Shown here: positions 1 through 64,000 of the stretch, piece after piece
Numbering within the stretch: the stretch's first letter is position 1
Layout: each line of letters starts with the position of its first letter
Virus record (IMG/VR): IMGVR_UViG_3300011114_001049
Span: 36,275 to 100,274 of that record
DNA: 64,000 nucleotides
Reading direction: 5' to 3' (one strand)
Source: a virus
Program-made: the position numbers and the translations under genes
Notes under the pieces: model-generated
The model's database searches: none
What the model was told of the DNA's origin: nothing
What the model saw: the letters and a program-made list of their open reading frames with translations, nothing else

Positions 1-1
1 G

Positions 2-343
2 TTTGCTAGAGAAAGACGGGAGATCTCTAAAATGTTAAAACATGAGTTAATTCATGTAGGCCAGTTACAGCGTAGACCTGAGGGAATGGCGCTAGGTGGT
101 GATGACATTAGGGACAAGACCGAATATCTATCAAACAAGGACGAGGTGATGGCGTTTTCTCATTCAGTAGTAGACGACTTGATTTCAATGGGAGCAACAA
201 GCGTTGATGCTGGCGTTAAGCTTTTACCTAGGTCTAGAATGTGGCAATGGATCAGTGATAAAGCAACTGACTCTGCATTAAAAAGATATCGTAAATACAT
301 TTATCTTTACCTTAAGTTAGAACTAGAAGAAGCGGTCGACTAG
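2..343 (+). CDS. 5'-truncated protein with HExxH motif (zincin-like metallopeptidase fold)
   Basis: Frame is open from the window edge; HELIH followed by a downstream 'DEVMAF' Glu. Confidence 0.5.
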   Translation, partial: FARERREISKMLKHELIHVGQLQRRPEGMALGGDDIRDKTEYLSNKDEVMAFSHSVVDDLISMGATSVDAGVKLLPRSRMWQWISDKATDSALKRYRKYIYLYLKLELEEAVD

Positions 344-346
344 TAA

Positions 347-523
347 CTAGTGTTCATCCCTCTCTTGACATTCAAGTATCATCAGCTGAAGCATCTTGTT
401 TTCTTCAACTAGGATTCTGCACTTATCTGCTTCGTTTACTACAGAAATAGATATAAGGTACCCGATAACTAAACCTATTATTGAACCCACTAAAGAGGCA
501 ATTAAACTTTCTTTCTTTGTCAT
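347..523 (-). CDS. small membrane protein (58 aa, not in ORF track)
   Basis: Manual translation MTKKESLIASLVGSIIGLVIGYLISISVV...; packs directly after 525..893. Confidence 0.6.
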   Translation of the reverse strand: MTKKESLIASLVGSIIGLVIGYLISISVVNEADKCRILVEENKMLQLMILECQERDEH

Positions 524-524
524 T

Positions 525-893
525 TTACTCTATTTTAAAATTAATTATTTGTCGAAACTCTCGGTCGGTGAGCATAATACACTTAGCCATAAGATCAAGA
601 ATAGCATCAAAGGTCTCAGGGTATTTCTCCTTAAGACCAGACGCTCCATTTAAAAATTCAAAGGTTGGTATTTTACTGTTTAGGTATACAACTAAATCTA
701 CCAAGACTGGTTGCATCCATCTGCTTGTCATCTTATCGTTATTTTTACAGGCATCAATGAATTCTTCCATAGTCATTATACGAGTTACATTCCTTTCAGG
801 ATCGTCTATATGTGTGAATACAAAGTCAGGCTCTTGCATAGAACTAGCTTCAACTACATATCGATTGTATGCTAATTTAATTATATTTTTCAT
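525..893 (-). CDS. hypothetical protein
   Basis: Tightly packed minus-strand operon with ATGA overlap. Confidence 0.7.
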   Translation of the reverse strand: MKNIIKLAYNRYVVEASSMQEPDFVFTHIDDPERNVTRIMTMEEFIDACKNNDKMTSRWMQPVLVDLVVYLNSKIPTFEFLNGASGLKEKYPETFDAILDLMAKCIMLTDREFRQIINFKIE

Positions 894-1117
894 TTTTGTG
901 CAGGTTTAGTTCCATATAATTTAATAAGTAACTCAGCATTTTTATCTAATTTTTTAAGCTCATACATCATTTCTTCAGCATAGACCATTGCCATTTCAGC
1001 TACCATCTCAGACTTTATGTTTGGATTAGGATTTGCAAGTAGTCCACGCAACGCTTCACCTGCAAAATATTCTAATTTACTAATAGTTAGTTCTACTCCT
1101 TCTATTTTTGCTTTCAT
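890..1117 (-). CDS. hypothetical phage protein (EYFAGEALRGLLAN motif)
   Basis: Motif typical of small phage proteins; operon packing. Confidence 0.7.
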   Translation of the reverse strand: MKAKIEGVELTISKLEYFAGEALRGLLANPNPNIKSEMVAEMAMVYAEEMMYELKKLDKNAELLIKLYGTKPAQK

Positions 1118-1132
1118 ACTGCTACTCTGTTT

Positions 1133-1429
1133 TTAGTTATTACTTTCAGGAAAGTCACTAAACTTTAATCCCCACATCAAGCCGACCCATGCCATTTCCT
1201 TTTCGGCATATTTTAAATTCATCTTAAGATTTTTTACAAGATATGTTTTACCCCATTCTTTCCATTCTTCGTGTTGAGACATAGTCATTGTCCATTGGGC
1301 GTACCAATCATCTTTACGATCTTTGATGTCTTCGTAAGTTACTTCATGTCCAGCAATCCTGAACATTTCGTTGATCAAATCAACGATAGACTTGTCTATT
1401 TTTTCTTGTTTGCTTAATCTTTTAGCCAT
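1133..1429 (-). CDS. hypothetical protein
   Basis: ORF in operon. Confidence 0.7.
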   Translation of the reverse strand: MAKRLSKQEKIDKSIVDLINEMFRIAGHEVTYEDIKDRKDDWYAQWTMTMSQHEEWKEWGKTYLVKNLKMNLKYAEKEMAWVGLMWGLKFSDFPESNN

Positions 1430-2115
1430 TTTATTTCATTTGTTATTTTATCCCATTCAAAACTAACAGGTAAGTTAGTGTAACTATATCTTTCGTTTAA
1501 TATTGATGCATTAATAAAGTGGGTGTGACCATTATAATAATAACCAGCACCTCCATGTATATGTCCAAACACGTGAATTTTTGGTTTGATTTCGTCTACT
1601 CGATAACGCAGCACTTCGCAACCTACTCGTATACTTTGTCCTCCTGGAATATCTAGATGTCCAAACGGCGGTCCATGAGTAACAAGAATATCAGTATCTT
1701 CAGGTATTGCATCCCATCGAGCTTTAAGTTCTTCACCATTTCGTGGAAGATTAAAAGCCCAATTATAGAACTCTGGTTGCCAAGGTGAACCGTATAGTTT
1801 AACTGACGAGTCATCGTCTATATCATAGAGAGCAAAGTCTTCGTCTTCAAGATAAATTAGATTCGTATAGCCTGCGATGGTTAACCGACTCCAAGTAGGA
1901 TCGTTCTCTATAATACGATCGTGGTTCCCGGCAATAAAAACCTTCTTATCATAACCTTTTATTGAACTAAACCAATCTAAAAATTCAGTCGCTTCTCTTT
2001 TGTGGTATCCGCTATTCATAAAATCACCAGCATGTATTAGTAGATCGCCGCCTGGTAAATCTGATTCACAATATCGATGCTTAGAGTGTGTGTCTGAGAT
2101 GGCTGTTATTATCAT
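1414..2115 (-). CDS. calcineurin-like metallophosphoesterase
   Basis: SDTH, HAGD, GNHD, THGPP and GHIH motifs. Confidence 0.9.
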   Translation of the reverse strand: MIITAISDTHSKHRYCESDLPGGDLLIHAGDFMNSGYHKREATEFLDWFSSIKGYDKKVFIAGNHDRIIENDPTWSRLTIAGYTNLIYLEDEDFALYDIDDDSSVKLYGSPWQPEFYNWAFNLPRNGEELKARWDAIPEDTDILVTHGPPFGHLDIPGGQSIRVGCEVLRYRVDEIKPKIHVFGHIHGGAGYYYNGHTHFINASILNERYSYTNLPVSFEWDKITNEIKWLKD

Positions 2116-2732
2116 GACTCTGTTTTTTCTAACTCTTTTAATTGTTTTTCTAATCTACTAATGCTGCCTCGAATAATACTAGCATTTGGATCTAATGCTT
2201 TAATCTCTTCAATTAGCTCAGATTGCCGGCCTTTGTCATAGAATCCATGTTCAATCCAATCAGCTAGGTCTTGTATGTGCTGTGGTGCGTGAACACTAAT
2301 TCGTAAGTCGTAATCTTGCCATTTGGTTTTCCAATCAACAAACGCAATACCTTTAGTTAATTTCCTAAGCAGATTATGTAGGGTCCAATTACGAACTCTA
2401 ACAATTGAACGGTCGCTACCGAATACGTGTAGGAAACGGAGAAACCATCGGGTGCACCATTTTGGTTTTGCTTCATGATCCATTGCTAATACTAATGGAT
2501 AAAGTGCTTTAAAATAAACACCATCTTCGTTCCATAATTGTGTTCCTAAATAACCATATTTTTCAAATCCTTTAGGAAAAAATATGTAACGAAAATCATC
2601 CAGCTTAATCTTACGAGTGTGTATCATACCTTTCTTACGACCTTTCCAAAAGAGAATAGAATACTTAAGACTAGTCAGACGTTCTTTAAATGTTGGTGAT
2701 TTATAAAATTTACTATTTTTATCTGTTTTCAT
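2112..2732 (-). CDS. hypothetical protein
   Basis: 206-aa ORF with ATGA overlap. Confidence 0.7.
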   Translation of the reverse strand: MKTDKNSKFYKSPTFKERLTSLKYSILFWKGRKKGMIHTRKIKLDDFRYIFFPKGFEKYGYLGTQLWNEDGVYFKALYPLVLAMDHEAKPKWCTRWFLRFLHVFGSDRSIVRVRNWTLHNLLRKLTKGIAFVDWKTKWQDYDLRISVHAPQHIQDLADWIEHGFYDKGRQSELIEEIKALDPNASIIRGSISRLEKQLKELEKTES

Positions 2733-2742
2733 ATGTGAATTA

Positions 2743-3279
2743 TTACATGTTAACTAATGAGATTGAACTAGATGCAGTTGGATAATCTAATAAATTATCT
2801 GCAAGTGCTGAGTCTTTTGTCTTAGCTAAATCTATTTTTTGTTGCTGCCAGTGCTCAGTAAGAGATGCATCAGTAAATAAACCTTCTGGAAATACATCTA
2901 CCATAATGTCATCGAATTCCATAGTTTCTTTACCTGCCTTCTTAAATGCGTATGCCAGATAATATGCATAACTAACTGCAATTCCTGGAGTTCCGCTAAC
3001 TAGTCCAAAAAAGATTAGAGTTTTTTCATCTAGGTTAAGGCCTATCGATTTTGCTCTAGATTCAAGTATCTCAATATTTCCTGTTATCTTCCTAGAAGAA
3101 GCTAACATCTCTTTGACTTTAGAAACATCACTTAACACTAGTGCAAGTAGCACAGACATCATACTTTCACTTAATGGCTCCGTGCTTCCAGAATTTTCTA
3201 GTTTTTTACAAAATAACTTTTCAACTGCTTCTGGATTCTCAGTCTCAATATAAGCTATCCTTTTTATGTTCTTTTTCAT
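2743..3279 (-). CDS. hypothetical protein (start probably ATG 3279, MKKNIK)
   Basis: The upstream extension in the track is AT-rich intergenic sequence. Confidence 0.65.
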   Translation of the reverse strand: MKKNIKRIAYIETENPEAVEKLFCKKLENSGSTEPLSESMMSVLLALVLSDVSKVKEMLASSRKITGNIEILESRAKSIGLNLDEKTLIFFGLVSGTPGIAVSYAYYLAYAFKKAGKETMEFDDIMVDVFPEGLFTDASLTEHWQQQKIDLAKTKDSALADNLLDYPTASSSISLVNM

Positions 3280-3341
3280 ATTGCTAATATACATAATCAA
3301 ATACACAAAATAAACAAATAGATAAAACAAACAACTAAATT

Positions 3342-3932
3342 ATGAATTATACAAGAGAACAGATTGAAAAGGCAGTTAAAGCTAAAGGCTATGTTTGGTT
3401 CGAAGGCGCAAAAGATTATGATGTTAATATTGTAGGGGTTAGAACTTCTTCGACTGGTCAAAAGGTAACAAATGCATTTGATGATGTTATCACAGTATCA
3501 TTCAAGATCAATGGTGTGTGGCAATACAAAGAATGGGCAAATACTACAGATCCTGGTAAAAAAGGAGTTTTAGAATATCATAATACAGCAGGTGTCGCTC
3601 GTCTAGTAGAAGGACAGTACAGGGGATCACATACGATTAGGCTACACCAAGGTAAATATGAGGCTCTAGGTCAAGCAAAAAACGTTAAAGTTTATAGAGA
3701 CGCAAACAAAGACCTGAACTATGATGAAACTAAGATTCAGGAAGGAGTCTTTGGGATTAACATTCATAAAGCTGGAGCTGATTCTACTTATGTGGAAAAC
3801 TGGTCTGAAGGCTGTCAAGTATTTAAGAAATCTGCAGACTTTGAAGAATTTATGAAGATCTGTAGAAAGGCAAGAGACATTCATGGAAACTCTTTTACCT
3901 ACACCTTGATTGAGTCATCAGACATAAAATGA
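3342..3932 (+). CDS. putative peptidoglycan-active enzyme/endolysin, YkuD (L,D-transpeptidase)-like
   Basis: GINIH...WSEGCQV resembles the H-x(n)-S-x-G-C catalytic motif. Confidence 0.6.
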   Translation: MNYTREQIEKAVKAKGYVWFEGAKDYDVNIVGVRTSSTGQKVTNAFDDVITVSFKINGVWQYKEWANTTDPGKKGVLEYHNTAGVARLVEGQYRGSHTIRLHQGKYEALGQAKNVKVYRDANKDLNYDETKIQEGVFGINIHKAGADSTYVENWSEGCQVFKKSADFEEFMKICRKARDIHGNSFTYTLIESSDIK

Positions 3933-3986
3933 TTAGTTAAGATTAAAGGACACTCAGCACTAAATAAATAAATGAAAATAAGATAG

Positions 3987-6722
3987 ATGAAATTTTTTGA
4001 TTGGGGTCACGAATCAAGTGAACAGAAAAAACACCGTTCATTCATAGAAGAACAGGCACTGCTTGAACAGGCAATTAATAATGCACGCAGTCGCAGCGGA
4101 AACACCCCAGGAGTCGGCGGTGGTAGTGTCGTAAACATCACTAATCAGACTGCACTAGTTGTTTTTAAGGAGATTGGCTCTACTAACTATCAGTATTACA
4201 TCGCAAACAATGCGAGCGGAGCAATCAATGGCCCGTTTGATACTGGAGTTGCACAGGCTGATTACAGCATAGGTGATTTAACTACTGGAACAATACAGTA
4301 TGGCGGATATACATTAAGATTCTATCGGGGAGATATCAATGAGAATAAAATAATTTTTATTGATTCCACTGGGATGGTAGTAGATACTATAACTGCAATC
4401 ACAGTTGATGCTACAATGGTCAGTAACAGCGGTCGATTCATCACAGTGACTGATTATGACGCTGGACTCTTGTGGATCTTTGATGGGACTACTGTGCTTA
4501 CTGATGAGACTGCTTTCACCGGAACTGTTAGCTTTGACCTTGACGATGCTTATCTTGATGGCGTCGGCATGTCGACTATCTCAGCTGGAGGTGTTTATAA
4601 GTATTACATCTGCAACTCGACCAACTTAACTAAAATCTATGAGACTACTGATCCTGTTAATACTATCATTTTCAACACGTATTTTAATGCAAATAAAGTA
4701 ATAGTTAAAACAATCAATGGTGGCGGTCTATTGATAAAACTAGAAGTAGTTTCCTTGACTGGAACGATTGAAGAGACTATAACGATTGATCCAGTAGTTT
4801 ATACTGCACACGACTTTTATTTCTATGGAAGTGGTAGTTGGTTCTTACACCTAAGAAACGGTGGTGACCTAACGGTCGAACATCGTGTCTATAACTATGA
4901 TGGAACTACAAATACACTAGACTATATCTCGGTTGATGCTGAAGTACACACCAACTGGGACTATGTGTATCGCAGTAGGTACCTAAGCTCTAGCTACTCT
5001 TACCCTGTAGTTGAGAATGCGGCGATCGTGTTTTATGGTGAGACGTTCAGCAATGCTAATGGTTTCCTTGAAATAGATGAGTGCAGAATAGTTAACTTTT
5101 TTGCAGGTAATCTACCATCTTATTTTGATTTCGCAGACGGCGAAAGTAAAAGGATCTATTTAAGCGATGAAGGAGTAAACAAAAACTTTTTCCTCTATGT
5201 AGTCGACAACGATAACGATGGCACAATATCTTCACTAGTAATAAAGGCAGGAGTCGCACCAATCGTTACTAATCTTGCAAACACGATCATTGACTTAGAT
5301 GATATTGATATCAATGAAGTAGGAGAAAAAATAAACATAATAGTTGAATATTCTTCTGGCGAACCTGTGACACTCGATACCTATGTTTATGCTTATTCTG
5401 CAAATGGGTTAAAGTTACCAGGTAGACTTGAGCTTGATACTGATGCTCAGTCATATCTGTCAAGCTACAACACTTACATAGTAGAAGGAGACAGTAACTA
5501 TAATTTTATCAATTCTACGACTGGCGTATGGTCGCAATACCAAGCATACAATAGTGAATTAACTTCTGACTTTTTTACTCAAGCAGATCAGACTCGTGCC
5601 CCTTACGTATTTACGTATGGAGATAATGTAGTTCTGTACACACACACTCAATTATCTGTAGAAAACGATGGTGAAGAACCTGGAACCTTTATAATGGATG
5701 GGACAGTCGCAGCAGGCAATGACAAGTTCGGTTCAGGTTCTAGTTATTTCACTAACCTTTATCCTGGGTTATTTGTACTAGCTGCAAAATCAATCGATAT
5801 TTCTAGCTTCAAAATATCTGGAGATCTTGGTTCAGACGGCAGCGGTGATTTTAGTACAGATATATTGCCAATCTCAAGTTATTCCAAGACTTACACTGCA
5901 TATATCAAAACAGTAGGTGGAACTGGGGATCCTTCAGTTAATCATATAATCATAATCGACACAGACGGTACTGGTGTTTCTCACAATTTTGACGAGACAA
6001 ACGAAGATGACTATCATGAAATAACAGGAATCAGTGCTGCTACTGAGATTCACTACCTGCTTTTTGCTAAGGATGCTGGAGTGGAGGCAACTGAACTTGA
6101 GATAACTGACGTGATAACTGAATATTTAGACCTAGTAGATGGTGCTAATATTGCTACTACCTTATCTACTCTGAACCTTAACTACTCTAACATCACTGAC
6201 ATCTTTCCAGCATACGATTCTGGCGAGCCTGGTCAAATTTATTATTTTAGCGACTATGGCGGTGGTCAATATAACAGAATTGGGGATGGAGGCAACGATA
6301 TGTATGATACGGGAAACATAATCACAACAAGTGTTACTGCTCCATCCCCAATTAGAGTATTCAACGGGACAGGTTCGGTCAATTCATATTCTATTCCTCA
6401 GTTTGACGGGTTTGCTCTAGGTAAAAATAGAATGATCGTTTGGAACGAGGCTCAAGCACAGGATCTTACGATTAGACACTATTCCATACAAGGTAGCTTA
6501 TTAAATACTGTGAGTATTCCACAGCCAGACATTCAATTTTCAGCGTATGTTGAGGACCGCGGACTAGTCATAGTTCGAGATAAGATATTCGATGGAGGCA
6601 TATATTATAACGCCAGACTGTATTTGTTCTCTCCTTTTGGAGTAGACTATGTTGAAGCCAACTTACCTGACGAAAACAACGCCCGTATTATATTGAATGA
6701 CTGGGGTTGGTTTAATGATTAA
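3987..6722 (+). CDS. large acidic beta-rich protein, probable virion surface/decoration protein; paralog of 8774..9703
   Basis: Shared N-terminus (WGxESxEQK...EEQAL.EQA...PGVGG) and shared YTHTQ...YFTN.YPGLF domain; late motif upstream. Confidence 0.6.
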   Translation: MKFFDWGHESSEQKKHRSFIEEQALLEQAINNARSRSGNTPGVGGGSVVNITNQTALVVFKEIGSTNYQYYIANNASGAINGPFDTGVAQADYSIGDLTTGTIQYGGYTLRFYRGDINENKIIFIDSTGMVVDTITAITVDATMVSNSGRFITVTDYDAGLLWIFDGTTVLTDETAFTGTVSFDLDDAYLDGVGMSTISAGGVYKYYICNSTNLTKIYETTDPVNTIIFNTYFNANKVIVKTINGGGLLIKLEVVSLTGTIEETITIDPVVYTAHDFYFYGSGSWFLHLRNGGDLTVEHRVYNYDGTTNTLDYISVDAEVHTNWDYVYRSRYLSSSYSYPVVENAAIVFYGETFSNANGFLEIDECRIVNFFAGNLPSYFDFADGESKRIYLSDEGVNKNFFLYVVDNDNDGTISSLVIKAGVAPIVTNLANTIIDLDDIDINEVGEKINIIVEYSSGEPVTLDTYVYAYSANGLKLPGRLELDTDAQSYLSSYNTYIVEGDSNYNFINSTTGVWSQYQAYNSELTSDFFTQADQTRAPYVFTYGDNVVLYTHTQLSVENDGEEPGTFIMDGTVAAGNDKFGSGSSYFTNLYPGLFVLAAKSIDISSFKISGDLGSDGSGDFSTDILPISSYSKTYTAYIKTVGGTGDPSVNHIIIIDTDGTGVSHNFDETNEDDYHEITGISAATEIHYLLFAKDAGVEATELEITDVITEYLDLVDGANIATTLSTLNLNYSNITDIFPAYDSGEPGQIYYFSDYGGGQYNRIGDGGNDMYDTGNIITTSVTAPSPIRVFNGTGSVNSYSIPQFDGFALGKNRMIVWNEAQAQDLTIRHYSIQGSLLNTVSIPQPDIQFSAYVEDRGLVIVRDKIFDGGIYYNARLYLFSPFGVDYVEANLPDENNARIILNDWGWFND

Positions 6723-6738
6723 AATAACATTTAGATAG

Positions 6739-6996
6739 ATGAAAAGAGTTTGTATATTAAGTACTACTGAAAATGTGGTGGAGGCTAGGGAGATAGCAAA
6801 AGAAATAACGAACGGCGACGTTTTAAAAGTTCCAGCATCTAAGAAAGGTGAAGAACCTGCAACACACTGGTTCTGTTGCCTTTCCACCACAGAAGATGGT
6901 TTTGAAAAGCTTCTTGAATTAAGGAAGAACAGCATCATTGAGGAGGCAGGTCCAAAAGAATTCTTATCAAGGTGGAAGTTGACAATCATAAAGTAG
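6739..6996 (+). CDS. hypothetical protein
   Basis: ORF in operon. Confidence 0.65.
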   Translation: MKRVCILSTTENVVEAREIAKEITNGDVLKVPASKKGEEPATHWFCCLSTTEDGFEKLLELRKNSIIEEAGPKEFLSRWKLTIIK

Positions 6997-7604
6997 CTAG
7001 AAGCTTTATTTGCGAAGACGAAGCTCAACTGCTGATAAACTGGATCGAAGGAATAGCTTACACCGATACTACAGTCAATCACCATCTTACTGAACTAGCA
7101 AAAGAATTAAATGGTGTCTCCCACATCTATGACGTCTCAAAGACTGAGATGACTAATTACATAACAAGTTATCAAAAGTTAGCAAAGAGCTCTGGCGAAT
7201 ACATTCCAGAACTAGTGTATGATTTAATCAGTAGGATAGCATATACTCTTAATCTTCCTACAAACAACGTATTCTTTCAGGCAGTCGACATGAAAAAAGG
7301 TGGTAAGATAAATCCGCATTATGATGCGTCAGTTGATGGTTACATCAACTATAAGTGCAACCTATGTTTACTGTCAGATGAATACACTTTTCACGTAGAT
7401 GGAACTGAATTTCATATCAACACTGGAGATCTATATTGTTTTGAGGCATCTCTTTACAAGCATTGGACAGACGTTTTTAACTCACGACGAGTCTTTATAA
7501 GTTTTGGTTTTCTAGTACCATATGAAACGTTGGGCAGAGAGATAGATGACCCAAGAATTAGATTAAGCAGAAGGATCGAAAAGTATTTTCAAAAGCTAAA
7601 TTAA
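6972..7604 (+). CDS. 2OG-Fe(II) oxygenase
   Basis: HYD...H...R facial triad and 2OG-binding Arg pattern. Confidence 0.8.
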   Translation: MEVDNHKVARSFICEDEAQLLINWIEGIAYTDTTVNHHLTELAKELNGVSHIYDVSKTEMTNYITSYQKLAKSSGEYIPELVYDLISRIAYTLNLPTNNVFFQAVDMKKGGKINPHYDASVDGYINYKCNLCLLSDEYTFHVDGTEFHINTGDLYCFEASLYKHWTDVFNSRRVFISFGFLVPYETLGREIDDPRIRLSRRIEKYFQKLN

Positions 7605-7647
7605 TTTAGTATTGTTACACTTTATTAATTGAACTTAAATAAAACAC

Positions 7648-7797
7648 ATGACACAATTAGAAGAAGCACAGCAGGAGCTGATCGACTTGCTAACATCACA
7701 AGTAGTAGACTTAACGATGATGTCTAAAATTGAATTAGGAGATGACGTGATTGCTGAGATTAAAAGAATTAGAGAAAAAATTAAAAAGATAAAGTAA
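7648..7797 (+). CDS. small hypothetical protein (49 aa, not in track)
   Basis: MTQLEEAQQELIDLL...; TAATG overlap with the next gene. Confidence 0.6.
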   Translation: MTQLEEAQQELIDLLTSQVVDLTMMSKIELGDDVIAEIKRIREKIKKIK

Positions 7798-8504
7798 TGC
7801 AAAAAACAATAACTTGGTCAGGATATGAGTGGTTAACTCAAGAACGATGGGGAGATATCCACCCTGATAAAACATATAACTGGTATGATCCTAGTGCTGT
7901 TGAGATTAAAGGTGAAGACTTAATCCTAAAAACACAGTACAATCCTAAAGAATTTACAGTTAATGAAAAGAAAATTGTAAGTAATTATGGAGTCGGTCTA
8001 GTTTCTAATACAACTAAATTTGGTTATGGTTATTTTGAAATAGAAGCAAAGCTGCCAACTAGTAGAAACCTTTGGCCTGCTTTCTGGATGTGGTCATTTG
8101 ATACCTGGCCACCAGAAATAGATATTCTTGAAGCTTACAGTTCTATAAAAATACCGTCTTATTTTAAGATATATTTAGATTCATTGCTTGGTTTTTGGAA
8201 TGTTCAAACAAACTATCATTACGAAACAAAAGATAAGAGAGGATCGATCGGAGGTAAGACACACTGGTTTGGATTTAAAAACCCGCAGAAGAACTTTATT
8301 AAATATGGCTGTTTATGGGAAGAACATCAGATTGTTTTTTATTACAACGGAAGAGTGGTTAGAACAATTAAGGACAAGACAATACTAAGTAGCCTTAAAG
8401 ATGCTAAAATGAATGTCATAATAAACAACCATATCAGAGAAGATATTGGTAATTTCGGCTCATCAGAGTTTACTATAAAAAGCTTTAAATATACAAACAT
8501 ATGA
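7797..8504 (+). CDS. glycoside hydrolase family 16
   Basis: WPAFW and EIDILE catalytic motif. Confidence 0.9.
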   Translation: MQKTITWSGYEWLTQERWGDIHPDKTYNWYDPSAVEIKGEDLILKTQYNPKEFTVNEKKIVSNYGVGLVSNTTKFGYGYFEIEAKLPTSRNLWPAFWMWSFDTWPPEIDILEAYSSIKIPSYFKIYLDSLLGFWNVQTNYHYETKDKRGSIGGKTHWFGFKNPQKNFIKYGCLWEEHQIVFYYNGRVVRTIKDKTILSSLKDAKMNVIINNHIREDIGNFGSSEFTIKSFKYTNI

Positions 8505-8767
8505 AAACATTAAAATCAACTATCGTAGGTGTAGCTGTTGTTGCAACTCTAGGATTAACATTAGTAACGTGCACTAATAAAAAATACAAGTATAAAATTA
8601 AGGGGCAAGTGAGAGTTCCTAAGTCAGATACTACTATATTACATGATGCTATTTGGTATACTGACACCATCAGCTTTGACGAAGATACTGCTTATTATTT
8701 TAACAGCGATGGCTCAGAAGTTAGGATACATCCGCCTTTTATTTTGATAAATAATACCAAAAAATAA
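8501..8767 (+). CDS. secreted or lipoprotein-like hypothetical protein
   Basis: Hydrophobic signal ending LVTC. Confidence 0.55.
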   Translation: MKTLKSTIVGVAVVATLGLTLVTCTNKKYKYKIKGQVRVPKSDTTILHDAIWYTDTISFDEDTAYYFNSDGSEVRIHPPFILINNTKK

Positions 8768-8773
8768 ACTATT

Positions 8774-9703
8774 ATGACTTTTATAAATTGGGGCAGTGAG
8801 TCTGAAGAACAAAAAAATTACAGGAGGTTTTTAGAAGAGCAGGCCCTTTTCGAGCAGGCAGTAAACGCAAGTCGGGCAAGAGGCGGTCAGTCTCCTGGGG
8901 TAGGAGGAAGCGGTAGTATTATCGAAAGTTTAGCAGAAATAAGCATAGAAACTATTTTAGCTAATCTTAATTTAAGATATTCTGAAGTTACAGAATTAGT
9001 CCCAAACATATATAATTTTTGGGATGATTATACTAAAGACGACGACGAAAACCCTATGTCTGGAATAAATGATGGTGGTGATGACATGTATGATGGCGGA
9101 AACTATATGAATACTAATCTTACTGCAACTTGGGACGATATTAAAGATGGAGAAATTGATGACGATGCTATACTTGCAGCAGCAAGTATACCATATACTC
9201 ATACTCAAGCAGACGATGAGGAAGACGATCCAACTCAATATTATAACCCGCCTATGGACGGTGCAGTTCAGTTAGGGGACTCTTATTTTGGCGCGGGCTC
9301 TAAATATTTTACGAATATGTATCCTGGTTTATTTATAATGGTTGCAGATAATATTTCTATCTCTGAATTTAATATTAGTGGTGATGTAGGATCTGATGGT
9401 GAAGGAGTTAGCGCAGGATATATCGAGTCAATTGTTCCTGGCTGGACTCTTTTTTATAAAAATAATACAGATGAAGATAACGAAGATCCTTCAATTAATC
9501 AGTTAATTTTAGTACCTGGTAATTCTGATGGGATTACTCAAGAATATGACGATTCGTCAGAATACGATGACCATAGAATATCAGGAATAGGTAATAGAGG
9601 TAGATTAATATATGCAGTTGTTGCTCGACATCCAGACGAAGACGTATTATCTGAATCTGATGCTATTTTAGTGGCGCAAAAAATACTAGAGATAATTCTT
9701 TAA
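8774..9703 (+). CDS. acidic protein, paralog of 3987..6722 (circularly permuted domain)
   Basis: Same N-terminal ~45 aa and same domain blocks in a different order. Confidence 0.65.
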   Translation: MTFINWGSESEEQKNYRRFLEEQALFEQAVNASRARGGQSPGVGGSGSIIESLAEISIETILANLNLRYSEVTELVPNIYNFWDDYTKDDDENPMSGINDGGDDMYDGGNYMNTNLTATWDDIKDGEIDDDAILAAASIPYTHTQADDEEDDPTQYYNPPMDGAVQLGDSYFGAGSKYFTNMYPGLFIMVADNISISEFNISGDVGSDGEGVSAGYIESIVPGWTLFYKNNTDEDNEDPSINQLILVPGNSDGITQEYDDSSEYDDHRISGIGNRGRLIYAVVARHPDEDVLSESDAILVAQKILEIIL

Positions 9704-9772
9704 TAAGTTTTTTATACTAGAAAAAATAGATTGAATTACTAAATAAATAATTAAAATAGGCGCTGAATAAAA

Positions 9773-9919
9773 ATGGCATCAACTAAAAAATTATTAACTA
9801 ATAACACGTTAACTTCAAGCTCTCGTAAAAAGAGACCAGGAATACACGCAAAGACCAAGCGTAGCTTTTCTAAAAAGAGCAAAAATTGGGCTAAGCAGTA
9901 TAGGGGTCAGGGAAAATAA
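9773..9919 (+). CDS. small basic protein ending YRGQGK (48 aa, not in track)
   Basis: MASTKKLLTNNTLTSSSRKKRPGIHAKTKRSFSKKSKNWAKQYRGQGK; own AATAAATAA motif at 9742. Confidence 0.75.
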   Translation: MASTKKLLTNNTLTSSSRKKRPGIHAKTKRSFSKKSKNWAKQYRGQGK

Positions 9920-9960
9920 ATTGCAGTATTAAATAAATAACTAAAATAATAAAAATACTA

Positions 9961-10542
9961 ATGAAAAGATACGTTAAGCTTTTTGAAAGATATGTTAGAG
10001 AAAACGAAGAAATTGAGCAATTCGGTGACTCAGAATATATGCCTAGTGACGATATGTCTAATAACAATATATATGGCGATTATGACCAAGATGAAATGTC
10101 TAAACCTGAAGTTGTTGAACTTATCGCAAAATACTTTAAAACTAAAATACTACCTGAATTAGAGCCAGAAGAAAAGGCTGAATTAAAAGATATGGCAAGA
10201 GAAGCTACTCCTGAAATGACAGAAGAATATCTTAATGAAGACTTGAGAGATAGATTTAAAAGTTTTAAAGAAAAGGCTATGATCGGTGGTGGACTTGCAA
10301 CAATGGTAACAGGAATGATTACTGCTCTTGGTGAATTTACGGGTTACTCAGAATCTGAGTTAACTATGAGAATTCACGACTTCGTTGAAGGTTTTGGGGC
10401 AGGTCGATACTCAGGTCCGATAACTGTGGCAATGGTATTTGCAGGAATAACAATGGCGTTAAAAGGATATTCAGATAGAGCAAACAGATTAGATACTCCA
10501 TATACAAAAGGTAAAGGTGGAAATGGATTTAACTCGTATTGA
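9961..10542 (+). CDS. putative internal virion protein with two hydrophobic helices
   Basis: N-terminus MKRYVKLFERYVRE; two TM-like segments. Confidence 0.6.
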   Translation: MKRYVKLFERYVRENEEIEQFGDSEYMPSDDMSNNNIYGDYDQDEMSKPEVVELIAKYFKTKILPELEPEEKAELKDMAREATPEMTEEYLNEDLRDRFKSFKEKAMIGGGLATMVTGMITALGEFTGYSESELTMRIHDFVEGFGAGRYSGPITVAMVFAGITMALKGYSDRANRLDTPYTKGKGGNGFNSY

Positions 10543-10578
10543 GTTAGATAAGATAAAGGCTTGTATTTTAAGATTTTA

Positions 10579-11106
10579 TCATCCTTGAGTTTCTAGGTAT
10601 TTCTTAAACCCTGTGCAAGCTTTAACGATTTCTCCGTTGTTGCTTAAATCTCCAACTATGTAATCAAGACTACCCTCGTCGTCGCTTGCAAATGCAGCAC
10701 CAATGACAAATTCTGAACCGTTGTAAGCAAGCTCACTATAGTCTAACATGGAGTTAAGGTAGTACTCAGTGTCTGCCACGGGTATTAGTAATTCGTTCAT
10801 AAAGTTAGAACTGTCAATCTCTGTGTTGTTAACGTCAAGTTCTACACCGCATCTTTTGAATGCATCAGCAACATACTCAAGAAAAGGCGGTAAGTCTTTC
10901 TTAATAATTCCAGTAAGTGGAACAGGCTTAGCTTTCTTCATTGCTTCAACCGCAACTACTTCTACTTCCTTGTCTTCCATGTCCTCGACATTCTTACTGG
11001 TTCCGCTTAGCAGTTGTGCACCTACATCCCATAAATCTGCGTCTCTGCCATTGTTGTAATTGATGCCCTCATTGATATTTGAGAAGTACTCGTTGATGTT
11101 TTTCAT
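10579..11106 (-). CDS. hypothetical acidic protein, CTS-like N-terminus
   Basis: MKNINEYFSNINE. Confidence 0.6.
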   Translation of the reverse strand: MKNINEYFSNINEGINYNNGRDADLWDVGAQLLSGTSKNVEDMEDKEVEVVAVEAMKKAKPVPLTGIIKKDLPPFLEYVADAFKRCGVELDVNNTEIDSSNFMNELLIPVADTEYYLNSMLDYSELAYNGSEFVIGAAFASDDEGSLDYIVGDLSNNGEIVKACTGFKKYLETQG

Positions 11107-11167
11107 ATTATCTTTGTTTTTCTTTTAATTATTTTGCTAATGAATAGATTAGATTATAGATATACAG

Positions 11168-11195
11168 AAAAACCCCTTTATTCAAGGGGTTTTTT
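11168..11195. terminator. intrinsic terminator hairpin, potentially bidirectional
   Basis: AAAAACCCCTT-TATTC-AAGGGGTTTTT at the end of the 11178 gene. Confidence 0.75.
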
Positions 11196-11516
11196 ATTTT
11201 CCTTTAGATAGTCTTCTAAAATTTTTACAATTTCATCAATCTCATATCTAGCTTCATCACTAACCAATTTAAAATTTTTGTATTTGAAAAGAAATAACCA
11301 AAAGAATGCAAAGTGAATTAAGAGCATAAGAAATAAGGTAGCTATTGTGATTCCCAACATACATAAGACGGGTACTCCAAACGTTATTAGGTAAAACACA
11401 AAATTAAAAATTTCTGTATTAGCAATAGATAAAAACTTATATTGCCAAATCACCCTTTTTAATTTGTTTGGCGGTAAGTCTTTATGTAAGTCAGCTTCTT
11501 CTTTGATTTTAGACAT
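11178..11516 (-). CDS. membrane protein with 2 TM segments (start probably ATG 11516)
   Basis: Hydrophobic core; a promoter motif lies at 11539-11565, inside the longer track ORF. Confidence 0.65.
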   Translation of the reverse strand: MSKIKEEADLHKDLPPNKLKRVIWQYKFLSIANTEIFNFVFYLITFGVPVLCMLGITIATLFLMLLIHFAFFWLFLFKYKNFKLVSDEARYEIDEIVKILEDYLKENKKPLE

Positions 11517-11538
11517 AATCGTAGTTTTTAATAATATT

Positions 11539-11565
11539 ATTATACTAAATAGAAGCAATTAGTTA
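11539..11565 (-). promoter_or_regulatory. class-II promoter motif TAAC-N17-TATAAT
   Basis: Same geometry at 7 intergenic sites. Confidence 0.55.
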
Positions 11566-11615
11566 AATAATTACTCCACTTAAAACCCAACAAATAGTTC
11601 TTAGTTAAATATAGT

Positions 11616-11686
11616 TAGAGCCTGACACTAGTCGGCGCTGAGTCCTTTGGGCTTTTGAGTTGTCTTAGGCAGCAATAGCGTCGGCC
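11616..11686 (+). ncRNA. putative structured 5' leader (three-way junction) plus a 10-nt segment complementary to the 3' UTR
   Basis: P1 11631-39/11677-85, P2 11640-45/11649-54, P3 11659-64/11668-73 with 6 G-U pairs; TAGAGCCTGA complementary to 12484-93. Confidence 0.55.
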
Positions 11687-11706
11687 ATAAAAAAACAAGG
11701 TAAAAT

Positions 11707-12474
11707 ATGTACACATCAAATTCAACTGCGTCTAACTCGACGCCCACTGCTAATATTGCAGTAAATCGAAATCGCCTTAAGCATTACACAGGCGATCTAG
11801 TCTATTTAAAGGATGGAACTCATTTTGAAATAGAACTATACAACCCAAAAACCTTCAAGGTCCTGGCTAAAATCTTAGTCAACGGCATAAACGTCTCCGC
11901 TGCAGGCATAGTCATTAGGCCTGGAGAAAGAGTCTTTTTAGAAAGATGGCTGGACAAGTCTAATAAGTTTCTATTTGAGACTTATGAAGTAGACGATTCT
12001 CTAGAGTCTAGAGAAGCAATAGCTCAAAACGGTAAAGTAATAGTTGAGTTCTACGATGAAGTTCAACAAGTAAGCCAGTTCAATCTAGTTGGTCCAAGCA
12101 CGACTGTAAACTCGCTCCTCTTAACTGACTCTCCGACTTGGACAACTAATCCTGTCTATACGGGCACGACTAGCACTCCGTCTTTTGGAGGAACTACTGT
12201 AAATTATTCTACTCAAACGATTGGTGCAAACGCAAGTATAGCAGGTAGTTTGGAAACAGGTAGGGTCGAGAGCGGAGAATCTTCAACTCAAGAATTCTCA
12301 TCAGACTTTACAGGCTTTAACTATTGGATAAATCACAAAGTAGGAATAACTCTCCTACCTGAATCACAAAAGCAGGTAGAAGTAAATGAGATTCGAAACT
12401 ATTGTACTGAATGCGGAACCAGAATGAAGGCAAAGAGCTGGAAGTTCTGTCCTACATGCGGCACAAAAATATAA
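11707..12474 (+). CDS. beta-sandwich-like protein with C-terminal zinc ribbon
   Basis: CTECG...CPTCG; Ser/Thr-rich linker. Confidence 0.75.
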   Translation: MYTSNSTASNSTPTANIAVNRNRLKHYTGDLVYLKDGTHFEIELYNPKTFKVLAKILVNGINVSAAGIVIRPGERVFLERWLDKSNKFLFETYEVDDSLESREAIAQNGKVIVEFYDEVQQVSQFNLVGPSTTVNSLLLTDSPTWTTNPVYTGTTSTPSFGGTTVNYSTQTIGANASIAGSLETGRVESGESSTQEFSSDFTGFNYWINHKVGITLLPESQKQVEVNEIRNYCTECGTRMKAKSWKFCPTCGTKI

Positions 12475-12496
12475 ATTTTAAAATCAGGCTCTACTG

Positions 12497-12522
12497 AAGG
12501 ATCTCTAGTGAGGTCCTTTTTT
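12497..12522 (+). terminator. rho-independent terminator
   Basis: AAGGATCTC-TAGT-GAGGTCCTT followed by a T run. Confidence 0.75.
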
Positions 12523-12533
12523 GTTTAGGTAGA

Positions 12534-12542
12534 GATAAATAA
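12534..12542 (+). promoter_or_regulatory. late-promoter-like motif GATAAATAA (representative of ~20 copies)
   Basis: Recurs just upstream of structural and CTS-bearing genes; resembles T4 late TATAAATA. Confidence 0.6.
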
Positions 12543-12546
12543 ATTC

Positions 12547-13890
12547 ATGAAGCATGTTGCACTATTTGAAAGCTGGATGAGAGAGGAAACGATCATACTT
12601 ACCTCAAGACAAGGTAGAACGATTAGAGTAAAGTCTGTCCACGGTAAGATCGAAGAGATCGATAACGAAGCAGAAATAAGATTTCCTTTTGTGACAGGTC
12701 AGCCAATCACAGTCTTGATGAAGAGTTGGGCCTGTACTAACGGTTTCAAGTGGAACGGTAAAAGTGTTTGTCCAGAAGAAAAAGTATTCGGTATACACAA
12801 GAAAGATATTCCGATGGGTCACGAGTTAAGAATGATGTTTCCTAATAAGTTTAGAAATGAATCGCTAGATAGTATGTCGCTATTAGAAATTTCAAATGGA
12901 GCCATTCCTGATAGTGAGCTGACTGTACTTAACAAGCCTACTGGAGAAAAAGGCGATTCTAAAGTAAGATTAAATTCTAAAGCAGCTATTGATTTTAATA
13001 ATATGGTTGCTGCTGCTAGACTAGAAGGTGTTAATATTGAAGTTAGTCAAGGTTATAGAGACTTGGGTAGTAAAGAGAGAGGTTGTGCTGATGGTTTTAC
13101 TCAATGGTGTGCTTGGAATAAGTATAAGTCAGGAACGGGTAATTTAGCAGCTAGACCAGGAACATCTAATCACGGTAAAGGAAGTGCAGTTGATGTAAAA
13201 AATTGTAGAAAGGGAGGAGCTGTGCACAACTGGTTGAAAATAAACGCTTCTAAGTTTAATTTTAGACCGCTTGCTAGTGAAGCTTGGCACTGGGACCATT
13301 CATCAAGTCGTGAAAGTATTATATCTTCGCTTGACGTGAGTAATACATCTTCACCAGGGAGCGATACTCAATTTACAAATTCTAAAAAATTACCTGAAAA
13401 AATTAAATCTTCAATAGATAAACTAAAAACAAAGTACGGTATTGACATTACTCAATCACACATTGATAAAGAATTTAAACAAGAAGGTGATATACAACCA
13501 GATAACGGTAGAGTTGATAGTGAAGCTAAGAAAAACATTGAAAAATTAATAAAAGATTGTAAAGTATTAAACCCTAACGTTAGGTTTCCTGTAGACATTG
13601 TTTCTGATTATAGAAGTTATGATGACCAAGTAGATAATTTTGGAACAAAGGCTAAAACAAGAGGCGTTGATGACACACAAAAGTATAACACAATTCCTGG
13701 TTTTTCTCAACACCACACAGGAAAGGCTTTTGATATATTTAGTACTGAACCTACTTGGTGGGATACAAATTTAGAAGTTAAAAATTGGGTTGCAGATAAT
13801 TGTAAAAAATATGGGTTTAAGGTAACTTACACAGTTGATGGTGTAATTAGAAAAAAAGAGCCTTGGCATCTATTTTATGTTGGTAGTTAA
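12547..13890 (+). CDS. tandem M15 (VanY/D-Ala-D-Ala carboxypeptidase-like) peptidoglycan peptidase
   Basis: Two complete motif sets: SxH-x6-D...ExWH (SNHGKGSAVD/EAWH and SQHHTGKAFD/EPWH). Confidence 0.85.
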   Translation: MKHVALFESWMREETIILTSRQGRTIRVKSVHGKIEEIDNEAEIRFPFVTGQPITVLMKSWACTNGFKWNGKSVCPEEKVFGIHKKDIPMGHELRMMFPNKFRNESLDSMSLLEISNGAIPDSELTVLNKPTGEKGDSKVRLNSKAAIDFNNMVAAARLEGVNIEVSQGYRDLGSKERGCADGFTQWCAWNKYKSGTGNLAARPGTSNHGKGSAVDVKNCRKGGAVHNWLKINASKFNFRPLASEAWHWDHSSSRESIISSLDVSNTSSPGSDTQFTNSKKLPEKIKSSIDKLKTKYGIDITQSHIDKEFKQEGDIQPDNGRVDSEAKKNIEKLIKDCKVLNPNVRFPVDIVSDYRSYDDQVDNFGTKAKTRGVDDTQKYNTIPGFSQHHTGKAFDIFSTEPTWWDTNLEVKNWVADNCKKYGFKVTYTVDGVIRKKEPWHLFYVGS

Positions 13891-13924
13891 TTAACTGATC
13901 TAACCCTAATTTTGAAAAGAGAAG

Positions 13925-15148
13925 TTAAAGAGCTAGCCAATCTTTGAAACTTAATGCCTTATTCTCAACAACTTGTTCCTTTCTCCTAAAAATATCAGCC
14001 GCTCGTACAGCATCAATAGCTTCTTTTGAAATCCAATTCTCAGTCTTAAAGTATGGATAATTAGACTTAGTTGAGTCGATTGCAATCTCAGAAACAAGAC
14101 CAGTATTTATGACATATGCACCTTTGCCAGTCTCTTTGGCTAAACTAACAGTGTCTCCTTTCTTGATTATTCTCCGGTTTGAAGGCCTAGGTGCATTAAA
14201 TGCTGCTTCAGCTGCGGTCCCATCAGGTTTAGTGGTTAACCAATAAACCCATTTGTCTCCTACTTCTAACCATATCTCGTTACCTGTGATTCCTTTAACT
14301 AGATTAGATGTTAGAACAGGTAGAGCTCCCCATACTCCAAACTTCTCGTTTCTTTCCATGAACCACGTTCTATTTGAGACAGTCATTTGCTTTGAAGCCT
14401 CAACCCTTACACCAAAGTCACCAGATCTAAACTCAGTATCAATATCAGCAGCAACCCTCTCAGTAAACTCTTTTATTTTGTCAGTGGTCTGTTTACGAAA
14501 ATCTTCTGGTGACGATAGATCTAAACTTAATAATCCTCTACGTGCAACATCTGTCGATACTTGATGAGCAGACTTTATCTCGCTCGTTAAACTAAAGTCA
14601 ATTCCTGATACTCTAGATAGCCTAGCAAGTTCTGCTTCCCTAGACGAGACTAGGTGTTTTATTGATCGATCTATTATTGTATCTAACTGACTGCTGTTTC
14701 TGCCGTCGCTATTATGTAACAAGATAGTCTGTACGTCAGTTCCAATCGTTACTATCCAAAAATTAGTACCTTCGCGAGTGACTGTCTTATCTAGATCAGA
14801 TCTTTCATATACTGAAAATACTGGAGTTGCTTTAGTACCGTCAGGTAGGATAACTTGAGGCCTAGCCATCAAGACAAGACCAATCTTTGTAGGTTCGATT
14901 GTAGTTTCCCTAAAGAGCACACTCTCAGCAGGTTCAGCTAAAGTAGACAAAGTTTTCCTAAAGAAATATTCTATTTGACTAGTAGTTTCTTCGTCCAATT
15001 TAACAAACGTCTGTGATTTTCCAGTCTGTACTCCAATAACTTTAAGATTAGCTAATCGCCGGTCTGCTCTTTCTAAAAAATGCGCGCCTTTATCTGAGTC
15101 CTTTAGTGAAAGTGCCTCAGTAAGGAACTGATCAAAGCTTTTTATCAT
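13925..15148 (-). CDS. putative internal virion protein
   Basis: MIKSFDQFLTE at the N-terminus, KALSFKDWL at the C-terminus; GATAAATAA at 15166-74. Confidence 0.6.
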   Translation of the reverse strand: MIKSFDQFLTEALSLKDSDKGAHFLERADRRLANLKVIGVQTGKSQTFVKLDEETTSQIEYFFRKTLSTLAEPAESVLFRETTIEPTKIGLVLMARPQVILPDGTKATPVFSVYERSDLDKTVTREGTNFWIVTIGTDVQTILLHNSDGRNSSQLDTIIDRSIKHLVSSREAELARLSRVSGIDFSLTSEIKSAHQVSTDVARRGLLSLDLSSPEDFRKQTTDKIKEFTERVAADIDTEFRSGDFGVRVEASKQMTVSNRTWFMERNEKFGVWGALPVLTSNLVKGITGNEIWLEVGDKWVYWLTTKPDGTAAEAAFNAPRPSNRRIIKKGDTVSLAKETGKGAYVINTGLVSEIAIDSTKSNYPYFKTENWISKEAIDAVRAADIFRRKEQVVENKALSFKDWLAL

Positions 15149-15242
15149 TAACTGAATAATTTAGATTATTTATCTAACCTGTTCTGTCCTTAATTCTAAA
15201 CCGTAAGTAAAGATAAAAATCTGGTTGGGATAAATAATAAAA

Positions 15243-15689
15243 ATGAAGAAGTTAAAGTTTATATTAGAAAGCAGAGAATACTTTGCAATAGATGGTATCG
15301 AGTGGAAAGACATCAAATTTGTCACGACTGGTAAGGACGACAACCTGATGTATCTTGGAGTCATCCTACCTGGGGACAGCGAGCCCTTAGAAGGATTAGA
15401 ACTGACTATTCAAGTAGTAATGAATGCTCTGTATCAGCCTCATATAAGTCTTCCTGAGGAGCTTAGAGGTAAGGGCTTGACAGTTAAGATATATCGAGCA
15501 CTAGTTGAAAGGCTCGGTCATCTATATTCAGGTAAAGGGCGCAGACAAAACCCAATGATAGATAGAGTTTGGGTAAAGCTTAAGATGGATCCTACTATAC
15601 GCTGTGCTGAGAATTCAATAGGCACTGCATGCTGGTTACCAGATGACGAACTTGGAACTTCTCTTGAAGATTTTCTTGGGGATGAATAA
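15243..15689 (+). CDS. GNAT-like acetyltransferase
   Basis: LPEELRGKGLTVKIY resembles the acetyl-CoA-binding loop. Confidence 0.55.
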   Translation: MKKLKFILESREYFAIDGIEWKDIKFVTTGKDDNLMYLGVILPGDSEPLEGLELTIQVVMNALYQPHISLPEELRGKGLTVKIYRALVERLGHLYSGKGRRQNPMIDRVWVKLKMDPTIRCAENSIGTACWLPDDELGTSLEDFLGDE

Positions 15690-15702
15690 ATAAAAGAAAA
15701 AG

Positions 15703-15981
15703 ATGAAAAGATATTTTTTAGGTTGGGAAAACATTAAATGGATAATAAGAGAACTTGGAAAAATGTATTCTTCAACGATTTCATTCTTTTCTAAGAAGAG
15801 AATTGAATCAGGCTTAGCTTTTATTATTGGCCAATGGGGAATGATTTTTTTTATGTTAGAGAATCACTCTAACATGTCAACGTCAGATCTAGTATTATGG
15901 ACAAGCGTTGAATTTTTAATTGCTGGTTATACAACTCACCATATTCAAAAGGAAAAGAGAGAAAAAGAAAACGAAGGATGA
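15703..15981 (+). CDS. small 2-TM membrane protein (possible holin)
   Basis: Two hydrophobic helices and a charged tail; directly upstream of a lysozyme. Confidence 0.5.
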   Translation: MKRYFLGWENIKWIIRELGKMYSSTISFFSKKRIESGLAFIIGQWGMIFFMLENHSNMSTSDLVLWTSVEFLIAGYTTHHIQKEKREKENEG

Positions 15982-16544
15982 AACACATATTAGAAAGAAG
16001 GGAATGGACTAGGTTAAACGAGACGTATTTTAGCAAAGGCTCTGCTTTTGAGAAATCAAAAGAAAAAGCTATTGCTATAATGAGTAAGCTTTCAGACAAA
16101 GGGCTATCGCCTGTTGCAGCGGCAGCTGTTGTCGGTAACATGTTTAAAGAATCAGTATTCGACCCAAATGCAAGATCACCAGACGGAGGGTATGTTGGCT
16201 TATGCCAATGGGGAGGACCTCGTAAGGCTAAGCTAATGGCTAAACCCAAGTGGAACACCGTCGATACTCAAATAGATTTTATAATGGATGAGCTTGCTAC
16301 ACTGACTTACTTCGATAAAGCAACGCAAAAGAAAGTTCTAATTAAGGATGCAATAACTAATGCTGCTACTCCGGAAAAGGCTGCTGAGCTTTTTGCTAGG
16401 CGATATGAAGTATGTGCTGACCCTACTTCTGAAAAAAGGATAAATGGTGCAAAGGAGATACACGATATTTATGTGTCGCAGATCGCTGCATTTACTGGGC
16501 CAGACAGCAGTGCAGACGCTATGTTAGACGAACCCGTTCCTTAG
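15978..16544 (+). CDS. phage tail lysozyme-like muramidase
   Basis: AAAVVGNMFKES...GLCQW...YE motif. Confidence 0.8.
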   Translation: MKHILERREWTRLNETYFSKGSAFEKSKEKAIAIMSKLSDKGLSPVAAAAVVGNMFKESVFDPNARSPDGGYVGLCQWGGPRKAKLMAKPKWNTVDTQIDFIMDELATLTYFDKATQKKVLIKDAITNAATPEKAAELFARRYEVCADPTSEKRINGAKEIHDIYVSQIAAFTGPDSSADAMLDEPVP

Positions 16545-16707
16545 ATAAAGGTTTATTCCTTTTATAGGGAGAATAATATCTTTCCTCTAGGTATTCCAAA
16601 ACATCGATAGGTAATGGCAGCTCAGTAGTCTCAACCGACCACTTCAATACTTCTGCCTTAATTTCTTCCCAGTTTGTCGGGAATGGCAAATCATCTTGTG
16701 TATCCAA
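16519..16707 (-). CDS. hypothetical protein (start probably TTG 16707)
   Basis: Follows the small lipoprotein gene. Confidence 0.5.
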   Translation of the reverse strand: MDTQDDLPFPTNWEEIKAEVLKWSVETTELPLPIDVLEYLEERYYSPYKRNKPLSKERVRLT

Positions 16708-16711
16708 TATG

Positions 16712-16831
16712 TTATTTTTTAGAGTGTTCAACTTTACTGTATGCATCACAGCCTGCTTGTTTACTTGACTTACAACTAATTAGTACAATCAGTATGAGCA
16801 TTAGCGTTATAGCTTTCATAGCCTTTATCAT
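16712..16831 (-). CDS. tiny lipoprotein (39 aa, not in track)
   Basis: MIKAMKAITLMLILIVLIS-CKSSKQAGCDAYSKVEHSKK; lipobox LISC. Confidence 0.65.
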   Translation of the reverse strand: MIKAMKAITLMLILIVLISCKSSKQAGCDAYSKVEHSKK

Positions 16832-16866
16832 TATTTTTTTATTAAAATACAATAATTTAAAACAAA

Positions 16867-17262
16867 CTAAAAATCATAGTCGGAAAAGTCAATTCTTCCT
16901 TGTACAGAGTCTAGTGCATCTCTTAGGTTTGTATGTAGAGCAGTGAGCCAATGAAATGGAGTCTTGTTATTATTCTTGACTACGCTAATTCTTCCTGGAG
17001 AATTTAAGTTTAGCGTTTCTCTTAGGGAAGATTCGTCTCTCCAACTTATCTTATCACCTTTTAATCTTCCATCATTCCATTCAATACGATAGAATACATC
17101 AGATAGAAACATCATCTCAGCTCCGGGTCTAACTTCTATTGAATTCAAAACGTGTGCAGCATAAAGAGGTCGACTGCCTTTTTTAGGTTTTCCTTTTATT
17201 AAAACAATCGCATTATGCTGAACTGCTTCCAATAACTCATCGAATGATATTATGTGTTTCAT
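16867..17262 (-). CDS. hypothetical protein, CTS-like N-terminus
   Basis: MKHIISFDELLE; AATAAATAA at 17269-77. Confidence 0.65.
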   Translation of the reverse strand: MKHIISFDELLEAVQHNAIVLIKGKPKKGSRPLYAAHVLNSIEVRPGAEMMFLSDVFYRIEWNDGRLKGDKISWRDESSLRETLNLNSPGRISVVKNNNKTPFHWLTALHTNLRDALDSVQGRIDFSDYDF

Positions 17263-17307
17263 ACTAGTTTATTTATTAGAGAGGATAAATAAAACAAAAG
17301 ATTTGCG

Positions 17308-18072
17308 TTGAGTAGAGCAGTAAGTTTTAGAAATTTTTTATTAGAAGATTTTGAATATCACAAGGAGCTTTGTCCTAAGGTTTGGGAAGCATCTGAAAAG
17401 ACTGGTGGGCAGTTTAGGATAAAACCTGAAATCAGAGAAAAATTGATGGCGATAGCTAGTGACTTTTGGAAATCTCTAAAACTTGAAGTCAAAGCAGTAG
17501 ACGTTCAGCTGACTGGCTCTTTGGCTAACTATAATTGGACAAATGCTTCTGACTTAGACGTACACATCATAGTTGATTTTGCAGAGGTAAACCAAGACAT
17601 TGAATTGGTTAGAAAAGCATTAGACGGACAGCGTTTTGTCTGGAATCTAAGACACCCAGTAGTCATCGAAGGTCATGATGTTGAGTGTTATGTTCAGCAT
17701 ACTGAAGCACAACACAAAGCATCGGGTCTCTATTCTTTATTAAGGGATAGGTGGATAATTGTACCGTTTTACAGTCCTCCAAATGTAGATGAACGGGATG
17801 TTAAAGAGAAAACTAGAGTAATAGTAAAGGAGGTTAATGAGATAGAGAATAGATCTAAATCAACAGCTGGTAAAGATGCTAGAGAACTTTTAGATTACTT
17901 AGAAAGGCTTAAGGCAAAGATAATGGCAGATCGTAAATTTGGATTATATGACACTATTTCTGGAGAGTATTCAGTAGAAAACCTAGTTTTTAAAGAGCTT
18001 AGAAAGAATGGGACGATTGAAAAGATAATAGATTTAGCTTCTAATTTATATTCTAAGATTTATTATGAATAA
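17308..18072 (+). CDS. Pol-beta superfamily nucleotidyltransferase
   Basis: LTGSLANY...SDLDVH (hGS-x9-DxD) plus a third acidic residue in VECY. Confidence 0.8.
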   Translation: MSRAVSFRNFLLEDFEYHKELCPKVWEASEKTGGQFRIKPEIREKLMAIASDFWKSLKLEVKAVDVQLTGSLANYNWTNASDLDVHIIVDFAEVNQDIELVRKALDGQRFVWNLRHPVVIEGHDVECYVQHTEAQHKASGLYSLLRDRWIIVPFYSPPNVDERDVKEKTRVIVKEVNEIENRSKSTAGKDARELLDYLERLKAKIMADRKFGLYDTISGEYSVENLVFKELRKNGTIEKIIDLASNLYSKIYYE

Positions 18073-18092
18073 ATAAAAAAAAAATACAACAC

Positions 18093-18812
18093 ATGTATAA
18101 ATATTTTGACTTTAAAAAGATATTTGAAGACGACGGTTCGATGATGCCACCTGAGCCAAGCACAACTGTCTCTGCACCTGAAGAGTTCTACGTAAATCTT
18201 AAGGAAATTAACAAAACTAGTAAATTACATATTCTTCTTAAAGGGACTGATGTAGATATTTTGAAGACACAAGGATCATTAACAACGACTGCTGAGTTCA
18301 AGAAAATTGGTAATGAGACGATGATCAACCCTGTACAAATTATTCTATTCAATGCAGACGCAGGTAAAAATATTCCTGAAGCGACAGGTAATGTCTTAAT
18401 CCTAACACTAACTAACGAAATAATGACTAGAGTGTTAGAAGGAATAGACGGTGGAAATACAATAGAAGAGGAGATCGCTGCACCAAATGAACAGCTAGGT
18501 GGAGAAAGGATAAAAGTATCATTTACTAGAGAAATTGATGTTACTAATGTTAAGTCTGGCGAGATTGTATCTCCAGTAGCAGATACAGATATTCTTCCAG
18601 CAGAAGCAGAGGCAATGACGACTATGGAGGCTATGCCCGAATCAATAGGCCGACTTTTAAAGTTTAATGAGTTTGTAAATGAGAGCAAGAAGAAAGAGAA
18701 GATGATGCTTGATACTAAAGTAAAGAGTATACCAACAAAGAAGAAAAAACCAGAAGCTGATGAAATTGCTAAAGAGCTAAAGAAGCTCGAAGGTAAGCTT
18801 GTTAAAAAATAA
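18093..18812 (+). CDS. hypothetical protein with N-terminal and internal CTS-like motifs
   Basis: MYKYFDFKKIFE; RLLKFNEFVNE. Confidence 0.65.
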   Translation: MYKYFDFKKIFEDDGSMMPPEPSTTVSAPEEFYVNLKEINKTSKLHILLKGTDVDILKTQGSLTTTAEFKKIGNETMINPVQIILFNADAGKNIPEATGNVLILTLTNEIMTRVLEGIDGGNTIEEEIAAPNEQLGGERIKVSFTREIDVTNVKSGEIVSPVADTDILPAEAEAMTTMEAMPESIGRLLKFNEFVNESKKKEKMMLDTKVKSIPTKKKKPEADEIAKELKKLEGKLVKK

Positions 18813-18819
18813 AAAAGAA

Positions 18820-19518
18820 ATGAGACTAAACGAATGTTCATGTGGCTGCGGTAAAACTGAAGAGTGCAAAGAAGAATTAAGCAACTATATGTTTACTGCA
18901 AACTTATATACAATTAAACGCACAGTCGATACTTTACTAGAAATGGACCAAGCTGCAATTGATCGAGTATTAACTAATGGTCATGATTGGGCATCAGATC
19001 ATATCTCTACAGCAAAAGATGATCTACAAGAGGTCTCTGAGTTTTTTATCAATGAATTAGGTAGAGAATCATCAGTAAGAATGATGGGATCAGACCCTAG
19101 ACTAGCTGACAATATAGCAATAAAGACATTTGAAAGCTTTTTAAATGAGGGCAAGAAGAAAAAAGACAATGATGAAGATGGCGATACTGACTTTGCTGAC
19201 GCTAAAATTGCTCAATATATTGCAGGCGGAATGTCAAAGGCTGAAGCAATCAAGAAGTCTAGAAAGTTCAATAAGTCAGTAAAAGAGGGATTTTGGAATA
19301 GATGGACAAAGCCTTCTATTGATCAAGCTGCTTCAGATTCAGTAAAAGGTCAAGGATACAGCCACCGAGGTAACGATGATGATGCTGAATACATTATGTT
19401 TGATGGTGAAAGATTCAGCCAAGACCAAATTGAATACGCCGACTATCATGACACTGGTCGACTTCCTAGAGTTGAAGACAGTATGTTAATTATTGCTAAT
19501 CCAAACTGGAGTCTTTAA
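18820..19518 (+). CDS. modular hypothetical protein (start probably ATG 18820)
   Basis: Modules separated by LNE / IKTFESFLNE / VKE; acidic DGDTDFAD loop. Confidence 0.65.
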   Translation: MRLNECSCGCGKTEECKEELSNYMFTANLYTIKRTVDTLLEMDQAAIDRVLTNGHDWASDHISTAKDDLQEVSEFFINELGRESSVRMMGSDPRLADNIAIKTFESFLNEGKKKKDNDEDGDTDFADAKIAQYIAGGMSKAEAIKKSRKFNKSVKEGFWNRWTKPSIDQAASDSVKGQGYSHRGNDDDAEYIMFDGERFSQDQIEYADYHDTGRLPRVEDSMLIIANPNWSL

Positions 19519-19544
19519 TCTAAAACTTATTTTAGGTTGTATAT

Positions 19545-19763
19545 TTAACTGTTAATTCTTCTAACTGCTTTTATTTTTTCTAGAAGACCATAATCATAAT
19601 GATCAAAATTAGAAGTATTCCTAACCATAATTTTTAAAAAGATCGGTAACTCATCAGTTTCTTCTGGTAAAATTGTAGTGTATCCCTTACCTACTTCATT
19701 TCCTTCGGAATCAAGTAGAATAGTATCAAGATCAAAACCTAAAACACTTGTTATTTCGTTCAT
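19545..19763 (-). CDS. hypothetical protein
   Basis: ORF paired with 19766..19984. Confidence 0.6.
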   Translation of the reverse strand: MNEITSVLGFDLDTILLDSEGNEVGKGYTTILPEETDELPIFLKIMVRNTSNFDHYDYGLLEKIKAVRRINS

Positions 19764-19765
19764 AT

Positions 19766-19984
19766 CTATTTTTTTATTTTATATAAGCATTCATCTTTGT
19801 GCCAAATTTCAGCAACGCCGGCATGTTTTTTAGCTTTTTCAGAGTATGCTTTTACTGATTTTATTTTATCATAAATTAATATTTTACCATTTTTCATGAT
19901 TATTTTAATAGTCTCTCCTCCTTCTTCTAAGCTAAGATCGTTTGATCTAAAGTCATCAGTCACTCTAAGTTCTTTATTATTCAT
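19766..19984 (-). CDS. hypothetical protein
   Basis: ORF. Confidence 0.6.
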   Translation of the reverse strand: MNNKELRVTDDFRSNDLSLEEGGETIKIIMKNGKILIYDKIKSVKAYSEKAKKHAGVAEIWHKDECLYKIKK

Positions 19985-20040
19985 GTTATTTTTATTTTTA
20001 AGTTATCTGTTTAGATAAATAACTTAAATAATTATACAAA

Positions 20041-20451
20041 ATGCCAGGAAGAGTTTTAACCTTTTTTGAATTTTCTGATAAGTATTCTAACGGTGAAGCT
20101 ACCGAGAAGGACTTGCAGGACGTAACTTCAGCTGCCTCAAACTTCTCAGACGGATTTGATGATTCAACATATGATCAGCCTGAACTAAAGCCAAACCGAC
20201 CAGTAAACGGTGGTTATGAGACTACTCCAGCATCGCCTACTGGGTTTAACCCAGAACAATCTGATCAAATGGATATACCAGAAGGAGAAGAAGCTGAAGA
20301 AGACGATGATTCTGAAGATAAAGAAGAAGAAACTGACGAAGACGATGATGAAAAAGATGAAGCTAAGGGAAACCCAGAAGAATCTAATGAATCTAAAAGA
20401 ATCATAAAGTCTTTTACTAGCTATGTAAATGAGTCTAGATTAAAAAGATAA
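20041..20451 (+). CDS. acidic low-complexity protein with CTS-like motifs at both ends
   Basis: RVLTFFEF...; RIIKSFTSYVNE. Confidence 0.65.
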   Translation: MPGRVLTFFEFSDKYSNGEATEKDLQDVTSAASNFSDGFDDSTYDQPELKPNRPVNGGYETTPASPTGFNPEQSDQMDIPEGEEAEEDDDSEDKEEETDEDDDEKDEAKGNPEESNESKRIIKSFTSYVNESRLKR

Positions 20452-20467
20452 ATCAGAGTAAAGTATA

Positions 20468-20731
20468 ATGAAAATCAAAACATTTTCACAATTTATAATC
20501 TCTAAAAAAATTAATGAGGACGACGCAACAGATCTTGACCTAAGTGCTAATGATGGTGCAGCTTCTTTCCATACCGGTTATTATGGAAAAAATCCACAAG
20601 AAATAATAGTTGACGAGACGGGTAGCAGTAAGATACGTAAAAATAAAAAAGTAGACATACTTGAGTTAGAATCAATAAAAGGAATAGTTAAAGATCTCTC
20701 TGAAAGAGTAGGTAAACTTAAGAAAAAATAA
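20468..20731 (+). CDS. hypothetical protein, CTS-like N-terminus
   Basis: MKIKTFSQFIISKKINE. Confidence 0.65.
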   Translation: MKIKTFSQFIISKKINEDDATDLDLSANDGAASFHTGYYGKNPQEIIVDETGSSKIRKNKKVDILELESIKGIVKDLSERVGKLKKK

Positions 20732-20809
20732 AGCCAGTATTACTACTTTAAGTTATTATCCAAAAAAAGATAATGATTTTTTAGTTTGTAGGTAAATGTA
20801 AAAGGAAGT

Positions 20810-21418
20810 ATGGAAAACTGGTCAACAATAGTAGTAGCATTTATAACTGGTGTACTTGGTCCCGTTATAATAATAATAATAAAAAACATACTGAATAGGA
20901 AGCCGGCTAAGGAGGACATGATAATAGATGCATGTAAAGTAAGCGGTGCAGTTGTTGCTAAAATAGACGAAATAAAGGAAGTCTATTCAGCAGATAGAGT
21001 ATGGGTTGCACAGTTTCATAACGGTGGTCATTTTTATCCTACTGGAAAGTCTATTGCAAAATTCAGTATTTTTTATGAAACCGTTAGTGTAGGCACTAAC
21101 TCAATACAATCAAACTTACAAAACATCCCAGTTAATCTCTTTAGTAAATCAATAAATCATTTATTACAGGATGAATTAATAAGCATTAGTGATTTTAATG
21201 ATGAGACTTGTGCTACACACGGATTAAAGTATTTTGCAATAGACAACGGGACCTATTCTCAATATCTTTTTGCTATTAGAAGCATAGATAAAAAGTTTAT
21301 TGGATTTCTATCAGTAGACTATACTAAAAATGCTACGCTAACTGATCAAGAAATAATTGGATTAGAAATAGATGCAAGTGCACTTGGCGGAGTGTTAATG
21401 AATCACCTCAATAGATGA
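20810..21418 (+). CDS. N-terminal TM plus GAF-like domain (possible T4 gpT-type holin)
   Basis: TM helix, then ADRVWVAQFHNG...IGFLSVDY GAF-like pattern. Confidence 0.55.
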   Translation: MENWSTIVVAFITGVLGPVIIIIIKNILNRKPAKEDMIIDACKVSGAVVAKIDEIKEVYSADRVWVAQFHNGGHFYPTGKSIAKFSIFYETVSVGTNSIQSNLQNIPVNLFSKSINHLLQDELISISDFNDETCATHGLKYFAIDNGTYSQYLFAIRSIDKKFIGFLSVDYTKNATLTDQEIIGLEIDASALGGVLMNHLNR

Positions 21419-21594
21419 AAAGAATAATAGAAAATTTCATGGAATTCATGGATCTTGCAAGAATAAATCAAGGACCAGATGGATGGTCGATATATGGAGC
21501 CAATCCTAAGTTAAAAAAGAAAACGCGACATAAGGCTGCGACTAAAATGGAAGACCTTACTAATAGTCTTCGTCATCGTCTCCAAAAGAAATAG
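21415..21594 (+). CDS. small basic protein with CTS-like start (59 aa, not in track)
   Basis: MKRIIENFMEFMD...; ATGA overlap with the upstream gene. Confidence 0.5.
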   Translation: MKRIIENFMEFMDLARINQGPDGWSIYGANPKLKKKTRHKAATKMEDLTNSLRHRLQKK

Positions 21595-21784
21595 CACTAA
21601 GAGCTTCTGATTCCCAATTAAGTAAGACGTCATCTAACTCGTCATCCACCATTATCAATATCTGCAAATAATCTGAATCTTGCGATCCTTTACTTAAAAG
21701 TATCTTATCCTTAATTGCATCTGCTTTTTGTATTATAGATGCCTTCAGCTTTTCCTTAATCGACTCTGAATTATCTTCTTTCAT
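21560..21784 (-). CDS. hypothetical acidic protein
   Basis: AAAC-N18-TATAAT upstream. Confidence 0.6.
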   Translation of the reverse strand: MKEDNSESIKEKLKASIIQKADAIKDKILLSKGSQDSDYLQILIMVDDELDDVLLNWESEALSAISFGDDDEDY

Positions 21785-21866
21785 AGGTATTGTGTTATTA
21801 TATTATATTTAGTAAAATATAAAAAGTTTTAGGATAAATAAACTAAATAAAAATAAGTTTTATCAA

Positions 21867-22388
21867 ATGAAGAATTTTATGACTATTAGAAAACTATACG
21901 AGACCTACGATCAACCGCAAGATGATCAAGGAATGCAATCACATATGCAGACGCAGCAACCATCTAAAATTTTATCAATGAATCAATTTATTGACAACAC
22001 TGATGAAATTGACAACACTGATCCGATTGCTGAACCGATGGCTGAGCCTATTGCTGAGCCTATTGCTGAGCCTATGACTGAGCCTATGGACAATCAACAA
22101 ACTGCTCTTCCTGCTTTTAATCCAATGAATTTGACAGTTTCTCAATTTATAGAACGTTGTGATAAGATAAACCCATTAGTTTGTATGGGACTTAACACTT
22201 TTATTGAAGCAAACAGTGAAGCTTTAGCAAATGAGGTAAATGGAGGAGAAGAGTTTGATTTAGATAAAGAAGCTAACTTGGACTTTCCACCAGTCGCAGG
22301 ACCTGAAGCAAAGGCTAATGATTTTTCATTAGATCAGCCTGCAACAGACCTTGATTTTCCACAAGAAACAGAACCAGCTACTATTTAA
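21867..22388 (+). CDS. acidic protein with EP(I/M)A repeats, possibly scaffold/core-like
   Basis: Late motif at 21833; KILSMNQFID. Confidence 0.6.
   Translation: MKNFMTIRKLYETYDQPQDDQGMQSHMQTQQPSKILSMNQFIDNTDEIDNTDPIAEPMAEPIAEPIAEPMTEPMDNQQTALPAFNPMNLTVSQFIERCDKINPLVCMGLNTFIEANSEALANEVNGGEEFDLDKEANLDFPPVAGPEAKANDFSLDQPATDLDFPQETEPATI
22023..22089 (+). repeat. in-frame 12-bp tandem repeat (GCTGAGCCTATT-like, ~5 copies)
   Basis: Encodes PIAEPMAEPIAEPIAEPMTEPM. Confidence 0.85.
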
Positions 22389-22396
22389 AACTACCA

Positions 22397-22663
22397 ATGA
22401 GGACGACTAACGAATGGTATGGTGCTAACACCATGGGAACCGATGCAAATTACATAATCCCATCGCCTGACGAAAAAAGGTTTAATCATCTAATGTACAC
22501 TGCAGGTGCAAGTACAACAGTACCATCCCATTGGAATAACTCTCCTTTTTTAGCAGGCGGTAGAATGACTAGTACATTTGGTTCTAATCCTAAAGAAGAA
22601 AAGAAAAGAAAAATCATGACATATAAGCAATTTCTAGAGTCAAAAATAAAAAGAAATAAATAA
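22397..22663 (+). CDS. hypothetical protein, C-terminal CTS-like motif
   Basis: RKIMTYKQFLE. Confidence 0.65.
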   Translation: MRTTNEWYGANTMGTDANYIIPSPDEKRFNHLMYTAGASTTVPSHWNNSPFLAGGRMTSTFGSNPKEEKKRKIMTYKQFLESKIKRNK

Positions 22664-22678
22664 AAAAAAGAAAAACAG

Positions 22679-22933
22679 ATGGGATACATTAAAAACTTTA
22701 CAAACTTTACTACGTCTAAAGAAGGCGCAGTTAGTGAAGAGACTGATGTAATGTTAACTGATGTAACTCTAACTGATCTTTCTAAGAAAATTCAAGATTA
22801 CAAGAACCAGATAAACCAGTGGGAAAAGGCAATTGAAGATCGAAAAAAAGTATTAGCTGATACTGCTAAAGCTGCAGCTGCACAAGTAGTTACACCAGCG
22901 CCTGCAGCACCAGCTCAACCTGCTACTTCCTAA
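22679..22933 (+). CDS. small coiled-coil protein, CTS-like start
   Basis: MGYIKNFTNF. Confidence 0.65.
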   Translation: MGYIKNFTNFTTSKEGAVSEETDVMLTDVTLTDLSKKIQDYKNQINQWEKAIEDRKKVLADTAKAAAAQVVTPAPAAPAQPATS

Positions 22934-22934
22934 G

Positions 22935-23381
22935 ATGAATAGAAAAATAAAGACATATAATGATTTCACTAATGAATCGACTAGAGAAGTCGTTTACCCT
23001 AGTAATTTTAAAGGTATGGTCCAAAGTACCTTATCTGGACTCTATACTCAGATCATTGCTATAGCTCAAGAATTAGCTAACGAAAAAGCCGCTAGAAACC
23101 CAGGTAGGTACTCAGGTACTCTAGAAGAGGTAGATATTACTAGGGCTATGAATATGATATTCCACAGCGATTGGAAGAAGAAGATTAAAGAGAGGGCCAT
23201 TGGAGAGGTTTTACAAAAGTCAATGGCTAGGGCAGGTAAACAGGATGAAGTTATAGGTAAGAAGAATCTTAGAGCATTAGGTAGATCAAATGGAGATACT
23301 GACTTTAAGGTAGACATCAATAAATCTAGTGTAAGATTTAGTGATAAAAAAGATGGTGGTGGGACTGGTTCAAACCAATAA
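22935..23381 (+). CDS. hypothetical protein, CTS-like start
   Basis: MNRKIKTYNDFTNE. Confidence 0.65.
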   Translation: MNRKIKTYNDFTNESTREVVYPSNFKGMVQSTLSGLYTQIIAIAQELANEKAARNPGRYSGTLEEVDITRAMNMIFHSDWKKKIKERAIGEVLQKSMARAGKQDEVIGKKNLRALGRSNGDTDFKVDINKSSVRFSDKKDGGGTGSNQ

Positions 23382-23387
23382 AACAAG

Positions 23388-24122
23388 ATGACAGAACAAG
23401 AACTAATAGCTGATATAATTGATGAGATTACTTTTTCGGGAGCGTTGCCTTATTCGTTACCTGAAAAAGAAATAACTAGAATTCTTGAAAACGACAGTCG
23501 TTATTTCTATGACAACTGGAGACATGCTGTCGAATCTCAATATCTATTACTTCCAAAAGAATTATTTAGTACCCCTCAATTTAAAAAGAAGCGCCAAATA
23601 ATACTACCCGACTGTGTACAGTTTGTTGTAGATTTTAAGGAGGCAAAAGGCGGCTCTATATTTGGATCAATCGACCGAGATTTTGCAGAACAGAAATTTA
23701 TAGGTGCTGAAATATTCTTGACTCCTTTCATTGGAGAAAGTATTATGTACAGGACAGTAATGTTTTCCTTTCTAGACTTAAGTAAAGCCATGTTAATTGA
23801 TACTATCGCATATGACTATAACAAAAACACTAAGCTATTAGGTGTATTAGGAAGATCGCCGGCAACTGCAGCAGTAGTTCGAGTCTTTAAAAAACTAGAT
23901 AGAGACAAGTTATATGAAGACGAGTTGTTTCAAAGATACGTTCGTGCACATGCAAAAGTAAGGTTATCTCATCTTCTCCAAACATTTAATTATGCTTTGC
24001 CTGGTGGAGTAACAGTTAACTATCAAAACGTAGTGACTACTGCTGAAAAAGAAATGGAGACTGTGTTAACTATGATGAAAGGTGAGAACACAGCTGACTG
24101 GATGTTCTTACATCGACAATAA
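23388..24122 (+). CDS. gp13: neck/head-tail adaptor protein, T4 gp13-like
   Basis: C-terminal LPGGVTVN motif; size and context. Confidence 0.65.
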   Translation: MTEQELIADIIDEITFSGALPYSLPEKEITRILENDSRYFYDNWRHAVESQYLLLPKELFSTPQFKKKRQIILPDCVQFVVDFKEAKGGSIFGSIDRDFAEQKFIGAEIFLTPFIGESIMYRTVMFSFLDLSKAMLIDTIAYDYNKNTKLLGVLGRSPATAAVVRVFKKLDRDKLYEDELFQRYVRAHAKVRLSHLLQTFNYALPGGVTVNYQNVVTTAEKEMETVLTMMKGENTADWMFLHRQ

Positions 24123-24134
24123 AAAAAGAAGAAA

Positions 24135-24512
24135 ATGGCACAACTTAGGGACATATATTTTAGGGATCAAAACGATCCTAAATTCCAGGCCAACAAGATA
24201 GAGGTAACAGACGACCTTGAAGCAACTATTCAACAAATAATGATGACTATATTTACTAGAAAAGGCGAGGTCTTAGGAGAATCTAATTTTGGTTTAAACT
24301 TAGATAATTACCTATTTGAATTTAATGTAGATCCAGTAAGCCTAAGTAGAGCGGCGCAAGACCAAATCTATAGCTATGTGAGTGAAACTAGAAAAAGAAG
24401 AATTACTATTGAACCTTCTTTATATCCAGATTCAGTTTCAAATAGAGATATTCTGGTTTTGTTGATAGACATCCCTGAGATAAAAGAGAAGATCGCTGCG
24501 TTTTACGATTAA
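24135..24512 (+). CDS. gp25: baseplate wedge/sheath initiator, gp25-like
   Basis: IFTRKGEVLGESNFG...LFE pattern. Confidence 0.75.
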   Translation: MAQLRDIYFRDQNDPKFQANKIEVTDDLEATIQQIMMTIFTRKGEVLGESNFGLNLDNYLFEFNVDPVSLSRAAQDQIYSYVSETRKRRITIEPSLYPDSVSNRDILVLLIDIPEIKEKIAAFYD

Positions 24513-24520
24513 CAGTTGAC

Positions 24521-25549
24521 CTATTTATTTTTATCTCTTACTTTATAGATTCTTTCAATAATATCAACTACTTTCATACCCTCAAGTGCATTTGTTGTAG
24601 GAGAAGTTCTGCCTTTTAAAGTATTTATAACGTTTGAAATAATATAATTATGATTTGCAGCAGAACCTTTATAAGGTCCATAATCATTTGCAGGATTTGA
24701 TTCTTTTAAAACAGGCATTTCATATCCAGAAATAGCACAAACTTCAACTTCATTCATGTATTGACCGCCAATTTTTACGCTCCCATTTTTTCCAATAATT
24801 GTCATTGAAGATTCTAAATTCTGGTTTGCAATAGAAGTAGAATAATTTATACTTCCCATTCCACCACTTATAAAATCGAAGCTTACAAATCCTGAATCTT
24901 CAAAAGCTGTTGTAGTTTGATGATTAAAGTCTGCAAATTTTCCTTGAATATTTTTTATATCTCCAAATAACCAATACATGATATCGATAAAGTGTGAAAA
25001 TTGAGTAAAGAGTGTTCCTCCATCTAAATCTGCTGTTCCTTTCCAGCCACCAGACTTATAATAACGATCATCACGGTTCCAATAACAATTTAATTGAACC
25101 ATGTAAATTTCGCCGAGTAATCCGTCAGTTATTACTGATTTAATCCACTCAGACGGAGGTGAATAACGGTTTTGCATTACACAAAAAACTTGCTTTGATT
25201 CTTGGAGTGCTTTGAAAAGGATTTTCTCACAACTTTCTTTTGTTAAGCCCATTGGTTTTTCGCAGACAACATTTTTCTTTTCTGCTAAAGCCTTTAGTGA
25301 CTGTTCAGCGTGTAAACCGTTTGGAGTGCAGATGTTGACGACATCAAATTCTAATCCACTTGCAAAAAGTTCTTCCATCGTGGTAAAAAAAGGCACATTG
25401 AAATCTTCAGCTGCACATTCTTTTTTGGATCTAATATCTACCATTGCGACTAACTCGCCTTCTGAATCTCTTCGTATCATTTCTGCATGGCGCTTTCCGA
25501 TATGACCGGCACCGACTACTACAAACCTTATTTTTGAATTATTTGACAT
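24521..25549 (-). CDS. Gfo/Idh/MocA oxidoreductase (WbpB/WlbA-like nucleotide-sugar 3-dehydrogenase)
   Basis: VVGAGHIG, CTPNGLH, CEKPM, QNRY, DGG..FTQFSHFID. Confidence 0.85.
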   Translation of the reverse strand: MSNNSKIRFVVVGAGHIGKRHAEMIRRDSEGELVAMVDIRSKKECAAEDFNVPFFTTMEELFASGLEFDVVNICTPNGLHAEQSLKALAEKKNVVCEKPMGLTKESCEKILFKALQESKQVFCVMQNRYSPPSEWIKSVITDGLLGEIYMVQLNCYWNRDDRYYKSGGWKGTADLDGGTLFTQFSHFIDIMYWLFGDIKNIQGKFADFNHQTTTAFEDSGFVSFDFISGGMGSINYSTSIANQNLESSMTIIGKNGSVKIGGQYMNEVEVCAISGYEMPVLKESNPANDYGPYKGSAANHNYIISNVINTLKGRTSPTTNALEGMKVVDIIERIYKVRDKNK

Positions 25550-25560
25550 TTTATAATTTT

Positions 25561-25965
25561 TTAATACACTGAAAGGTTCATAGAATTATTAGAATCTATC
25601 CCAGAAAAATATTGAATAAAAAGTCGTAAGTTTCTTTGCTGATTACTTAACATCTCAATTTTGCTTCTTTTGATTTGTATCTGCTTAGAAAGGTCAGAAC
25701 GCAGTTCAATCAATTTACAATAGTCTGCACTATCGTTACAGTCGCTAATGAATGCCATTTTTCTGGCTTCATCATTAGTATAAATCTTTTTTCCAGCATC
25801 GTCTACTGCATTTAGGACTTGTGACTTTATTTCGATCTCAAGTTCGGTGATAGCTTTTTCGTTTGACTCTACTAAATCGCTTGTTTCAATAAGCTCTAAC
25901 TGATTGTCATAAATAGCCTTAGGAATATCAGATAGCTCTTGAGCCATGTCTAATGGTGATTTCAT
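25561..25965 (-). CDS. coiled-coil hypothetical protein
   Basis: ORF. Confidence 0.65.
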   Translation of the reverse strand: MKSPLDMAQELSDIPKAIYDNQLELIETSDLVESNEKAITELEIEIKSQVLNAVDDAGKKIYTNDEARKMAFISDCNDSADYCKLIELRSDLSKQIQIKRSKIEMLSNQQRNLRLFIQYFSGIDSNNSMNLSVY

Positions 25966-26006
25966 AAATATAGTTTTAGATTATAATACAAATAAACTAT
26001 CAACTA

Positions 26007-27719
26007 TTAAAGTTGACCAGCTGCGCCTACTTCTCCTCCTTCTTTGGTCTCGCTACCGCCGGCCTCAGCAGCGGCGCCTGCGGCAGCTGGTGCGGCTCCG
26101 CCTGGTGCAGGTGGTGCAGCTGGAGCGGCAGGTGCAGCAGCTGCTGCTTCCGCTTCAATTTCAAGTTTTTGATCAAACCATTGCTGATTTGATTCAATCT
26201 CACTCTCAGTAAGTTTAAGTTCTTTTCTAACTAAGTATTCAGTAGAGAAGAACGGTGTACCGTCGTCTTTCATGACTCCTTTTTTGGCTTGGAATGCAGC
26301 TATACGCTTTGCCTCAATGTCGTTCTGCTTAGCCTCTTCAAAGATATTGTCGTTATTATAGTTAATCCCAATTGCATTATTAAATTTATAGTCATCACCA
26401 AGCTCAGGAAAGTCTAAACACATTTGTAGATACCATGGCTTTACTAATAATTCAGAAAAGGCTGATCTTAATCGTCTAATGAATTTTTGGTATCTTACCT
26501 CTTCTCTAGTTATACCTTCAGCATTAAGGGTAAATGCACCCATTCCGCTTTGTCCTTCCCAACGAGAATAAGGAATTTTAGAATCCATCTTCAACTTCTT
26601 GTAAAAGTAGTTAAGGAGTTCTGAACCAGAAAGGTTTGGTCCAGGTGTTTGTAAAGCCTCTATCTTTATCTGCTGTTGCTGATCGTTTATTGGCATAACA
26701 TAATTCTTGTAGAAAAGAATATTAGGTTTACCGTCAACACTTAATTCACCAGTATCTCCATTGAAACTAATATCTTCTTTAAACAGATTTAAAAACTCAC
26801 GAACATCTTCTTGGCCTTTTTGAAAGCTTTTACTTCCAATTGGAACCGTAGTAGTTAGACGAATTGGCGCATTCATTACGTGCCAAATTACTTTACTATG
26901 CTCGATGATTCTTAATAAGTTGAACGACCTAATTAATCTCTCTACGAAACTTACTCGCTTTGTCCTAAAGTGGTTGGCATAAGATAAGTATATTATTTGT
27001 GAATCATTCAATACTCTAGTTGAACCACTAGTTGGATCGTACTGTACCCACTGTAAGAAAAGCTTGCCCTTAGGATCTTTTTGTAGTTGAGGAGCGATAC
27101 TTGCAGGATCGATCTCTTTAAAACCTATTATCTCCTTTGGTTTTTCTAAGTTATCATATAGGATCTCAAAAGAAAGGTGTCCTTCTACTAAGAATTGAAA
27201 GGCATACTGCCAAGCAGCGATACCTTCACCGAATCCCCAAGCAGTATAGATCTTTTCAAAGTTATCATTGTACTTATTAATCACAGATTCTTGATAGTGT
27301 AAACGATCTTCTTTGGTGTTTCCTCTATATAGAAGCTTGCCTGTCATGTCTTTTGCATAGGCAAACCTTGCCTCTTCATCATAGACCACCATGTCATCGA
27401 CTATTGTTTCTAAGATGAATTCTATCTCTCCATTTGATGCAACATCCCGTAAGCGCTCTCTCTTAACTACATAATCTAACTGAAAAAAAGCAATAGCTTT
27501 TGTTCTTAGTTGAGAAGTAGTATCAGCAATAGCCATTGAAAATTTCATCAATTCGTCATTGGAGCTTAGCCTAGAGCTTCTAGCCTGTAACTGACCCTCA
27601 ATGAATCCGATTGCTTGTGAGTTTTTTAAGAGAAGATCCTCATGGCGAGTACCAAACTTACTTAAACTGGCCAAAGCTCCTCCAGTTCTTCCTTTCAATG
27701 TGTCTAAAAATCCAGCCAT
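26007..27719 (-). CDS. gp20: portal vertex protein, T4 gp20-like
   Basis: LRIIEHSKVIW, YFYKKL...KIPYSR, ITREEVRYQKFIRRLR; Ala/Pro/Gly-rich tail. Confidence 0.85.
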   Translation of the reverse strand: MAGFLDTLKGRTGGALASLSKFGTRHEDLLLKNSQAIGFIEGQLQARSSRLSSNDELMKFSMAIADTTSQLRTKAIAFFQLDYVVKRERLRDVASNGEIEFILETIVDDMVVYDEEARFAYAKDMTGKLLYRGNTKEDRLHYQESVINKYNDNFEKIYTAWGFGEGIAAWQYAFQFLVEGHLSFEILYDNLEKPKEIIGFKEIDPASIAPQLQKDPKGKLFLQWVQYDPTSGSTRVLNDSQIIYLSYANHFRTKRVSFVERLIRSFNLLRIIEHSKVIWHVMNAPIRLTTTVPIGSKSFQKGQEDVREFLNLFKEDISFNGDTGELSVDGKPNILFYKNYVMPINDQQQQIKIEALQTPGPNLSGSELLNYFYKKLKMDSKIPYSRWEGQSGMGAFTLNAEGITREEVRYQKFIRRLRSAFSELLVKPWYLQMCLDFPELGDDYKFNNAIGINYNNDNIFEEAKQNDIEAKRIAAFQAKKGVMKDDGTPFFSTEYLVRKELKLTESEIESNQQWFDQKLEIEAEAAAAAPAAPAAPPAPGGAAPAAAGAAAEAGGSETKEGGEVGAAGQL

Positions 27720-27723
27720 ATAT

Positions 27724-28347
27724 TTATCTGTTTAATGAATTTGTTAAAAAGTCCTCGTATACTTTAGCTAAGTTTATAGGACTCGGCAATAAACCTCTAT
27801 CAGAAAGCCTAGGATTGACTAACATTCCAAACTGGTTCCAGTCAATCAACCTAGCTGAACTGATATCGTCCATGCTATACTTATTTATCGCGTAATAAAG
27901 ATTATCTGCACCCGATAGCTCTGAGATCAGACTAGGTGTAATCATGTAGAATTTTTGGTCTATTACTTGTCTCTCAGCCAAAGGTCGAAGAGTACCAGTA
28001 GTATCAAAGAGATTACTTAAACCGTGCTTTAAGGAAAAATTCCAATAGATATGAAGTATCTTTTCTAATATCGGCGGAGGTACTACTCTTAAGTCTAACA
28101 TAATAGTTGTTTCCTGCCAGTTTTCGTGAAAGAAGACTAGACCGATTGGATTTAGATCAATATAGTTTTTACCTCTAGTATATGCTGATATAAAGTCGGC
28201 AGTCATATCTACTGCAGGTGGGACTATTGTAAACTGGTAAAACCTGCCAGGTAAAAGATTTGACCTATTTGTATTGGTCCCTTCTTCTGCAACTTGCTCA
28301 AAAGTAAGTCGCCCGTCATTTTTTTCTATCTCTTCAAAAGTCTTCAC
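27724..28347 (-). CDS. possible DNA end protector, gp2-like
   Basis: PGRFYQF motif; adjacent to a gp4-like gene. Confidence 0.4.
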   Translation of the reverse strand: MKTFEEIEKNDGRLTFEQVAEEGTNTNRSNLLPGRFYQFTIVPPAVDMTADFISAYTRGKNYIDLNPIGLVFFHENWQETTIMLDLRVVPPPILEKILHIYWNFSLKHGLSNLFDTTGTLRPLAERQVIDQKFYMITPSLISELSGADNLYYAINKYSMDDISSARLIDWNQFGMLVNPRLSDRGLLPSPINLAKVYEDFLTNSLNR

Positions 28348-28355
28348 GATATCTT

Positions 28356-28859
28356 TTACACCTTATTGAACAGAAAGTTTTCAGTTATTATACCGAATCT
28401 CATTTTATTTTTGTCTGCATGCACTTGAGCTGCCTTAAACTTTGAAGTGTTTATCAAGTATTGTTTAGCATGTCTAGCGTAATTTAAGGTTTGTTTTTCA
28501 GTAAGTCGCTTAGGTTCTTCCGGTGGAGTTAAGTACTTATTGGGTTTGATCTCAATCAGCCATCGAGTTATCTTTCCTTCTAGATTCTTAGTCGCCATAT
28601 AGCAGTCGATCCAATAGGTACACTCTTTCTTAAGTATAGGATTCCAATAAGGTATGCCGACTGGCTCCGATGCGTACTCAATAACGCTATCGTTATTATC
28701 ACAGTATACGAGGAATTTTAGCTCCCAGCTTGACCTGTAAATTATTTTAGTAAGGTCGCCAGTATACTTGTCTGGATTTTGTGGAGTAAAATATCCCTGC
28801 TTGACCCTGCCGTTTTGCGGCTTTAAAAAGTCATGGATGTCCCTTTTCTCCTTTGCCAT
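28356..28859 (-). CDS. gp4: head completion nuclease, T4 gp4-like (TnsA-type fold)
   Basis: PQNPDKY.G...IYRSSWE...IEIKP. Confidence 0.85.
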   Translation of the reverse strand: MAKEKRDIHDFLKPQNGRVKQGYFTPQNPDKYTGDLTKIIYRSSWELKFLVYCDNNDSVIEYASEPVGIPYWNPILKKECTYWIDCYMATKNLEGKITRWLIEIKPNKYLTPPEEPKRLTEKQTLNYARHAKQYLINTSKFKAAQVHADKNKMRFGIITENFLFNKV

Positions 28860-28863
28860 AAAC

Positions 28864-29181
28864 TTAACCTATGTATTTTGCAATCAAGTCGTCTGCATCC
28901 CTTGGGTCAAGAGAACCAAGTTCAACCAATTTTAATACTAACGAAGCGACTGCAAGGTTTTCAGGAATGTCTTCTTCAGACAATTCAAGATCTTCGTTAT
29001 TAAATGCTTCTTCCAATTCAGCATGAGCAGCTATTGCAGCCTGCTCAACTTCTTCTTCAGAACCAACAAGTTCAACTAGTTCATCCAATAATGCGGTGTC
29101 AACAACTATCATCTCTTCTGCAGACTCGTCTTCATTTATTTTTTTAGAAGCGAATTGTCTTAATGACATGATTTTATTCAT
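28864..29181 (-). CDS. acidic protein, CTS-like start
   Basis: MNKIMSLRQFASKKINE; GATAAATAA at 29198-206. Confidence 0.65.
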   Translation of the reverse strand: MNKIMSLRQFASKKINEDESAEEMIVVDTALLDELVELVGSEEEVEQAAIAAHAELEEAFNNEDLELSEEDIPENLAVASLVLKLVELGSLDPRDADDLIAKYIG

Positions 29182-29225
29182 AAGATTTATTTTTTGATTA
29201 TTTATCTCTTATAATAACAAGAGAT

Positions 29226-29939
29226 TTAGATAGTTAAGATTTTCCAGTTTCCTTTCTTATCTTCGACTAGACATGTTGAGTTTTCACAAAAATCTCCAGA
29301 GTTCATATAGTCGGCTTCGAGCTTAGGCTGGTGGATGTGGCCGCAGACTGCAACATCATATCCTTTTTCTCTAGTTAGGCCACGTGCGCCAATCTCAAAG
29401 TCAGAAACAAAATTAATTGCTCCCTTCACTGACTGTTTAATGTCATTTGCAAGTGAATGATATTTTAAATTAAAAGTTTTTCTGACTCTATTATAGATCG
29501 TGTTTAACTTTATGACTAGATCATATGACCATCCACCGACTACGGCTAACCATCGCGCTTTCATGATAATAAAGTCTAATACATCTCCATGAAAACAATA
29601 GTAATTTCTGCCATCTACACCAATATGATTATACATTCTAACAATTTTAATGTTGTTTAACTTAAATGGGATAAAGTCCTTTAGAAAGTCATCGTGATTT
29701 CCTCTAATATAGATTACCTTAGTAGTACCCTCCGACAATTTTATTATCTTTCTAATTATCTTTGTACAGTCATTGGTCCATTTGCTATTACTTCGAATAG
29801 CCCACCCATCAATTATATCTCCATTTAAGATTAGGGTGTCCATCTCATTTTCCTCTAGAAACTTTAATATCTTGTTAGTTTGAGATTGTCTTGCACCCAA
29901 ATGAAGGTCACTCATAATTACAGTTTTCCAAGCTTTCAT
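29226..29939 (-). CDS. LpxH-like metallophosphoesterase (UDP-2,3-diacylglucosamine hydrolase family)
   Basis: SDLHLG, GDIIDGW, GNHD, HGD, CGHIH, NSGD. Confidence 0.85.
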   Translation of the reverse strand: MKAWKTVIMSDLHLGARQSQTNKILKFLEENEMDTLILNGDIIDGWAIRSNSKWTNDCTKIIRKIIKLSEGTTKVIYIRGNHDDFLKDFIPFKLNNIKIVRMYNHIGVDGRNYYCFHGDVLDFIIMKARWLAVVGGWSYDLVIKLNTIYNRVRKTFNLKYHSLANDIKQSVKGAINFVSDFEIGARGLTREKGYDVAVCGHIHQPKLEADYMNSGDFCENSTCLVEDKKGNWKILTI

Positions 29940-29967
29940 TTTACTTATTTTTTAATACTAATTTCAA

Positions 29968-30687
29968 TTACCAATAATTTTTATCTTTTGTAAAATACTC
30001 CTTATTGTTATGATTAAAAAATGAACCGAAAAAAAGTTTGACCATATAGAATAATCCTTTGTTTTCAAATCGTCTAGGTGGTGTAAACACAATATTGTTT
30101 ATCCGTCCGAATTTTTTTGGTTTAATTTGTTTTGAGAAATAATAATCTTCTGCAACTTTAATCTCCTCATCAAATCCTTTAAGGTCTTTAAATGTTTCTG
30201 ATCTAACCATCATAAATCCTCCTAAACAAAAAGGAGTAGACCATTTTGAAATTATTTGTAGAATATCAAAGAGACGATATATGTAATTATATTTGCCATT
30301 ATCGCTTCTAAACTTTGTGGTAACTAAGTCTAATTTATTTTTGTATATTTTTAAAAATGCTCTCTTGATGCACTTAGGGTCCAAGATAAAGACGTCAGCA
30401 TCAATAAACAAGACATATGGCGTATCTACTAGTTTAAACCCGTTGTTTCTTGCTCGTGCAGGCAGACCACCATCAGCTAACTGTAAATCAAATACATCGG
30501 TGTTATGTTCGTGTTCTAATCTATTCAATAGATCGGGTTTTGTAATTCCATCGTTTGATGCATCACAAACAACAACTTTCACGTTAAGTATATCAACTTG
30601 ATAATTTAACAGGTCGAGTGTCTTTTCGATAATACGCTTTTCGTTTTTACAGGGAATTATGATTGTTAGATATTTACTTAGTTCCAT
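29968..30687 (-). CDS. glycosyltransferase family 2
   Basis: IIIPCKNE, ARN.G, FIDAD, ED, RRF. Confidence 0.9.
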   Translation of the reverse strand: MELSKYLTIIIPCKNEKRIIEKTLDLLNYQVDILNVKVVVCDASNDGITKPDLLNRLEHEHNTDVFDLQLADGGLPARARNNGFKLVDTPYVLFIDADVFILDPKCIKRAFLKIYKNKLDLVTTKFRSDNGKYNYIYRLFDILQIISKWSTPFCLGGFMMVRSETFKDLKGFDEEIKVAEDYYFSKQIKPKKFGRINNIVFTPPRRFENKGLFYMVKLFFGSFFNHNNKEYFTKDKNYW

Positions 30688-30706
30688 TCCTTATCGTTTT
30701 TTAGAT

Positions 30707-31852
30707 TCATATGAAAAGCATGTCTAACTCAGAGTCAGAAAAATACTTATTTATGAGAATATTAAAAGACTCTATGCTTGTCTTTTTATCTATCTTTACA
30801 AGCATAGAATAAGCATCATTGATGTCTTTAATTAGCTTGAGCTGTATTCTATTACTTGGGTAATTCTTAGCTAGATCAGAAATAAATTTGGACCAAAGGA
30901 AGACAGAGTATCCTTTTTTGATTAATTCAATCGACTGTCTTTTTCCTGCCAAATCATTATCAAAAAAGATCTTAGCGTTTCTCTTGGTGAGTAGATTTTC
31001 CAATAGCAATCGGCTCTTTGAGACACCTGTAGTGGCGACACAATTAAAAATGAACAAGGCATCTATCTGACCTTCTGTAACGATCACATCCTTTGTAAAA
31101 TCGATATTAAGAATGTTGAAGTAATTGTTTAGAGAATCTACTTCGTGTATTACTTCTTGGCTCATGCCCTTTACTAGACCGTTTTTATTAAACTCAGCAT
31201 AGTTTTTTATCAGATACTTAGGACCATATGATTCTCCAAGTCGCCTAATTGCAAATCCTAATACTCGGTCTGACTTATAGTCTATGTTGAAAAGAAATAC
31301 TTTATCGTCCTTAGAATCAAAATAAGCAATCTTATTAAAGTCGGGCAATACTTCAAGGTTTCTAGATTCTATAAAATCGTAGACGGCAGAGCCGCTCTTA
31401 GCTTCGGAACACGGCTTTAATGAAAACCTTTCAGCTAACTCCGTAAGTTTCATCAATTGTGAACCTGCGTTTAGGCTGATAAATTTCTCAAACATCGATC
31501 CTCTCTTCTTAGAGTGAGTCAGTAGTTCAAACTTTGGTTTTTCATTGGAGATGGATGGAATACCTAGTGAATATTTACCAGCGAATGCTGAGACGAATCC
31601 ATTAAGATCAGCCTTTGCTCCACAGCCGTCGTTGTAACACTTATAGGTATGAGTAGTAAGATACAAGTTACCTCTCTTCTTTTTGGGATCTTTCTTTGAG
31701 TCACCACAAAATGGACAGGCAAAATTTAGTTTATCACCAGCATCAAAGATCTGTTGTTTTAAATTGGAACCTGGAAACTTTTTCTTAAGTAGGTCTTTTA
31801 CAAAATCATGTATACTGTAGCTCACTAAAAAATCAAACATTTTCTTCTTCAA
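30707..31852 (-). CDS. gp61: DNA primase, T4 gp61-like
   Basis: CPFCGDS...CYNDGC zinc finger; TOPRIM EGQID and FDND. Confidence 0.9.
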   Translation of the reverse strand: MKKKMFDFLVSYSIHDFVKDLLKKKFPGSNLKQQIFDAGDKLNFACPFCGDSKKDPKKKRGNLYLTTHTYKCYNDGCGAKADLNGFVSAFAGKYSLGIPSISNEKPKFELLTHSKKRGSMFEKFISLNAGSQLMKLTELAERFSLKPCSEAKSGSAVYDFIESRNLEVLPDFNKIAYFDSKDDKVFLFNIDYKSDRVLGFAIRRLGESYGPKYLIKNYAEFNKNGLVKGMSQEVIHEVDSLNNYFNILNIDFTKDVIVTEGQIDALFIFNCVATTGVSKSRLLLENLLTKRNAKIFFDNDLAGKRQSIELIKKGYSVFLWSKFISDLAKNYPSNRIQLKLIKDINDAYSMLVKIDKKTSIESFNILINKYFSDSELDMLFI

Positions 31853-33263
31853 CTAAGTCTTCAACTTCCATACCTTTTTCCTTCTTCTTAGTCAATCGTT
31901 TTATGTATTTTTCAAGCTCCATTTTTGGGACAACTATTGTGTCTAGCCCGTATTTTGTTAAAATTGTCAAGTACTCTGGAAAATCTGCCTCGCATACATC
32001 AGCATCTGGGTTTCCTAGTATTCTCCAAAACTTTTCAGGAACTTCTTCATATTCTAAAGAATCTTGATTGACTAAATATAATGGGTATAGGTTAGTAGCG
32101 TCTTCTGCTTTTTTACCTTTTGCCTTCACAACTGCAACTGCTCTCTTTAGGTTTGGGTCTAGTGAACTCATCCTCATTGAAGTAAGAAGACGGTTTACAG
32201 GTTCAACAATTAGAGTAAAGAATTGAGAATCTAGATCCATAGGCATTGCTATCTCTGCTGGAAATGAACCAGGTACGTATGCAAATACATCAAAGCCATT
32301 ATCATTTTCTGAGCAATAATAAAACTTTATCTTGTCCTTTTCTCTAATTTTAGGATACCTATTAATTAAACCAGTTTTTATTAAAAGATGATTATAATAC
32401 ACAGATGCTCTAGGATATATTGAGATACCTTTTTTAATTTCTAGTCTGGCCTCGCTAGTCACATACTTCTCATATACTCGAATATTGTAGTTGAATGAAA
32501 GATCATCGATAGTTAAAGTCTTAGCTTCATCTTTAAGCGCTTGTAGTTTAGGAATGATATCGTCTTCGATATTAAGTCTCTTGCCTCGTTCTAAGATAAA
32601 TTCAGTAAGTGTGACTAGATTTTGCCTAGCCCAAATAGGATAGGAACCTTTTATTGGTTCTAGACCCTTTATCACTAAATATCTTTTCTCTTTAGGTATA
32701 ATTTCGTAATTTGGATTAGGTTCATAGGCTACTTTAATTGTATAATTCTTCTTCTTTAACCAAATTCCATGTTCTGAAAGATTTTCTAACTTAAACTTAA
32801 GACGGTTTTGAGTATTAAAAATTTTACCATATTTCTCAAAACACTGATCAAAATAACTAGAAAGACGATACCTGTCTATATTGATACAGAGATACATTAT
32901 CTCATCCTTAGTAAAGTCTGCGCCTTGAATAGAGTCAATTGCTGAATCGAATTGAACATAAATAGAGTCAGTATCAGTATAGATTGCAGCTTCGTCTTCT
33001 ACTTTAGTTATGACATATTTTGATAGACCGAGCGTCTCATGTAGTTCAGTATCTAGGTGCCACTTTTCTAAGAAGTAGTGGTTGACTGCTTTAATTGAGA
33101 ATTTAATAAGATCTTGCCCCTGTAAAGTTATAGACTGTGCAATGTCTGGATCATAGAAGTAGAACCACTTATTACCAAACGCGCCGTATATAGAGTTGAT
33201 CAAAAGTTTAATAGCGTTTTGCTTTAAATCTAGTTTTTTTATTTTTTTTTCAAGGTCTTCCAT
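31833..33263 (-). CDS. family B DNA polymerase, C-terminal half (split gene)
   Basis: Starts at motif B (KLLINSIYG), has YTDTDS and KKNY; no exonuclease or motif A. Confidence 0.85.
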   Translation of the reverse strand: MEDLEKKIKKLDLKQNAIKLLINSIYGAFGNKWFYFYDPDIAQSITLQGQDLIKFSIKAVNHYFLEKWHLDTELHETLGLSKYVITKVEDEAAIYTDTDSIYVQFDSAIDSIQGADFTKDEIMYLCINIDRYRLSSYFDQCFEKYGKIFNTQNRLKFKLENLSEHGIWLKKKNYTIKVAYEPNPNYEIIPKEKRYLVIKGLEPIKGSYPIWARQNLVTLTEFILERGKRLNIEDDIIPKLQALKDEAKTLTIDDLSFNYNIRVYEKYVTSEARLEIKKGISIYPRASVYYNHLLIKTGLINRYPKIREKDKIKFYYCSENDNGFDVFAYVPGSFPAEIAMPMDLDSQFFTLIVEPVNRLLTSMRMSSLDPNLKRAVAVVKAKGKKAEDATNLYPLYLVNQDSLEYEEVPEKFWRILGNPDADVCEADFPEYLTILTKYGLDTIVVPKMELEKYIKRLTKKKEKGMEVEDLVEEENV

Positions 33264-33268
33264 ATTTT

Positions 33269-33295
33269 TTTATACTCGTTTTTCATTAATAGTTT
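33269..33295 (-). promoter_or_regulatory. class-II promoter AAAC-N17-TATAAA for the polymerase/primase operon
   Basis: 5 nt from the ATG, possibly a leaderless mRNA. Confidence 0.55.
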
Positions 33296-33379
33296 AATAA
33301 AGTGTAAAAATATGTTTTTTATAATTTTGTCTTCTACCTATTTTTATTTTTAGAATAAATAATAAAAAAATAAAAGGAT

Positions 33380-34006
33380 ATGGGAGAGGCTAAGGAAAAG
33401 CTAGTCTATGACAAGACTACACTGTTATTTGAGTCTATCCCATTTATGTCATACTTCCCGTTTGACGACTATGAGATGACGATTGAAGATGCGGGTCTAG
33501 CATTAGATCAATTAGGAATATCACCAATCTTAATAAGTGAAATAGGTAATAGCGACCTAATGAAACGAGTTGACTTTTATTATTCTGAAGGTGATTCGAG
33601 TGTTTCAATCTCTTTAAGAAAAGACGACGTTGAATGGCTAGCAACCCAGTCAGGTAAGATAAAGAAACTAAATGCGCCCAGAGAAAAACTAGATTATGCG
33701 CTTGGTTCTGTCAAGATAGCAGATAAAATGAAAACAATAAGGGATAGTAAAAAGTTTTTTAATAGCTTTGACGAATTTAGCTTACATGATTTTGATTTTA
33801 ACGCGACTCTTTTTGAGTTTCTAGAAATTTATAATGTATCGTTAGAGTCAAAAGTAAAGCTTGCTCTTAATAACTTAAATATTAAATCTTTTGAAAAATT
33901 TGAATTAACTGAAAAACAGCAACAGGCAGTCTGTGGATTCTTAAACTTTCAATTACACTATGTTAAAATAATACTAGGTGTAATAATTGCAGCTAAAATA
34001 CATTAA
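33380..34006 (+). CDS. hypothetical protein
   Basis: ORF; AATAAATAA at 33354. Confidence 0.7.
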   Translation: MGEAKEKLVYDKTTLLFESIPFMSYFPFDDYEMTIEDAGLALDQLGISPILISEIGNSDLMKRVDFYYSEGDSSVSISLRKDDVEWLATQSGKIKKLNAPREKLDYALGSVKIADKMKTIRDSKKFFNSFDEFSLHDFDFNATLFEFLEIYNVSLESKVKLALNNLNIKSFEKFELTEKQQQAVCGFLNFQLHYVKIILGVIIAAKIH

Positions 34007-34009
34007 AAT

Positions 34010-34777
34010 ATGGCAAATCGTAAAACTAAATTAAACAAGGATGAACAAGAAGAGTTTGACACTTGGAGCCAAGAGAGAAGTCAATTAAGTTTAAACTCAA
34101 ATATGGTTGGAAATAAAATAGAGATAAAATGTAAATCAAAAGCGCAAAAGGATGCATTACTCGCAATTGAAAACCATGATATTTCAATTATAACAGGTCC
34201 TCCAGGAACGGGTAAAACTTACCTTTCTTGTGCTAGAGCATTAAAATATCTAAAGGAGGATGGCGGCACATATAAAAAGATTATCTTAATAAAATCAGTT
34301 AATGTACCTAAGGATGAGGAGATAGGTTACCTAAAAGGAACACTGGAAGAAAAGATGGAGATGTATATGTATCCATTCATCTCTAATTTTCAAAAAGTGA
34401 TTGGAAAACAGGCAACTGACTCTCTTAAAGCTGGCGGACATATTGAAATTCTACCTATCAAATTCGCATTGGGTGTAACTTTAGATAATTCAATCATTTT
34501 AATTGATGAAGCTCAACAAATAGCAAAAGATCACTTACATACTCTCCTGACTAGGATAGGTACAGACTCTAAGATGGTATTTTTAGGAGACATTAAACAG
34601 AAATCTGTAAATAAGGGACAGAAGAGTGCTTTAGAAATTCTAATTGAATATTTTGTAGAGATTGAGGAAATTGGAGTATCTCAATTATCTAAAGATGATA
34701 TCGTTAGGCATCCAATAATTAAAAAACTAGAAGAAGTCTTTGAAAAGATAGAAAATCATGAAAAATTAAACAAATAA
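34010..34777 (+). CDS. phoH: PhoH-like ATPase
   Basis: GPPGTGKT, IGYLKG, IDEAQ, LTRIG, GDIKQ, DIVRH. Confidence 0.92.
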   Translation: MANRKTKLNKDEQEEFDTWSQERSQLSLNSNMVGNKIEIKCKSKAQKDALLAIENHDISIITGPPGTGKTYLSCARALKYLKEDGGTYKKIILIKSVNVPKDEEIGYLKGTLEEKMEMYMYPFISNFQKVIGKQATDSLKAGGHIEILPIKFALGVTLDNSIILIDEAQQIAKDHLHTLLTRIGTDSKMVFLGDIKQKSVNKGQKSALEILIEYFVEIEEIGVSQLSKDDIVRHPIIKKLEEVFEKIENHEKLNK

Positions 34778-34821
34778 TAAAAAATTAGAAAAAGTCATAT
34801 TTATTGTAGACTGACTCATTT

Positions 34822-35028
34822 TCATTTTTTATATTTATTATCATAGTATGCTCTAGTATCATACATTCCTTCTTGATAATACCCTTCATAGCACGCATCG
34901 TTTATCTGCTCCTTCTCCATTGCTTTTGCTTGTTCAAAACTCATTTGTACTACTTCAAGTAAATCTCCATTGTGTTCAAAATGTGATTTAAGGTTATTGT
35001 ACAACCATTCTACTGCTGTTTGTTTCAT
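34822..35028 (-). CDS. MKQTAVEW-family mini-protein
   Basis: Paralog of neighbouring genes. Confidence 0.75.
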   Translation of the reverse strand: MKQTAVEWLYNNLKSHFEHNGDLLEVVQMSFEQAKAMEKEQINDACYEGYYQEGMYDTRAYYDNKYKK

Positions 35029-35157
35029 ATCATTTCTATTTAATTAATGTGGTAACTTTTACCACTTATCCTTTATAGTTTTGTTTTAAAGTGCAATACA
35101 ATACACTTGTGAACCTATATATACATCATCGGATATATTCCGATTATCTATAGTGCA

Positions 35158-35268
35158 CTATACTGCACATTTAAATACTTTTTCTTGGTTAAAGTCACCT
35201 GCATCAAACCCATTAATGTCCTCCATTTCATATAAAAAGTCATATAATAATTCTACTGCTGTTTTCAT
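35158..35268 (-). CDS. MKTAVE-family mini-protein, short and possibly degenerate
   Basis: Start at ATG 35268 shares the repeat with a 3-nt deletion. Confidence 0.5.
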   Translation of the reverse strand: MKTAVELLYDFLYEMEDINGFDAGDFNQEKVFKCAV

Positions 35269-35269
35269 C

Positions 35270-35491
35270 TTATTCTGATTTAAAGGTTTCATTGTAGTAT
35301 TGTTTTGCAGATATATTATCATCTCCATTACAATAAGCCTCAATTATCTGCTCTCTCTCCATTTCTTTGGCTTGTTCAAAAATGTTAGATTGTGCTATTG
35401 TACTTTTACTATTTATATCTTCCATTAATTTGTAAAAGTATTTTGATGTTTTCATTTGGTTTTCTAACCACTCTACTGCTGTTTGTTTCAT
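35270..35491 (-). CDS. MKQTAVEW-family mini-protein
   Basis: Paralog of neighbouring genes. Confidence 0.75.
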   Translation of the reverse strand: MKQTAVEWLENQMKTSKYFYKLMEDINSKSTIAQSNIFEQAKEMEREQIIEAYCNGDDNISAKQYYNETFKSE

Positions 35492-35504
35492 ATCTTTTTT
35501 TTAT

Positions 35505-35741
35505 TTAATTATTAATTCTTTTCTTATAGCCATTGCAAATATCAAGAATAAAATCTATTCTATCTTCTTCAGAATCAAATCCTGTCATCATTTCTTCAAG
35601 TGTACTTTTTAAAATACTTACTTGTTTGTCAATTGATTTATGTTTCTCCTCCTTCTCCATTGCTTTGGCTTGTTCAAATACTTCTTTAATATTTTTTGCT
35701 AATATCCTTTGATAAAACCATTCTACTGCTGTTTGTTTCAT
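35505..35741 (-). CDS. MKQTAVEW-family mini-protein (start ATG 35741)
   Basis: Paralog of neighbouring genes. Confidence 0.75.
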   Translation of the reverse strand: MKQTAVEWFYQRILAKNIKEVFEQAKAMEKEEKHKSIDKQVSILKSTLEEMMTGFDSEEDRIDFILDICNGYKKRINN

Positions 35742-35742
35742 C

Positions 35743-36042
35743 TTATTTCTTTTTAAATTGTTGTATCCAAAGATTATACTTACCTTCTGTAGGTTCATCT
35801 AATTGACCAAGACAATAAGCATTATATGCAATAGTTCTGATTTCATCATAAGCGTACATTCGTTCAGCTTGCCACTTAGCACCTGCTATCCAATTGTCTG
35901 TTTTACATAAGTTAGGATCAGCTAGATTAGCAGCAGCTTCTTCACTTTCTTTTACTCTCTCATACTTCTCAACCTGTGGTTTTACTACAGTATCTACAAT
36001 ATGTTGTGCTTTTCTATCAAAATCTTCTCTGTCTATTTTCAT
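35743..36042 (-). CDS. hypothetical protein (AGAKWQAERMY motif)
   Basis: Packed in the mini-gene array. Confidence 0.7.
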   Translation of the reverse strand: MKIDREDFDRKAQHIVDTVVKPQVEKYERVKESEEAAANLADPNLCKTDNWIAGAKWQAERMYAYDEIRTIAYNAYCLGQLDEPTEGKYNLWIQQFKKK

Positions 36043-36212
36043 TGTTCTTCAATATGATTGTAAATTAATTGCATTACCCATGCGTTTTCAAACTCATACA
36101 TGCCACAAATGTCAGCAGCCTCTTGTAATGTATCATAGTAATTGATTTTGCCTTCTCGGTTTTTCATAAAGTCCATGTCTGTAAGACTTATTATCACATA
36201 TTGTCCTTTCAT
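36039..36212 (-). CDS. small hypothetical protein (57 aa, not in track)
   Basis: MKGQYVIISLTDMDFMK...; fills the gap exactly with an ATGA overlap. Confidence 0.65.
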   Translation of the reverse strand: MKGQYVIISLTDMDFMKNREGKINYYDTLQEAADICGMYEFENAWVMQLIYNHIEEQ

Positions 36213-36213
36213 C

Positions 36214-36471
36214 TTATTCTGATTTTGATTGTACTAAGTCCCACAAATAGTCTGATTCAAATGATATTCCACCAATCATATCTTCTGTAGGTTTTTCAAT
36301 TGTTACATCTACTTTAGGTTTCCAATCTGGATTAACTTTCTGAAATTGTTTGATTGCATCACGTACCATACTTGGAGCGTATGTATGTCTTCCATCAGCA
36401 TATCTTATTGCCATCCATATAACTTCATCAAAGCAATGAGATAATGTTTTTATTTGTTGATCCTTTGTCAT
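36214..36471 (-). CDS. hypothetical protein
   Basis: Ends KSE* like the 35270 gene. Confidence 0.7.
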   Translation of the reverse strand: MTKDQQIKTLSHCFDEVIWMAIRYADGRHTYAPSMVRDAIKQFQKVNPDWKPKVDVTIEKPTEDMIGGISFESDYLWDLVQSKSE

Positions 36472-36483
36472 TTATAATTTAGT

Positions 36484-36732
36484 TTATAGTTGTAATTCAC
36501 TGTGGGAGTAATCATGTGTATGCTGTAGTGCCTGTAAGTCTGCAAATCTATTCGCATTATATCCTAACCATGGTAATCCCATTGAGGTTCTCCCCTCGTT
36601 AGCTACTCCTACTATGATATACACTTTTTGATCAAAGTTATTAATAAATTCACGTAATACTTCGTATTCTTGCCCACGAACAACCTGTCCACCGATTGGC
36701 TGCTTTGTATCGTTTATACACACTACTTGCAT
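36484..36732 (-). CDS. hypothetical protein
   Basis: ORF. Confidence 0.65.
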   Translation of the reverse strand: MQVVCINDTKQPIGGQVVRGQEYEVLREFINNFDQKVYIIVGVANEGRTSMGLPWLGYNANRFADLQALQHTHDYSHSELQL

Positions 36733-36747
36733 TTCTTTTAGTTTTTG

Positions 36748-38310
36748 TTAGTTTATTAAAGATACTATACTTTCGGAGATTTGAAATTTTTGTTCCTTAT
36801 AAATCTCCTTTCTCACCTTTGCATGACGAATAGAATATCCATCAAGTTCATCTATCAAGTCCCACACTATTACTTTATTCTTTTCAGCAAGCTTACGCAT
36901 GCCTCTGCCTATTGCCTGCCTCAGTGTTATCTCTGCTTTAATAGATTCTGCCAGGATAATATGGTGAAGGTTCTTAGAGTCTATACCAGTAGCAAAGGTT
37001 CCGTAGCTTGCAACGATTATTACTTCGTTTTGAGCTTCAAGAACAGCTTTGAATTGATCTCTATTTAGTGAATCAACGTCACCGTCAATATAAAAAGTGT
37101 TCTTGTTCCACTCAAGCAGCTTAGCTTGAATCATCTTTCCATAACCATTCTTTACGTCAGAAAATAAGATAAGAGTATTTTTGTTTACTTCTCTACAGAG
37201 GTCGCTAATATAGTCTAACCTTTCTTTACTCTCAAAGATTATTCCTTTTTCAATGGCTAACATGTCTCTCCCAAAATCTTTGGGATTATTATACATCGCT
37301 TTACCTGTTTCTTTTAGGTGCCAGTACTTTTGAATACTTTGATTGCTTTCATCGTATTTAAGTTGTACCATCTCTATCTTTATATTTGGCGAATATCCAT
37401 TATCAATTAAATGTTTTGCAGAAAGTACCATAACTAGTGGACCGACTGTTTCCTGTATCCTAAAGAAGTCAGAAAAAGATTCGTCTATTTTGACTGTTCC
37501 AGAAAGACCAAGTCGATATTCCCAATTAATACAAGATAGAAGTATGTCTCTAATGGAGTTTCCTCTAGAGGTATGGACTTCGTCTACTTGAACTACTGAG
37601 AACTTACTAAACACTTCAATTGGAAGGTTTACTAAACTCTGATAGGTAGAGATAACTACTTCTGCTCTGTTAAATTTTTCTTCTGTAAACTTATCTTTTC
37701 CGCCTATTGATAGAACGTTCCATTCCTTACCTGGTTTTGCATACATCCTGAATTTATCTGCAGTCTGACCAACTAATGAAATGTTAGGTACTATGATTAG
37801 ACTTTTATTTTCCTTGTTTATCTTACCTCCATCTCTTAGAAATGAATTATACATATAGAAGATTAGTGTCTTACCAGCAGATGTAGCGAGTTCTTCTGTG
37901 CAGAATTTATACTTAACTGCTCTAAATGCTCCTTCTACTTGATAGTCTCTAGGTATTATCTGATTTCCATGCTCGTCGATTACTCCTTCAAGTAGATTAG
38001 AAATGTACTTTAAATATAATTCTTTGGAAATAGATTCATTAACAAAGCCGTCTGCTCCTTCAATCTCACAAGAGTAATTGTACTTATCACAGAAATTATA
38101 AATTTCTTTCCATAAGCCGACTGCAACCTCGCCTTCCTTAGTGATGAATGAGTCCATTCCATCCCAAATACCACGATCAACTAGAACATTAAAAGCGGCC
38201 TTCTTTGATTTTCTTTTAAAGAAACTAAACAGGGAAGTTCTCTCTTGATTTAGAGTTGTCTCTACGAGCTTTATGAATTTTTTATCGTGAGTGACCTTAA
38301 ACTTTAACAC
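36748..38310 (-). CDS. uvsW: UvsW-like SF2 DNA helicase
   Basis: PRDYQ, ATSAGKT, DEVH, GLSGT, QAIGRGMR. Confidence 0.92.
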   Translation of the reverse strand: MLKFKVTHDKKFIKLVETTLNQERTSLFSFFKRKSKKAAFNVLVDRGIWDGMDSFITKEGEVAVGLWKEIYNFCDKYNYSCEIEGADGFVNESISKELYLKYISNLLEGVIDEHGNQIIPRDYQVEGAFRAVKYKFCTEELATSAGKTLIFYMYNSFLRDGGKINKENKSLIIVPNISLVGQTADKFRMYAKPGKEWNVLSIGGKDKFTEEKFNRAEVVISTYQSLVNLPIEVFSKFSVVQVDEVHTSRGNSIRDILLSCINWEYRLGLSGTVKIDESFSDFFRIQETVGPLVMVLSAKHLIDNGYSPNIKIEMVQLKYDESNQSIQKYWHLKETGKAMYNNPKDFGRDMLAIEKGIIFESKERLDYISDLCREVNKNTLILFSDVKNGYGKMIQAKLLEWNKNTFYIDGDVDSLNRDQFKAVLEAQNEVIIVASYGTFATGIDSKNLHHIILAESIKAEITLRQAIGRGMRKLAEKNKVIVWDLIDELDGYSIRHAKVRKEIYKEQKFQISESIVSLIN

Positions 38311-38313
38311 AAT

Positions 38314-38748
38314 TTATAAACCCAATGTTTTTTCAATGTCTAGCCTAGTCTTTATTCCAAAAATTATGCTGTCGATTGTTTTAATAGATTCACTATAGAA
38401 TGAAATTTGATTTTCAAAAAGCTCTAGTGACTCCTTTGTACTTGAAGTTTTACCTTCAATCACAACTGTCTTTTCATTAGACTGATATCTAATTTGTAAA
38501 TTTTTAGAGAGATTTTCCATTTCGCTAGACCTCTCTTCCCTAAACTTTTTGCGTAATGTAGTAATGTTCTCTAACAGAGTATGATTATCTTCAAGAAGAC
38601 GTTGCCTAAGAGAAAGCATGTTTACTTGAGCAATCTTAAGAGTTTTAAGATTACTTAGTTTTTCAATGTTTTCATAGATCTCAGTTGAGACAGTTGCTCG
38701 ACTTTCACTAAACTTTTTGGCTATTTTCTTTTTGGTCTCTTCGTTCAT
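38314..38748 (-). CDS. UvsY-like recombination mediator
   Basis: Helical 144 aa next to UvsW; C-terminal 'IKTIDSIIFGIKTRLD' pattern. Confidence 0.5.
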   Translation of the reverse strand: MNEETKKKIAKKFSESRATVSTEIYENIEKLSNLKTLKIAQVNMLSLRQRLLEDNHTLLENITTLRKKFREERSSEMENLSKNLQIRYQSNEKTVVIEGKTSSTKESLELFENQISFYSESIKTIDSIIFGIKTRLDIEKTLGL

Positions 38749-38780
38749 CTTATGTACCTCAATATCTTTTATTACTTAGA

Positions 38781-38807
38781 GTTGTACTTAGAAAACATAA
38801 AAAGTTT
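38781..38807 (-). promoter_or_regulatory. class-II promoter AAAC-N17-TACAAC
   Basis: Upstream of uvsY/uvsW. Confidence 0.45.
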
Positions 38808-39293
38808 CTATCCTACGAAATCAACAAAGCGGTATAGATTGGAACCTAGCTGAAAATGATCTTCATTTTTCATATCGTCCTTATCTATAGAGGTCAGTAT
38901 TTCGTTTCCGATTACTGCAGAACTGCCGTTTTTGAAATAGTAGCTAACATACTCTCCTCCTTGTTTACCGACTACCATTGCTTTTATTTTATGCTTTTCA
39001 TACAGTTTAGGTATACTCTCTATAAAAGGTTGAGACTCGTCTAATTTCATGAAGACTGATGGATATGCAACAAGTTGTCCGTTCTTAGAAAGAAACGCTT
39101 TTTGATAAATGCAATTATATTCAGCAAGCATTGTTGATTTAGTGAGTAGATAACTTTCTTTGTTTAAAAATATAATGATTGCAAAAGGAAGTCTGCTCTG
39201 TACAGTATCTCTAAGGTCTGACCAGGAAGGAGCAAAGCTCGCCTTATTGTTTTCTTTAGAAAAATCTTCAAATAATGTAAGATATTTAGTCAC
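38808..39293 (-). CDS. hypothetical protein, CTS-like start
   Basis: MTKYLTLFEDFSKE; GATAAATAA at 39314-22. Confidence 0.65.
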   Translation of the reverse strand: MTKYLTLFEDFSKENNKASFAPSWSDLRDTVQSRLPFAIIIFLNKESYLLTKSTMLAEYNCIYQKAFLSKNGQLVAYPSVFMKLDESQPFIESIPKLYEKHKIKAMVVGKQGGEYVSYYFKNGSSAVIGNEILTSIDKDDMKNEDHFQLGSNLYRFVDFVG

Positions 39294-39347
39294 TATTAAG
39301 TTAAAACTTTTTATTATTTATCAATAAAATATAGTATAAGTATTATT

Positions 39348-39908
39348 ATGAAAAAATTAACTAAGATATCAGTATTTGATTTAGATGAAACTGTTGCTAG
39401 AATGCCTAGCTATACTGCGAGTAAGCATGTAGAAAAATCAACAGATGGCTATTTCTTATTCCCAACGCCATACTCATTCTACGATCACCCATTATCGATG
39501 GACACGTCTATTCATAATATTCAATTTATTTCACCGGTACTAGACGATTGGCAAAAGTCGGTACTAGATATAAACAGTAGAACAATACTTATAACTCACA
39601 GGACAGAACAACTTAGAACTTATGTTAATCAAGTAATAGAAAAGGCGGTTTTCGGATTTGATGCAATCTATTGTTTAGGTAGGGTCACTGAAAAGTTTGA
39701 TACGTTATTAAAGGAGTTAAAAAAATACCCAGAGATAACGAAGGTGGATATCTACGAGGATACACTAGAACAGATTATAAAGTATAGAACTGGCTTCGAG
39801 TCATTGAGTAGAAAATATGAAGTTAATTTCTATTTTGTGGATAAGTCAAATGTATTTAGACTTCTTGATTTTAAAGTTGATGAAAAAAGAAAAATAAAGT
39901 TGATATGA
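39348..39908 (+). CDS. HAD-superfamily phosphatase
   Basis: FDLDET, ITHR, K, YED. Confidence 0.75.
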   Translation: MKKLTKISVFDLDETVARMPSYTASKHVEKSTDGYFLFPTPYSFYDHPLSMDTSIHNIQFISPVLDDWQKSVLDINSRTILITHRTEQLRTYVNQVIEKAVFGFDAIYCLGRVTEKFDTLLKELKKYPEITKVDIYEDTLEQIIKYRTGFESLSRKYEVNFYFVDKSNVFRLLDFKVDEKRKIKLI

Positions 39909-40498
39909 TAATTCTAATAGAAGGGCACAGACACAGCGGTAAAACTTTTTTAATGGAAAAGTTCTTTGAAGAAAACAAAGATCCTAAGATCCACTACTAT
40001 AAGTTTCAATTTGCAAAATATATTGAGTCACTAGGCTTAAGAGATCAAGAAAATGGTCCGGGTGTACACTATTTTAGTATCGCAAATGTTTTAACCATCT
40101 TAGAACTTAATCAGTCTATTCTAAAAGACCAAGTAATAGTATTTGATCGTTGTATATTCTCAGCATACGTATGGTCCATCTATCGAGAAAGAATGGATAG
40201 AGGCAGGCTTATTGATGAGTTTAGAAAGATCTTGAATAGTGAACTGTGGCAAAACTGCAAAATTCTATATGTTAGCCGACCTGCTGAAATCAACACTGGA
40301 GTAAGAGAGAAGGACTATTTTGAAAATTTTGAGAATTTGGAGTCAGAAAAAAATCTATTTGATAAGTTATTTAGTGAATTCATAGAAGTAATAACAGATG
40401 ACAAATTAAACAATGGTTTAATTAGGTTTAAGAATAACTTTGATCAGTTGAGTGAAGATCGGTTTATTACTGTGTTAACCCAATTAGCAAATAATTAA
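39905..40498 (+). CDS. P-loop nucleoside monophosphate kinase (thymidylate-kinase-like)
   Basis: IEGHRHSGKT; FDRCIFSAYV. Confidence 0.75.
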   Translation: MIILIEGHRHSGKTFLMEKFFEENKDPKIHYYKFQFAKYIESLGLRDQENGPGVHYFSIANVLTILELNQSILKDQVIVFDRCIFSAYVWSIYRERMDRGRLIDEFRKILNSELWQNCKILYVSRPAEINTGVREKDYFENFENLESEKNLFDKLFSEFIEVITDDKLNNGLIRFKNNFDQLSEDRFITVLTQLANN

Positions 40499-40533
40499 TT
40501 GCGTTTTTAATAAATAATAAAAAATAGACACTA

Positions 40534-41079
40534 ATGCCAAAGTTTAAAAAGTTTTCACAGTTTGTAAACGAAGCTGAAGTAATGACTATTCCACTTAAGG
40601 GATATGAAACAGACGTTGTTATCCAAAGAATAGAAGAATTAGTGGAAGCCCTTTCAGATGGAGTTAAGTTTGGAGTCCCATCAGATTACTTGGGTAGAGC
40701 AACTACGTATAAAGATGCAAACGGAGCTATTCAAAGAATAAAAGACATACAACATTACTATGACAGTAAAGCGGAAGAAGTTAGATTCTACTGTTGGTCG
40801 ATAAGTTATGAAGGCAGCTGGAAAGCTACTAAAAATTTAAGAAGTAAGATAGAAAAAGCAGGTGGTTTTGGAGATCAACCAAATAATATAAACTTAAAAA
40901 AAGTAATTGATTATTTTACTGAAAACGCTGAGGATTCAGATAATGTTGCAACTATCTCAATCAGCATAGATTCACCTACTGTTAGAAAATCAATGCAAGT
41001 CACAAAACCTGCGGAAACTCAACCACAGCAACCGACTAATACTCGACCACAAGAGCCGGCTGAAGAACAAGAAGCATAA
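40534..41079 (+). CDS. hypothetical protein, CTS-like start
   Basis: MPKFKKFSQFVNE. Confidence 0.65.
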   Translation: MPKFKKFSQFVNEAEVMTIPLKGYETDVVIQRIEELVEALSDGVKFGVPSDYLGRATTYKDANGAIQRIKDIQHYYDSKAEEVRFYCWSISYEGSWKATKNLRSKIEKAGGFGDQPNNINLKKVIDYFTENAEDSDNVATISISIDSPTVRKSMQVTKPAETQPQQPTNTRPQEPAEEQEA

Positions 41080-41083
41080 AACT

Positions 41084-42943
41084 ATGTCAGGTATAAACCA
41101 TCTTAAAGAACTTCAAGAAAAGAAGGGAGATGCTTTTTTAAATGGCATCCTAAATAACTATGTGATCATAAGCGAAAAAGTAAGCGGCGCTTTTTTTGGA
41201 GTAAAGAAGACTAGTGATGACTCTTTCAAATACTTCAAAAAAAACGGAGAGATAACTTATGTAGATCGTGTATTGATGCAGTATTACAATCCAGCAATTA
41301 GCTTCTTTGAGAGAATGCCTCAACCAAAAAGAGAAAGGATTCCATCTAATTTTTTCTTTGGTTTTGAATACTTTAATAGAGGAGATCACAACAATGCGGT
41401 AGGGCGACCTATGAAAAACAACTTGATACTCTGCTATATCCAACGACTAGACGATTCAGGGAACGTTATAGAAACAGTACAATCACTAGAGCAATTAACT
41501 AAATGGGCAAACTACCTAGACGTAGAACCACCACCGATTATCTTTGAAGGTAAATTAGATGACGAACAGAGAAGAGAAATTTTAAACTTTGTTTATTCTG
41601 AAGATTCTCAGTTAGAGGAAAAGTTTAAAACTAGATCATTCTCAAAGCACATAATTGCGATCTTATGTCCAGAAAAAACTGCTGACTTTGGAGATAGGGA
41701 GTTCGAAACTTTAATATTTAGGTTTTTTGGCTTGGAGAAAGGTGAGGAGAGTTTATATCTAGCAAAGATAATAGATCCAATGTTTAAAAAGAAAAAGCAG
41801 GAAACTGGTCCAATCAAAAACATTTCACAGGATTATATCTGGTTAATTGTTATCGACTTAATGAATCACTTCGAGATGTATCAGACTGACGAACTAAGAT
41901 CGGCATGCGAAGATGGATCAAATTACGAGCAGAAATACATAAATTTAATCAATAAGATCTACACAGATTTCATTGCGGACTACTCAGTTAAGTATGGTGG
42001 ACTTGAATTAGAAGTACCTGAATACTTACAGAGAGCAGAATTTGCATTAAATATACCTTTAATTGGTGATAAGGCAGTGGTTACTTTGATAAAAAAGAGT
42101 ACAATCAATGCTGAGATCTACAAAGTCTTATTAAATTTCTTTAGAAAGACTAGAAAACGTTCTAGTTCTGGCTTCTTTACGCCTGATCTAGTATCACAGT
42201 TAAACTTAATAGTTCAAAAAGTAAGAAATTTAGTATTAGGAGATGCGATATATGAAGGTTTATTTCCAAGCTTTAATCAGTTTATAGATTCACCAGACGA
42301 TGCACCGTTATTGAGTGAGAAGGAACATGCTAATTTAGAAGAGACAAAAGGACCTAAAAAAGTAAACATAATGGTAGGTCAGTTTCAGCCTATTACTATT
42401 GGGCACTTGCAGGCAGCTGAGCAGTTAAAGAATAAAAACGGTAAACCTGTTGTCTTGATTGCTATTCATCCAAACAAAAAGACTAAGGGCTCTCCTATAT
42501 CTAAGAAGTTTCTTAATATCATGTTAAGTAAAATTCAGCAAGCCAACCCGACTCTTATACAAGACTATAGAATAATTAACAGCGGATTCATCGATGATGT
42601 GCTTAAGTCTCTTTCATCTGACTATTCTCCTATACTTTGGGGAACAAGTGGTAGGCGACTACATGATTATGCAATTCAGTTTGATTATATCAAAAAAAGA
42701 AATATTCCAATTAGGATGTCAAAGGACTTTAACTTGGTAGAGATGCCAAGTTTAGTAAAATCAGAAGAAGTATTAGCAGCCATTATGAATTCTGATTTTA
42801 ATGAATTTAAAAAGTTAACACCAGCTCCAATACATTCTGAATTCTTTAATTTACAAAAAGAACTTGGAGTCTCAACACCAGTCAGTGAAAACGCCGATCC
42901 TAGGCTATCTGATAAAACCTTTAATAAAGAAGAACTTCTTTGA
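41084..42943 (+). CDS. RNA-ligase-like domain fused to an HxGH-type nucleotidyl(cytidyl)transferase
   Basis: SEKVSG, FGFEY, PIIFEG, ETLIFR, AKIID; C-terminal GQFQPITIGH. Confidence 0.6.
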   Translation: MSGINHLKELQEKKGDAFLNGILNNYVIISEKVSGAFFGVKKTSDDSFKYFKKNGEITYVDRVLMQYYNPAISFFERMPQPKRERIPSNFFFGFEYFNRGDHNNAVGRPMKNNLILCYIQRLDDSGNVIETVQSLEQLTKWANYLDVEPPPIIFEGKLDDEQRREILNFVYSEDSQLEEKFKTRSFSKHIIAILCPEKTADFGDREFETLIFRFFGLEKGEESLYLAKIIDPMFKKKKQETGPIKNISQDYIWLIVIDLMNHFEMYQTDELRSACEDGSNYEQKYINLINKIYTDFIADYSVKYGGLELEVPEYLQRAEFALNIPLIGDKAVVTLIKKSTINAEIYKVLLNFFRKTRKRSSSGFFTPDLVSQLNLIVQKVRNLVLGDAIYEGLFPSFNQFIDSPDDAPLLSEKEHANLEETKGPKKVNIMVGQFQPITIGHLQAAEQLKNKNGKPVVLIAIHPNKKTKGSPISKKFLNIMLSKIQQANPTLIQDYRIINSGFIDDVLKSLSSDYSPILWGTSGRRLHDYAIQFDYIKKRNIPIRMSKDFNLVEMPSLVKSEEVLAAIMNSDFNEFKKLTPAPIHSEFFNLQKELGVSTPVSENADPRLSDKTFNKEELL

Positions 42944-42958
42944 TTTTTTTGATATAAT
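42932..42958 (+). promoter_or_regulatory. class-II promoter GAAC-N17-TATAAT
   Basis: Conserved geometry. Confidence 0.55.
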
Positions 42959-42987
42959 ATACTATCAAAAAAAATCTATCTTTAATT

Positions 42988-44553
42988 ATGAGATTTAAAG
43001 AATTAACAGAAAATGACAAGATTAAAATTAGCGAAACTTACTTTAATAAAGAACTCTCTTGGGAAAAACGAATAGCTTCTCTTGCAGATCATTATGACGT
43101 TTCAAGCAGAACAGTAGAAAGATGGGTATCTAAATTAGGACTTACTACTAAGACACAAGAGGAATCACCTCAATTAAAACTAGCAAAAGCAAAATCTTTT
43201 AATAAAAGAAAGAAGAGATTTATCATAACTTGGGCACAGAACGATACCCCAGTCCATGATAATTTTATTCTAAATATGGAGACCTACGCTGATTTTATAA
43301 ATGCAGACATCCACGTTATTGCTGGCAGATATAGGAATCCAACATCTATTTTTACTGATGAAGGCTGTGATGTTTGGTCTAAGAGAATAGAGAAGTACTT
43401 AGACGCAAACCGCCATGATATTCACAAGTATGTATCAATCATGTCTGACATTAAGATTCAGCCTACTGCGGTAAACCCAATGACTGGTCTACAGGGCATG
43501 AGCGGAATAAACTCGTGCGTGTTCGGTTCGCCTAAAGTACAGATGGAAATGATACCTGTACTAGAAGGTAGCGTACCTAAGATGATGTTGACTACTGGTG
43601 CTTGTACTGTAACTAATTATACTGATTCTAGAGCAGGCAAGAAGGGAGAGTTTCACCATACTTTGGGTTTTGTTGTTGTCGAGATAAAAGGAAACGATAT
43701 CTTTTTCATGAGACAGGTCACAGCTACTGAAGATGGAAATTTCTGTGATCTTTTCTATAAGGTAAGTTTACAAGACGGCGAGAGTCGAGTTGATGAAGTG
43801 GATCGGGTCTCTGCTCTAATTTGGGGAGACATCCATTATGGTCATCATGATCAGAGGGTGTTTGATACTACTGTTTCATTAATGGAAAAGATAAATCCAG
43901 ACCACGTAGTATTACATGACGTATTTGACGGTAAATCGATTAGTCACCATGAAGAAAAGGATCCATTCATCCAGTATCAAAAAGAAATGGAGGGTACTAA
44001 TTCTCTACGTACTGAGATAGAAGACCTCTTAGAAGGACTTGAAGTGTTTGAGGATTACAACACAGTAATAGTTCGAAGCAATCACGATGATTTTCTGGAT
44101 AGGTGGTTAAAGAACACGGATTGGAGAAAAGCAATTACTCCAAAGAACTCACTAGAATACATGCAATACTCTGCCGCTATCTTAAGCGGAGATGCACCAA
44201 ATGGTGTGATACCTTGGGTGATAAATAATAAATATCCTCACTTCGTAACATTAGGACGAAGCGATAGTTATATTGTTAATGGTTGGGAGTTAGGTCAGCA
44301 TGGTGATATAGGTGCTAGTGGAAGTAGAGGATCTCTACAGCAATTTAGAAATCTAAACACCAAGATAGTAGTAGGTCACTACCACTCGCCAGGTAGAAAG
44401 GACGGTGCACTGGCAGTTGGGACTTCAACTAAATTAAGAGTAGGTTATAACATAGGTGCCAGTGGATGGCTACACTCACATGTAATCATTCATGAAAACG
44501 GTAAGGCACAACATATTAACCTCGTTAAGGGAGAGTATACGACCCTAAAATAA
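42988..44553 (+). CDS. N-terminal HTH plus calcineurin-like metallophosphoesterase
   Basis: LADHYDVSSRTVERW; GDIH, HDVFDG, SNHD, QHGD, GHYHS. Confidence 0.8.
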   Translation: MRFKELTENDKIKISETYFNKELSWEKRIASLADHYDVSSRTVERWVSKLGLTTKTQEESPQLKLAKAKSFNKRKKRFIITWAQNDTPVHDNFILNMETYADFINADIHVIAGRYRNPTSIFTDEGCDVWSKRIEKYLDANRHDIHKYVSIMSDIKIQPTAVNPMTGLQGMSGINSCVFGSPKVQMEMIPVLEGSVPKMMLTTGACTVTNYTDSRAGKKGEFHHTLGFVVVEIKGNDIFFMRQVTATEDGNFCDLFYKVSLQDGESRVDEVDRVSALIWGDIHYGHHDQRVFDTTVSLMEKINPDHVVLHDVFDGKSISHHEEKDPFIQYQKEMEGTNSLRTEIEDLLEGLEVFEDYNTVIVRSNHDDFLDRWLKNTDWRKAITPKNSLEYMQYSAAILSGDAPNGVIPWVINNKYPHFVTLGRSDSYIVNGWELGQHGDIGASGSRGSLQQFRNLNTKIVVGHYHSPGRKDGALAVGTSTKLRVGYNIGASGWLHSHVIIHENGKAQHINLVKGEYTTLK

Positions 44554-44563
44554 TTAAGGTAAA

Positions 44564-44761
44564 ATGTCAGAACATGAGAGTAGAAAAAACTATAAAAAGT
44601 ACATTCAAGGAAAGGAACCTTTAAAGAATGCAATGGTTCAACATCCTGACGAAAAGGAGGATACTTCCATATATGACTACCTAAAGGGAAAGGTTAAGCG
44701 AGACTTTTGGATAATACCATATGAAAGATTTACAAAGCAGATAAATAAGAAAAAGAATTGA
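44564..44761 (+). CDS. small hypothetical protein
   Basis: ORF in operon. Confidence 0.6.
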   Translation: MSEHESRKNYKKYIQGKEPLKNAMVQHPDEKEDTSIYDYLKGKVKRDFWIIPYERFTKQINKKKN

Positions 44762-44764
44762 CTT

Positions 44765-46801
44765 ATGAGTTTTGCTGAGTATTTAAACCAATGGATGAAT
44801 CATAACTCTTTATTTGAGAGTAAAAAGAAAGTATCTAGTGCACCAGTAAAAGACGATGATGCTGAGAATAAGGAAGAGCCTAGTGAATTATCGACGCTAT
44901 TCACAATAGTAAAAGAGAAGATAGGTGGAGATATTAATGATAGCTTAGCTAGAACAACATCGTTTGAAGCAATTCGTCAAACATTAGATGGAATCGAACA
45001 GGATCAAATATCCACTATTAAAAATTCCAATGAGCTTGCGGGATTAATAAAACAGATGACTGAATCTAGTAAGATTCCTTTTTTACAAGCATACCTTAAG
45101 AACCTTAGAAGTAATTTAAACAAGATATCGTCTGAAAAGAAAAGGTTTAAACACGGAGAAGACTTCAAGAAGTTTTATAACTTAAAGTCTAGAGAGTCTC
45201 TAGCCATCAATAGAATCTATAAGCTTTACACTATATTTAATTATCTAGACAGTCAGCCAGAAACTGACTTGGAGACAGCGACACTAGTTTCAATTAGAGA
45301 GAAAGATAATAACTTAAGAAAAAGGGGAGAGGAGAATACTTTTAAGATTAAGAGCATCGGCAACGTAGATGAAGGTACTGAAAGTAATAAGTTTGAAATA
45401 GAATACGAAGATGGTACAGTAGAGACACTGATTAAGACTGAAATCAGTAACTTAATGAGGGTAGATACTGAAGGTAATGAGGTAGAGATAGACATCAAAA
45501 TAGCCAAAAGAATCAAAGAGGCTATTAAAAAGCTTTCTAAGTCAACTGAGGATGCGATAAAAAAAGAAGTCGCTGAATCAATAGAAGTTGATATTGATAA
45601 GATCGACGAGATTCCCGATACTGATGAAGGTAGAGAATCACTAGAAATAAATTGGAAGCCTCTGATCGATGCACTTGGTGCAAGGGAGGTACTTCAGCCA
45701 GCCATCGAGAAAAAAGAAAAGGTTTTACCGCCTCCAGCCAAGCCTACTTGTAAAAAGAAGTCAATGATTAAGAACAAACTTTTTTCTGCATTGAACTCTT
45801 GTCTTCTACCTAAGATACAGAACGGTGAAGCACTTCCTCCAGGAGGAGACTATTACAAGTTATTTAAGGCTCTTGAAAAACAGAATGCAGTCTGGATGGA
45901 ATTTTCTATAAAGCAAGAAATGCCAGACGGAGCAATAAATTCTCAATTCAATGCTGGACCTAGAGTGAAAGAGAGCGGCTCAGAAGAGAGTCAACTTTCC
46001 TATTTAAAGCTTTGTAAAAGATGGATTGTACAATACATAGAGAGCGAAGTAGACTGTGTACTTTCAGAAAAGGAACAGACTCAAGCAGTCACTAAGATTG
46101 AGAATATAAGTAAAGAAAAAGAGAGAGAGATTAGAAATTATTATATTTCAAAGGACATTAACATGGGTAACTTCAAAGGAATCCAGTTAAAACCCGATCT
46201 TCGACTACCTCTCTACACTAGAGTTAAATTAGCAGTTAGTGAGGCTGATCGAATAGCAGAGAGTCCGCTAAGGAATTTTATTAAAGGACTAGGTCAAATT
46301 ATGACGGGTCTATTGTCTGGAATAGACGATAGGGGAGATGCTGCAGTTGCAGCAAAAAATGCTGCATCAAATAAGGCGATCTTTAATGGAATATTAAGCA
46401 TAGTTAAAGGTGGAGTAACTGTAGTAGGTGGAAAACAGGCAGGTCGAGACTTTGATAAAGGCGTAGAGAAAGTCACCAAGACTCTTAGAACAGATGCACT
46501 AGGCTTGAGTCAATATAAAGCAGGCGAAGGTCCCCAGTTCTTCAAATCGGCAGAAGGTAAGACTGGTAGAGAACGCCCACTAAGAGAAGACATGCTTTCT
46601 ATTGCTGATACAGGCTCTCCGGTAATCAATCTTGAAGCCCCTGGCCAAACTCATCAGACTCCAAGCAGCCTACCAGTCGACTCAGTGGATCCGCTATTCT
46701 TAGCTGGCCCAGGTAAGAAGGTAAATAAGAAGACGGCTAAGAAAAGCAAAAAGTTCGGTCAAAAGGTAATGAATTTTGGAGATTTCTTGAAAGAGAAATA
46801 A
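44765..46801 (+). CDS. large putative internal virion protein
   Basis: MSFAEYL...LFE at the N-terminus, KVMNFGDFLKE at the C-terminus; GATAAATAA at 44740. Confidence 0.55.
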   Translation: MSFAEYLNQWMNHNSLFESKKKVSSAPVKDDDAENKEEPSELSTLFTIVKEKIGGDINDSLARTTSFEAIRQTLDGIEQDQISTIKNSNELAGLIKQMTESSKIPFLQAYLKNLRSNLNKISSEKKRFKHGEDFKKFYNLKSRESLAINRIYKLYTIFNYLDSQPETDLETATLVSIREKDNNLRKRGEENTFKIKSIGNVDEGTESNKFEIEYEDGTVETLIKTEISNLMRVDTEGNEVEIDIKIAKRIKEAIKKLSKSTEDAIKKEVAESIEVDIDKIDEIPDTDEGRESLEINWKPLIDALGAREVLQPAIEKKEKVLPPPAKPTCKKKSMIKNKLFSALNSCLLPKIQNGEALPPGGDYYKLFKALEKQNAVWMEFSIKQEMPDGAINSQFNAGPRVKESGSEESQLSYLKLCKRWIVQYIESEVDCVLSEKEQTQAVTKIENISKEKEREIRNYYISKDINMGNFKGIQLKPDLRLPLYTRVKLAVSEADRIAESPLRNFIKGLGQIMTGLLSGIDDRGDAAVAAKNAASNKAIFNGILSIVKGGVTVVGGKQAGRDFDKGVEKVTKTLRTDALGLSQYKAGEGPQFFKSAEGKTGRERPLREDMLSIADTGSPVINLEAPGQTHQTPSSLPVDSVDPLFLAGPGKKVNKKTAKKSKKFGQKVMNFGDFLKEK

Positions 46802-46848
46802 TTTTCAGACTAGTCCTGTTTTTTAATAAATAAAAAAAAGAAATTATA

Positions 46849-48777
46849 ATGCCTGGCGTAAATGATTTAGCACAAACAAATTCTGCTCAAATTGCAGCTA
46901 GCGGATTAATTAACGGCCAAGCTTATAACACTAAGGTCGATGGAGCAGTCGACGGTGTTGCAAATCAACCAATTAGAATAGTTGCAACTGAATCTCTATT
47001 CAATCCGTTTAATGTATTTAGGTATTCTAAGTTTGCAAAGGCAGTAGCTGGTCCTGGAGGAGGAACTGGCAACCCTGGTAATATTAATCTCGATCCATAT
47101 AAACTAAAATATGAGCGTAGCACAGTCAATCTTGAAAATTTTACGAGCTCGGAAAGCCTTAGACTCGCTGACGTTAGTGCTAGTCATAACCCGTCTGCTG
47201 TTAAACTTGTAGAGTGGGCAAATGATAATGCTAGAGATGCTAAAAACTCAGCTGGACCACTATATCCATATCCATATTCGATCACTGATTTTCTATGGTG
47301 TAAATATTATGGAAAGATACCAAATAATCGACTAATCACACTAAGAAGATATCCAGTACCAGTAGAAGATAATTTAATGATAGCGAAAGAAAACCTGCCG
47401 CTTGTACCGCTTGCTCAGGCAGTCACGTGGTTCGGTGTGGATACTGGAAACAAGTTGAGTGAGATATTAAAGCTAGATTGGGGATTTCCATGGGAGGACA
47501 AAGTTGCAAAGGTGCAGGAGGTTGAAGGAAACGAGGTTCAAGTGGCGGCTCTACTTGACGCAGCTGGAATACCAAAGGAAAATGAGAACCTAAGAAAAGC
47601 TCTAATTGCAACCTTGGGAAATTCTCAAAACAATGGACTGGCTGCAAGCGGAATGGATAAAAATTTGCAGGATTATGATAGGGATTCATATAAGGAGAAC
47701 GGTCCTTATTGGAATCGAGTATTAGGCCCAGTAAATATGATTAATACAACACAGATGAGAAGTGCAGGACTTAGCTTTGGAACAACGAGTAAAGCAATAA
47801 CTCTTGATTTTGAATACAATCTTAGGACCTGGTCTGGGGCAAACCCTAAAGTTGCCTTCCTTGACCTGCTTAGTAATTTTCTTTCACTCACATATAGCTC
47901 TGCTCCATTTTGGGGAGGAAGTGTACGTTATTTTCAGCAGACTGGATTCTTAGCACCAGGTTTTAATACAGATAATATTGAGAAGGGAAACAATGTACAG
48001 GGAGCAATCGATGTCATTAGTGGAACTGGTGCTCAGTTTATAGGTGCAGCAAAAGATCTTAAGGCTTGGGTAGACAGCTTGGGGGATAAATTATCTGCTT
48101 CTGCAAGCTTAGAAGATATTACAAAAGCACTTACAAGTAGCGCTGAGGATTCTAAACTAGGTCAAATGTTTGTAGGTTCACGACTAAGTTCAGTGATTCA
48201 AAAACCACTAGTGATGAGAGCTTTATTGGATGGTAGAGCAGTAGGTGAATGGCATATGATGATAGGTAACCCGATGGAACCAATTGCGGTGGTCGGTAAT
48301 CTATGTCTAGATACCTGTACCCTAGTCTTTGGTGATGAACTTGGCGAAGATGGGTTCCCAACAAGCATGAAGTTTACTGTGACACTCTCGCACGGAAGAC
48401 CACGTGCAAAACAAGATATTGAATCTATGTTTAACTTGGGAGGAGGACCTCTATCTGCATCAATGTTAGCACAACCTTCAAGTGCTTCAAATACCTTCGG
48501 TGAGAGTAACTCCCTTAGGATGAACAGTTATTATGGGTTACCTGTAAGTACACAAGAAATAAAAGCAGCGGCAACTGATCCGGCTGGCACAGCTACCTCT
48601 ACTACAACAACAACTGACTCGCAAGCATATAAAACAGATCAATTAAAAGACAGGGACACTGAGTCTACTAATTTATCCAATTATTTTAAACCTGCAGTAG
48701 AGAGAGCATATGGAAGTAACTTTGCAAACTCGAATATCTTACCTACTTACTTCTATAATAGAGTTACAAAAGATTAA
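46849..48777 (+). CDS. putative baseplate/tail structural protein
   Basis: Heads the baseplate operon; C-terminal 'GEDGFPTSMKFTVTL' tube-fold-like strand. Confidence 0.5.
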   Translation: MPGVNDLAQTNSAQIAASGLINGQAYNTKVDGAVDGVANQPIRIVATESLFNPFNVFRYSKFAKAVAGPGGGTGNPGNINLDPYKLKYERSTVNLENFTSSESLRLADVSASHNPSAVKLVEWANDNARDAKNSAGPLYPYPYSITDFLWCKYYGKIPNNRLITLRRYPVPVEDNLMIAKENLPLVPLAQAVTWFGVDTGNKLSEILKLDWGFPWEDKVAKVQEVEGNEVQVAALLDAAGIPKENENLRKALIATLGNSQNNGLAASGMDKNLQDYDRDSYKENGPYWNRVLGPVNMINTTQMRSAGLSFGTTSKAITLDFEYNLRTWSGANPKVAFLDLLSNFLSLTYSSAPFWGGSVRYFQQTGFLAPGFNTDNIEKGNNVQGAIDVISGTGAQFIGAAKDLKAWVDSLGDKLSASASLEDITKALTSSAEDSKLGQMFVGSRLSSVIQKPLVMRALLDGRAVGEWHMMIGNPMEPIAVVGNLCLDTCTLVFGDELGEDGFPTSMKFTVTLSHGRPRAKQDIESMFNLGGGPLSASMLAQPSSASNTFGESNSLRMNSYYGLPVSTQEIKAAATDPAGTATSTTTTTDSQAYKTDQLKDRDTESTNLSNYFKPAVERAYGSNFANSNILPTYFYNRVTKD

Positions 48778-48782
48778 AAGAA

Positions 48783-49370
48783 ATGTTAGTAAATAAAATA
48801 GTATCTAGAAAGAAGCAGTTTACAACTGCAGTTGGGGATGTCATTGACGACCTAATAAGCGCTACTTTTGTGTATCCAACAAGATCCTTAAACCTTAGTC
48901 CAATCATAATAAAAGAGGAAGAGGCAATGCGACCAGATACCTTAGCAAATCGTGTATATGGAGACAGTTCCCTATGGGACATTCTTTTAAAATTTAACGG
49001 TATATCTAACCCTTTTTCGTTTGAGCCTGGTGAGCTTATTTTTTCTCCACCGATGGATACATTGATGCAAAGTGCAGTTGGACCCAAGACAGTTCCTGAA
49101 AAAGGAGAGGTTGTCGACTCGAACGGTAATGAGAAGAAATTAGTTAAACCTAGAAACAATACTGATGTTAAGAGACTTGATGCTCTTAGAAAAAAGGTAA
49201 AGGAACTTGTTCCTTCAAACGTTAATAAGACTGGAGTAAAAAATATTGTAACTAGAGACGGTCTAGTTGTGCTAGGTGGAAGCATGTCACAGTCTAGTGA
49301 ATCTAATAAGAGCGGATCTTTAAGTAGAGATAGGGTGATAACTAACTTAAACAATAACACTAAATTATAA
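48783..49370 (+). CDS. baseplate wedge protein, gp53/LysM-like
   Basis: RPDTLANRVYGDSSLWDILLKFNGISNP. Confidence 0.7.
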   Translation: MLVNKIVSRKKQFTTAVGDVIDDLISATFVYPTRSLNLSPIIIKEEEAMRPDTLANRVYGDSSLWDILLKFNGISNPFSFEPGELIFSPPMDTLMQSAVGPKTVPEKGEVVDSNGNEKKLVKPRNNTDVKRLDALRKKVKELVPSNVNKTGVKNIVTRDGLVVLGGSMSQSSESNKSGSLSRDRVITNLNNNTKL

Positions 49371-49371
49371 C

Positions 49372-50844
49372 ATGGCACTGGACCAAATCATACTTACTAC
49401 ACTGGACCCAACCTTAAGCTTGGTAGAACTGACTGATCTAGACGACTCTAGAGATGTTAAGTCACTTGCCCTTACGAAAAAGCCCAATCATAGACCAAGT
49501 ACTGCGCAAACTGCAGGTAGAGACGAGCCGTTCATACAAATAAATGGCTACTCCGTTCTTAATATAGATTCGTTTATAATAGATGAAACTAACTTTTTAC
49601 CAAGTATGACTCTAATCTTCGTTGATGAGTCTGGAGAGTTTAATGGAAATTCTTTTCCTAAAACAAATATGATAGTTAGTTCCTATGTGAAAGTAGCTAA
49701 TGGAAAATTTAAGCCGTTACGCCAAGACTGGTTAATAACTTCAATTCGATCTATACCGACTAAAAAAGGAAATTCTGATTCAGCATCAGGTGGAATAGAA
49801 TACGTCATAAAAGGGGAACTGTTCATACCTAGATTCTATAACAACGTCTCTAAGAGCTATGCTAGCCTTACCTCAAAGGATGCTCTATTTAAAGTGGCAG
49901 AGGAACTAAAAATAGGTTTTGCTGAAAACTTAGTTAAGCCAGCAGACTCAATGACGTGGTTAAACTTTAACACTAGCCCTGCTAACTTTATAAAAGACGT
50001 AATTAGTCACTCTTATCAGGATGAAGACTCTTTTTTTACTTCATTTGTTAACAAAGAATACTGTTTAAACTATATAAACGTTAATGTACAGCTCATGCAA
50101 ATGGAATCAGACAGTACTTTTAATACTCACCTTGATGCTGGTGCAATCGATACAAGCTCACTTTCTAAATCAGAAGAAAGCGATTCTACTACTCTAAACT
50201 TTCTTACTACTATGCAAAACAGCAAAGGGAAACCTCATTACATAGTAGGACTTTCTCTACATTCAGACCAAGGTCAAATTTTAAAGAGCAGTGGATACAA
50301 GAAGAGGATTTATTATTACGATTATACGTTAGAGGGAGAGCCGGCTGATAAGTTCGTAGACTATTTTGTAGCTCCAACAAACACGGTTGGACTCGCTGAA
50401 GACCAGGTACTTTTACCTGAGCCTGAGGGATTATCTGATGTAGGTCTTAAAAAGTGGATGAATATTGAGTACGGTAACACTCATCAAAACTGGAATCATG
50501 CTAAAATAGCAAACGATATAAATCTAAAGGAATTAGAAAAGATACAGCTTAAAATATCTTTGGCTGGAATAAATTTTCAGGTGATCAGAGGATCGGTGAT
50601 ATCGGTGATAATAACGCAGAGAGTTGCTGACCAGATTAGAAAAGAGAATGATCCAAGAAAACCAGCAAACGAAGGTAATCGTAAGGCAGAAGATGAGGTG
50701 CCTGATGTACAGCTAAGCGGTAAATATTGGGTAAAAGGAGCAAAATACTATTTCGATGGAGAGGCTAAAGAATTTAGCACAGAGCTGATCTTAGCTCGAA
50801 GAGAATGGGTTGCTTCTAAAAAAATAAAGACACCAAATGTTTAA
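49372..50844 (+). CDS. baseplate hub/tail protein (gp27/late-control-D-like)
   Basis: Position between gp53 and gp5; C-terminal LSGKYWV...TELILAR. Confidence 0.55.
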   Translation: MALDQIILTTLDPTLSLVELTDLDDSRDVKSLALTKKPNHRPSTAQTAGRDEPFIQINGYSVLNIDSFIIDETNFLPSMTLIFVDESGEFNGNSFPKTNMIVSSYVKVANGKFKPLRQDWLITSIRSIPTKKGNSDSASGGIEYVIKGELFIPRFYNNVSKSYASLTSKDALFKVAEELKIGFAENLVKPADSMTWLNFNTSPANFIKDVISHSYQDEDSFFTSFVNKEYCLNYINVNVQLMQMESDSTFNTHLDAGAIDTSSLSKSEESDSTTLNFLTTMQNSKGKPHYIVGLSLHSDQGQILKSSGYKKRIYYYDYTLEGEPADKFVDYFVAPTNTVGLAEDQVLLPEPEGLSDVGLKKWMNIEYGNTHQNWNHAKIANDINLKELEKIQLKISLAGINFQVIRGSVISVIITQRVADQIRKENDPRKPANEGNRKAEDEVPDVQLSGKYWVKGAKYYFDGEAKEFSTELILARREWVASKKIKTPNV

Positions 50845-51976
50845 CTTTTTTAATGTAGCTAGAAGCGTAAATGGATTTAGAAGAGGGTATGTAACTGATC
50901 CCTTTGACGAACCTACTTACCTAAGTTTTGGTATAGATTTTAGCTTTGACGGACTTGATAATTTAACTGTAAACTCTCTATGGGCCAGCCCACTATTCGC
51001 ACAAGGAAGCACGGCTAATCCAAATTCTGCAAGTAGTTACTTGGGGTCAATTGGTAGAAACGACATGGAAGATGCACTAGCTACATTCAAGGGATCGCTA
51101 GATTACATTTCTACGAAAACACCTTGGTACTTTCAAAGCATTGGAGGTTTGGATAAGATGTATAAGGCTGCAACTGACATGACTAGTGCTAAGAAATACG
51201 ATCAAATTCTAACGATTGAGACGCTAGAGGCAGTAGATTTACGGATAAGTCAGCTTGCAAACCTGTATAGAGCAGCGATATATGACAAAGAGGCAATGCT
51301 TGCCAGGGTTCCTGAAAACTTAAGATGGTTTACGATGGAAGTTTGGGTGGCAGAAACTAGAAATATGAGGTTTGAAATACCAGGACTAGCGGGTAATGCT
51401 GCAAACGCACTAGGTATAAACACAGCAGCAATAAACGGAGTTGCTAGTAAAATATCATCGTCGCTGAGCGGGCTAGGTCTAATGGATGACGCAAACAGTA
51501 CCATCAAACAGTTTGGATTCATGAAATTTAAGTGTAGACAATGTGAGTTTGATTTCAGTGGTAGCTTTGCAGGTGGACCACAACCAATGGAGATAGCTAC
51601 TAAAAGCACGCCTAACACTAGTACGTTTGATATAAAGGTAGGTTATTTTGAGGAAGAGAGTGGATATTACGATGGAACTAAACTCTATGATGATGCTACA
51701 AAGAACAGGGTGAATAATCCATGGAGACAGGCAAAAATCTTAGCTGCTGGTGCTGGTGTACTAGACTCAGTAGTAGGTCTACCGTTTGTAGGTAATGCGG
51801 CAGCTAAAGGCATAGAGGCCGTTTCAAATGGATTAAAGACAATAGGTGGTCTTACTAACAAGGTGACTGACCCTATTACAAACCTTCTCTATGCTCCAGT
51901 AAAAGACTTGGGTGATGTATATCCAGACAAACAAAAACCGTCTTCTCCGACTAATTTAGGAGACGTATACGATTAA
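50837..51976 (+). CDS. putative tail-tube-related/baseplate protein
   Basis: Operon context. Confidence 0.45.
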   Translation: MFNFFNVARSVNGFRRGYVTDPFDEPTYLSFGIDFSFDGLDNLTVNSLWASPLFAQGSTANPNSASSYLGSIGRNDMEDALATFKGSLDYISTKTPWYFQSIGGLDKMYKAATDMTSAKKYDQILTIETLEAVDLRISQLANLYRAAIYDKEAMLARVPENLRWFTMEVWVAETRNMRFEIPGLAGNAANALGINTAAINGVASKISSSLSGLGLMDDANSTIKQFGFMKFKCRQCEFDFSGSFAGGPQPMEIATKSTPNTSTFDIKVGYFEEESGYYDGTKLYDDATKNRVNNPWRQAKILAAGAGVLDSVVGLPFVGNAAAKGIEAVSNGLKTIGGLTNKVTDPITNLLYAPVKDLGDVYPDKQKPSSPTNLGDVYD

Positions 51977-52002
51977 AACTAAATTAAATCTAAAGATATA
52001 AT
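51976..52002 (+). promoter_or_regulatory. class-II promoter AAAC-N17-TATAAT
   Basis: 5 nt from the ATG at 52008. Confidence 0.55.
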
Positions 52003-52007
52003 AACAG

Positions 52008-52679
52008 ATGAGTAGAAATCACGATATAACGGCTAGAGACTTTGATGACCTCTTAGATAAACAATTCTTAGGAATAATTGTGGATATCGAAGATCCTAGA
52101 AAAGAAGGTAGGGCAAAGGTAAGAGTAGCAAGTATATATGACGAAATTCCAGTTGAAGATATACCTTGGGCATTTCCTAAAAATAGGGGAACTGTTTTTG
52201 GGAAAGCAGGTAAGGGCGGAGCTGTCTCTATACCTAAACTGAATTCAGTAGTTGCAGTTGTTTTTGATAACGGTAACCCATATTCACCTGAATATTTTGC
52301 TCTACAAGAATTAGCAGAAGACGTTAAGGGAGAACTAAACTCTGAGTATGCAGGAAGTCATATAGTTCTTTTCGATGGGGACCAGGAATTAAAGATCTGG
52401 TTTAGTGTAAGTAAAGGACTCACTCTTTCAGTAAAAGGAGCGTCAATTAATATAGACAAAGAAAATCAAATAACTATGAAGACTGATAATAAGGTAATTA
52501 TTGATTCTCCAAATATTGAATTAGGTAAATCATCATCAGCAGCAATTGCTGAATATTTGATTAAAGGTAAGACTTTTTTAAAGCTTTTTAATGCTCACAC
52601 TCACCCAGGCTCAGGAGCGCCACCTATTCCACAATTACTACCAGGTGTAGTACTTAGTAAAACAACAAAAACAAAGTAA
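52008..52679 (+). CDS. baseplate central spike, gp5/gpV OB-fold, without a lysozyme domain
   Basis: DPRKEGRAKVRV, PWA, IPKLNS.V.V.F, C-terminal HTH (His-x-His). Confidence 0.8.
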   Translation: MSRNHDITARDFDDLLDKQFLGIIVDIEDPRKEGRAKVRVASIYDEIPVEDIPWAFPKNRGTVFGKAGKGGAVSIPKLNSVVAVVFDNGNPYSPEYFALQELAEDVKGELNSEYAGSHIVLFDGDQELKIWFSVSKGLTLSVKGASINIDKENQITMKTDNKVIIDSPNIELGKSSSAAIAEYLIKGKTFLKLFNAHTHPGSGAPPIPQLLPGVVLSKTTKTK

Positions 52680-53263
52680 TGGAAGAACTAGCAGAACAAA
52701 TAAAAGGAATCAAAGAATTAGGTAACCTAGGTACAGACATACCTGGGTTAAATAAGGACAAGGTAATAGAAAACATAATTAAGAAGGATGAAAATTTAGG
52801 TGGATACCTAAAGATGATTGATGCTGATAAAGAGGAAAACATAGAGAGAGGAATGTCTAAAGAAGAGGCAGAAAAGAAGGCAAAAGAAGACGCAAAGGCT
52901 GTGCTTGATGGTGTAAAAAAGAGTCTTGAGCCAATGGTTGAAGAGGAAATAATCAAGATGAAACAGGAATATAAAATAGCAAAAGAAGCACTAGACTCTA
53001 TTCCAGCTGAAGTTACAGCAACTGTTGCAAACGCTGCATTACCAGCTGCATTACCGCCAGCTGTCCCTAATCCAGCATATACGCTAGGTGTGGCTGTGCA
53101 GACTAAGAAAAGCATTCTTAAAACTTTGAATGTCGTGCTGTCATCGTTGACTACTGTTCTAATGATAGCAACAAAATTAAAATTTAAGGTACCTGCACCT
53201 GTGATTGCACTAATCGCAGCAATAACGACTGTCACTAAATTACTTTCTGCAATCCCAGGTTAA
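52679..53263 (+). CDS. hypothetical protein with hydrophobic C-terminus
   Basis: TAATG coupling to the spike gene. Confidence 0.65.
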   Translation: MEELAEQIKGIKELGNLGTDIPGLNKDKVIENIIKKDENLGGYLKMIDADKEENIERGMSKEEAEKKAKEDAKAVLDGVKKSLEPMVEEEIIKMKQEYKIAKEALDSIPAEVTATVANAALPAALPPAVPNPAYTLGVAVQTKKSILKTLNVVLSSLTTVLMIATKLKFKVPAPVIALIAAITTVTKLLSAIPG

Positions 53264-53868
53264 TTTACGTAGAGATTTTCAATACCTTCATAACGATAGT
53301 ATTTATTGAGTAGCGAGTCGGGGTGTACTGAGACTATGCTGTTATTTTTAGTAGATAGATTTTTAAAGTTTTCTAACATTAGCTTAAACCTAGGATCGTA
53401 CCACGTTTCATCATGTTTATTTAAAGAATCATAATCTAGCTCTTTCCAAAAATGACTAGGATTTGCCCATTTTAAAGATACTCCCGCAACATAAAAAGTC
53501 GCTGTACGATAGTTGAGGTAGTGTGACTTAAATATGGAAATAGCAGTTGTTACTGAATCAGGTAGAGACTTTTTATTGGGTCGATCGTAGACTTTAATCC
53601 AGTCTGGTAAATTTTTTATTTTCTTTGACTTATTTAACCAGTCGCTACTAAAACACTGTGATTTTGAGACTAGTGCCTTGACTACCTCAGGCTTCTTTTC
53701 TAGTTCCTTGAGTATCTCAAAATCGTTAAAGAAAAAGAAATTAGGTATGTGCTTTAACCAGATTCGATTAACGCCAAGCGTGATCACACTGGGGTCAAGT
53801 CGACTGAAGTCAATTTGATTTATTTGAGGATCGTTACCTAGGACGAGTATTTTTAGCTCTTTAACCAT
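53260..53868 (-). CDS. Maf/DUF115-like putative nonulosonate (sialyl) transferase
   Basis: ILVLGN.P, LGVNRI, FFFND, GVSL...HFW; in an operon with neuA/neuB. Confidence 0.5.
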   Translation of the reverse strand: MVKELKILVLGNDPQINQIDFSRLDPSVITLGVNRIWLKHIPNFFFFNDFEILKELEKKPEVVKALVSKSQCFSSDWLNKSKKIKNLPDWIKVYDRPNKKSLPDSVTTAISIFKSHYLNYRTATFYVAGVSLKWANPSHFWKELDYDSLNKHDETWYDPRFKLMLENFKNLSTKNNSIVSVHPDSLLNKYYRYEGIENLYVN

Positions 53869-54152
53869 TCTCTAGCATTTATTGCCTTATCGTCTATAAA
53901 AACATCGTATGCAGGCTTACCGAACCTAAGCTCGTGGTATTTAACGCCATACTCCTCTAGCTGTAATTTAGTAAGTTGAGAAAGGTCTCTGCCAGTAACA
54001 GTTCCTCTAGCCGTCCACAAAACAATATGGTGACCTTCTTCGTATAGTGAGTTCACCTTTGCAATTGCTTCTGGAATTGCGATAGCTGTGCAGTAATCTG
54101 TCTTTACTATTAGTTCAAGTATAGTATCATCGATATCAATGAAGTATTTCAT
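53853..54152 (-). CDS. small HAD phosphatase
   Basis: DIDDT, WTARG, GKP, FIDDK. Confidence 0.8.
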   Translation of the reverse strand: MKYFIDIDDTILELIVKTDYCTAIAIPEAIAKVNSLYEEGHHIVLWTARGTVTGRDLSQLTKLQLEEYGVKYHELRFGKPAYDVFIDDKAINAREWLKS

Positions 54153-54441
54153 CTAGGTTTATTTTTTTTGACTCTTTATATTCTTTCCAAGAAGTTGCGT
54201 CCATTAGGTCAGGAAAAAGTTCACCATCGTTACATGACTCCTTTACGTAAAGTTTGCCAGGAACCGAACACCCACACTGTTTGCAATAACCTAGCTTAAT
54301 ACAGTCTTCTCTGCATACCCAACTACGATAGACTACTTGTTCCTTTTCATGATGAGGTAACAGGTCAATATAATCACCAAACATTTTAGCGTTTCCTTCG
54401 ATAAATTGAAGCACATTTTTGATTGTTATTTTCCTAGACAT
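54136..54441 (-). CDS. Cys-rich hypothetical protein
   Basis: C..DC...CKQCGC. Confidence 0.65.
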   Translation of the reverse strand: MSRKITIKNVLQFIEGNAKMFGDYIDLLPHHEKEQVVYRSWVCREDCIKLGYCKQCGCSVPGKLYVKESCNDGELFPDLMDATSWKEYKESKKINLDEILH

Positions 54442-54452
54442 ACTGGTTTTGC

Positions 54453-55340
54453 TTATTTTCCTCTTAGTGTTTTTCTCTTTTGCATCTCAGAAGGTAAAAC
54501 TTCTCTAGCGCCATATCCTCCACGAGATGATTCGACGTCACGTATGCTTTTTACCAATTTAATTAGACCTTGAGGCTCAACTGAGGCCATCTGATCGCTA
54601 CCCCAAAGGGTTCTGTCTAGAGTTATGTGGCGTTCTATCCAAGTTGCGCCTATTACTGAGGCTGCGACAGTTGTTGTGAGTCCAAACTCATGACCAGAAT
54701 AGCCAACTTCGAACTTTCTATCGAATTCACTAGAGATATGTTTCAAGTAAGTAATATAGTCAAGGTTTAATTCATGATTAGGCGAAGGATAGGTGGAATT
54801 AGTGTGAAAAACTACGCCAGGTTGCGCTGCGACTATTGCTGAGTCTATTTCTGATTGTTTACTCATCCCAGTAGAAATAAGTACTTCATCACAACACTCA
54901 TTAGCATAGGTAAGAAGGTCGAGATCAGTTATTAGGGCAGAAGGTATCTTTACCATGACACCACGTTTTCCGTTGGGCAGTTGTGTGTGATACTTTCGCA
55001 TGAAATCAACAGAATCCTTGTCCCAGACCGATGCAAACCAGCTGATTCCTTTCTCTCTACAATAATCATCAATCTCATCGTATTCCTTTTCCCAAAGCTC
55101 AATATCTTTTTTGTACTGTAAGTAAGTAGTCTCTTCTTTTCTCCAAGGAACTAACTTAGGTTTACTCTTCTCTGCTTCAGGTACACAGGAGTCAGGGTTT
55201 CTTTTTTGGAACTTTACATAGCTACAGCCAGCAATAACTGCAACATCTATTAGCCGCTTGACATTACCTATAAAAAGACTAGTATCTTTACCGTATGCAT
55301 AATTTAGTCCAATCTCACCGATTATCTTTACTTTTTCCAT
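54453..55340 (-). CDS. neuB: N-acetylneuraminate/nonulosonate synthase family (no C-terminal AFP domain)
   Basis: EIGLN, KFQKR, KIPSA, STGM, STYP, GYSGHE, ERHITLDR, GSDQ. Confidence 0.9.
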   Translation of the reverse strand: MEKVKIIGEIGLNYAYGKDTSLFIGNVKRLIDVAVIAGCSYVKFQKRNPDSCVPEAEKSKPKLVPWRKEETTYLQYKKDIELWEKEYDEIDDYCREKGISWFASVWDKDSVDFMRKYHTQLPNGKRGVMVKIPSALITDLDLLTYANECCDEVLISTGMSKQSEIDSAIVAAQPGVVFHTNSTYPSPNHELNLDYITYLKHISSEFDRKFEVGYSGHEFGLTTTVAASVIGATWIERHITLDRTLWGSDQMASVEPQGLIKLVKSIRDVESSRGGYGAREVLPSEMQKRKTLRGK

Positions 55341-56158
55341 TCGTCGTATGGTATTTTAAATATATTTTCGCAAGGTCTAAGTTTGATATTGGCTAGGGCA
55401 GGAAAGATGATCTTGTTGAAGTTTAGTTCAGGATTTGCGTGACTAACGTTATTTATGTTATTGATAAGAGTACTTGCGCTTGATCTCTTGAATAGTGCCC
55501 GAGTGGTCGCTTCATACTTTGTTTTAAGATCTTTTCTTACAGTTTCCATGTGATGCATGGTGATGATATTATTGTCAAACTCATGAGTAGTGGTTGGATT
55601 AGATGATATTCCTCTAGTAGGATCACACTTTACGAAAAACCGATTAGTCATCTTGGAAGACTCGTTGATTTTACAGATAAAAGGTACTCGAGAAGGATCA
55701 TATCCTCGATGTAAGGTAGGAAGTTTTACATAATTTATGAATCGAACAGCAGTCAAACTATAATCTTTTTTCTCGATCTCTGATTTGGCAATCGCGAACT
55801 GTTCTTCTACATAAAACTCATCAACATCCATGCAAAGATAATGAGTGCAGCCTTTTTTAAGAGCACTCTTTAGACCAAAATATCTCTTTTCCATTTCATA
55901 TGACTTTGCTCTAGCTATTGAATTAGCTATACTGTCTTTTAATGGAGTAAAGTTAGAAAACTTACTTAACTCGTCGACTAATCCTCTAACTTTTAGAGAG
56001 TTCAGAATAATTAGGTCCTCGTTTTTTATCTTGTGGCCAAACCATGATTCAGTCTGATAGACTACTTGTACATAGTCTACATGTTTTCTTATCTGTTTGA
56101 TTGAGTGTTCTAGGAGTTCTATTCCATCAAACACAATATAGGATACTCCAAGTTTCAT
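55328..56158 (-). CDS. GT-A fold glycosyltransferase
   Basis: MDVDEFY DxD motif. Confidence 0.65.
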   Translation of the reverse strand: MKLGVSYIVFDGIELLEHSIKQIRKHVDYVQVVYQTESWFGHKIKNEDLIILNSLKVRGLVDELSKFSNFTPLKDSIANSIARAKSYEMEKRYFGLKSALKKGCTHYLCMDVDEFYVEEQFAIAKSEIEKKDYSLTAVRFINYVKLPTLHRGYDPSRVPFICKINESSKMTNRFFVKCDPTRGISSNPTTTHEFDNNIITMHHMETVRKDLKTKYEATTRALFKRSSASTLINNINNVSHANPELNFNKIIFPALANIKLRPCENIFKIPYDEWKK

Positions 56159-56976
56159 TAGCTTATAATATTAGTTTTATCAGGCCTCATCTCGTTTCTT
56201 TCTAATACAGTTGCCTCCAAGACCTTAAATGGAGTTTCATATTTTTTCATATACTTAAGTAGTGCACTTGTGTCCTTTGGGAAACATGAACCTCCATAAC
56301 TTAGGAGTCCATCTGGGCCGGGCACTTGCGTGTGCATTGGATTTATCCAATTGTTTTCTAACATAAGGTCCCTAACTGATTCGTAGTTACATCCCATCTT
56401 TTCACAAAGTAAATAAATCTCATTAAAGAACTGAACTTTAACTGAATAGAAAGAATTAGCAAAGATCTTCATGCTTTCAGACTCAGTAGAAGTGCAGACA
56501 GATATTTTAGCATCTGGATAAAACTTAGAATAAAAATCAACTGCTTTTTTTAACTGTCCTCCTCCACATGAAGGTCCAGTCCCTAGCACAATATGAGACT
56601 GATTATTAAAATCTACAAGAGCGGTACGCTCGGTCAAAAACTCAGGATTGTGTATTATAGAAAGACCTGAAAATACCCTAGAAAGATTAACAGTAGTCTC
56701 AGGCTCAACTGTGCTCTTTAGCACAACTAAACCCGTAAAACTTTCAATTGCTAAAAAAGTTAAAGTCTCGACGATTGCTGATTTGTCGTATTCTGCCGTA
56801 CTTTCTTGATAAGGAGTCGGTAGAGATAAGAAGATTATATCTGAATCTAGACACGACTCTAGAGAACCTATTTTTTTATATTTGTCATAACCAATTAGGT
56901 CAGTCACTCCTTTCTGTTTAAAGCTTTCAAACATCGCAGAGCCTACGAAGCCAAGTCCAATTACTGCAACTTTCAT
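56158..56976 (-). CDS. UDP-glucose/GDP-mannose dehydrogenase family (short, lacks C-terminal domain)
   Basis: GLGFVG, LPTP, KSTV, NPEFL, GGSCFPKD. Confidence 0.85.
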   Translation of the reverse strand: MKVAVIGLGFVGSAMFESFKQKGVTDLIGYDKYKKIGSLESCLDSDIIFLSLPTPYQESTAEYDKSAIVETLTFLAIESFTGLVVLKSTVEPETTVNLSRVFSGLSIIHNPEFLTERTALVDFNNQSHIVLGTGPSCGGGQLKKAVDFYSKFYPDAKISVCTSTESESMKIFANSFYSVKVQFFNEIYLLCEKMGCNYESVRDLMLENNWINPMHTQVPGPDGLLSYGGSCFPKDTSALLKYMKKYETPFKVLEATVLERNEMRPDKTNIIS

Positions 56977-57003
56977 TTTATTGTTTTGTTATTTTTAAAG
57001 ATC

Positions 57004-57687
57004 TTAAAAACTATTGTAAAAGTTACCGGACCTTTTCATCTCTATATGCCTTTTATTAAATGCATTAACATAATCTTTTCTCTCTTTACCACCAATTGGT
57101 ATTTTTCTAGTTAAATTATTTTCATGTAAATATGACTTAATGAGTATTGAATTTACTTGAGCTATTCCATTAGGATAAGCAAGTCTAATTCTATTTTTAT
57201 ATTCAGTATCACAGCCAAATCTAGTACTATCATAATAACCTAAGGTTTTGAAGACTGCTCTATCTATGATTAAAACTGACTCGTTTGTCTGGGGATTGGA
57301 AGGTTTATTTGTTCCATTAAGATGATTGACTCTAACAAACCTACAACCGACTGCAACTGTTCCGTTTTTATTAAAGTAGTTAAGTTGACTTTTAAACCGG
57401 TTTGGGTAAGAAACATCGTCTGCACCATGTATTAAGTAATGAGTCCAAGTAGGATCAGCTTCTGCGTGTTTTAGCGCAGTATTTATGGAATAATAGGTTC
57501 CCATATTTTTACTGTTTGTTAGTAATTCTACTCCCTTAAACATAGCTATTTTTCTTTTGCTAAAATCTTTGGATGCGTCATCTACTACGATTACTCTAGA
57601 ATCAACGTTTTGAGAAAGTATAGAAGTCAAACACTCTTCAATAAACTTATAAGCATTGTACATTGGGACTATTACTAAAACTTTCAT
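57004..57687 (-). CDS. glycosyltransferase family 2
   Basis: IVPMYN, VDDAS, GADD. Confidence 0.85.
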   Translation of the reverse strand: MKVLVIVPMYNAYKFIEECLTSILSQNVDSRVIVVDDASKDFSKRKIAMFKGVELLTNSKNMGTYYSINTALKHAEADPTWTHYLIHGADDVSYPNRFKSQLNYFNKNGTVAVGCRFVRVNHLNGTNKPSNPQTNESVLIIDRAVFKTLGYYDSTRFGCDTEYKNRIRLAYPNGIAQVNSILIKSYLHENNLTRKIPIGGKERKDYVNAFNKRHIEMKRSGNFYNSF

Positions 57688-58316
57688 AGCCTTATCATTT
57701 CAATTAGGAAATCAGCATTGTCTCGATTATTTACATATGAAAACTTTTTTATTGAAACTATTTTACAAAGACCAGAATACCTTTGTTTTATTTGAGACTT
57801 AGCAGTATTTGTATTTTTTGAAAGAAATCTGACGTGTCCTTCTGAATCTTGATTAGGTAGCGTTGCTAAAATTACTGAACCTTTTTTTATTTTACTCAAT
57901 ACACCTAAGTCATCAGTAATGTGCTCTAAAAACTCAGTAGTGACTACTAAATCATAGTCTACTTGAGAATAATCATAGCTAGTAGCATCAGCAACGATAA
58001 AGGATGCAGGCAGATTTAGTTTATTAGCAAAGTCAATTGCAACAGAACTAAAATCAATACCTATATAGTTTAGTTGGGGTAGAATATTTGAAGATGCATC
58101 TGCGTTAGTTATTTCACTTAATAAACAGTCTGCAAATTGACCAGGGCCACAGCCTATGTCTAATATGTTAATAGCTCCCAGTTCCTTTATCCTAGCCGCT
58201 ATTATTTTCCAAACAGGGTACCATGGAGTCTTATCATATTTTAAAAAATACATGTATTCACTGCCTCCAGTTTTAAATACTTCATTATACCAATTATTAT
58301 CTAGTTCAGTTCCCAT
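57684..58316 (-). CDS. class I SAM-dependent methyltransferase
   Basis: LDIGCGPG, GIDFS, EFLEH. Confidence 0.9.
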   Translation of the reverse strand: MGTELDNNWYNEVFKTGGSEYMYFLKYDKTPWYPVWKIIAARIKELGAINILDIGCGPGQFADCLLSEITNADASSNILPQLNYIGIDFSSVAIDFANKLNLPASFIVADATSYDYSQVDYDLVVTTEFLEHITDDLGVLSKIKKGSVILATLPNQDSEGHVRFLSKNTNTAKSQIKQRYSGLCKIVSIKKFSYVNNRDNADFLIEMIRL

Positions 58317-58323
58317 ATTATAT

Positions 58324-58947
58324 TTATATTTTGTATCGAATTACTTCAAAAACCTCAGCATAACGTATCCCGTTTTGTGCTCCACGAACAGTTGCAAGAG
58401 ATTGAATAAAATTGTTTTGAAAGTATATTCTATTTTTTTGAGTTTCGTATTTTGAAAGGGCAGTTATCTTATTTTGAACGTCTTGTTCTAAAAGATCGTA
58501 ATAAATTTGATTCTTAAAGCTAGTGTTGTTCCAAATAAGCTCATATGAAAGCACTGAACAGTTATTCTTAAAACACCTAACTGCTTCGTCAGCGATAGTT
58601 TTATGATCTTGATGGTAATCATCAACTGATGGAATAAAAACAAGTTTTGGTTCTAATTTTTTCTTTAAGACTATCATGTCATCTAGGATGCTCTGCCTAG
58701 CATAATTAAATACTCTTACTTGATAATCATAGAATAAAATGTCTTCTTCTAGAACACCTAATGATGTTAAAGACTCAATACATTCAGTCTTTAATGTATC
58801 TGGTGCTAGACCCTTAGGTAAAGACTCTTTACACATAGAGAAGACAGCAACTCTGACTTTATTTCCTTCTCTTACTAGTCTTGAAATAGTAGCACCACAG
58901 CCTAGTTCTGCATCATCAGTATGTGGTGAAAGTACTAATATACTCAT
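58324..58947 (-). CDS. PIG-L/LmbE family deacetylase
   Basis: SPHTDDAELG, HQDH. Confidence 0.9.
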   Translation of the reverse strand: MSILVLSPHTDDAELGCGATISRLVREGNKVRVAVFSMCKESLPKGLAPDTLKTECIESLTSLGVLEEDILFYDYQVRVFNYARQSILDDMIVLKKKLEPKLVFIPSVDDYHQDHKTIADEAVRCFKNNCSVLSYELIWNNTSFKNQIYYDLLEQDVQNKITALSKYETQKNRIYFQNNFIQSLATVRGAQNGIRYAEVFEVIRYKI

Positions 58948-58954
58948 CTTATCA

Positions 58955-60709
58955 TTATTTTTTAACTAGACCAGAGTCTATCCAAACTTTTTTCCAGCAC
59001 CAGAAACCTAGTGCTGCACTCCTAAGGTATACTAAGTCTCTACCTGACTGTTCTGTTATACATGAAATTGTTAAATAGCCGTCTTCAGATAGTTCAGAAA
59101 CAGCACAGTCTTTTAGTGAATCTATTTGTGTTAGATATGTGTCTATCAAACTAAACCCAATCTTTTCACGGTTCCAGTGGTGTTGAGCTACTCCTCTATC
59201 ATTTAACATTTTCTTCAAAAAGTGTTTTCTTCCAAATCGACTGCTTATATGTTGATTCTCAGGTAAACTTAAAGCCACTGAAACTAATTCATGGTCTAGG
59301 AAAGGTGCTCTAACCTCTAAGGAATTTGCCATACTTGAAAAATCAAGAGTAGAATTCAGATCGCCCTTTACATAGGTCATTAATTCTAACCATCGATATT
59401 TTGAAGTCTCAGGAAAATCACTAGAGAGCTCAGAGAGTATTGGAGAAATTAAGTCAAAAACAGCGGATTCAGTTCTCTCATCAAGTAGCCCAGGAACATT
59501 AAAGTTACTAGGGTGTCTAAATATGTTGAATACTTGATCTCTTTCAGAAAAGGACGGTGCATCAATGTTGAGTCTAGTTGCGGCTTTGCGCTTATCAAAG
59601 AAACTTTTTGGGATGTTTGGGGTAGGTATTCTAGTGTATCCGAAAAAGAGCTCGTCTGCACCATTTGCACTCAGTGCAACCTTGTATTTTTTACTGACTT
59701 CTTTGCTTGTGATATATGGTATAAAACCAGACAGTGTTGCTTCTCCGGAAAAATCAGCATAGTGTGTTAAACATGCAAGTATATCAAAATCTTGAGGAAT
59801 GACTAATGAAAAGTCCATCTTAAAAAGCTTAGCGATATCTCGAGCATGACTCTCTTCTGGTGAAGTTAAGTGGACTGCATCTATTTTTTTAATGATAGCT
59901 GCAACTAGACTTGAGTCAACTCCTCCACTTAAGAATAGAGTTATTGGAACGTCTGACATTGTTTTACTTAATATCGCTTTTTCAATAGAATCCTCTACTT
60001 CTTGTGCGGTGATTCTTTGTTTAAAACACGGTGACCAGTATTTTTTGATTTCAATAGAATCACTAGAACTGGATAGCACACTCGCAGAATCAAGTCTTTT
60101 TATTCCATTGAATAGAGTTAAGTTAGTGAATATGCCGCCCAACAAAAAGTACTGCCAGACTGCTTCTAGATCTAATTTCCATTCAATTTGAGGTAATGCC
60201 TTTACAATAGCACCTGGATTAGATGAAAAATAAAGATTATCATCGTTATCAATATAGTAAAAAAGAGGCTTTTCTCCCATTCTATCTCTAGCTAAATAAA
60301 AATCACCAGTACCCTTATCATATAAACAGAAAGCAAATATTCCATTGATTAATTTAAGAGTTTCTTCAACTCCTCTTGTGACCAAAGATTTAAGCAGGAC
60401 TTCAGTATCGGAAGACCCATCAAAAGTCATTCCGTCTGCTAATAATGTCGACCTTAACTCAGAATGATTGTATATCTCTCCATTAAATACTAATAAGTGA
60501 TTCAAGTATTCCATTGGCTGATTTCCAGATTCACTAAGGTCTATTATAGAAAGACGATTATGAGCAAGCCCAAATCTGTCACCGCTAACTTCACAACTAA
60601 AGTCAGGTCCCCTTAACTCTTGCGACTCTTTCATGATTCGCAGTGAACTTGCATGAGCTTCGTTAAAGACGCTATTTGAATTAATTAATATTCCGCTTAT
60701 TCCACACAT
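58955..60709 (-). CDS. asnB: asparagine synthase-like glutamine amidotransferase
   Basis: MCGI, RGPD, HNRLSIID, NGEIYN, LSGGVDS, GADELF, EVRAPFLD. Confidence 0.9.
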   Translation of the reverse strand: MCGISGILINSNSVFNEAHASSLRIMKESQELRGPDFSCEVSGDRFGLAHNRLSIIDLSESGNQPMEYLNHLLVFNGEIYNHSELRSTLLADGMTFDGSSDTEVLLKSLVTRGVEETLKLINGIFAFCLYDKGTGDFYLARDRMGEKPLFYYIDNDDNLYFSSNPGAIVKALPQIEWKLDLEAVWQYFLLGGIFTNLTLFNGIKRLDSASVLSSSSDSIEIKKYWSPCFKQRITAQEVEDSIEKAILSKTMSDVPITLFLSGGVDSSLVAAIIKKIDAVHLTSPEESHARDIAKLFKMDFSLVIPQDFDILACLTHYADFSGEATLSGFIPYITSKEVSKKYKVALSANGADELFFGYTRIPTPNIPKSFFDKRKAATRLNIDAPSFSERDQVFNIFRHPSNFNVPGLLDERTESAVFDLISPILSELSSDFPETSKYRWLELMTYVKGDLNSTLDFSSMANSLEVRAPFLDHELVSVALSLPENQHISSRFGRKHFLKKMLNDRGVAQHHWNREKIGFSLIDTYLTQIDSLKDCAVSELSEDGYLTISCITEQSGRDLVYLRSAALGFWCWKKVWIDSGLVKK

Positions 60710-61563
60710 AAATCTCTTAATTTTTTGGCAGGTACTCCAGCAACTAAAGTAAAATCGTCGACACTCTTAAGCACGACCGATCCGATACCTGTCATTGAAT
60801 CAGAACCGATAGTACAACTGTTTATTATTGAAGTTGATGGGGCAATCCAACACCTTTCTCCAATACTAACACTGCCTGCAATCATTGAATTAGCAATAAC
60901 TAGTGAGTGATTACCTAGCTTTACTCCATGCGCAATATGAACCAAATTATCAATTTTACAATTTTCACCAATTATTGTATTACCTAAGACTGCACGATCT
61001 ATACAATTATTATTTCCTATTTCAACTTTTCTTTCAATTACTACTCCACCGATATGAGGAACAAGTTCATACTCTCCATTTTCATCTAATTCATAACCAA
61101 AACCAACACCGCCGATTGTATTGTTTGAACCTATACTAACATCGTCACTGATTATAGTTCCTTTATGAATAACGTTATTATGACCGATTCTTACTCGATC
61201 TCCTATCTTTACGTCGTCATCAATGAAGTTACCCTGTCCTATACAACTAGCAGTATGCGTTTGATGATCTTCATAAAAGAACTTTCTAACTACATCCATA
61301 AATGCTTTCCTAGGTCGATCACAAAGTATGATTGCCCCATTAAAAGAATCTAATTCAATTATTTGTGGAGAAATGACTATTCCTGTCCTAACTGATTTAA
61401 TTTTATCTACGTTTTTGTCATTCACCCAAAAAATAAGAAATGGGACACTATTATTTTCACATAAATTTGAAGGTTTTTCAATAGTAGAATCAAGAGTCGC
61501 TCCAAAGAGTTTAAATTGAGTTTCCGAACCTAAAAAATTTAATATTTCACGTAAGGTAGTCAT
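60697..61563 (-). CDS. LpxD-like hexapeptide-repeat acyltransferase
   Basis: Left-handed beta-helix repeats, GFGY, IDNLVHIAH, GVPAK. Confidence 0.85.
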   Translation of the reverse strand: MTTLREILNFLGSETQFKLFGATLDSTIEKPSNLCENNSVPFLIFWVNDKNVDKIKSVRTGIVISPQIIELDSFNGAIILCDRPRKAFMDVVRKFFYEDHQTHTASCIGQGNFIDDDVKIGDRVRIGHNNVIHKGTIISDDVSIGSNNTIGGVGFGYELDENGEYELVPHIGGVVIERKVEIGNNNCIDRAVLGNTIIGENCKIDNLVHIAHGVKLGNHSLVIANSMIAGSVSIGERCWIAPSTSIINSCTIGSDSMTGIGSVVLKSVDDFTLVAGVPAKKLRDLCVE

Positions 61564-63283
61564 CTATGTTAGTTATTTTTAAACTATTAATTAATTCTGC
61601 CTTTTTCAATAATTCAATTTTTTTATGAGTTATTCTACTAGAAGCAGCAAGTATTTGTTTTGTTTGGTTTATAACTTCCCAAGAACCTTTAATGCTTAAT
61701 ATAAAACTGTCTAACGAGACTAATTTCATACTGTTTCCATGTTTTTTAACTAAGTCATATCCAAAATCGTCTAGGTGAATAGGTCTAAGTGTTTTAAAAA
61801 TCTGCCAATTTACTTTATCTAAAAAATTCTTAGAAAACATCTTACCTCCTCCTAAAAAGATAGGCACTTCAGGTTTGTATTGTAGAAAATAAAGATTCTT
61901 ATCGAGGTCATATATGTACCATGAACGATTTCCAACTAAATCAAACCCATTTCTACTAGAACCAAAGCCTTCATCTATACTAGAGTAACATTCAGAAAAA
62001 TAGTTTAATGAGAGTAAGTCGTCTGATCCAAGTATCATCAAACCTTTAACATTTAAACGCTTAGCGTAAGTGACGCCAGCTTGCCATTTTCCACCAATTG
62101 GATAGTTTTGATGAATTGTAAAAAACACATTATCGTATTTCTTTTTTAATTCTTTACAAAATTGTGCATCAGCAGTATTAGATATAACTAAGACTATTGC
62201 AGGTAATATTGTCTGTTTACATAACGTTTCAACATTTAATTCAACTATACGGTGTCTTCCTTTAAAAGCAATTACACAAGCAGTATCGTATCCATTTACT
62301 GGTTGAGTTTCAGTAAATCCATTAGCGATCAAATTGTCGGTTTCTGCTATGCTGGCTATAAGTTTTGACTTATTTAACTGATAGTTACTAGATTCGCGAG
62401 AAGACTCCATAAGCAGTCTATTTACAGCGTCCATTTTTCTAGTAAAGTCAGCAGTTTGTGTCTTCTCGCGACCAGAGTCGACTATTTTTAAATAATTGTA
62501 AACGAAATTAGAACGAATTTGCGTTGCTTGCCGATTGTACTCATTACTTTTATTCAACCATATTCTGTTTATCTTTGAATTTGAGCGGTTTGGTGAAAGA
62601 ACGATTGGGTTTTTTCTAGCTGTCTCCTGGGAGAGAAGATCATTAAAATATATGCAATTTGATGTTTTTAATTTATGTTGAAGCTGAATAAACTTACTGT
62701 CTAAAAACTCTTTTGAACTAAATAGTTTTTCAGATATTTGTTTACATTGGCTGGTTGACTTTAGCATATTACATATAAACGAATGCGTCTGACCCAGTCC
62801 TAATGAGTTAACGTTTTCTATGCTATATTTAAGAGATGGTATATCAACATAATATCGTTTAAGATAAAAAAGCTCAACTGTTTCTGAAAAAATAAAGTCA
62901 CCTTCTGTTTTAAAGATTGAAGATACATCATTTAGAAAGAGACAAAAGTTAGAAAAATAAAAGACGTTTTCTTTAAATGAGTCAAGTGCAGCAATCTTAC
63001 TTAGATCCTGAATTGAAGCCATTGGATATGTATGTAACTTGTGAAATTTAGCTTCAACTAACTTAAAAAGTCTTGAAGTTTCAATGTTAATAAAAGTTAT
63101 GTCAGGATAAATTGATAAAAGTATTGCTTTATTTACATTAGATAAAGGATTTTGTGAGTTGATTAAAAAGTACAATTGACCCCTAAACCATTTGTTATTT
63201 TCTAAAAAGCTACATGTGCTAGTTATAGAGTATTTAAAATACTTATCGCTTGCTTCTGTTACTATTACTAAATCAGTTGTCAT
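61547..63283 (-). CDS. two-domain glycosyltransferase-like protein
   Basis: C-terminal GT-A (LGSDD); N-terminal GT8-like region that appears degenerate. Confidence 0.55.
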   Translation of the reverse strand: MTTDLVIVTEASDKYFKYSITSTCSFLENNKWFRGQLYFLINSQNPLSNVNKAILLSIYPDITFINIETSRLFKLVEAKFHKLHTYPMASIQDLSKIAALDSFKENVFYFSNFCLFLNDVSSIFKTEGDFIFSETVELFYLKRYYVDIPSLKYSIENVNSLGLGQTHSFICNMLKSTSQCKQISEKLFSSKEFLDSKFIQLQHKLKTSNCIYFNDLLSQETARKNPIVLSPNRSNSKINRIWLNKSNEYNRQATQIRSNFVYNYLKIVDSGREKTQTADFTRKMDAVNRLLMESSRESSNYQLNKSKLIASIAETDNLIANGFTETQPVNGYDTACVIAFKGRHRIVELNVETLCKQTILPAIVLVISNTADAQFCKELKKKYDNVFFTIHQNYPIGGKWQAGVTYAKRLNVKGLMILGSDDLLSLNYFSECYSSIDEGFGSSRNGFDLVGNRSWYIYDLDKNLYFLQYKPEVPIFLGGGKMFSKNFLDKVNWQIFKTLRPIHLDDFGYDLVKKHGNSMKLVSLDSFILSIKGSWEVINQTKQILAASSRITHKKIELLKKAELINSLKITNIDDYLT

Positions 63284-63911
63284 TAATCTTTAAGAAGTCT
63301 TTTTCATAATCTACATCAATCTTATCTTCGATCTCCCAAAAAAGAGTCTCGCTATCATAGAGATTGTTATTTAATTTATTTATGTTCTTGGGCCTAACCA
63401 ATACGATGAAGTGAGATAGCTCGAAGCATTCATGATAGTCTTGTCGACGATATAGATCATGTTTAATTATTTGTTTGCCACGGTGACCAAAATCATACAT
63501 TAATAGAAAAGGGCTTGTTTTAGCAGGCTTCTTACAGAGAAGCGAGCTTACTGGCATTGCTGGTTCCATCATAATATAGAAGGCAACTGCATCTATTAAG
63601 TCGACCCATCGTCTTTCAGGATAAGTAAGATATAATACTGCGACTAACTCGTCTTCAGAAACATCCATTAAACCCAAGGCATGTTCGACTACTGCCTTCA
63701 TTGAAGTATTGTCTTGTGCTAGTTCAATAGGTCGACTTATACAGTTAAAACCAGCAGTAGCCGCCATCTCAAGTATCTTAGAGTCATCGCTAGTAACGTA
63801 AACATTTTCTCTAATCTCAATTGGGATTGATTCAGCAGTATACTTAAAAAGCGCTCTATTCTTGTGTGGAAACCCCTTAGATCCTTCCCTAGCAGGTATG
63901 ATTATTTTCAT
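63273..63911 (-). CDS. neuA: acylneuraminate cytidylyltransferase (CMP-nonulosonate synthetase)
   Basis: IIIPAREGSKG..KN, VTSDD, RP.ELA.D, IDVD. Confidence 0.85.
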   Translation of the reverse strand: MKIIIPAREGSKGFPHKNRALFKYTAESIPIEIRENVYVTSDDSKILEMAATAGFNCISRPIELAQDNTSMKAVVEHALGLMDVSEDELVAVLYLTYPERRWVDLIDAVAFYIMMEPAMPVSSLLCKKPAKTSPFLLMYDFGHRGKQIIKHDLYRRQDYHECFELSHFIVLVRPKNINKLNNNLYDSETLFWEIEDKIDVDYEKDFLKINDN

Positions 63912-64000
63912 ATTTCATTAAATTTTTCTAGAGAAATCTTTGGAATCTCTAACTTACTAATTTCACTTAAATTGTAGAGAGAAGTTCCTCTTTTAGCTAG
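63908..64000 (-). CDS. 3' end of an upstream gene of the glycan operon (partial)
   Basis: Open frame ...YNLSEISKLEIPKISLEKFNEI* with ATGA overlap. Confidence 0.5.
   Translation of the reverse strand, partial: LAKRGTSLYNLSEISKLEIPKISLEKFNEI

Follow-up and report, generated by a model that had tools for sequence, protein, structure and literature searches.

Tagged genes in the window

We analysed a 64,000-nt stretch of DNA, here called the window, from an uncultured virus (IMG/VR IMGVR_UViG_3300011114_001049; positions 36,275-100,274 of a 100,274-bp record). Alongside a portal gene of the T4 gp20 type, the window holds genes on both strands whose products share a short peptide tag (Table 1; genes are named by their start, with (-) for the reverse strand). 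The tag is a motif of 11 residues, [IV]-K-x-[FY]-x-x-[FYW]-[IVL]-x-E-[SA]. We made a PSSM from 13 seeds, whose alignment has the pattern [FY]-x-x-[FYW]-[IVLM]-x-E, and call a site solid when it scores >14 bits. The solid sites of the window score 17-27 bits, and comprise seven N-terminal copies (9961, 12547, 15148(-), 17308, 22935, 39293(-) and 40534) and three internal or C-terminal ones (18093, 18799 and 20041). By tblastn the portal matches 1947 records of phages, among which T4-likes and cyanophages predominate; it comes closest to Lak phages and huge uncultured phages, with identities of only 31-36%. Judged by this gp20-like portal, the phage is T4-related and lies in the T4 superfamily.

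Table 1. Features of the window, with tag residues and nucleotides in brackets, PSSM scores, and distance of ATAAATA 5' of the gene.
Product	Position	Strand	Tag or match	Score (bits)	ATAAATA (nt)
193-aa late protein	9961..10542	+	VKLFERYVRE (5-14; 9973-10002)	21.4	28
447-aa tagged enzyme	12547..13890	+	VALFESWMRE (4-13; 12556-12585)	18.1	12
407-aa tagged protein	13925..15148	-	IKSFDQFLTE (2-11; 15116-15145)	25.0	25
131-aa protein	16867..17262	-	ISFDELLE, one residue short	negative	14
254-aa tagged nucleotidyltransferase-fold protein	17308..18072	+	AVSFRNFLLE (4-13; 17317-17346)	18.4	
239-aa acidic protein	18093..18812	+	internal LLKFNEFVNE (188-197; 18654-18683)	17.4, non-seed	24
239-aa protein	18799..19518	+	internal IKTFESFLNE (108-117; 19120-19149)	20.3, non-seed	
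136-aa very acidic protein	20041..20451	+	near-C-terminal IKSFTSYVNE (122-131; 20404-20433)	19.3, non-seed	26
87-aa protein	20468..20731	+	variant KTFSQFIISKKINE, Glu displaced 4 residues, individually uncertain	11.9 (core)	
88-aa protein	22397..22663	+	degenerate C-terminal MTYKQFLE (22616-22639)	low	
84-aa protein	22679..22933	+	weak N-terminal variant IKNFTNFTTSKE	6.5	23
148-aa tagged core protein	22935..23381	+	IKTYNDFTNE (5-14; 22947-22976)	23.3	
T4 gp20-type portal	26007..27719	-	phrog_213, 1.7e-56		
105-aa acidic protein	28864..29181	-	doubtful variant MSLRQFASKKINE	negative (N-terminal)	24
161-aa tagged protein, GTG start	38808..39293	-	LTLFEDFSKE (5-14; 39252-39281)	17.1	28
181-aa tagged protein	40534..41079	+	FKKFSQFVNE (4-13; 40543-40572)	26.6	24
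678-aa late protein	44765..46801	+	C-terminal VMNFGDFLKE (668-677; 46766-46795)	7.0 alone	24
Last gene of record	63273..64000	-	synteny anchor to protease-scaffold and capsid genes		

Most carriers have no match in Pfam or PHROGs: the product of 9961 falls in no family of either, and the 407-aa protein has no match in Pfam, PHROG or ESM Atlas. An earlier note on this DNA had placed enzymes among the tagged proteins, and Pfam and PHROG identify two. Gene 12547 encodes a VanY/M15 D-Ala-D-Ala carboxypeptidase domain at residues 322-446 (Pfam PF02557, 1.1e-33), with a match to phrog_16823 at residues 135-267, and gene 17308 encodes a nucleotidyltransferase-fold protein (phrog_36119, 7.5e-36; Pfam NTP_transf_2/MTPAP weakly). 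In homologs of the latter at 54-98% identity the N-terminal tag is kept in 106 of 120; the residues directly after it are also strongly conserved, so this N-terminus could partly be part of the fold. Gene 22935 adjoins a head-tail adaptor-like gene and has K-[TS]-Y-x-x-[FY]-[IV]-[NT]-E-[SAGV] in 24 of 24 distinct orthologs, one of which carries KTYQEFINEA, near the T4 capsid targeting sequence (CTS); its AlphaFold2 model is helical, at low confidence (pLDDT 59). On the related contig G001, where the comparison covers genes to the right of window position 20,000 (the point at which that contig begins), the orthologs of 39293(-) and 40534 (61% identity) carry LKTFQHYLNE and LRSFDQYLVE.

The tags placed elsewhere in their proteins are also retained in relatives. 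The internal tag of gene 18093, which is followed by a Lys-rich tail, sits at the identical position in orthologs from many relatives, orthologs of 18799 keep KTFESYVNE near residues 101-108, and those of 20041 (194-226 aa) have the tag at residues 132-160. In gene 44765 a poly-Lys tract precedes the C-terminal tag; megablast of window positions 41084-46801 against annotated phages gave no match. The proteins of 18093, 18799 and 20041 are acidic and of low complexity; they resemble parts of the core or scaffold that are made to be degraded more than they resemble effectors. The idea that the phage loads so many proteins into its head for injection or host takeover is likely overstated, since some carriers (acidic, low-complexity, with internal tags) are probably core proteins.

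Enrichment, conservation and late promoters

We took record-wide statistics over the 165 ORFs of at least 45 aa in the 100,274-bp record. The PSSM finds 17 matches >14 bits compared with 0.14 in shuffles; 13 lie at residues 2-16, with their Glu at residue 11-16, and the other four, all non-seed, are internal or C-terminal. The regular expression [FYWLM]..[FYW][LIVMFTS].E, required to begin at residue 12 or earlier, finds 15 ORFs, compared with 1.6-1.9 in shuffles (n=1000; highest shuffle count 8). The earlier note had proposed comparison with a shuffled background; the motif is enriched over it across the record, and with shuffle counts (1.6-1.9 and 0.14) so far under 15 and 17 we reject chance as its origin.

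How many proteins carry the tag depends on how weak a copy is admitted. All ten N-terminal sites listed in the earlier note translate as it claimed; four of its examples (17262(-), 20468, 29181(-) and the C-terminus of 22397) are degenerate and individually not significant. Degenerate variants are nevertheless in excess among the remaining 152 ORFs (27 vs ~15 +/- 3.5), and about 10 weaker variants may be real. In place of the note's figure of some 20 proteins, ~11-12 carriers are solid in the window; only record-wide do they reach 17, perhaps ~30. The doubtful gene 29181(-) lies upstream of the portal and is co-directional with it, and its G001 ortholog has no clear tag; the G001 ortholog of 22397 has an N-terminal tag (17.6 bits) as well as a C-terminal LRFHEFIG.

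Common descent of the carriers does not explain the motif either: blastp among 31 carriers with the tag removed found no similar pairs, and we reject paralogy as its origin. Within the tags, codons for Phe, Glu, Asn, Ser and Ile/Val vary synonymously, and because of this variation, together with the lack of blastp pairs among the tag-less carriers, we conclude that selection acts on the peptide. The tag is portable, as had been proposed: it occurs at the N-terminus, inside the protein or at the C-terminus, and relatives keep these positions. Across 80 related loci we count 106 N-terminal and 48 internal matches of at least 12 bits at orthologous positions. The expansion differs in size between phages, a 207-kb relative having only ~11 tag matches, and by PSSM no tag expansion appears in the portal neighbourhoods (41 kb each) of LR756500 and Lak-A2, where Lak recoding makes ORF calls unreliable.

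The tag is also linked to late transcription. ATAAATA, the T4-type late promoter (sought as ATAAATA(A) up to 120 nt upstream), precedes 11 of 17 N-tagged genes and 24 of 148 other genes record-wide (Fisher p = 4.6e-5), at a spacing of ~12-31 nt from the start codon. This is the enrichment among late-promoter genes that the earlier note had proposed to test for. ATAAATA(A) precedes 11 of its 15 listed genes, not ~14; those without their own copy lie in operons behind a tagged gene. Neither the replication block (window 29226-38748) nor the glycan block (53260-64000) contains a site of at least 11 bits, in keeping with the claim that the tag is missing from these two classes.

The stereotyped promoter spacing, together with A/T-rich first codons, might suggest that DNA cassettes of promoter, leader and first codons were duplicated, or that a translation-initiation element is at work, and that the similarity arose without any selection on the peptide. 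We regard this as very improbable and largely refuted: tag codons differ synonymously between genes, significant copies occur deep within ORFs and at C-termini, remote from starts, and the tag residues are kept in orthologs at 54-98% identity.

T4-type head genes and a protease-scaffold fusion

Neither PF03420 nor PF07068 has a match in the 100,274-bp record, because the record stops ~90 nt past its last gene. Contig L102 matches window positions 63290-64000 at 96.8% identity over 711 nt and carries, onward from the shared stretch, a DnaJ-like gene, a gene for a 663-aa fusion of gp21-type protease and scaffold, and a 545-aa gp23-type capsid gene. The protease domain is 32% identical to T4 gp21 (E 3e-10), keeps the His and Ser motifs and matches PDB 5JBL (E 1e-4), and PF03420 exceeds its cut-off in four relatives; the L102 capsid protein shares 25% identity with T4 gp23 (E 2e-23), and gp23 homologs also occur in relatives. 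Judging from this overlap, a gene for a gp21-family (Peptidase_S77) protease very probably follows shortly after the end of the record.

The scaffold part of the fusion itself resembles a string of tags. It has 9 sites of the form [FYW]xx[FYWH][ILVM]xE, compared with 0.12 in shuffles (nine to ten tag-like sites overall); they recur exactly every 14 residues, and 11 relatives conserve this period. Scored with the tag PSSM, these repeats reach only 2-6 bits, so tag and scaffold repeat are equated because they have a pattern in common, not because their sequences are closely identical.

Mullaney and Black reportedly described, in 1996, the T4 capsid targeting sequence on internal proteins. The N-termini of IPII and IPIII read MKTYQEFIAEA (from AF158101). 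The T4 CTS stands on IPI, IPII, IPIII and Alt and is removed by the prohead protease gp21 (PMC9026906, PMC9958956, PMC3012670); its residues 4 and 7 serve targeting and residues 8 and 10 serve processing (PMC9026906). The four conserved positions of our tag coincide with these, namely aromatics at 4 and 7, a hydrophobic residue at 8 and Glu at 10, and with the T4-type portal this upholds the comparison with the T4 sequence made in the earlier note. In both systems a 10-16-residue N-terminal peptide is found on otherwise unrelated late proteins, with the common pattern K-x-[FY]-x-x-F-[IV]-x-E-[AS] and a hydrophobic-x-Glu cleavage rule (predicted from sequence for this phage); they also share the late promoter and very probably, judged by L102, the protease and capsid protein. 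Our literature searches found no account of a CTS expansion like this one. T4 has three IPs and Alt as carriers, whereas this phage has 17 solid and up to ~30, counted over 100 kb of a genome of some 250-280 kb. Unlike T4, it also has internal and C-terminal tags (the latter mostly without Glu), a tagged VanY/M15 peptidase and a tagged nucleotidyltransferase-fold enzyme; and its clade fuses the protease to a scaffold of tag-like 14-residue repeats, where T4 keeps gp21 and gp22 separate.

How the tag may work

Our main reading, to which we give a probability of about 0.7, is that the motif is an expanded, position-independent version of the T4 capsid-targeting system together with the cut site of a gp21-family prohead protease; core binding, cleavage, head retention and ejection we infer by homology with T4. 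Late genes would be transcribed from the ATAAATA promoters, and their products would carry an amphipathic peptide, M-[KR]-x(1-4)-[IV]-[KR]-x-[FY]-x-x-[FYW]-[IVL]-x-E-[SA], through whose two aromatics and next hydrophobic residue the protein would bind to the prohead core, itself built in this clade by the protease-scaffold fusion with its periodic sites. Once the shell had closed, the protease would cut after Glu, freeing N-tagged cargo inside the head, splitting internally tagged proteins and chopping the scaffold into small peptides, while C-terminal tags that lack Glu would stay attached. The retained proteins, the cell-wall peptidase and the nucleotidyltransferase-fold enzyme included, would then be delivered with the DNA.

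The peptide could instead address a target other than the capsid, acting as an amphipathic membrane anchor, a DnaJ-like chaperone recognition element or a signal for sorting to another compartment. At best it is a predicted amphipathic helix, and a J-domain gene immediately precedes the protease-scaffold gene in both L102 and G001. We think such a target unlikely, because the tag agrees position for position with the T4 CTS as defined by experiment, because the head scaffold repeats the pattern, and because only late genes have the tag, many of which lie in the head module.

An equally doubtful proposal is that the motif does no addressing and is only a cleavage site for the prohead protease, a propeptide for activation or clearance, the proteins entering the head by other means. 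The h-x-E rule fits gp21-type cleavage, the pattern recurs in the T4 gp23 maturation site (FGSFLTE/A, Glu65) as well as in the scaffold repeats, and the internally tagged proteins resemble substrates for splitting. Yet trimming 11-16 residues off ~13 unrelated proteins would serve no evident purpose unless the peptide acts first, and the best-conserved positions include both aromatics, whose role in T4 is targeting and not cleavage (PMC9026906). The C-terminal copies bear directly on this point: four orthologs of gene 44765 keep a [VI]-[LM]-x-F-x-D-F-h core at their very C-terminal end, and thus the F-x-x-F-h pattern, with Glu replaced by D, R, T or Q. Since the aromatic core is kept and Glu is lost, these copies argue for targeting rather than cleavage alone and fit roles that can be separated, a separation that Glu-bearing N-terminal and Glu-less C-terminal tags would provide naturally.

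A more specific form of the capsid-targeting reading is tentative. The tag might be one unit of the scaffold's 14-residue repeat, so that cargo, mimicking the scaffold, joins the protease-scaffold polymer as it assembles, through a label that works anywhere in a protein and is cleavable with Glu and permanent without it. If so, 10-18% of the genes in a widespread clade of uncultured freshwater jumbo phages would encode packaged proteins, and these, injected enzymes included, could be listed from sequence alone. The protease fused to a scaffold of tag-like repeats offers a concrete, testable model of what the CTS binds.

Proteins injected with phage DNA act ahead of any phage gene expression and are hard to find in uncultured phages. 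The packaged protein set of this uncultured T4-related jumbo phage can probably be read from its sequence, and if the tag works like the T4 CTS the same would hold for a whole environmental jumbo-phage clade, in which candidate cell-wall, takeover and anti-defence enzymes could be selected.

Among other jumbo phages, phiKZ, 201phi2-1 and SPN3US have inner-body or ejection proteins whose propeptides are cut by a gp21-related protease and, in the phiKZ-like phages, are thought to direct proteins to the prohead (PMC5694885, PMC10052503); the cleavage motif of this type is (A/S/G)-x-E (PMC5694885). These giants resemble our phage in packing many proteins into the head (predicted here) and very probably in having a homologous protease, with cleavage after Glu (likewise predicted here), but their propeptides are often >100 residues long with no shared linear tag, in contrast to the short shared label seen here. 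We reject membership of the phiKZ/SPN3US-type propeptide class, as 13 of 13 seeds have I, V, L, M, F or T at P3 and the N-terminal propeptides would have 11-16 residues.

A maturation protease joined to the scaffold it later degrades, as in L102, is also found, through fusions or nested genes, in other HK97-fold viruses, namely in lambda C/Nu3 and the herpesvirus protease-scaffold, whose protease families differ from the gp21 type; we know of no cargo family in either that carries a copy of the scaffold repeat. Encapsulin cargo-loading peptides, likewise short and portable, load unrelated enzymes into an HK97-fold shell, which they bind directly, with no protease, scaffold or DNA involved. They are usually C-terminal and are not removed, and in this they resemble the C-terminal copies described here, although their consensus is unrelated.

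The tag and its carriers

The IMG/VR virus record is linear (100,274 bp, 36% complete by CheckV), its bases 36,275-100,274 form the window, and the complete phage genome is probably ~250-280 kb. We called 165 ORFs of at least 45 aa across the whole record. The regular expression [FYWLM]..[FYW][LIVMFTS].E starts at or before residue 12 in 15 of these ORFs, against an expectation of 1.6 when whole proteins are shuffled and of 1.9 (maximum 8 in 1000) when the first 25 residues are shuffled. A matrix search over the whole proteome, as the earlier note had suggested, used a position matrix derived from 13 unambiguous N-terminal copies as seeds and finds 17 sites above 14 bits in the record versus 0.14 in shuffled proteomes. 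Four of the 17 are non-seed matches lying internally or near C-termini, in genes 18093, 18799 and 20041 (window genes are named by start coordinate) and in a gene straddling the window start. The pattern is far from chance, and the shuffles and non-seed matches bear out the recurrence that the earlier note had reported; all of its N-terminal examples translate as given. A relaxed N-terminal pattern occurs 27 times in the other 152 ORFs against about 15 +/- 3.5, and because of this excess roughly ten further degenerate tags may be real, none callable individually. Four examples in the earlier list fall among these weak sites and do not stand as single calls: genes 17262, 20468 and 29181, and the C-terminal site of 22397.

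The tag is a portable label acting at the peptide level. With the first 20 residues removed, blastp among 31 carriers gives no pair at E 1e-3, and the codons for the Phe, Glu, Asn, Ser and Ile/Val of the tag vary synonymously between genes. Carriers with a recognizable domain or motif are listed in the table, and most of the remainder match no known family. The products of genes 18093, 18799 and 20041 are acidic and of low complexity; each has a centrally placed tag and, after it, a stretch rich in Lys. They look like core proteins to be split, not effectors. To the left of the window, nearly all of a run of twelve consecutive genes carry the tag or a variant at the N-terminus, and these genes form a tight cluster of cargo candidates at the record's left end.

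Coordinates of tagged genes and neighbouring features
Feature	Position	Strand	Description
447-aa carrier	window 12547..13890	+	VanY/M15 peptidoglycan peptidase domain (Pfam 1.1e-33)
254-aa carrier	window 17308..18072	+	nucleotidyltransferase fold (phrog_36119 7.5e-36)
Leucine-rich-repeat-variant protein	outside window		tagged
HExxH-motif protein	outside window		tagged
Left-end island	L001 (whole record):671-11449	-	twelve genes
521-aa late protein	window 42988-44553		untagged, between tagged genes; phrog_1745 'DNA transfer protein' 1e-152 and metallophosphoesterase family
911-aa late protein	window 3987-6722		no family match
309-aa late protein	window 8774-9703		no family match
476-aa ORF	window 31833-33263	-	matches only the middle of family-B DNA polymerase (PF00136 positions 146-238)
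Early ORFs	L001:11638-11817, 12060-12350, 18632-18841; L002:1217-1678		shared start
DnaJ-like gene	L102:7320-8291	-	J-domain and C-terminal domain, 323-331 aa
DnaJ-like gene	G001 (207-kb relative) 51831-52826		as above
bS21 locus	G001:C1:169882-171823 (L123)		PF01165, 27.7 bits

Late promoters and gene blocks

Tagged genes are enriched among those with a late promoter: 11/17 N-tagged genes versus 24/148 others have ATAAATA no more than 120 nt upstream, mostly at 12-31 nt (Fisher p = 4.6e-5). The promoter association proposed earlier therefore stands in this enrichment test, with a figure of 11 of the 15 listed genes in place of "about 14"; listed genes without their own ATAAATA are located in operons behind a promoter-bearing gene. 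As the earlier note had also observed, the replication block (UvsW-like helicase, family-B polymerase, Toprim primase) and the glycan operon lack the tag, at a threshold of 11 bits. Among the small early ORFs to the left of the window there is a single matrix match (12.5 bits, in a 53-aa ORF).

Several further features can be recorded here. Four small early ORFs share the start M-D-I-M-V-I-F-T-Y-N-L-K or its last nine residues; rather than a peptide tag, this probably reflects an early promoter cassette that is repeated and read through. The 476-aa ORF starts near polymerase motifs, and two genes may together encode the polymerase, a split known from some T4-related phages. The 911-aa and 309-aa late proteins have ~35 similar N-terminal residues (WG-x-ES-x-EQK, EEQAL-x-EQA), a pattern typical of alternative fibre or receptor-binding proteins with one attachment domain.

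Protease, scaffold repeats and conservation

Homology points to a T4-related phage with a matching protease. The portal is gp20-like; tblastn matches 1947 phage records, predominantly T4-likes and cyanophages, the best (31-36% identity) being huge uncultured phages and Prevotella Lak phages. We found no gp21 or gp23 homolog on the record, which ends ~90 nt past its last gene. A near-identical contig, L102, shares the final 711 bases of the window at 96.8% identity and continues with a DnaJ-like gene and then genes for 663-aa and 545-aa proteins. The N-terminal domain of the 663-aa protein is 32% identical to T4 gp21 (E 3e-10), retains its His (ELDHP) and Ser (VSSR) motifs and also matches the gp21 structure 5JBL, and the 545-aa protein aligns with T4 gp23 over its whole length (25% identity, E 2e-23). 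In four larger relatives PF03420 and PF07068 score above cut-offs and the gene order is the same. In both L102 and the 207-kb relative G001, the gene immediately upstream of the one for the protease-scaffold fusion encodes the DnaJ-like protein, a possible chaperone supplied by the phage for building the head.

The part of the 663-aa protein that follows the protease domain has nine [FYW]xx[FYWH][ILVM]xE sites in residues 295-448 (0.12 in shuffles) at an exact 14-residue spacing, an arrangement kept in 11 relatives of 62-100% identity. The unit, approximately [IV]-x-Y-x-x-Y-[ILV]-x-E-x-L-N-x-S, is spaced like the tag, [IV]-K-x-F-x-x-F-[IV]-N-E-S. On the tag matrix the repeats reach only 2-6 bits, since they have Tyr where the tag has Phe, and the likeness is therefore one of pattern, not near identity.

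The tag is also conserved. Eighty related IMG/VR loci (portal 66-99% identical) contain 106 N-terminal and 48 internal matches of at least 12 bits, the latter at orthologous positions. Homologs of the nucleotidyltransferase (54-98% identity) keep it in 106/120 cases, and the 14 untagged ones are mostly ~31 residues shorter, starting at an internal Met. At the C-terminus of the 678-aa protein (gene 44765) the tag is weak when taken alone; four orthologs end with [VI]-[LM]-x-F-x-D-F-h after a poly-Lys tract, with D, R, T or Q at the Glu position. Since the aromatic core is kept where no cleavage is needed, a targeting role is favoured over a mere cut site.

Comparison with T4 capsid targeting

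The T4 genome record gives MKTYQEFIAEA as the start of IPII and IPIII and MKTFKEF as that of IPI; one ortholog of the 148-aa protein (gene 22935) has KTYQEFINEA. Amber-suppressor experiments on the T4 capsid targeting sequence (CTS) assign residues 4 and 7 to targeting and 8 and 10 to processing; with Asp at position 10, proteins are still loaded but no longer cut (PMC9026906). The tag in the present phage is conserved at these same four positions. The T4 gp23 maturation site, which follows a 65-residue propeptide (PMC9958956), reads FGSFLTE/A, fits the tag pattern and scores 10.3 bits on the matrix. The two phages differ in extent: in 100 kb of T4 the N-terminal expression finds two IPs and one chance match, versus 15 in the present 100-kb record.

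We favour, at roughly 70%, a T4-type CTS system expanded to many proteins. Binding, cleavage, packaging and ejection of the carriers are read across from T4, the observations here being of sequence. Carriers would be expressed late, and the aromatic face of the tag would dock on the scaffold portion of the prohead core. After shell closure the fused S77 protease would cut behind Glu, freeing N-tagged cargo, splitting the internally tagged core proteins and fragmenting the scaffold at each repeat; the cargo would stay in the head and be delivered with the DNA. The likeness to the T4 CTS suggested in the earlier note thus holds at the conserved positions, whereas its view of the carriers as cargo probably does not extend to part of the set, which looks like core protein.

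The CTS, and its use by T4-like phages to pack diverse proteins, is established (PMC3012670, PMC9026906), and giant phiKZ-like phages have many packed proteins, long propeptides and (A/S/G)-x-E sites (PMC5694885). In the literature we found no paper on expansion of the CTS to tens of proteins, on position-independent copies, or on fusion of a protease to a scaffold made up of repeats resembling the CTS.

The relative G001 encodes ribosomal protein bS21, directly followed by a tagged 163-aa Nudix-box protein and by a 421-aa protein in which a variant tag is combined with a peptidoglycan-binding-like region. The locus recalls freshwater Bacteroidetes phages that encode bS21, in which bS21 and the neighbouring gene are highly expressed late (10.1101/2021.10.11.463225).

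Follow-up and report, generated by a model that had tools for sequence, protein, structure and literature searches.

Comparison of homologous loci indicates that positions 11606-12525 (+ strand) of a 64-kb stretch of phage DNA (hereafter, the window) probably form one self-contained transcription unit with a conserved cis-acting mRNA architecture, which would protect the ends of the message and offer a protein a docking site in the leader. The structural part of this reading, comprising a Y-shaped leader fold, the pairing of the two mRNA ends, the conservation of both and their exclusive link to one gene, is strongly supported; the mechanism is what we infer from it. The combination of Y-leader and end pairing is a real, widespread and uncatalogued cis-acting RNA, and the gene with its conserved Y leader is present in hundreds of related uncultured phages. 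The original prediction of a single-gene transcript with paired ends and a junction leader thus stands as far as structure is concerned, this being conserved by compensatory changes, while the functional options offered with it proved to be of unequal merit.

Source of the sequence and homologous loci

The window was taken from an IMG/VR virus record of 100 kb, to which CheckV assigns a completeness of 36%. It has a GC content of about 35% and derives from a large freshwater T4-like phage, with genes for a T4-like portal protein, a split family-B DNA polymerase and a helicase. A tRNA search of the window returned zero tRNAs, and a search of the 64 kb against Rfam 15 returned zero matches at the gathering score. 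Over positions 11560-11730, Rfam yielded just noise (E = 5-10), so that the leader matched no known family at E values up to 10. On re-reading the sequence between positions 11300 and 12800, all coordinates of the original prediction were found to be correct.

Homologous loci were collected from viral contigs (80 loci) and from metagenome contigs (80 loci); the latter set was fetched separately, and a few of its members are the same contigs as viral loci. Statistics on the 5' and 3' arms refer to 99 unique loci. Arm pairing was scored by our own local pairing alignment; ViennaRNA duplexfold gave unrealistic, very large interior loops. Taken singly, the window sequence gives a weak signal, with z = -1.16 for the leader fold relative to shuffles and an arm complementarity matched or exceeded in 2 of 100 shuffles; the case rests, therefore, on the comparison with homologs. 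Once homologous loci are compared, the sequence statistics show both the leader and the arm complementarity to be far beyond chance expectation.

Three-way-junction leader

The leader occupies 55 nt (11631-11685, + strand) and was delimited by folding, covariation and covariance-model matches. Refolding reproduced the predicted arrangement of a 9-bp closing stem and two 6-bp hairpins with six G-U pairs: stem P1 joins 11631-11639 to 11677-11685, hairpin P2 (11640-11654) pairs 11640-11645 with 11649-11654, and hairpin P3 (11659-11673) pairs 11659-11664 with 11668-11673, the junction strands being UUGA (11655-11658) between the hairpins and AAU (11674-11676) before the closing stem. It is followed by an A-rich spacer (11686-11706), which is unpaired in all folds, is A-rich in all aligned homologs and contains a Shine-Dalgarno-like AAGGU (11697-11701).

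A first covariance model, built from 14 close leaders, found exactly one match in each of over 40 unique viral loci, directly 5' of the gene, and its sole match inside the window lies at 11612-11709; a second model, used on the metagenome loci, recognized the leader in 78 of 80. Even by eye, homologous leaders hold the Y shape while their sequence varies. In two alignments, both of which had been fitted to the covariance model, 95.7 and 93.6% of the paired cells were compatible with pairing, against 37-48% with the 3' partners slid by 1-3 columns; compensatory double changes affected 14 and 16 of the 18 leader pairs, with 169 and 334 double-change cells observed versus 56 and 119 in shuffles, respectively. 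The observed leader covariation score was reached by none of 500 shuffles. Independently, RNAalifold on the alignment recovered an identical junction, in which 13 of 15 pairs covary. Moreover, G-U pairs recur at fixed positions, as UG at the top of P3 in 68 and as GU at one P1 pair in 57 of 75 distinct sequences. Since each of these would be an A-C mismatch on the opposite strand, the selected molecule is the + strand RNA; compensatory changes and fixed G-U pairs thus bear out the proposal that selection acts on RNA rather than on DNA. All these comparisons show that the three-way junction is a real, selected RNA structure.

The invariant nucleotides are concentrated in the junction (U.GA in the strand that links the two hairpins, A.GA at the entry to the closing stem). 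There are about eight conserved unpaired positions in the leader, and both hairpin loops are free in sequence and length. Hammerhead and other self-cleaving cores were considered and rejected, as their strand lengths and sequences do not fit upon inspection and Rfam gave nothing to E 10. A compact three-way junction with conserved junction nucleotides, placed upstream of a start codon, might also be expected of a riboswitch-like ligand sensor, one of the options listed originally. We regard this function as very unlikely: the leader belongs to no Rfam family even at E = 10, its loops vary freely around the few conserved unpaired positions, and the gene has no metabolic role hinting at a ligand. 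An expression platform is also absent, the folds containing neither an alternative terminator nor any pairing of the ribosome-binding stretch.

Long-range pairing of the mRNA ends

As predicted, TAGAGCCTGA at 11616-11625 has its exact reverse complement, TCAGGCTCTA, at 12484-12493, between the stop codon (12472-12474) and the terminator, and within the 64-kb window this exact 10-mer is confined to those two sites. The 5' arm (UAGAGCCUGA), located where the transcript is predicted to begin, and the 3' arm (UCAGGCUCUA) are both on the + strand. When the 911-nt window transcript was folded as a whole (z = -3.15), both the minimum free energy and the centroid structures held the panhandle formed by these arms, the junction and the terminator.

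Homologous 3' flanks complement whatever sequence precedes the junction in their own locus. Across the 99 unique loci, the summed score of cognate arms was 3018, compared with 1765 +/- 54 when arms were permuted among loci (z = 23); the highest permuted sum in 5,000 permutations was 1994, and a direct-repeat control scored 1577. At least nine uninterrupted pairs were found in 79 of the 99 loci. Clustering of the uninterrupted helices of at least 9 bp gave 18 groups, of which about 15 are convincing and mutually unrelated in sequence, as exemplified by CUGGGGAGCCA/UGGCUCCCCGG, GAGCCUCGCUC/GAGCGGGGCUC and AGAGCCCUUCUG/CAGAAGGGCUCU. In a 462-kb phage, with 35% protein identity, the helix is UCUCACUUUGUU/AACAAAGUGAGA, and the match there is a distinct one of 12 bp (TCTCACTTTGTT with AACAAAGTGAGA).

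Anchored on a nearly invariant GAGCC/GGCUC core, each helix column from -2 to +8 is paired at a rate of 83-100% and contains several kinds of pair (for column +6, CG 12, GC 11, TA 2 and AT 1). There is free drift in the register of the helix and in its length (9 to 29 bp): the window helix measures 10 bp, its clade, window included, ranges from 10 to 14 bp, and about 25-29 positions, interrupted by gaps, are paired in other lineages. One-nucleotide bulges are tolerated even within the core. Internal wobble mismatches, counted in distinct contexts and flanked by two pairs on each side, comprise eight G-U and two A-C; a preceding tally on a permissive alignment (G-U 27 and A-C 14) is superseded by this count. 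The gap between the 5' arm and the junction ranges from 0 to 10 nt across loci, which argues against a single rigid composite fold of the two elements. Overall, the end pairing covaries, which points to a selected RNA structure. Inspection of homologous loci for leader structure and end complementarity, the comparison on which the original prediction was to be judged, therefore came out in its favour, both elements being found to covary.

Concerted change of two inverted DNA copies would mimic such covariation, and the arms could then be protein-binding or recombination sites (operators, ends of an invertible segment or ends of a cassette) co-evolving with a DNA-binding protein. Several 5' arms are themselves palindromic and operator-like, and the flanking genes vary between loci, as they would around a mobile cassette. 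We nonetheless hold a DNA-level inverted repeat to be extremely unlikely. Both arms lie within the transcript, between promoter box and terminator, and this position, the excess of G-U over A-C mismatches and the single-base bulges in the core favour an RNA helix over paired DNA sites. Furthermore, the adjoining junction, in which G-U pairs are fixed, is without doubt an RNA structure; the free drift of the helix in length and register also speaks against paired DNA sites, the conserved promoter lies outside the repeat and no recombinase gene is present beside the locus.

Mutual pairing of the 5' and 3' flanks of one gene is also what would be expected of an RNase III processing stem that excises the message from a longer transcript. 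RNase III-type stems flank rRNA precursors and T7 early mRNAs, and the enzyme needs roughly two helical turns. Some lineages do reach about 25-29 paired positions, but the helices of the window (10 bp) and of its clade fall well short of the approximately 20 bp of near-continuous duplex required, and the hairpins of the lineages with local pairing (see below) are just 5-6 bp long. The unit has, besides, its own promoter box and terminator, and this part of the original prediction appears highly improbable.

Predicted promoter box and terminator

The TAAATA predicted at 11606-11611 was confirmed. It lies inside AGTTAAATA, a second copy of which is found at 11561-11569. In homologs the -10-like box takes the forms TAAATA, TATATA and TATAAT, and some 90 of the 99 loci have a TAWAWW box whose last position falls anywhere from 2 nt within the helix to 6 nt ahead of its first paired nucleotide. 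In T4-type late promoters a TATAAATA-like box lies about 6 nt upstream of the start site. With this geometry the helix would take in the initial nucleotides of the transcript, and we infer that it reaches the predicted 5' terminus of the transcript.

In the genome represented by the window, the motif GATAAATAA is enriched (12 copies versus 2.3 expected), most copies being 4-25 nt from a start codon. Unlike this abundant late motif, the gene studied here is preceded by GTTAAATA (box TTAAATA), and with this box and a leader of about 90 nt it stands apart from neighbouring genes. Some homologous lineages bear the exact late-type GATAAATAA or TATAAATA.

At the other end of the unit, the 3' arm begins 4-13 nt past the stop codon in loci with the long-range helix. 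In the window it begins 10 nt past the stop and ends 2 nt short of an intrinsic-terminator-like hairpin (12496-12519), which was recognized both by the terminator scan and in the full-transcript fold and is followed by a U-run (to 12525). Several lineages have a long-range helix that leads directly into the U-run, overlapping the terminator hairpin or standing in its place, as with CUGGGGAGCCA...UGGCUCCCCAG and the U-runs after it, CAGAAGGGCUCU with six U behind it, and helices of 22-29 bp that end in CUUUUA.

Pairing of the 5' end also raises the option, named originally, of a hok-type fold-back, in which the 3' end would keep the 5' end inactive and translation would be switched on by 3' trimming. 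A monocistronic mRNA with paired 5' and 3' ends is indeed what is found here, and the alternative local 5' hairpin available in many loci makes a refolding switch conceivable, but the product is a soluble-looking beta-sandwich protein of 255 aa and no small membrane toxin, and a terminator and promoter scan revealed no antisense promoter in the leader. The A-rich stretch 11686-11706 with its AAGGU is unpaired in all folds, the end pairing does not occlude the start codon, and sequestration of this kind is scarcely credible here. In the same antisense scan, the sole exception was a divergent promoter-like site belonging to the upstream gene itself.

Lineages with a local 5' hairpin

Several lineages without a 3' complement have a local hairpin at the same 5' site instead. 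One large lineage has ACUAGA-GGUU-UCUAGU adjoining the junction; others without a 3' arm have UUAGAG-GCUUA-CUCUAA or UAGAG-CCUAAA-CUCUA. For the ACUAGA-GGUU-UCUAGU lineage, a candidate long-range pairing (type D), consisting of a weak complement to the terminator loop with a score of about 22, was discarded, since the 5' hairpin is constant and the loop is not. About 44% of loci could form a local hairpin as well as the long-range helix, and the local option has mostly been lost in the clade of the window. Given that a local hairpin can take the place of the long-range helix, it is the base-paired 5' end, common to both kinds of lineage, that seems to be the selected trait.

The coexistence of the two pairings, together with helices that run into U-runs, could also mean that the 5' end of the message serves as a check for full length and, in some lineages, as one half of a split terminator. 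The 5' arm would be held in a weak local hairpin while the RNA is being made, and only the emergence of the 3' arm about 870 nt later would let it move into the stronger long-range helix; in lineages whose helix adjoins the U-run, the 5' end may supply the upstream strand of the terminator hairpin. We consider this proposal doubtful. If it were true, an intact 5' end would be needed both for termination and for protection of the ends.

Gene family and encoded protein

The enclosed gene (11707-12474, + strand) encodes a protein of 255 aa, delimited from the open reading frame, its homologs and an AlphaFold model, which consists of a beta-sandwich, a Ser/Thr-rich disordered linker and a putative zinc ribbon. 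More than 1,400 relatives are present in public metagenomes, nearly all of them nameless. As to the prediction of a zinc-ribbon protein, the C-terminal CxxC...CxxC motif has four cysteines (C233, C236, C248 and C251) that are invariant in 28 homologs, the match to Pfam Zn_Ribbon_1 (PF13240) scores 22.9 bits against a cut-off of 25, and many homologs carry a precomputed PF13240 assignment. The conserved N-terminal domain has an invariant basic motif (N20, N22, R23, K25 and Y27) and is followed by a variable Ser/Thr/Gly-rich linker and then by the blocks ETGR..G..S.Q and ILPES. The AlphaFold model places the beta-sandwich at residues 14-118 plus two later strands, and shows the linker as disordered, along with the ribbon. 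Fold searches against solved structures gave just generic Ig/MSP-like beta-sandwiches (Z of about 6), and no nucleic-acid-binding relative was found in them. PHROGs has no family for the protein, the ESM Atlas contained nothing beyond clusters of viral hypothetical proteins, and a DNA-level search of the phage collection gave no match. Among named phage records, the protein-level search retrieved only Lak megaphages and uncultured huge phages, all unannotated.

These features bear on whether the locus is mainly an autoregulatory operator, at which the protein would bind the junction or the GAGCC-core helix and repress its own translation, the end pairing being secondary. The motif is single-copy and strictly linked to the gene; U.GA and A.GA are invariant, the G-U pairs are fixed and the GAGCC/GGCUC core nearly so; and the protein combines the invariant basic N-terminal motif with a zinc ribbon. 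Set against this, the beta-sandwich is of a generic Ig/MSP-like type lacking nucleic-acid-binding relatives, and the ribosome-binding stretch lies outside the junction. Autoregulation is, moreover, compatible with protected ends and a protein-docking leader rather than exclusive of them, and as the main function it is unlikely, though deserving of serious attention. Binding by the zinc-ribbon protein was proposed originally; a role of the ribbon itself as the RNA binder is weakened by a huge-phage homolog (LR745206) in which a SHOCT-like C-terminus replaces the ribbon and the junction is kept. Since the leader is retained with the SHOCT C-terminus, the ribbon cannot be the essential RNA binder.

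Distribution of the leader

The window record and four other records (81-100% complete, 207-349 kb) each contain one strong leader match per genome, always at the target gene. The leader is tied to the gene down to about 30% protein identity, in phages of 100-735 kb, and the genes flanking the locus differ between homologous loci. It is present in the huge phages LR756500, LR745206, LR756504 and LR756501 (460-735 kb) with E values from 6e-9 to 1e-5. LR745206 also has an 8-bp arm match at the expected positions; in LR756504 and LR756501 the junction is present and a 5'/3' arm match is not detectable. In Lak phages (L085 and L170) and LR756508 (L086) no significant leader match was obtained with filters off, and one further locus (L095) carries a degenerate version only. 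Because LR756504 and LR756501 keep the junction in the absence of an arm complement, the junction rather than the closure of the message is the most conserved part. On this comparison, it is the oldest and most constant element of the architecture, independent of the ribbon.

Discussion

For each of the other readings (riboswitch, RNase III stem, hok-type mRNA and DNA repeat), the locus lacks at least one feature by which such an element is defined. The reading that we favour, protected mRNA ends with a protein-docking leader, would operate as follows. A segment immediately upstream of the junction pairs with a segment of the 3' UTR and closes the monocistronic message into a panhandle. Transcription would begin a few nucleotides past TAAATA, placing the very 5' end within the helix. 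The paired 5' end and the paired, terminator-capped 3' end would together guard the message against 5'-end-dependent decay and 3' exonucleases, the outcome being a long-lived, full-length and translatable mRNA. The invariant nucleotides of the junction, its fixed G-U pairs and its link to one gene suggest that it is most likely a protein docking site, at which the bound protein would tune translation or decay; the docking protein may be the gene's own product, acting through its conserved basic N-terminal domain.

The architecture is a variation on a known theme of 5'/3'-UTR interactions. Its closest experimental precedent is the Bacillus subtilis hbs mRNA, in which a 14-bp interaction between 5' and 3' UTRs modulates cleavage by RNase Y and, through the access of the endonuclease, stability (Braun, Durand and Condon, 2017; PMC5737220). 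Pairing of a 5' UTR with the 3' UTR of the same transcript was likewise found here, over 99 unique loci. While hbs is a single bacterial gene with experimental support, the phage pairing is supported by covariation over about 100 unique loci. Unlike that of hbs, the phage helix is located at the presumed extreme 5' end and beside the terminator, is accompanied by a conserved three-way junction and is substituted in some lineages by a local 5' hairpin. In the Staphylococcus aureus icaR mRNA, the Shine-Dalgarno region is bound by the 3' UTR, which prevents translation and generates a site for RNase III (PMC3868564). The phage message resembles it in that its own 5' and 3' UTRs are paired with each other, and differs in that the ribosome-binding stretch, blocked in icaR, is free.

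Other likenesses are more partial. In hok mRNA (fbi-tac, type I toxin-antitoxin) the ends of the full-length molecule pair to give a compact, stable RNA; the phage unit shares this pairing of 5' and 3' ends, without a small toxin, an antisense RNA or occluded translation signals. The leader of Escherichia coli ompA has a 5'-terminal stem-loop that acts as a stabilizer, and the phage lineages with local hairpins are similar in having a base-paired 5' terminus without a single-stranded overhang, whereas most phage lineages take the partner strand from about 870 nt downstream. In T4, gp32, gp43 and RegA repress the translation of their own messages through translational operators. The element described here is also a structured leader in a T4-like phage, serving one gene only, but it is a three-way junction, the ribosome-binding site lies outside it and its repressor is only a candidate.

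To our knowledge, conserved long-range 5'-3' pairing in bacterial-type mRNA has been described for only a few single genes, by experiment. Here, hundreds of uncultured large phages have preserved the pairing with about 15 different helix sequences, which provides evolutionary proof of it. It also offers a natural, sequence-diverse system for relating paired mRNA ends to decay, termination and translation during infection. The covariance model is ready for annotating the leader in jumbo and huge phage genomes, where the element flags a widespread viral gene as being under unusual expression control.

Putative promoter motifs of the unit and of the phage

In the genome to which the window belongs, GATAAATAA occurs in 12 copies, against 2.3 expected, including those at window positions 8746, 12534, 15229, 17284, 20014, 21833 and 44740 and, on the minus strand, 15166 and 39314. 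With a start codon located 4-25 nt downstream of most copies, GATAAATAA is probably the late-promoter motif of the phage, and transcripts initiated from it would probably have very short leaders; the leader of the unit studied here, in contrast, is approximately 90 nt long.

The gene of the unit itself is preceded by two copies of another sequence, AGTTAAATA, at window positions 11561-11569 and 11603-11611, 42 nt apart. Both lie inside a 148-nt divergent intergenic region shared with a small membrane-protein gene (11178-11558, minus strand), and the pair may constitute tandem promoters. In many homologous loci, a conserved box, (G)AACTTT, is located 12-15 nt 5' of the -10-like box, as in the viral loci L034, L049 and L004 and in a 462-kb phage (L084:1320-1360), and may represent an upstream promoter element; no such box is apparent in the window.

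Downstream genes and protein variants

The genes downstream of the unit vary among loci (L004, L017, L021, L022, L030 and the window, at 12547), but the N-termini of many of their products resemble one another (M..Y/HI/V.LFES or LYES), including that of the VanY-type peptidase encoded at 12547 in the window. The homolog from the 635-kb phage LR745206 (L167:1405-2427) possesses the same N-terminal domain, with a SHOCT-like C-terminus replacing the zinc ribbon, and its gene is still preceded by the three-way-junction leader. Some relatives (P0005 and P0014) harbour a collagen-like Gly-X-Y run, GPTGPSGVQGVDG, in the variable linker (columns 160-200 of protein alignment A1).

Structural resemblance to proteins of large eukaryotic DNA viruses

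Comparison with BFVD revealed that the predicted fold of the 11707-12474 product (model m9971e77ffe17) matches uncharacterised proteins of large DNA viruses of eukaryotes (E = 1e-8 to 1e-4), among them those of pithovirus, marseillevirus, mimivirus relatives and nudiviruses, together with ISKNV ORF098, ranavirus ICP-18 and WSSV wsv390. This resemblance may reflect a beta-sandwich and zinc-finger module common to phages and giant viruses, or no more than a common fold.

What the first reader, a model, noticed from the sequence alone, without database searches (positions are those of the whole stretch)
53260..64000. Phage-encoded, apparently complete nonulosonic acid (sialic-acid/KDN-like) pathway within an 11 kb glycosylation operon
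Seen: one co-oriented operon with a NeuB-family synthase, small HAD phosphatase, NeuA cytidylyltransferase, a Maf/DUF115-like candidate transferase, three more glycosyltransferases, a UDP-sugar dehydrogenase, methyltransferase, deacetylase, amidotransferase and acyltransferase. It abuts the baseplate operon. Known: synthase + HAD phosphatase + CMP-synthetase is the 9-phosphate route used for KDN in Bacteroides thetaiotaomicron, and Maf proteins transfer nonulosonates onto flagellin. Inference: the phage glycosylates (sialylates) its own virion proteins or remodels the host surface. No flippase or polymerase is visible in the window, which favours cytoplasmic protein glycosylation.
Basis: partly seen in the sequence, partly recalled or inferred. 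Interest (0 to 1): 0.8.

Follow-up and report, generated by a model that had tools for sequence, protein, structure and literature searches.

The report
Phage sialic-acid-like sugar glycosylation operon
A large uncultured freshwater phage carries a tightly packed operon of at least 14 genes that most likely makes, activates and attaches a sialic-acid-like sugar together with other decorated sugars; this recurs in many uncultured phages but has not been shown by experiment for any.

Summary
Window 53260-64000 (minus strand) is one operon of 13 complete genes plus the tail of a 14th, cut by the contig end. The window is the last 64 kb of a 100-kb IMG/VR phage fragment.

The conserved core is:
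- a NeuB-family synthase without the SAF domain;
- a 99-aa capless HAD phosphatase;
- a CMP-sugar synthetase;
- a 202-aa protein whose confident model has the GT42 (Cst-I/II) / Maf fold, and whose homologues are often fused to cytidylyltransferases.

The truncated first gene is a paralogue of that transferase.

NeuB and the HAD co-occur in 72 of 80 related viral loci. Synthetase-HAD fusions sit next to NeuB in both phages and bacteria. This supports a sugar-phosphate (KDN/Neu5Ac-9-P-like) route.

A 6.3-kb central cassette is swapped for unrelated sugar genes in phages that are 86-92% identical in the flanks. It holds GT2, methyltransferase, PIG-L, AsnB, an LpxD-like acyltransferase and a GT8-like/GT2 protein.

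All 13 proteins look soluble. The junction with the baseplate genes is bridged in an independent metagenome, so the contig is not a chimera.

The sugar's identity and the acceptor (virion or host surface) remain unknown. This scan has already noted similar modules on other DNA, in at least 23 genomes. I found no paper that characterises one.

The parts
63908..64000 (-). 3' end (30 codons plus stop) of a first operon gene that runs off the contig. It is a second sialyltransferase-fold (MptE/GT42-like) paralogue, about 217 aa in relatives.
   Evidence: The fragment is 60-70% identical to the C-termini of the 217-aa genes just upstream of the CMP-synthetase in L008 and L012. That family (A6) is homologous to the 202-aa family (A1): hhalign probability 97.2%, E 3.8e-11 over 180 columns. 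One member has a weak PF01973 hit.
63273..63911 (-). CMP-sugar (nonulosonate-type) synthetase, 212 aa
   Evidence: PF02348 27.2 bits (cut-off 22.6); PseF TIGR03584 43.5 bits, below its cut-off. Aligns over residues 4-206 to N. meningitidis CMP-NeuAc synthetase 1eyr, E 1e-5, with the N-terminal PAR..SKG...KN motif. Its cluster is present in 54 of 81 loci.
61547..63283 (-). Two-domain glycosyltransferase, 578 aa: N-terminal GT8-like domain and C-terminal GT2 (GT-A) domain
   Evidence: No Pfam hit of its own. The profile of homologues hits the chondroitin synthase GT2 domain at 1.4e-12 and heparosan synthase. The N-domain matches regions that Pfam calls GT8 in L034 and L055. The ESM Atlas lead is GT8+GT2.
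60697..61563 (-). Left-handed beta-helix acyltransferase, LpxD-like C-terminal half, 288 aa
   Evidence: Hexapep 74 bits. LpxD subfamily NF002060 184.5 bits, below cut-off 207. NeuD/PglB family 87.7 bits.
58955..60709 (-). Glutamine-dependent amidotransferase of the asparagine synthase B type, 584 aa; probable sugar-carboxylate amidotransferase
   Evidence: GATase_6/7 and Asn_synthase domains. TIGR01536 319.6 bits, above cut-off 267. The sugar role is inferred from the operon context.
58324..58947 (-). PIG-L/LmbE-family de-N-acetylase, 207 aa
   Evidence: PF02585 60.1 bits.
57684..58316 (-). SAM-dependent methyltransferase, 210 aa
   Evidence: Methyltransf_25/31/11 hits.
57004..57687 (-). GT2 glycosyltransferase, 227 aa. 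It is the last gene of the swappable central cassette, window 57009-63268.
   Evidence: PF00535 82 bits. DNA homology to L003, L002 and L007 stops at 57008 and, for L007, resumes at 63269.
56158..56976 (-). Short nucleotide-sugar-dehydrogenase-like protein, 272 aa, without the C-terminal UDP-binding domain
   Evidence: PF03721 and PF00984 only; TIGR03026 positions 75-299 of 413. The GxGxxG motif and the GGSCFPKD catalytic-Cys motif are kept. The 272-aa form is conserved in 15 loci.
55328..56158 (-). GT-A fold glycosyltransferase, 276 aa, with a D111-x-D113 motif
   Evidence: No Pfam or PDB sequence hit. AF2 model pLDDT 85.7. Foldseek: COLGALT1, SunS, TarS, SpsA, E about 1e-6. VIA: Z 12-13 to GT2 enzymes. 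Clusters with the GT2 at 57004.
54453..55340 (-). NeuB-family PEP-condensing synthase, 295 aa, without the SAF/antifreeze-like domain; carries a 6-residue insert seen only in phage sequences
   Evidence: PF03102 197 bits. TIGR03569 167.8 and TIGR03586 116.6 bits, both far below their cut-offs. Best solved relative is 6ncs, 290 aa. 57 invariant residues in 25 phage homologues, including the GYSGHE, ERH and GSDQ motifs. Viral clade SH-aLRT 100; insert clade 98.
54136..54441 (-). Conserved 101-aa Cys-rich protein of unknown function, between NeuB and the HAD
   Evidence: phrog_13610, unknown function, E 1.9e-18. Present in this position in 34-35 loci.
53853..54152 (-). Capless (C0) HAD phosphatase, 99 aa
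   Evidence: All four HAD motifs are invariant or nearly so. The profile hits 9iqw 'capsule biosynthesis protein' at 7e-22 and 1xpj at 9e-11. Found with NeuB in 72 of 80 loci. Fused to a cytidylyltransferase in L040 and L095.
53260..53868 (-). Sialyltransferase-fold candidate transferase, 202 aa (GT42/Maf-like, with no Pfam family)
   Evidence: AF2 pLDDT 94.6. Foldseek: Cst-II and Cst-I, E 6e-6 to 7e-5. VIA: Maf 5mu5 Z 12.5 over 175 aa; Cst-I Z 11.7 over 171 aa. The only PDB profile hits are GT42 enzymes, at a weak E of 0.004-0.035. Homologues are fused to CTP_transf_3, GT29 or GT2 domains.
52008..53263 (+). Context: gp5-like baseplate spike (223 aa) and a 194-aa gene, convergent with the operon and overlapping its end by 4 nt
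   Evidence: Phage_base_V and phrog_430/37871 baseplate hits. The same convergent arrangement is seen in about 35 related loci. The junction is bridged by contigs from an independent run.

Best explanation
This is a phage-borne, fully cytoplasmic glycan-building operon.

Its conserved core makes a CMP-activated sialic-acid-like (nonulosonic or closely related ulosonic) acid by a phosphate-dependent route:
1. The SAF-less NeuB condenses PEP with a phosphorylated host sugar. The simplest candidate is mannose-6-phosphate, which would give a KDN-type acid.
2. The 99-aa HAD removes the phosphate.
3. The 212-aa synthetase makes the CMP-sugar.
4. Two paralogous small enzymes with the GT42/Maf fold transfer it: the 202-aa protein, and the truncated first gene.

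Three GT-A proteins carrying four GT-A-type domains build the underlying oligosaccharide.

A swappable central cassette decorates its sugars, here by:
- de-N-acetylation (PIG-L) followed by re-acylation (LpxD-like enzyme);
- amidation of a carboxylate (AsnB);
- methylation.

Shown: gene content, folds, fusions, synteny and the cassette swap. Inferred: the substrates, the phosphate intermediate and the order of steps.

The acceptor is unknown. I lean, weakly, to phage virion proteins glycosylated in the cytoplasm.
For: Catalytic genes intact:
- NeuB is matched over its full length and its catalytic motifs are invariant.
- The HAD motifs are invariant.
- The CMP-synthetase aligns over its full length to 1eyr.

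Coupling of the core genes:
- NeuB and the HAD occur together in 72 of 80 viral loci.
- The synthetase cluster is in 54 of 81 loci and the 202-aa family in 37.
- Cytidylyltransferase-HAD fusions lie directly beside NeuB in phage L040 and in bacterial L095 and L101. A free-standing HAD lies upstream of NeuB in L113.
- The same synthase / phosphatase / CMP-synthetase logic is proven for KDN in B. thetaiotaomicron and Prymnesium (PMC6200933).

Transferase:
- Fold matches to Cst-I/II and Maf.
- All 7 weak PDB profile hits are GT42 enzymes.
- Seven homologues are fused to cytidylyltransferases.
- In other loci the module pairs instead with GT29-like (102 bits) or MptE-like genes.

Precursor genes:
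- No NeuC, DegT or SDR gene in the 100-kb record.
- None found either in the L008 and L012 operons, where only genes matching the window's were mapped and gaps remain unexamined.

Cellular location: no transmembrane segment in any of the 13 proteins.

Cassette swap: sharp breakpoints at 57008 and 63269 between phages that are 86-92% identical in the flanks. This fits an exposed glycan under diversifying selection.
Against: - No biochemical data exist for any member of this NeuB clade. It scores below the cut-offs of the NeuB and PseI equivalogs and lacks the SAF domain, so the product may not be a nine-carbon acid at all.
- The HAD is not of the KdsC/BT1713 type.
- The transferase family lacks a clear equivalent of the Cst-II catalytic histidine in the weak sequence alignment.
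- A shared fold with thiamin and HPPK pyrophosphokinases (Z 8-10) leaves a non-transferase activity possible.
- Bacterial relatives of this NeuB sit with a split transketolase, a class-III aminotransferase and an SDR. That hints at an amino-sugar substrate unlike mannose-6-phosphate.
- The record is only about 36% of the genome, so precursor genes may lie elsewhere.
- Nothing identifies the acceptor: no strongly Ser/Thr-rich structural protein was seen.
Confidence: 0.62

Rival explanations
1. The pathway is the same, but the target is the host envelope (LPS/LOS, capsule, S-layer or flagellin). During infection the phage recaps or rebuilds host surface glycans, to block superinfection, to stop progeny adsorbing to debris, or to mask receptors. 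It relies on host export machinery.
For: - The closest solved folds, Cst-I/II and the P. multocida enzyme, sialylate lipooligosaccharide, and Maf enzymes modify flagellin.
- LpxD-like, PIG-L, uronamide-type and O-antigen-like genes (WbqC, DegT, SDR in the alternative cassette) are typical of bacterial surface-polysaccharide loci.
- Serotype-like cassette swapping is the hallmark of O-antigen and capsule loci.
- From general knowledge, seroconverting phages are well known.
Against: - No initiating phosphoglycosyltransferase, flippase, polymerase or any membrane protein is present in the operon, and none was found among the mapped genes of relatives L008 and L012.
- The phage looks like a large lytic myovirus related to huge phages. 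A 14-gene investment in host-surface change is less expected in such a phage.
Confidence: 0.3
2. The NeuB-family enzyme does not make a KDN/sialic-type nine-carbon acid. It makes a different ulosonic acid, for example an amino-substituted or higher/lower-carbon variant, from a substrate prepared by host enzymes or by phage genes outside the record.
For: - It scores below the equivalog cut-offs for NeuB and PseI.
- It forms a separate viral clade with a phage-only 6-residue insert next to the N-terminal active-site motif.
- There is no SAF domain.
- Bacterial relatives are embedded with transketolase, class-III aminotransferase and SDR genes.
Against: - The phage loci of this clade lack the transketolase/aminotransferase set.
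- The catalytic residues and the CMP-synthetase are of the ordinary nonulosonate type.
Confidence: 0.3
3. The block is host DNA joined to phage DNA by misassembly, or a contaminating cellular contig.
For: The genes are bacterial in type, and the block sits at a contig end.
Against: - G+C content is uniform across the window.
- The same operon converges on the same baseplate genes in about 35 other viral contigs.
- There is 92% DNA identity over 12.5 kb spanning the junction with L003.
- A contig from an independent freshwater study (X12, 52753-53481) and a 10-kb virome contig bridge position 53260.
- Phage NeuBs form their own clade, apart from 60 cellular ones.
Confidence: 0.02
4. The sugars are attached to phage DNA (base hypermodification) rather than to protein or lipid.
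For: - Large phages glycosylate DNA bases.
- Small 1xpj-like HAD phosphatases also occur in phage DNA-arabinosylation clusters (PMC13326640).
Against: - No CMP-ulosonic acid DNA modification is known.
- That paper mentions no NeuB or ulosonic acids.
- I did not search the record for a base-hydroxymethylase gene, so this is untested rather than excluded.
Confidence: 0.03

Closest known systems
KDN (2-keto-3-deoxy-D-glycero-D-galacto-nononic acid) pathway of Bacteroides thetaiotaomicron (BT1714 synthase, Q8A712 phosphatase, CMP-KDN synthetase) and Prymnesium parvum; also the animal Neu5Ac-9-P route (PMC6200933)
   Same: A NeuB-family synthase, a dedicated HAD phosphatase and a CMP-synthetase are encoded together. 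No NeuC-type epimerase or Pse/Leg dehydratase/aminotransferase is found.
   Different: - The phosphatase is a 99-aa capless HAD whose solved relatives are 9iqw and 1xpj. No KdsC-type match was found.
- The synthase is a separate viral clade without the SAF domain and with a 6-residue insert.
- The substrate is untested.
- The genes are encoded by a phage.
Campylobacter jejuni Cst-I/Cst-II and Pasteurella multocida LOS sialyltransferases (CAZy GT42)
   Same: Same overall fold over nearly the whole 202-aa protein (Foldseek E 6e-6; VIA Z 11.7). The N-terminal G-N-x-P...ID...(V/T)xxxN motif layout is shared. A CMP-sugar donor is implied by fusions to cytidylyltransferases.
   Different: About 15% identity. 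The sequence profile reaches only E 0.004-0.035. It is shorter (202 vs about 260-290 aa). Its invariant residues (G11, N34, D49, H139, F140) do not clearly map onto the Cst-II catalytic His. No Pfam or CAZy family covers it.
Maf flagellin nonulosonic-acid glycosyltransferases (DUF115/MptE-like, structure 5mu5)
   Same: Best VIA match (Z 12.5, 175 residues) to the central catalytic domain. Maf enzymes are soluble and transfer Pse/Leg from CMP donors to a protein in the cytoplasm, as proposed here.
   Different: Maf proteins are about 600 aa, with extra N- and C-terminal domains. The phage protein is the bare central domain and has no PF01973 hit. Its paralogue family scores 16.7-23.8 bits against a cut-off of 34.6.
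Virion glycosylation cassettes of mycobacteriophages (Freeman et al. 2023, Cell Host Microbe 31:1216, as cited in PMC12582341)
   Same: Phage-encoded glycosyltransferases that decorate the phage's own structural proteins inside the cell. This is the precedent for the virion-target reading.
   Different: As far as I know, those cassettes use ordinary glycosyltransferases and host nucleotide sugars. No nonulosonate synthesis or CMP-sugar module has been reported there.
Bacterial O-antigen and capsule loci with conserved flanks and a variable central region
   Same: Conserved flanking genes with a central cassette replaced wholesale between close relatives. Gene types are shared: GT2, LbH acyltransferase, AsnB-type amidotransferase, WbqC, DegT, SDR.
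   Different: No Wzx/Wzy/Wzz, ABC transporter or initiating transferase. The locus sits in a phage, next to baseplate genes.

Membership tests
NeuB family (PF03102) PEP-condensing ulosonic acid synthases | Full-length TIM-barrel NeuB domain | tested here: met
   197 bits, profile positions 1-237 of 241.
NeuB family (PF03102) PEP-condensing ulosonic acid synthases | Conserved catalytic and metal-binding motifs (E in EIG; KFQ; two His in the GxSxH and ExH motifs; D in the GxD motif) | tested here: met
   These residues are invariant in 25 phage homologues and align to the same motifs in solved 6ncs and 1vli. The mapping onto N. meningitidis residue numbers is from memory only.
Neu5Ac synthase (TIGR03569) / pseudaminic acid synthase (TIGR03586) equivalogs | Score above the curated equivalog cut-off | tested here: not met
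   167.8 vs 399.65 bits, and 116.6 vs 340.25 bits.
Neu5Ac synthase (TIGR03569) / pseudaminic acid synthase (TIGR03586) equivalogs | C-terminal SAF (antifreeze-like) domain | tested here: not met
   The protein ends about 20 residues after the barrel, at 295 aa. The matches stop at 276 of 329 and 262 of 327 profile positions. All 75 phage and 61 cellular relatives examined here are similarly short.
9-phosphate (KDN/Neu5Ac-9-P type) route | Synthase uses a 6-phosphorylated hexose | not testable with these tools
   This needs an enzyme assay. A labelled phylogeny with BT1714 and NANS could not be built, because no reference sequences were obtainable.
9-phosphate (KDN/Neu5Ac-9-P type) route | Dedicated phosphatase genetically coupled to the synthase and the CMP-synthetase | tested here: met
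   The HAD accompanies NeuB in 72 of 80 loci. Cytidylyltransferase-HAD fusions lie adjacent to NeuB in L040, L095 and L101.
9-phosphate (KDN/Neu5Ac-9-P type) route | Phosphatase of the KdsC / BT1713 C0 HAD type | tested here: inconclusive
   It is a capless HAD with all motifs. It has no Pfam hit, and its best solved relatives are 9iqw and 1xpj, not a KdsC entry.
CMP-nonulosonate synthetases (PF02348 CTP_transf_3) | Domain match above the cut-off and full-length similarity to a solved CMP-NeuAc synthetase | tested here: met
   27.2 bits vs cut-off 22.6. 1eyr E 1e-5 over residues 4-206. The PseF equivalog cut-off is not reached: 43.5 vs 205.7 bits.
GT42 sialyltransferases (Cst-I/II) | Shared fold over the catalytic domain | tested here: met
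   Foldseek probability 1.00, E 6e-6 to 7e-5. VIA Z 11.7, 171 residues aligned.
GT42 sialyltransferases (Cst-I/II) | Significant sequence membership and a conserved catalytic His | tested here: inconclusive
   Profile vs PDB E 0.004-0.035, with all 7 hits being GT42 enzymes. No Pfam hit. The family's invariant His139 does not clearly align with the Cst-II catalytic His, whose position I give from memory.
Maf / DUF115 (PF01973 MptE-like) nonulosonate protein glycosyltransferases | Pfam PF01973 match | tested here: not met
   No hit for the 202-aa protein. The paralogue family scores 23.8 and 16.7 bits against a cut-off of 34.6.
Maf / DUF115 (PF01973 MptE-like) nonulosonate protein glycosyltransferases | Fold of the central catalytic domain; the multi-domain architecture of about 600 aa | tested here: inconclusive
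   The central-domain fold is matched (5mu5 Z 12.5, residues 269-512). The flanking Maf domains are absent, since the protein is only 202 aa.
UDP-glucose/GDP-mannose dehydrogenase family | Three domains: NAD-binding, central with catalytic Cys, and C-terminal nucleotide-sugar binding (PF03720) | tested here: not met
   Only PF03721 and PF00984 are found, and the protein ends at profile position 299 of 413. The Rossmann motif and the catalytic Cys motif are present.

The most novel reading that the evidence does not exclude
A lineage of large freshwater phages sugar-coats its own particle. Soluble phage enzymes build an oligosaccharide on virion proteins in the cytoplasm. A previously unrecognised family of minimal sialyltransferase-fold enzymes caps it with a phage-made sialic-acid-like acid. 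The decorating cassette is exchanged between near-identical phages, giving phage 'serotypes'. This would be the first sialylated tailed phage and a new transferase family.
Probability: 0.3. Interest if true: 0.85.

Novelty: new variant of a known kind. Interest (0 to 1): 0.66.

Why it matters
Sialic-acid-like sugars are key surface signals in bacteria and animals. Their synthesis is regarded as a cellular trait.

A self-contained, widely distributed phage module would add a new layer to phage-host surface biology. The evidence for 'widely distributed' is:
- at least 80 viral contigs;
- thousands of metagenomic NeuB homologues;
- rivers and lakes sampled in 13 studies.

It would also supply three new enzyme types for glycoengineering:
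- a SAF-less synthase clade;
- a 99-aa phosphatase;
- a minimal 200-aa sialyltransferase-fold family that no Pfam model matched here.

The cassette swap between near-identical phages suggests that the glycan is under diversifying selection. This can be tested directly in viromes.

Tried and rejected
- Megablast of the operon found nothing among isolated or deposited phages. tblastn of the 202-aa protein also found nothing. NeuB hits only two uncultured records plus one distant one. No cultured phage with the module was found.
- A phylogeny labelled with characterised enzymes (NeuB, PseI, LegI, BT1714, NANS) could not be made.
- The careful tree and the test_one_clade runs did not finish. Only the quick IQ-TREE result is used.
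- A profile of the 276-aa protein found no solved relative by sequence. Its fold was needed to place it.
- Promoter-like and terminator-like sites in the operon are no more frequent than in shuffled sequence.
- A scan for Ser/Thr-rich structural proteins as possible acceptors gave nothing striking: at most 47% S+T in 40 residues, at 11707-12474.
- Contigs from an RNA library (X15) cover parts of the NeuB, transferase and baseplate genes. This does not show transcription, because contigs were laid and DNA may be present in the library.
- The PHROG label 'phosphoheptose isomerase' for the HAD family does not fit the HAD motifs, so I did not adopt it.
- Literature searches found no paper that characterises a phage NeuB/HAD/CMP-synthetase module. 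A 2013 virome survey lists neuB as the most frequent amino-sugar gene in viromes (PMC3877843). A search for PDB code 9IQW found nothing.

Full report
**Setting.** The window is bases 36275-100274 of a 100,274-bp linear IMG/VR virus record that CheckV rates 36% complete. The finding therefore ends at a contig end, not only at a window end.

The window is phage DNA. It carries a portal gene, a split family-B polymerase, a primase, a helicase, baseplate wedge and hub genes and a gp5-like spike. The portal's nearest relatives are uncultured huge phages and Lak phages, at 31-36% identity. G+C content is even across the window, at 0.30-0.40.

**Observation.** On the minus strand, 13 complete ORFs run from 63911 down to 53260. 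Their junctions range from a 17-nt overlap to a 27-nt gap. In transcription order the Pfam and NCBIfam results are:

| Coordinates | Size | Assignment |
|---|---|---|
| 63273-63911 | 212 aa | CTP_transf_3 cytidylyltransferase |
| 61547-63283 | 578 aa | no hit |
| 60697-61563 | 288 aa | hexapeptide acyltransferase with an LpxD-like C-terminal half |
| 58955-60709 | 584 aa | AsnB-type amidotransferase |
| 58324-58947 | 207 aa | PIG-L deacetylase |
| 57684-58316 | 210 aa | methyltransferase |
| 57004-57687 | 227 aa | GT2 |
| 56158-56976 | 272 aa | nucleotide-sugar dehydrogenase fragment |
| 55328-56158 | 276 aa | no hit |
| 54453-55340 | 295 aa | NeuB |
| 54136-54441 | 101 aa | no hit |
| 53853-54152 | 99 aa | no hit |
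| 53260-53868 | 202 aa | no hit |

The last 93 nt of the contig encode 30 residues and the stop codon of a further upstream gene.

**The unannotated genes.**
- *99-aa protein.* It is a capless HAD. D6-x-D8-x-T10, T47, K79 and D88 are invariant in 26 homologues. The profile finds the solved 'capsule biosynthesis protein' 9iqw (7e-22) and 1xpj (9e-11).
- *202-aa protein.* It gave an AlphaFold model with mean pLDDT 94.6.
  - Foldseek's best solved matches are the Campylobacter sialyltransferases Cst-II and Cst-I and a Pasteurella sialyltransferase (E 6e-6 to 4.5e-4, probability 1.00).
  - The Foldseek-independent search ranks the Maf glycosyltransferase 5mu5 first (Z 12.5, 175 residues) and Cst-I second (Z 11.7, 171 residues). 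These stand above MptE-type HPPK (10.3), thiamin pyrophosphokinases (about 8) and animal GT29 sialyltransferases (about 7.4).
  - A sequence profile of the family finds only GT42 enzymes in the PDB, but weakly (E 0.004-0.035).
  - The family is small: 73 representatives at E up to 0.001 among 1.8 billion proteins.
  - Seven of the ten longer homologues scanned carry an N-terminal cytidylyltransferase domain. One of these also has a GT29 sialyl-motif stretch, and another homologue carries a GT2 domain. That is a Rosetta-stone link to CMP-sugars.
- *276-aa protein.* It models well (pLDDT 85.7) as a GT-A glycosyltransferase with a DxD motif.
- *578-aa protein.* Its C-terminal half is GT2 (profile vs chondroitin synthase, 1.4e-12). 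Its N-terminal domain corresponds to regions that Pfam calls GT8 in relatives.
- *Truncated upstream gene.* It is 60-70% identical to the C-terminus of a 217-aa gene that precedes the CMP-synthetase in L008 and L012. That family is homologous to the 202-aa family (hhalign 97.2%, E 3.8e-11).

So two sialyltransferase-fold paralogues bracket the operon. In L012 the first of them is preceded by a divergent DnaJ gene. By analogy, the window is missing only about 190 codons of the operon.

**The dehydrogenase-like gene.** It keeps the N-terminal GxGxxG motif and the GGSCFPKD catalytic-cysteine motif. It ends where the C-terminal UDP-binding domain should begin. The 272-aa form is conserved in 15 loci, so it is not a pseudogene. 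Its activity is open.

**Relatives.**
- NeuB has thousands of metagenomic homologues of 285-305 aa and 80 loci in IMG/VR.
- Mapping the window's proteins onto those loci gives the HAD in 72, the CMP-synthetase in 38 by tblastn (its cluster is present in 54 of 81 loci), the 202-aa protein in 37-38 and the Cys-rich protein in 34-35, all co-oriented.
- In loci that lack the 202-aa gene, the neighbours include GT29 sialyltransferase-like genes (PF00777, 102 bits; 20 loci) and MptE-like genes. SDR dehydratase and DegT genes are also frequent.
- Phage L040 has a cytidylyltransferase-HAD fusion immediately after NeuB.
- The same short NeuB type is common in bacteria: more than 600 stretches, at 43-51% identity, in Chlorobiaceae, Hymenobacter, Ignavibacteriota, Streptosporangiaceae and others.
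- In those bacteria it lies next to a cytidylyltransferase that is often fused to a HAD (L095, L101), or next to a free HAD (L113). It frequently also sits with a split transketolase, a class-III aminotransferase and an SDR.
- In a quick maximum-likelihood tree, the 75 phage sequences plus one MAG contig separate from 60 cellular ones on a branch with SH-aLRT 100.
- The window belongs to a subclade (support 98) marked by a 6-residue insert after the EIGxN motif. That insert occurs in 37 of 75 phage sequences and in none of 61 cellular ones. The tree is unrooted and the sampling was set by the search patterns.

**Cassette swap.**
- The window and L003 share 92% DNA identity over 12.5 kb (window 44456-57008). 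This stretch spans the baseplate genes and the NeuB-proximal half of the operon, and the similarity stops dead at 57008.
- With L007, similarity stops at the same place and resumes at 63269, inside the CMP-synthetase gene.
- Between these points the window has GT2, methyltransferase, PIG-L, AsnB, the LpxD-like enzyme and the 578-aa GT.
- L007 instead has a different GT8-like/GT2 protein, a rhamnosyltransferase-like gene, two GT2 genes, WbqC, an SDR, a hexapeptide acetyltransferase and DegT. L003's ORF pattern matches L007's over the part its record holds.
- L006, L008, L010 and L012 share the window's cassette type.
- The layout is therefore a conserved nonulosonate core in the flanks with an exchangeable sugar-decorating centre, as in O-antigen and capsule loci.

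**Not a chimera.**
- The convergent junction with the baseplate genes recurs in about 35 loci.
- A 729-nt contig from an independent freshwater study, carrying 20 differences, bridges it. So does a 10-kb contig from a viral metagenome.
- The sequence occurs in river, lake and virome runs from 13 studies.

**Mechanism.**
- The tight coupling of synthase, phosphatase and CMP-synthetase, including gene fusions, matches the proven KDN route: Man-6-P + PEP to KDN-9-P, then KDN, then CMP-KDN (PMC6200933).
- No NeuC-type epimerase, DegT aminotransferase or SDR gene is in the 100-kb record, and none appeared among the mapped genes of the L008 and L012 operons. A common host sugar phosphate is thus the most economical substrate.
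- That is inference. This NeuB clade is below the equivalog cut-offs, lacks the SAF domain and has never been assayed. The bacterial contexts hint at amino-sugar chemistry.
- The accessory genes suggest three modifications: N-acyl exchange (PIG-L then an LpxD-like N-acyltransferase, the LpxC/LpxD logic), carboxylate amidation (AsnB type) and methylation. These roles are inferred from family membership only.
- None of the 13 proteins has a transmembrane segment.
- No initiating transferase, flippase or polymerase was seen in the operon or among the mapped genes of the relatives' operons.
- This fits cytoplasmic glycosylation of a protein, as Maf does with flagellin. It does not exclude action on host lipid-linked glycans, as Cst enzymes do.

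**Known or new.**
- A 2013 virome survey already listed neuB as the commonest amino-sugar gene in viromes (PMC3877843).
- Virion glycosylation by phage glycosyltransferases is documented for mycobacteriophages (Freeman et al. 2023, cited in PMC12582341).
- I found no paper that describes or tests a phage synthase-phosphatase-CMP-synthetase-sialyltransferase-fold module.
- This scan has noted similar modules on other DNA in at least 23 genomes, including the same short NeuB + HAD + Cst-II-like trio. Those notes are unchecked AI notes and I do not count them as evidence.

**Verdict.** This is a real, intact, widely conserved phage glycosylation operon. It has a sialic-acid-like core and a swappable decorating cassette. 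The sugar's identity and the acceptor remain unproven.

Noticed in passing
window 54136-54441 (-): A 101-aa protein with six cysteines (phrog_13610, unknown function) sits between NeuB and the HAD in 34-35 related loci. Its constant position suggests a role in the core pathway, but nothing indicates what that role is.
   Followed up: partly
window 56158-56976 (-): A nucleotide-sugar-dehydrogenase-like protein with the Rossmann motif and the catalytic Cys intact, but without the C-terminal UDP-binding domain. It is conserved at 272 aa in 15 phage loci and is always followed, with overlapping stop and start codons, by the 276-aa GT-A protein. It may act on a non-nucleotide substrate or work together with its neighbour.
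   Followed up: partly
window 57008 and 63269; L003, L007: Sharp recombination breakpoints delimit a 6.3-kb cassette. Phages 86-92% identical in the flanks carry an unrelated cassette of about 8 kb there (WbqC, SDR, DegT, hexapeptide acetyltransferase, three GTs).
   Followed up: yes
L087 36-6879, L115, L097, L113 (bacterial genome contigs): Bacterial relatives of the short NeuB lie in a conserved cluster with a cytidylyltransferase, a split transketolase, a class-III aminotransferase, an SDR and a HAD-like gene. The hosts include Ignavibacteriota, Hymenobacter and Chlorobiaceae. This looks like an uncharacterised CMP-ulosonic acid pathway in free-living bacteria.
   Followed up: partly
L075 13531-14280; L046 2540-3931; L017 4951-6555: Related phage loci carry proteins with clear matches to the animal-type GT29 sialyltransferase family (PF00777, up to 102 bits). 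Some are fused to the GT8-like domain found in the window's 578-aa protein.
   Followed up: partly
L083 (contig JAYNVZ010000016.1, 24 kb, binned as a Gammaproteobacteria MAG): Its NeuB groups with the phage clade rather than with the 60 cellular sequences. The contig may be a phage or prophage fragment binned with a bacterium.
   Followed up: no
L164 (LR756508.1, 484-kb uncultured huge phage) 8001-8807 and 12074-12382: A published huge-phage genome carries the same short NeuB (46% identity) and the 99-aa HAD (49%) within 4 kb of each other. The record is unannotated.
   Followed up: partly
window 53853-54152 (-): Small HADs of the 1xpj type, the second-best solved relative of this phosphatase, are also listed in the DNA-arabinosylation clusters of phages RB69 and DLP3 (PMC13326640). 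Phages may use this mini-phosphatase family widely in sugar pathways.
   Followed up: no
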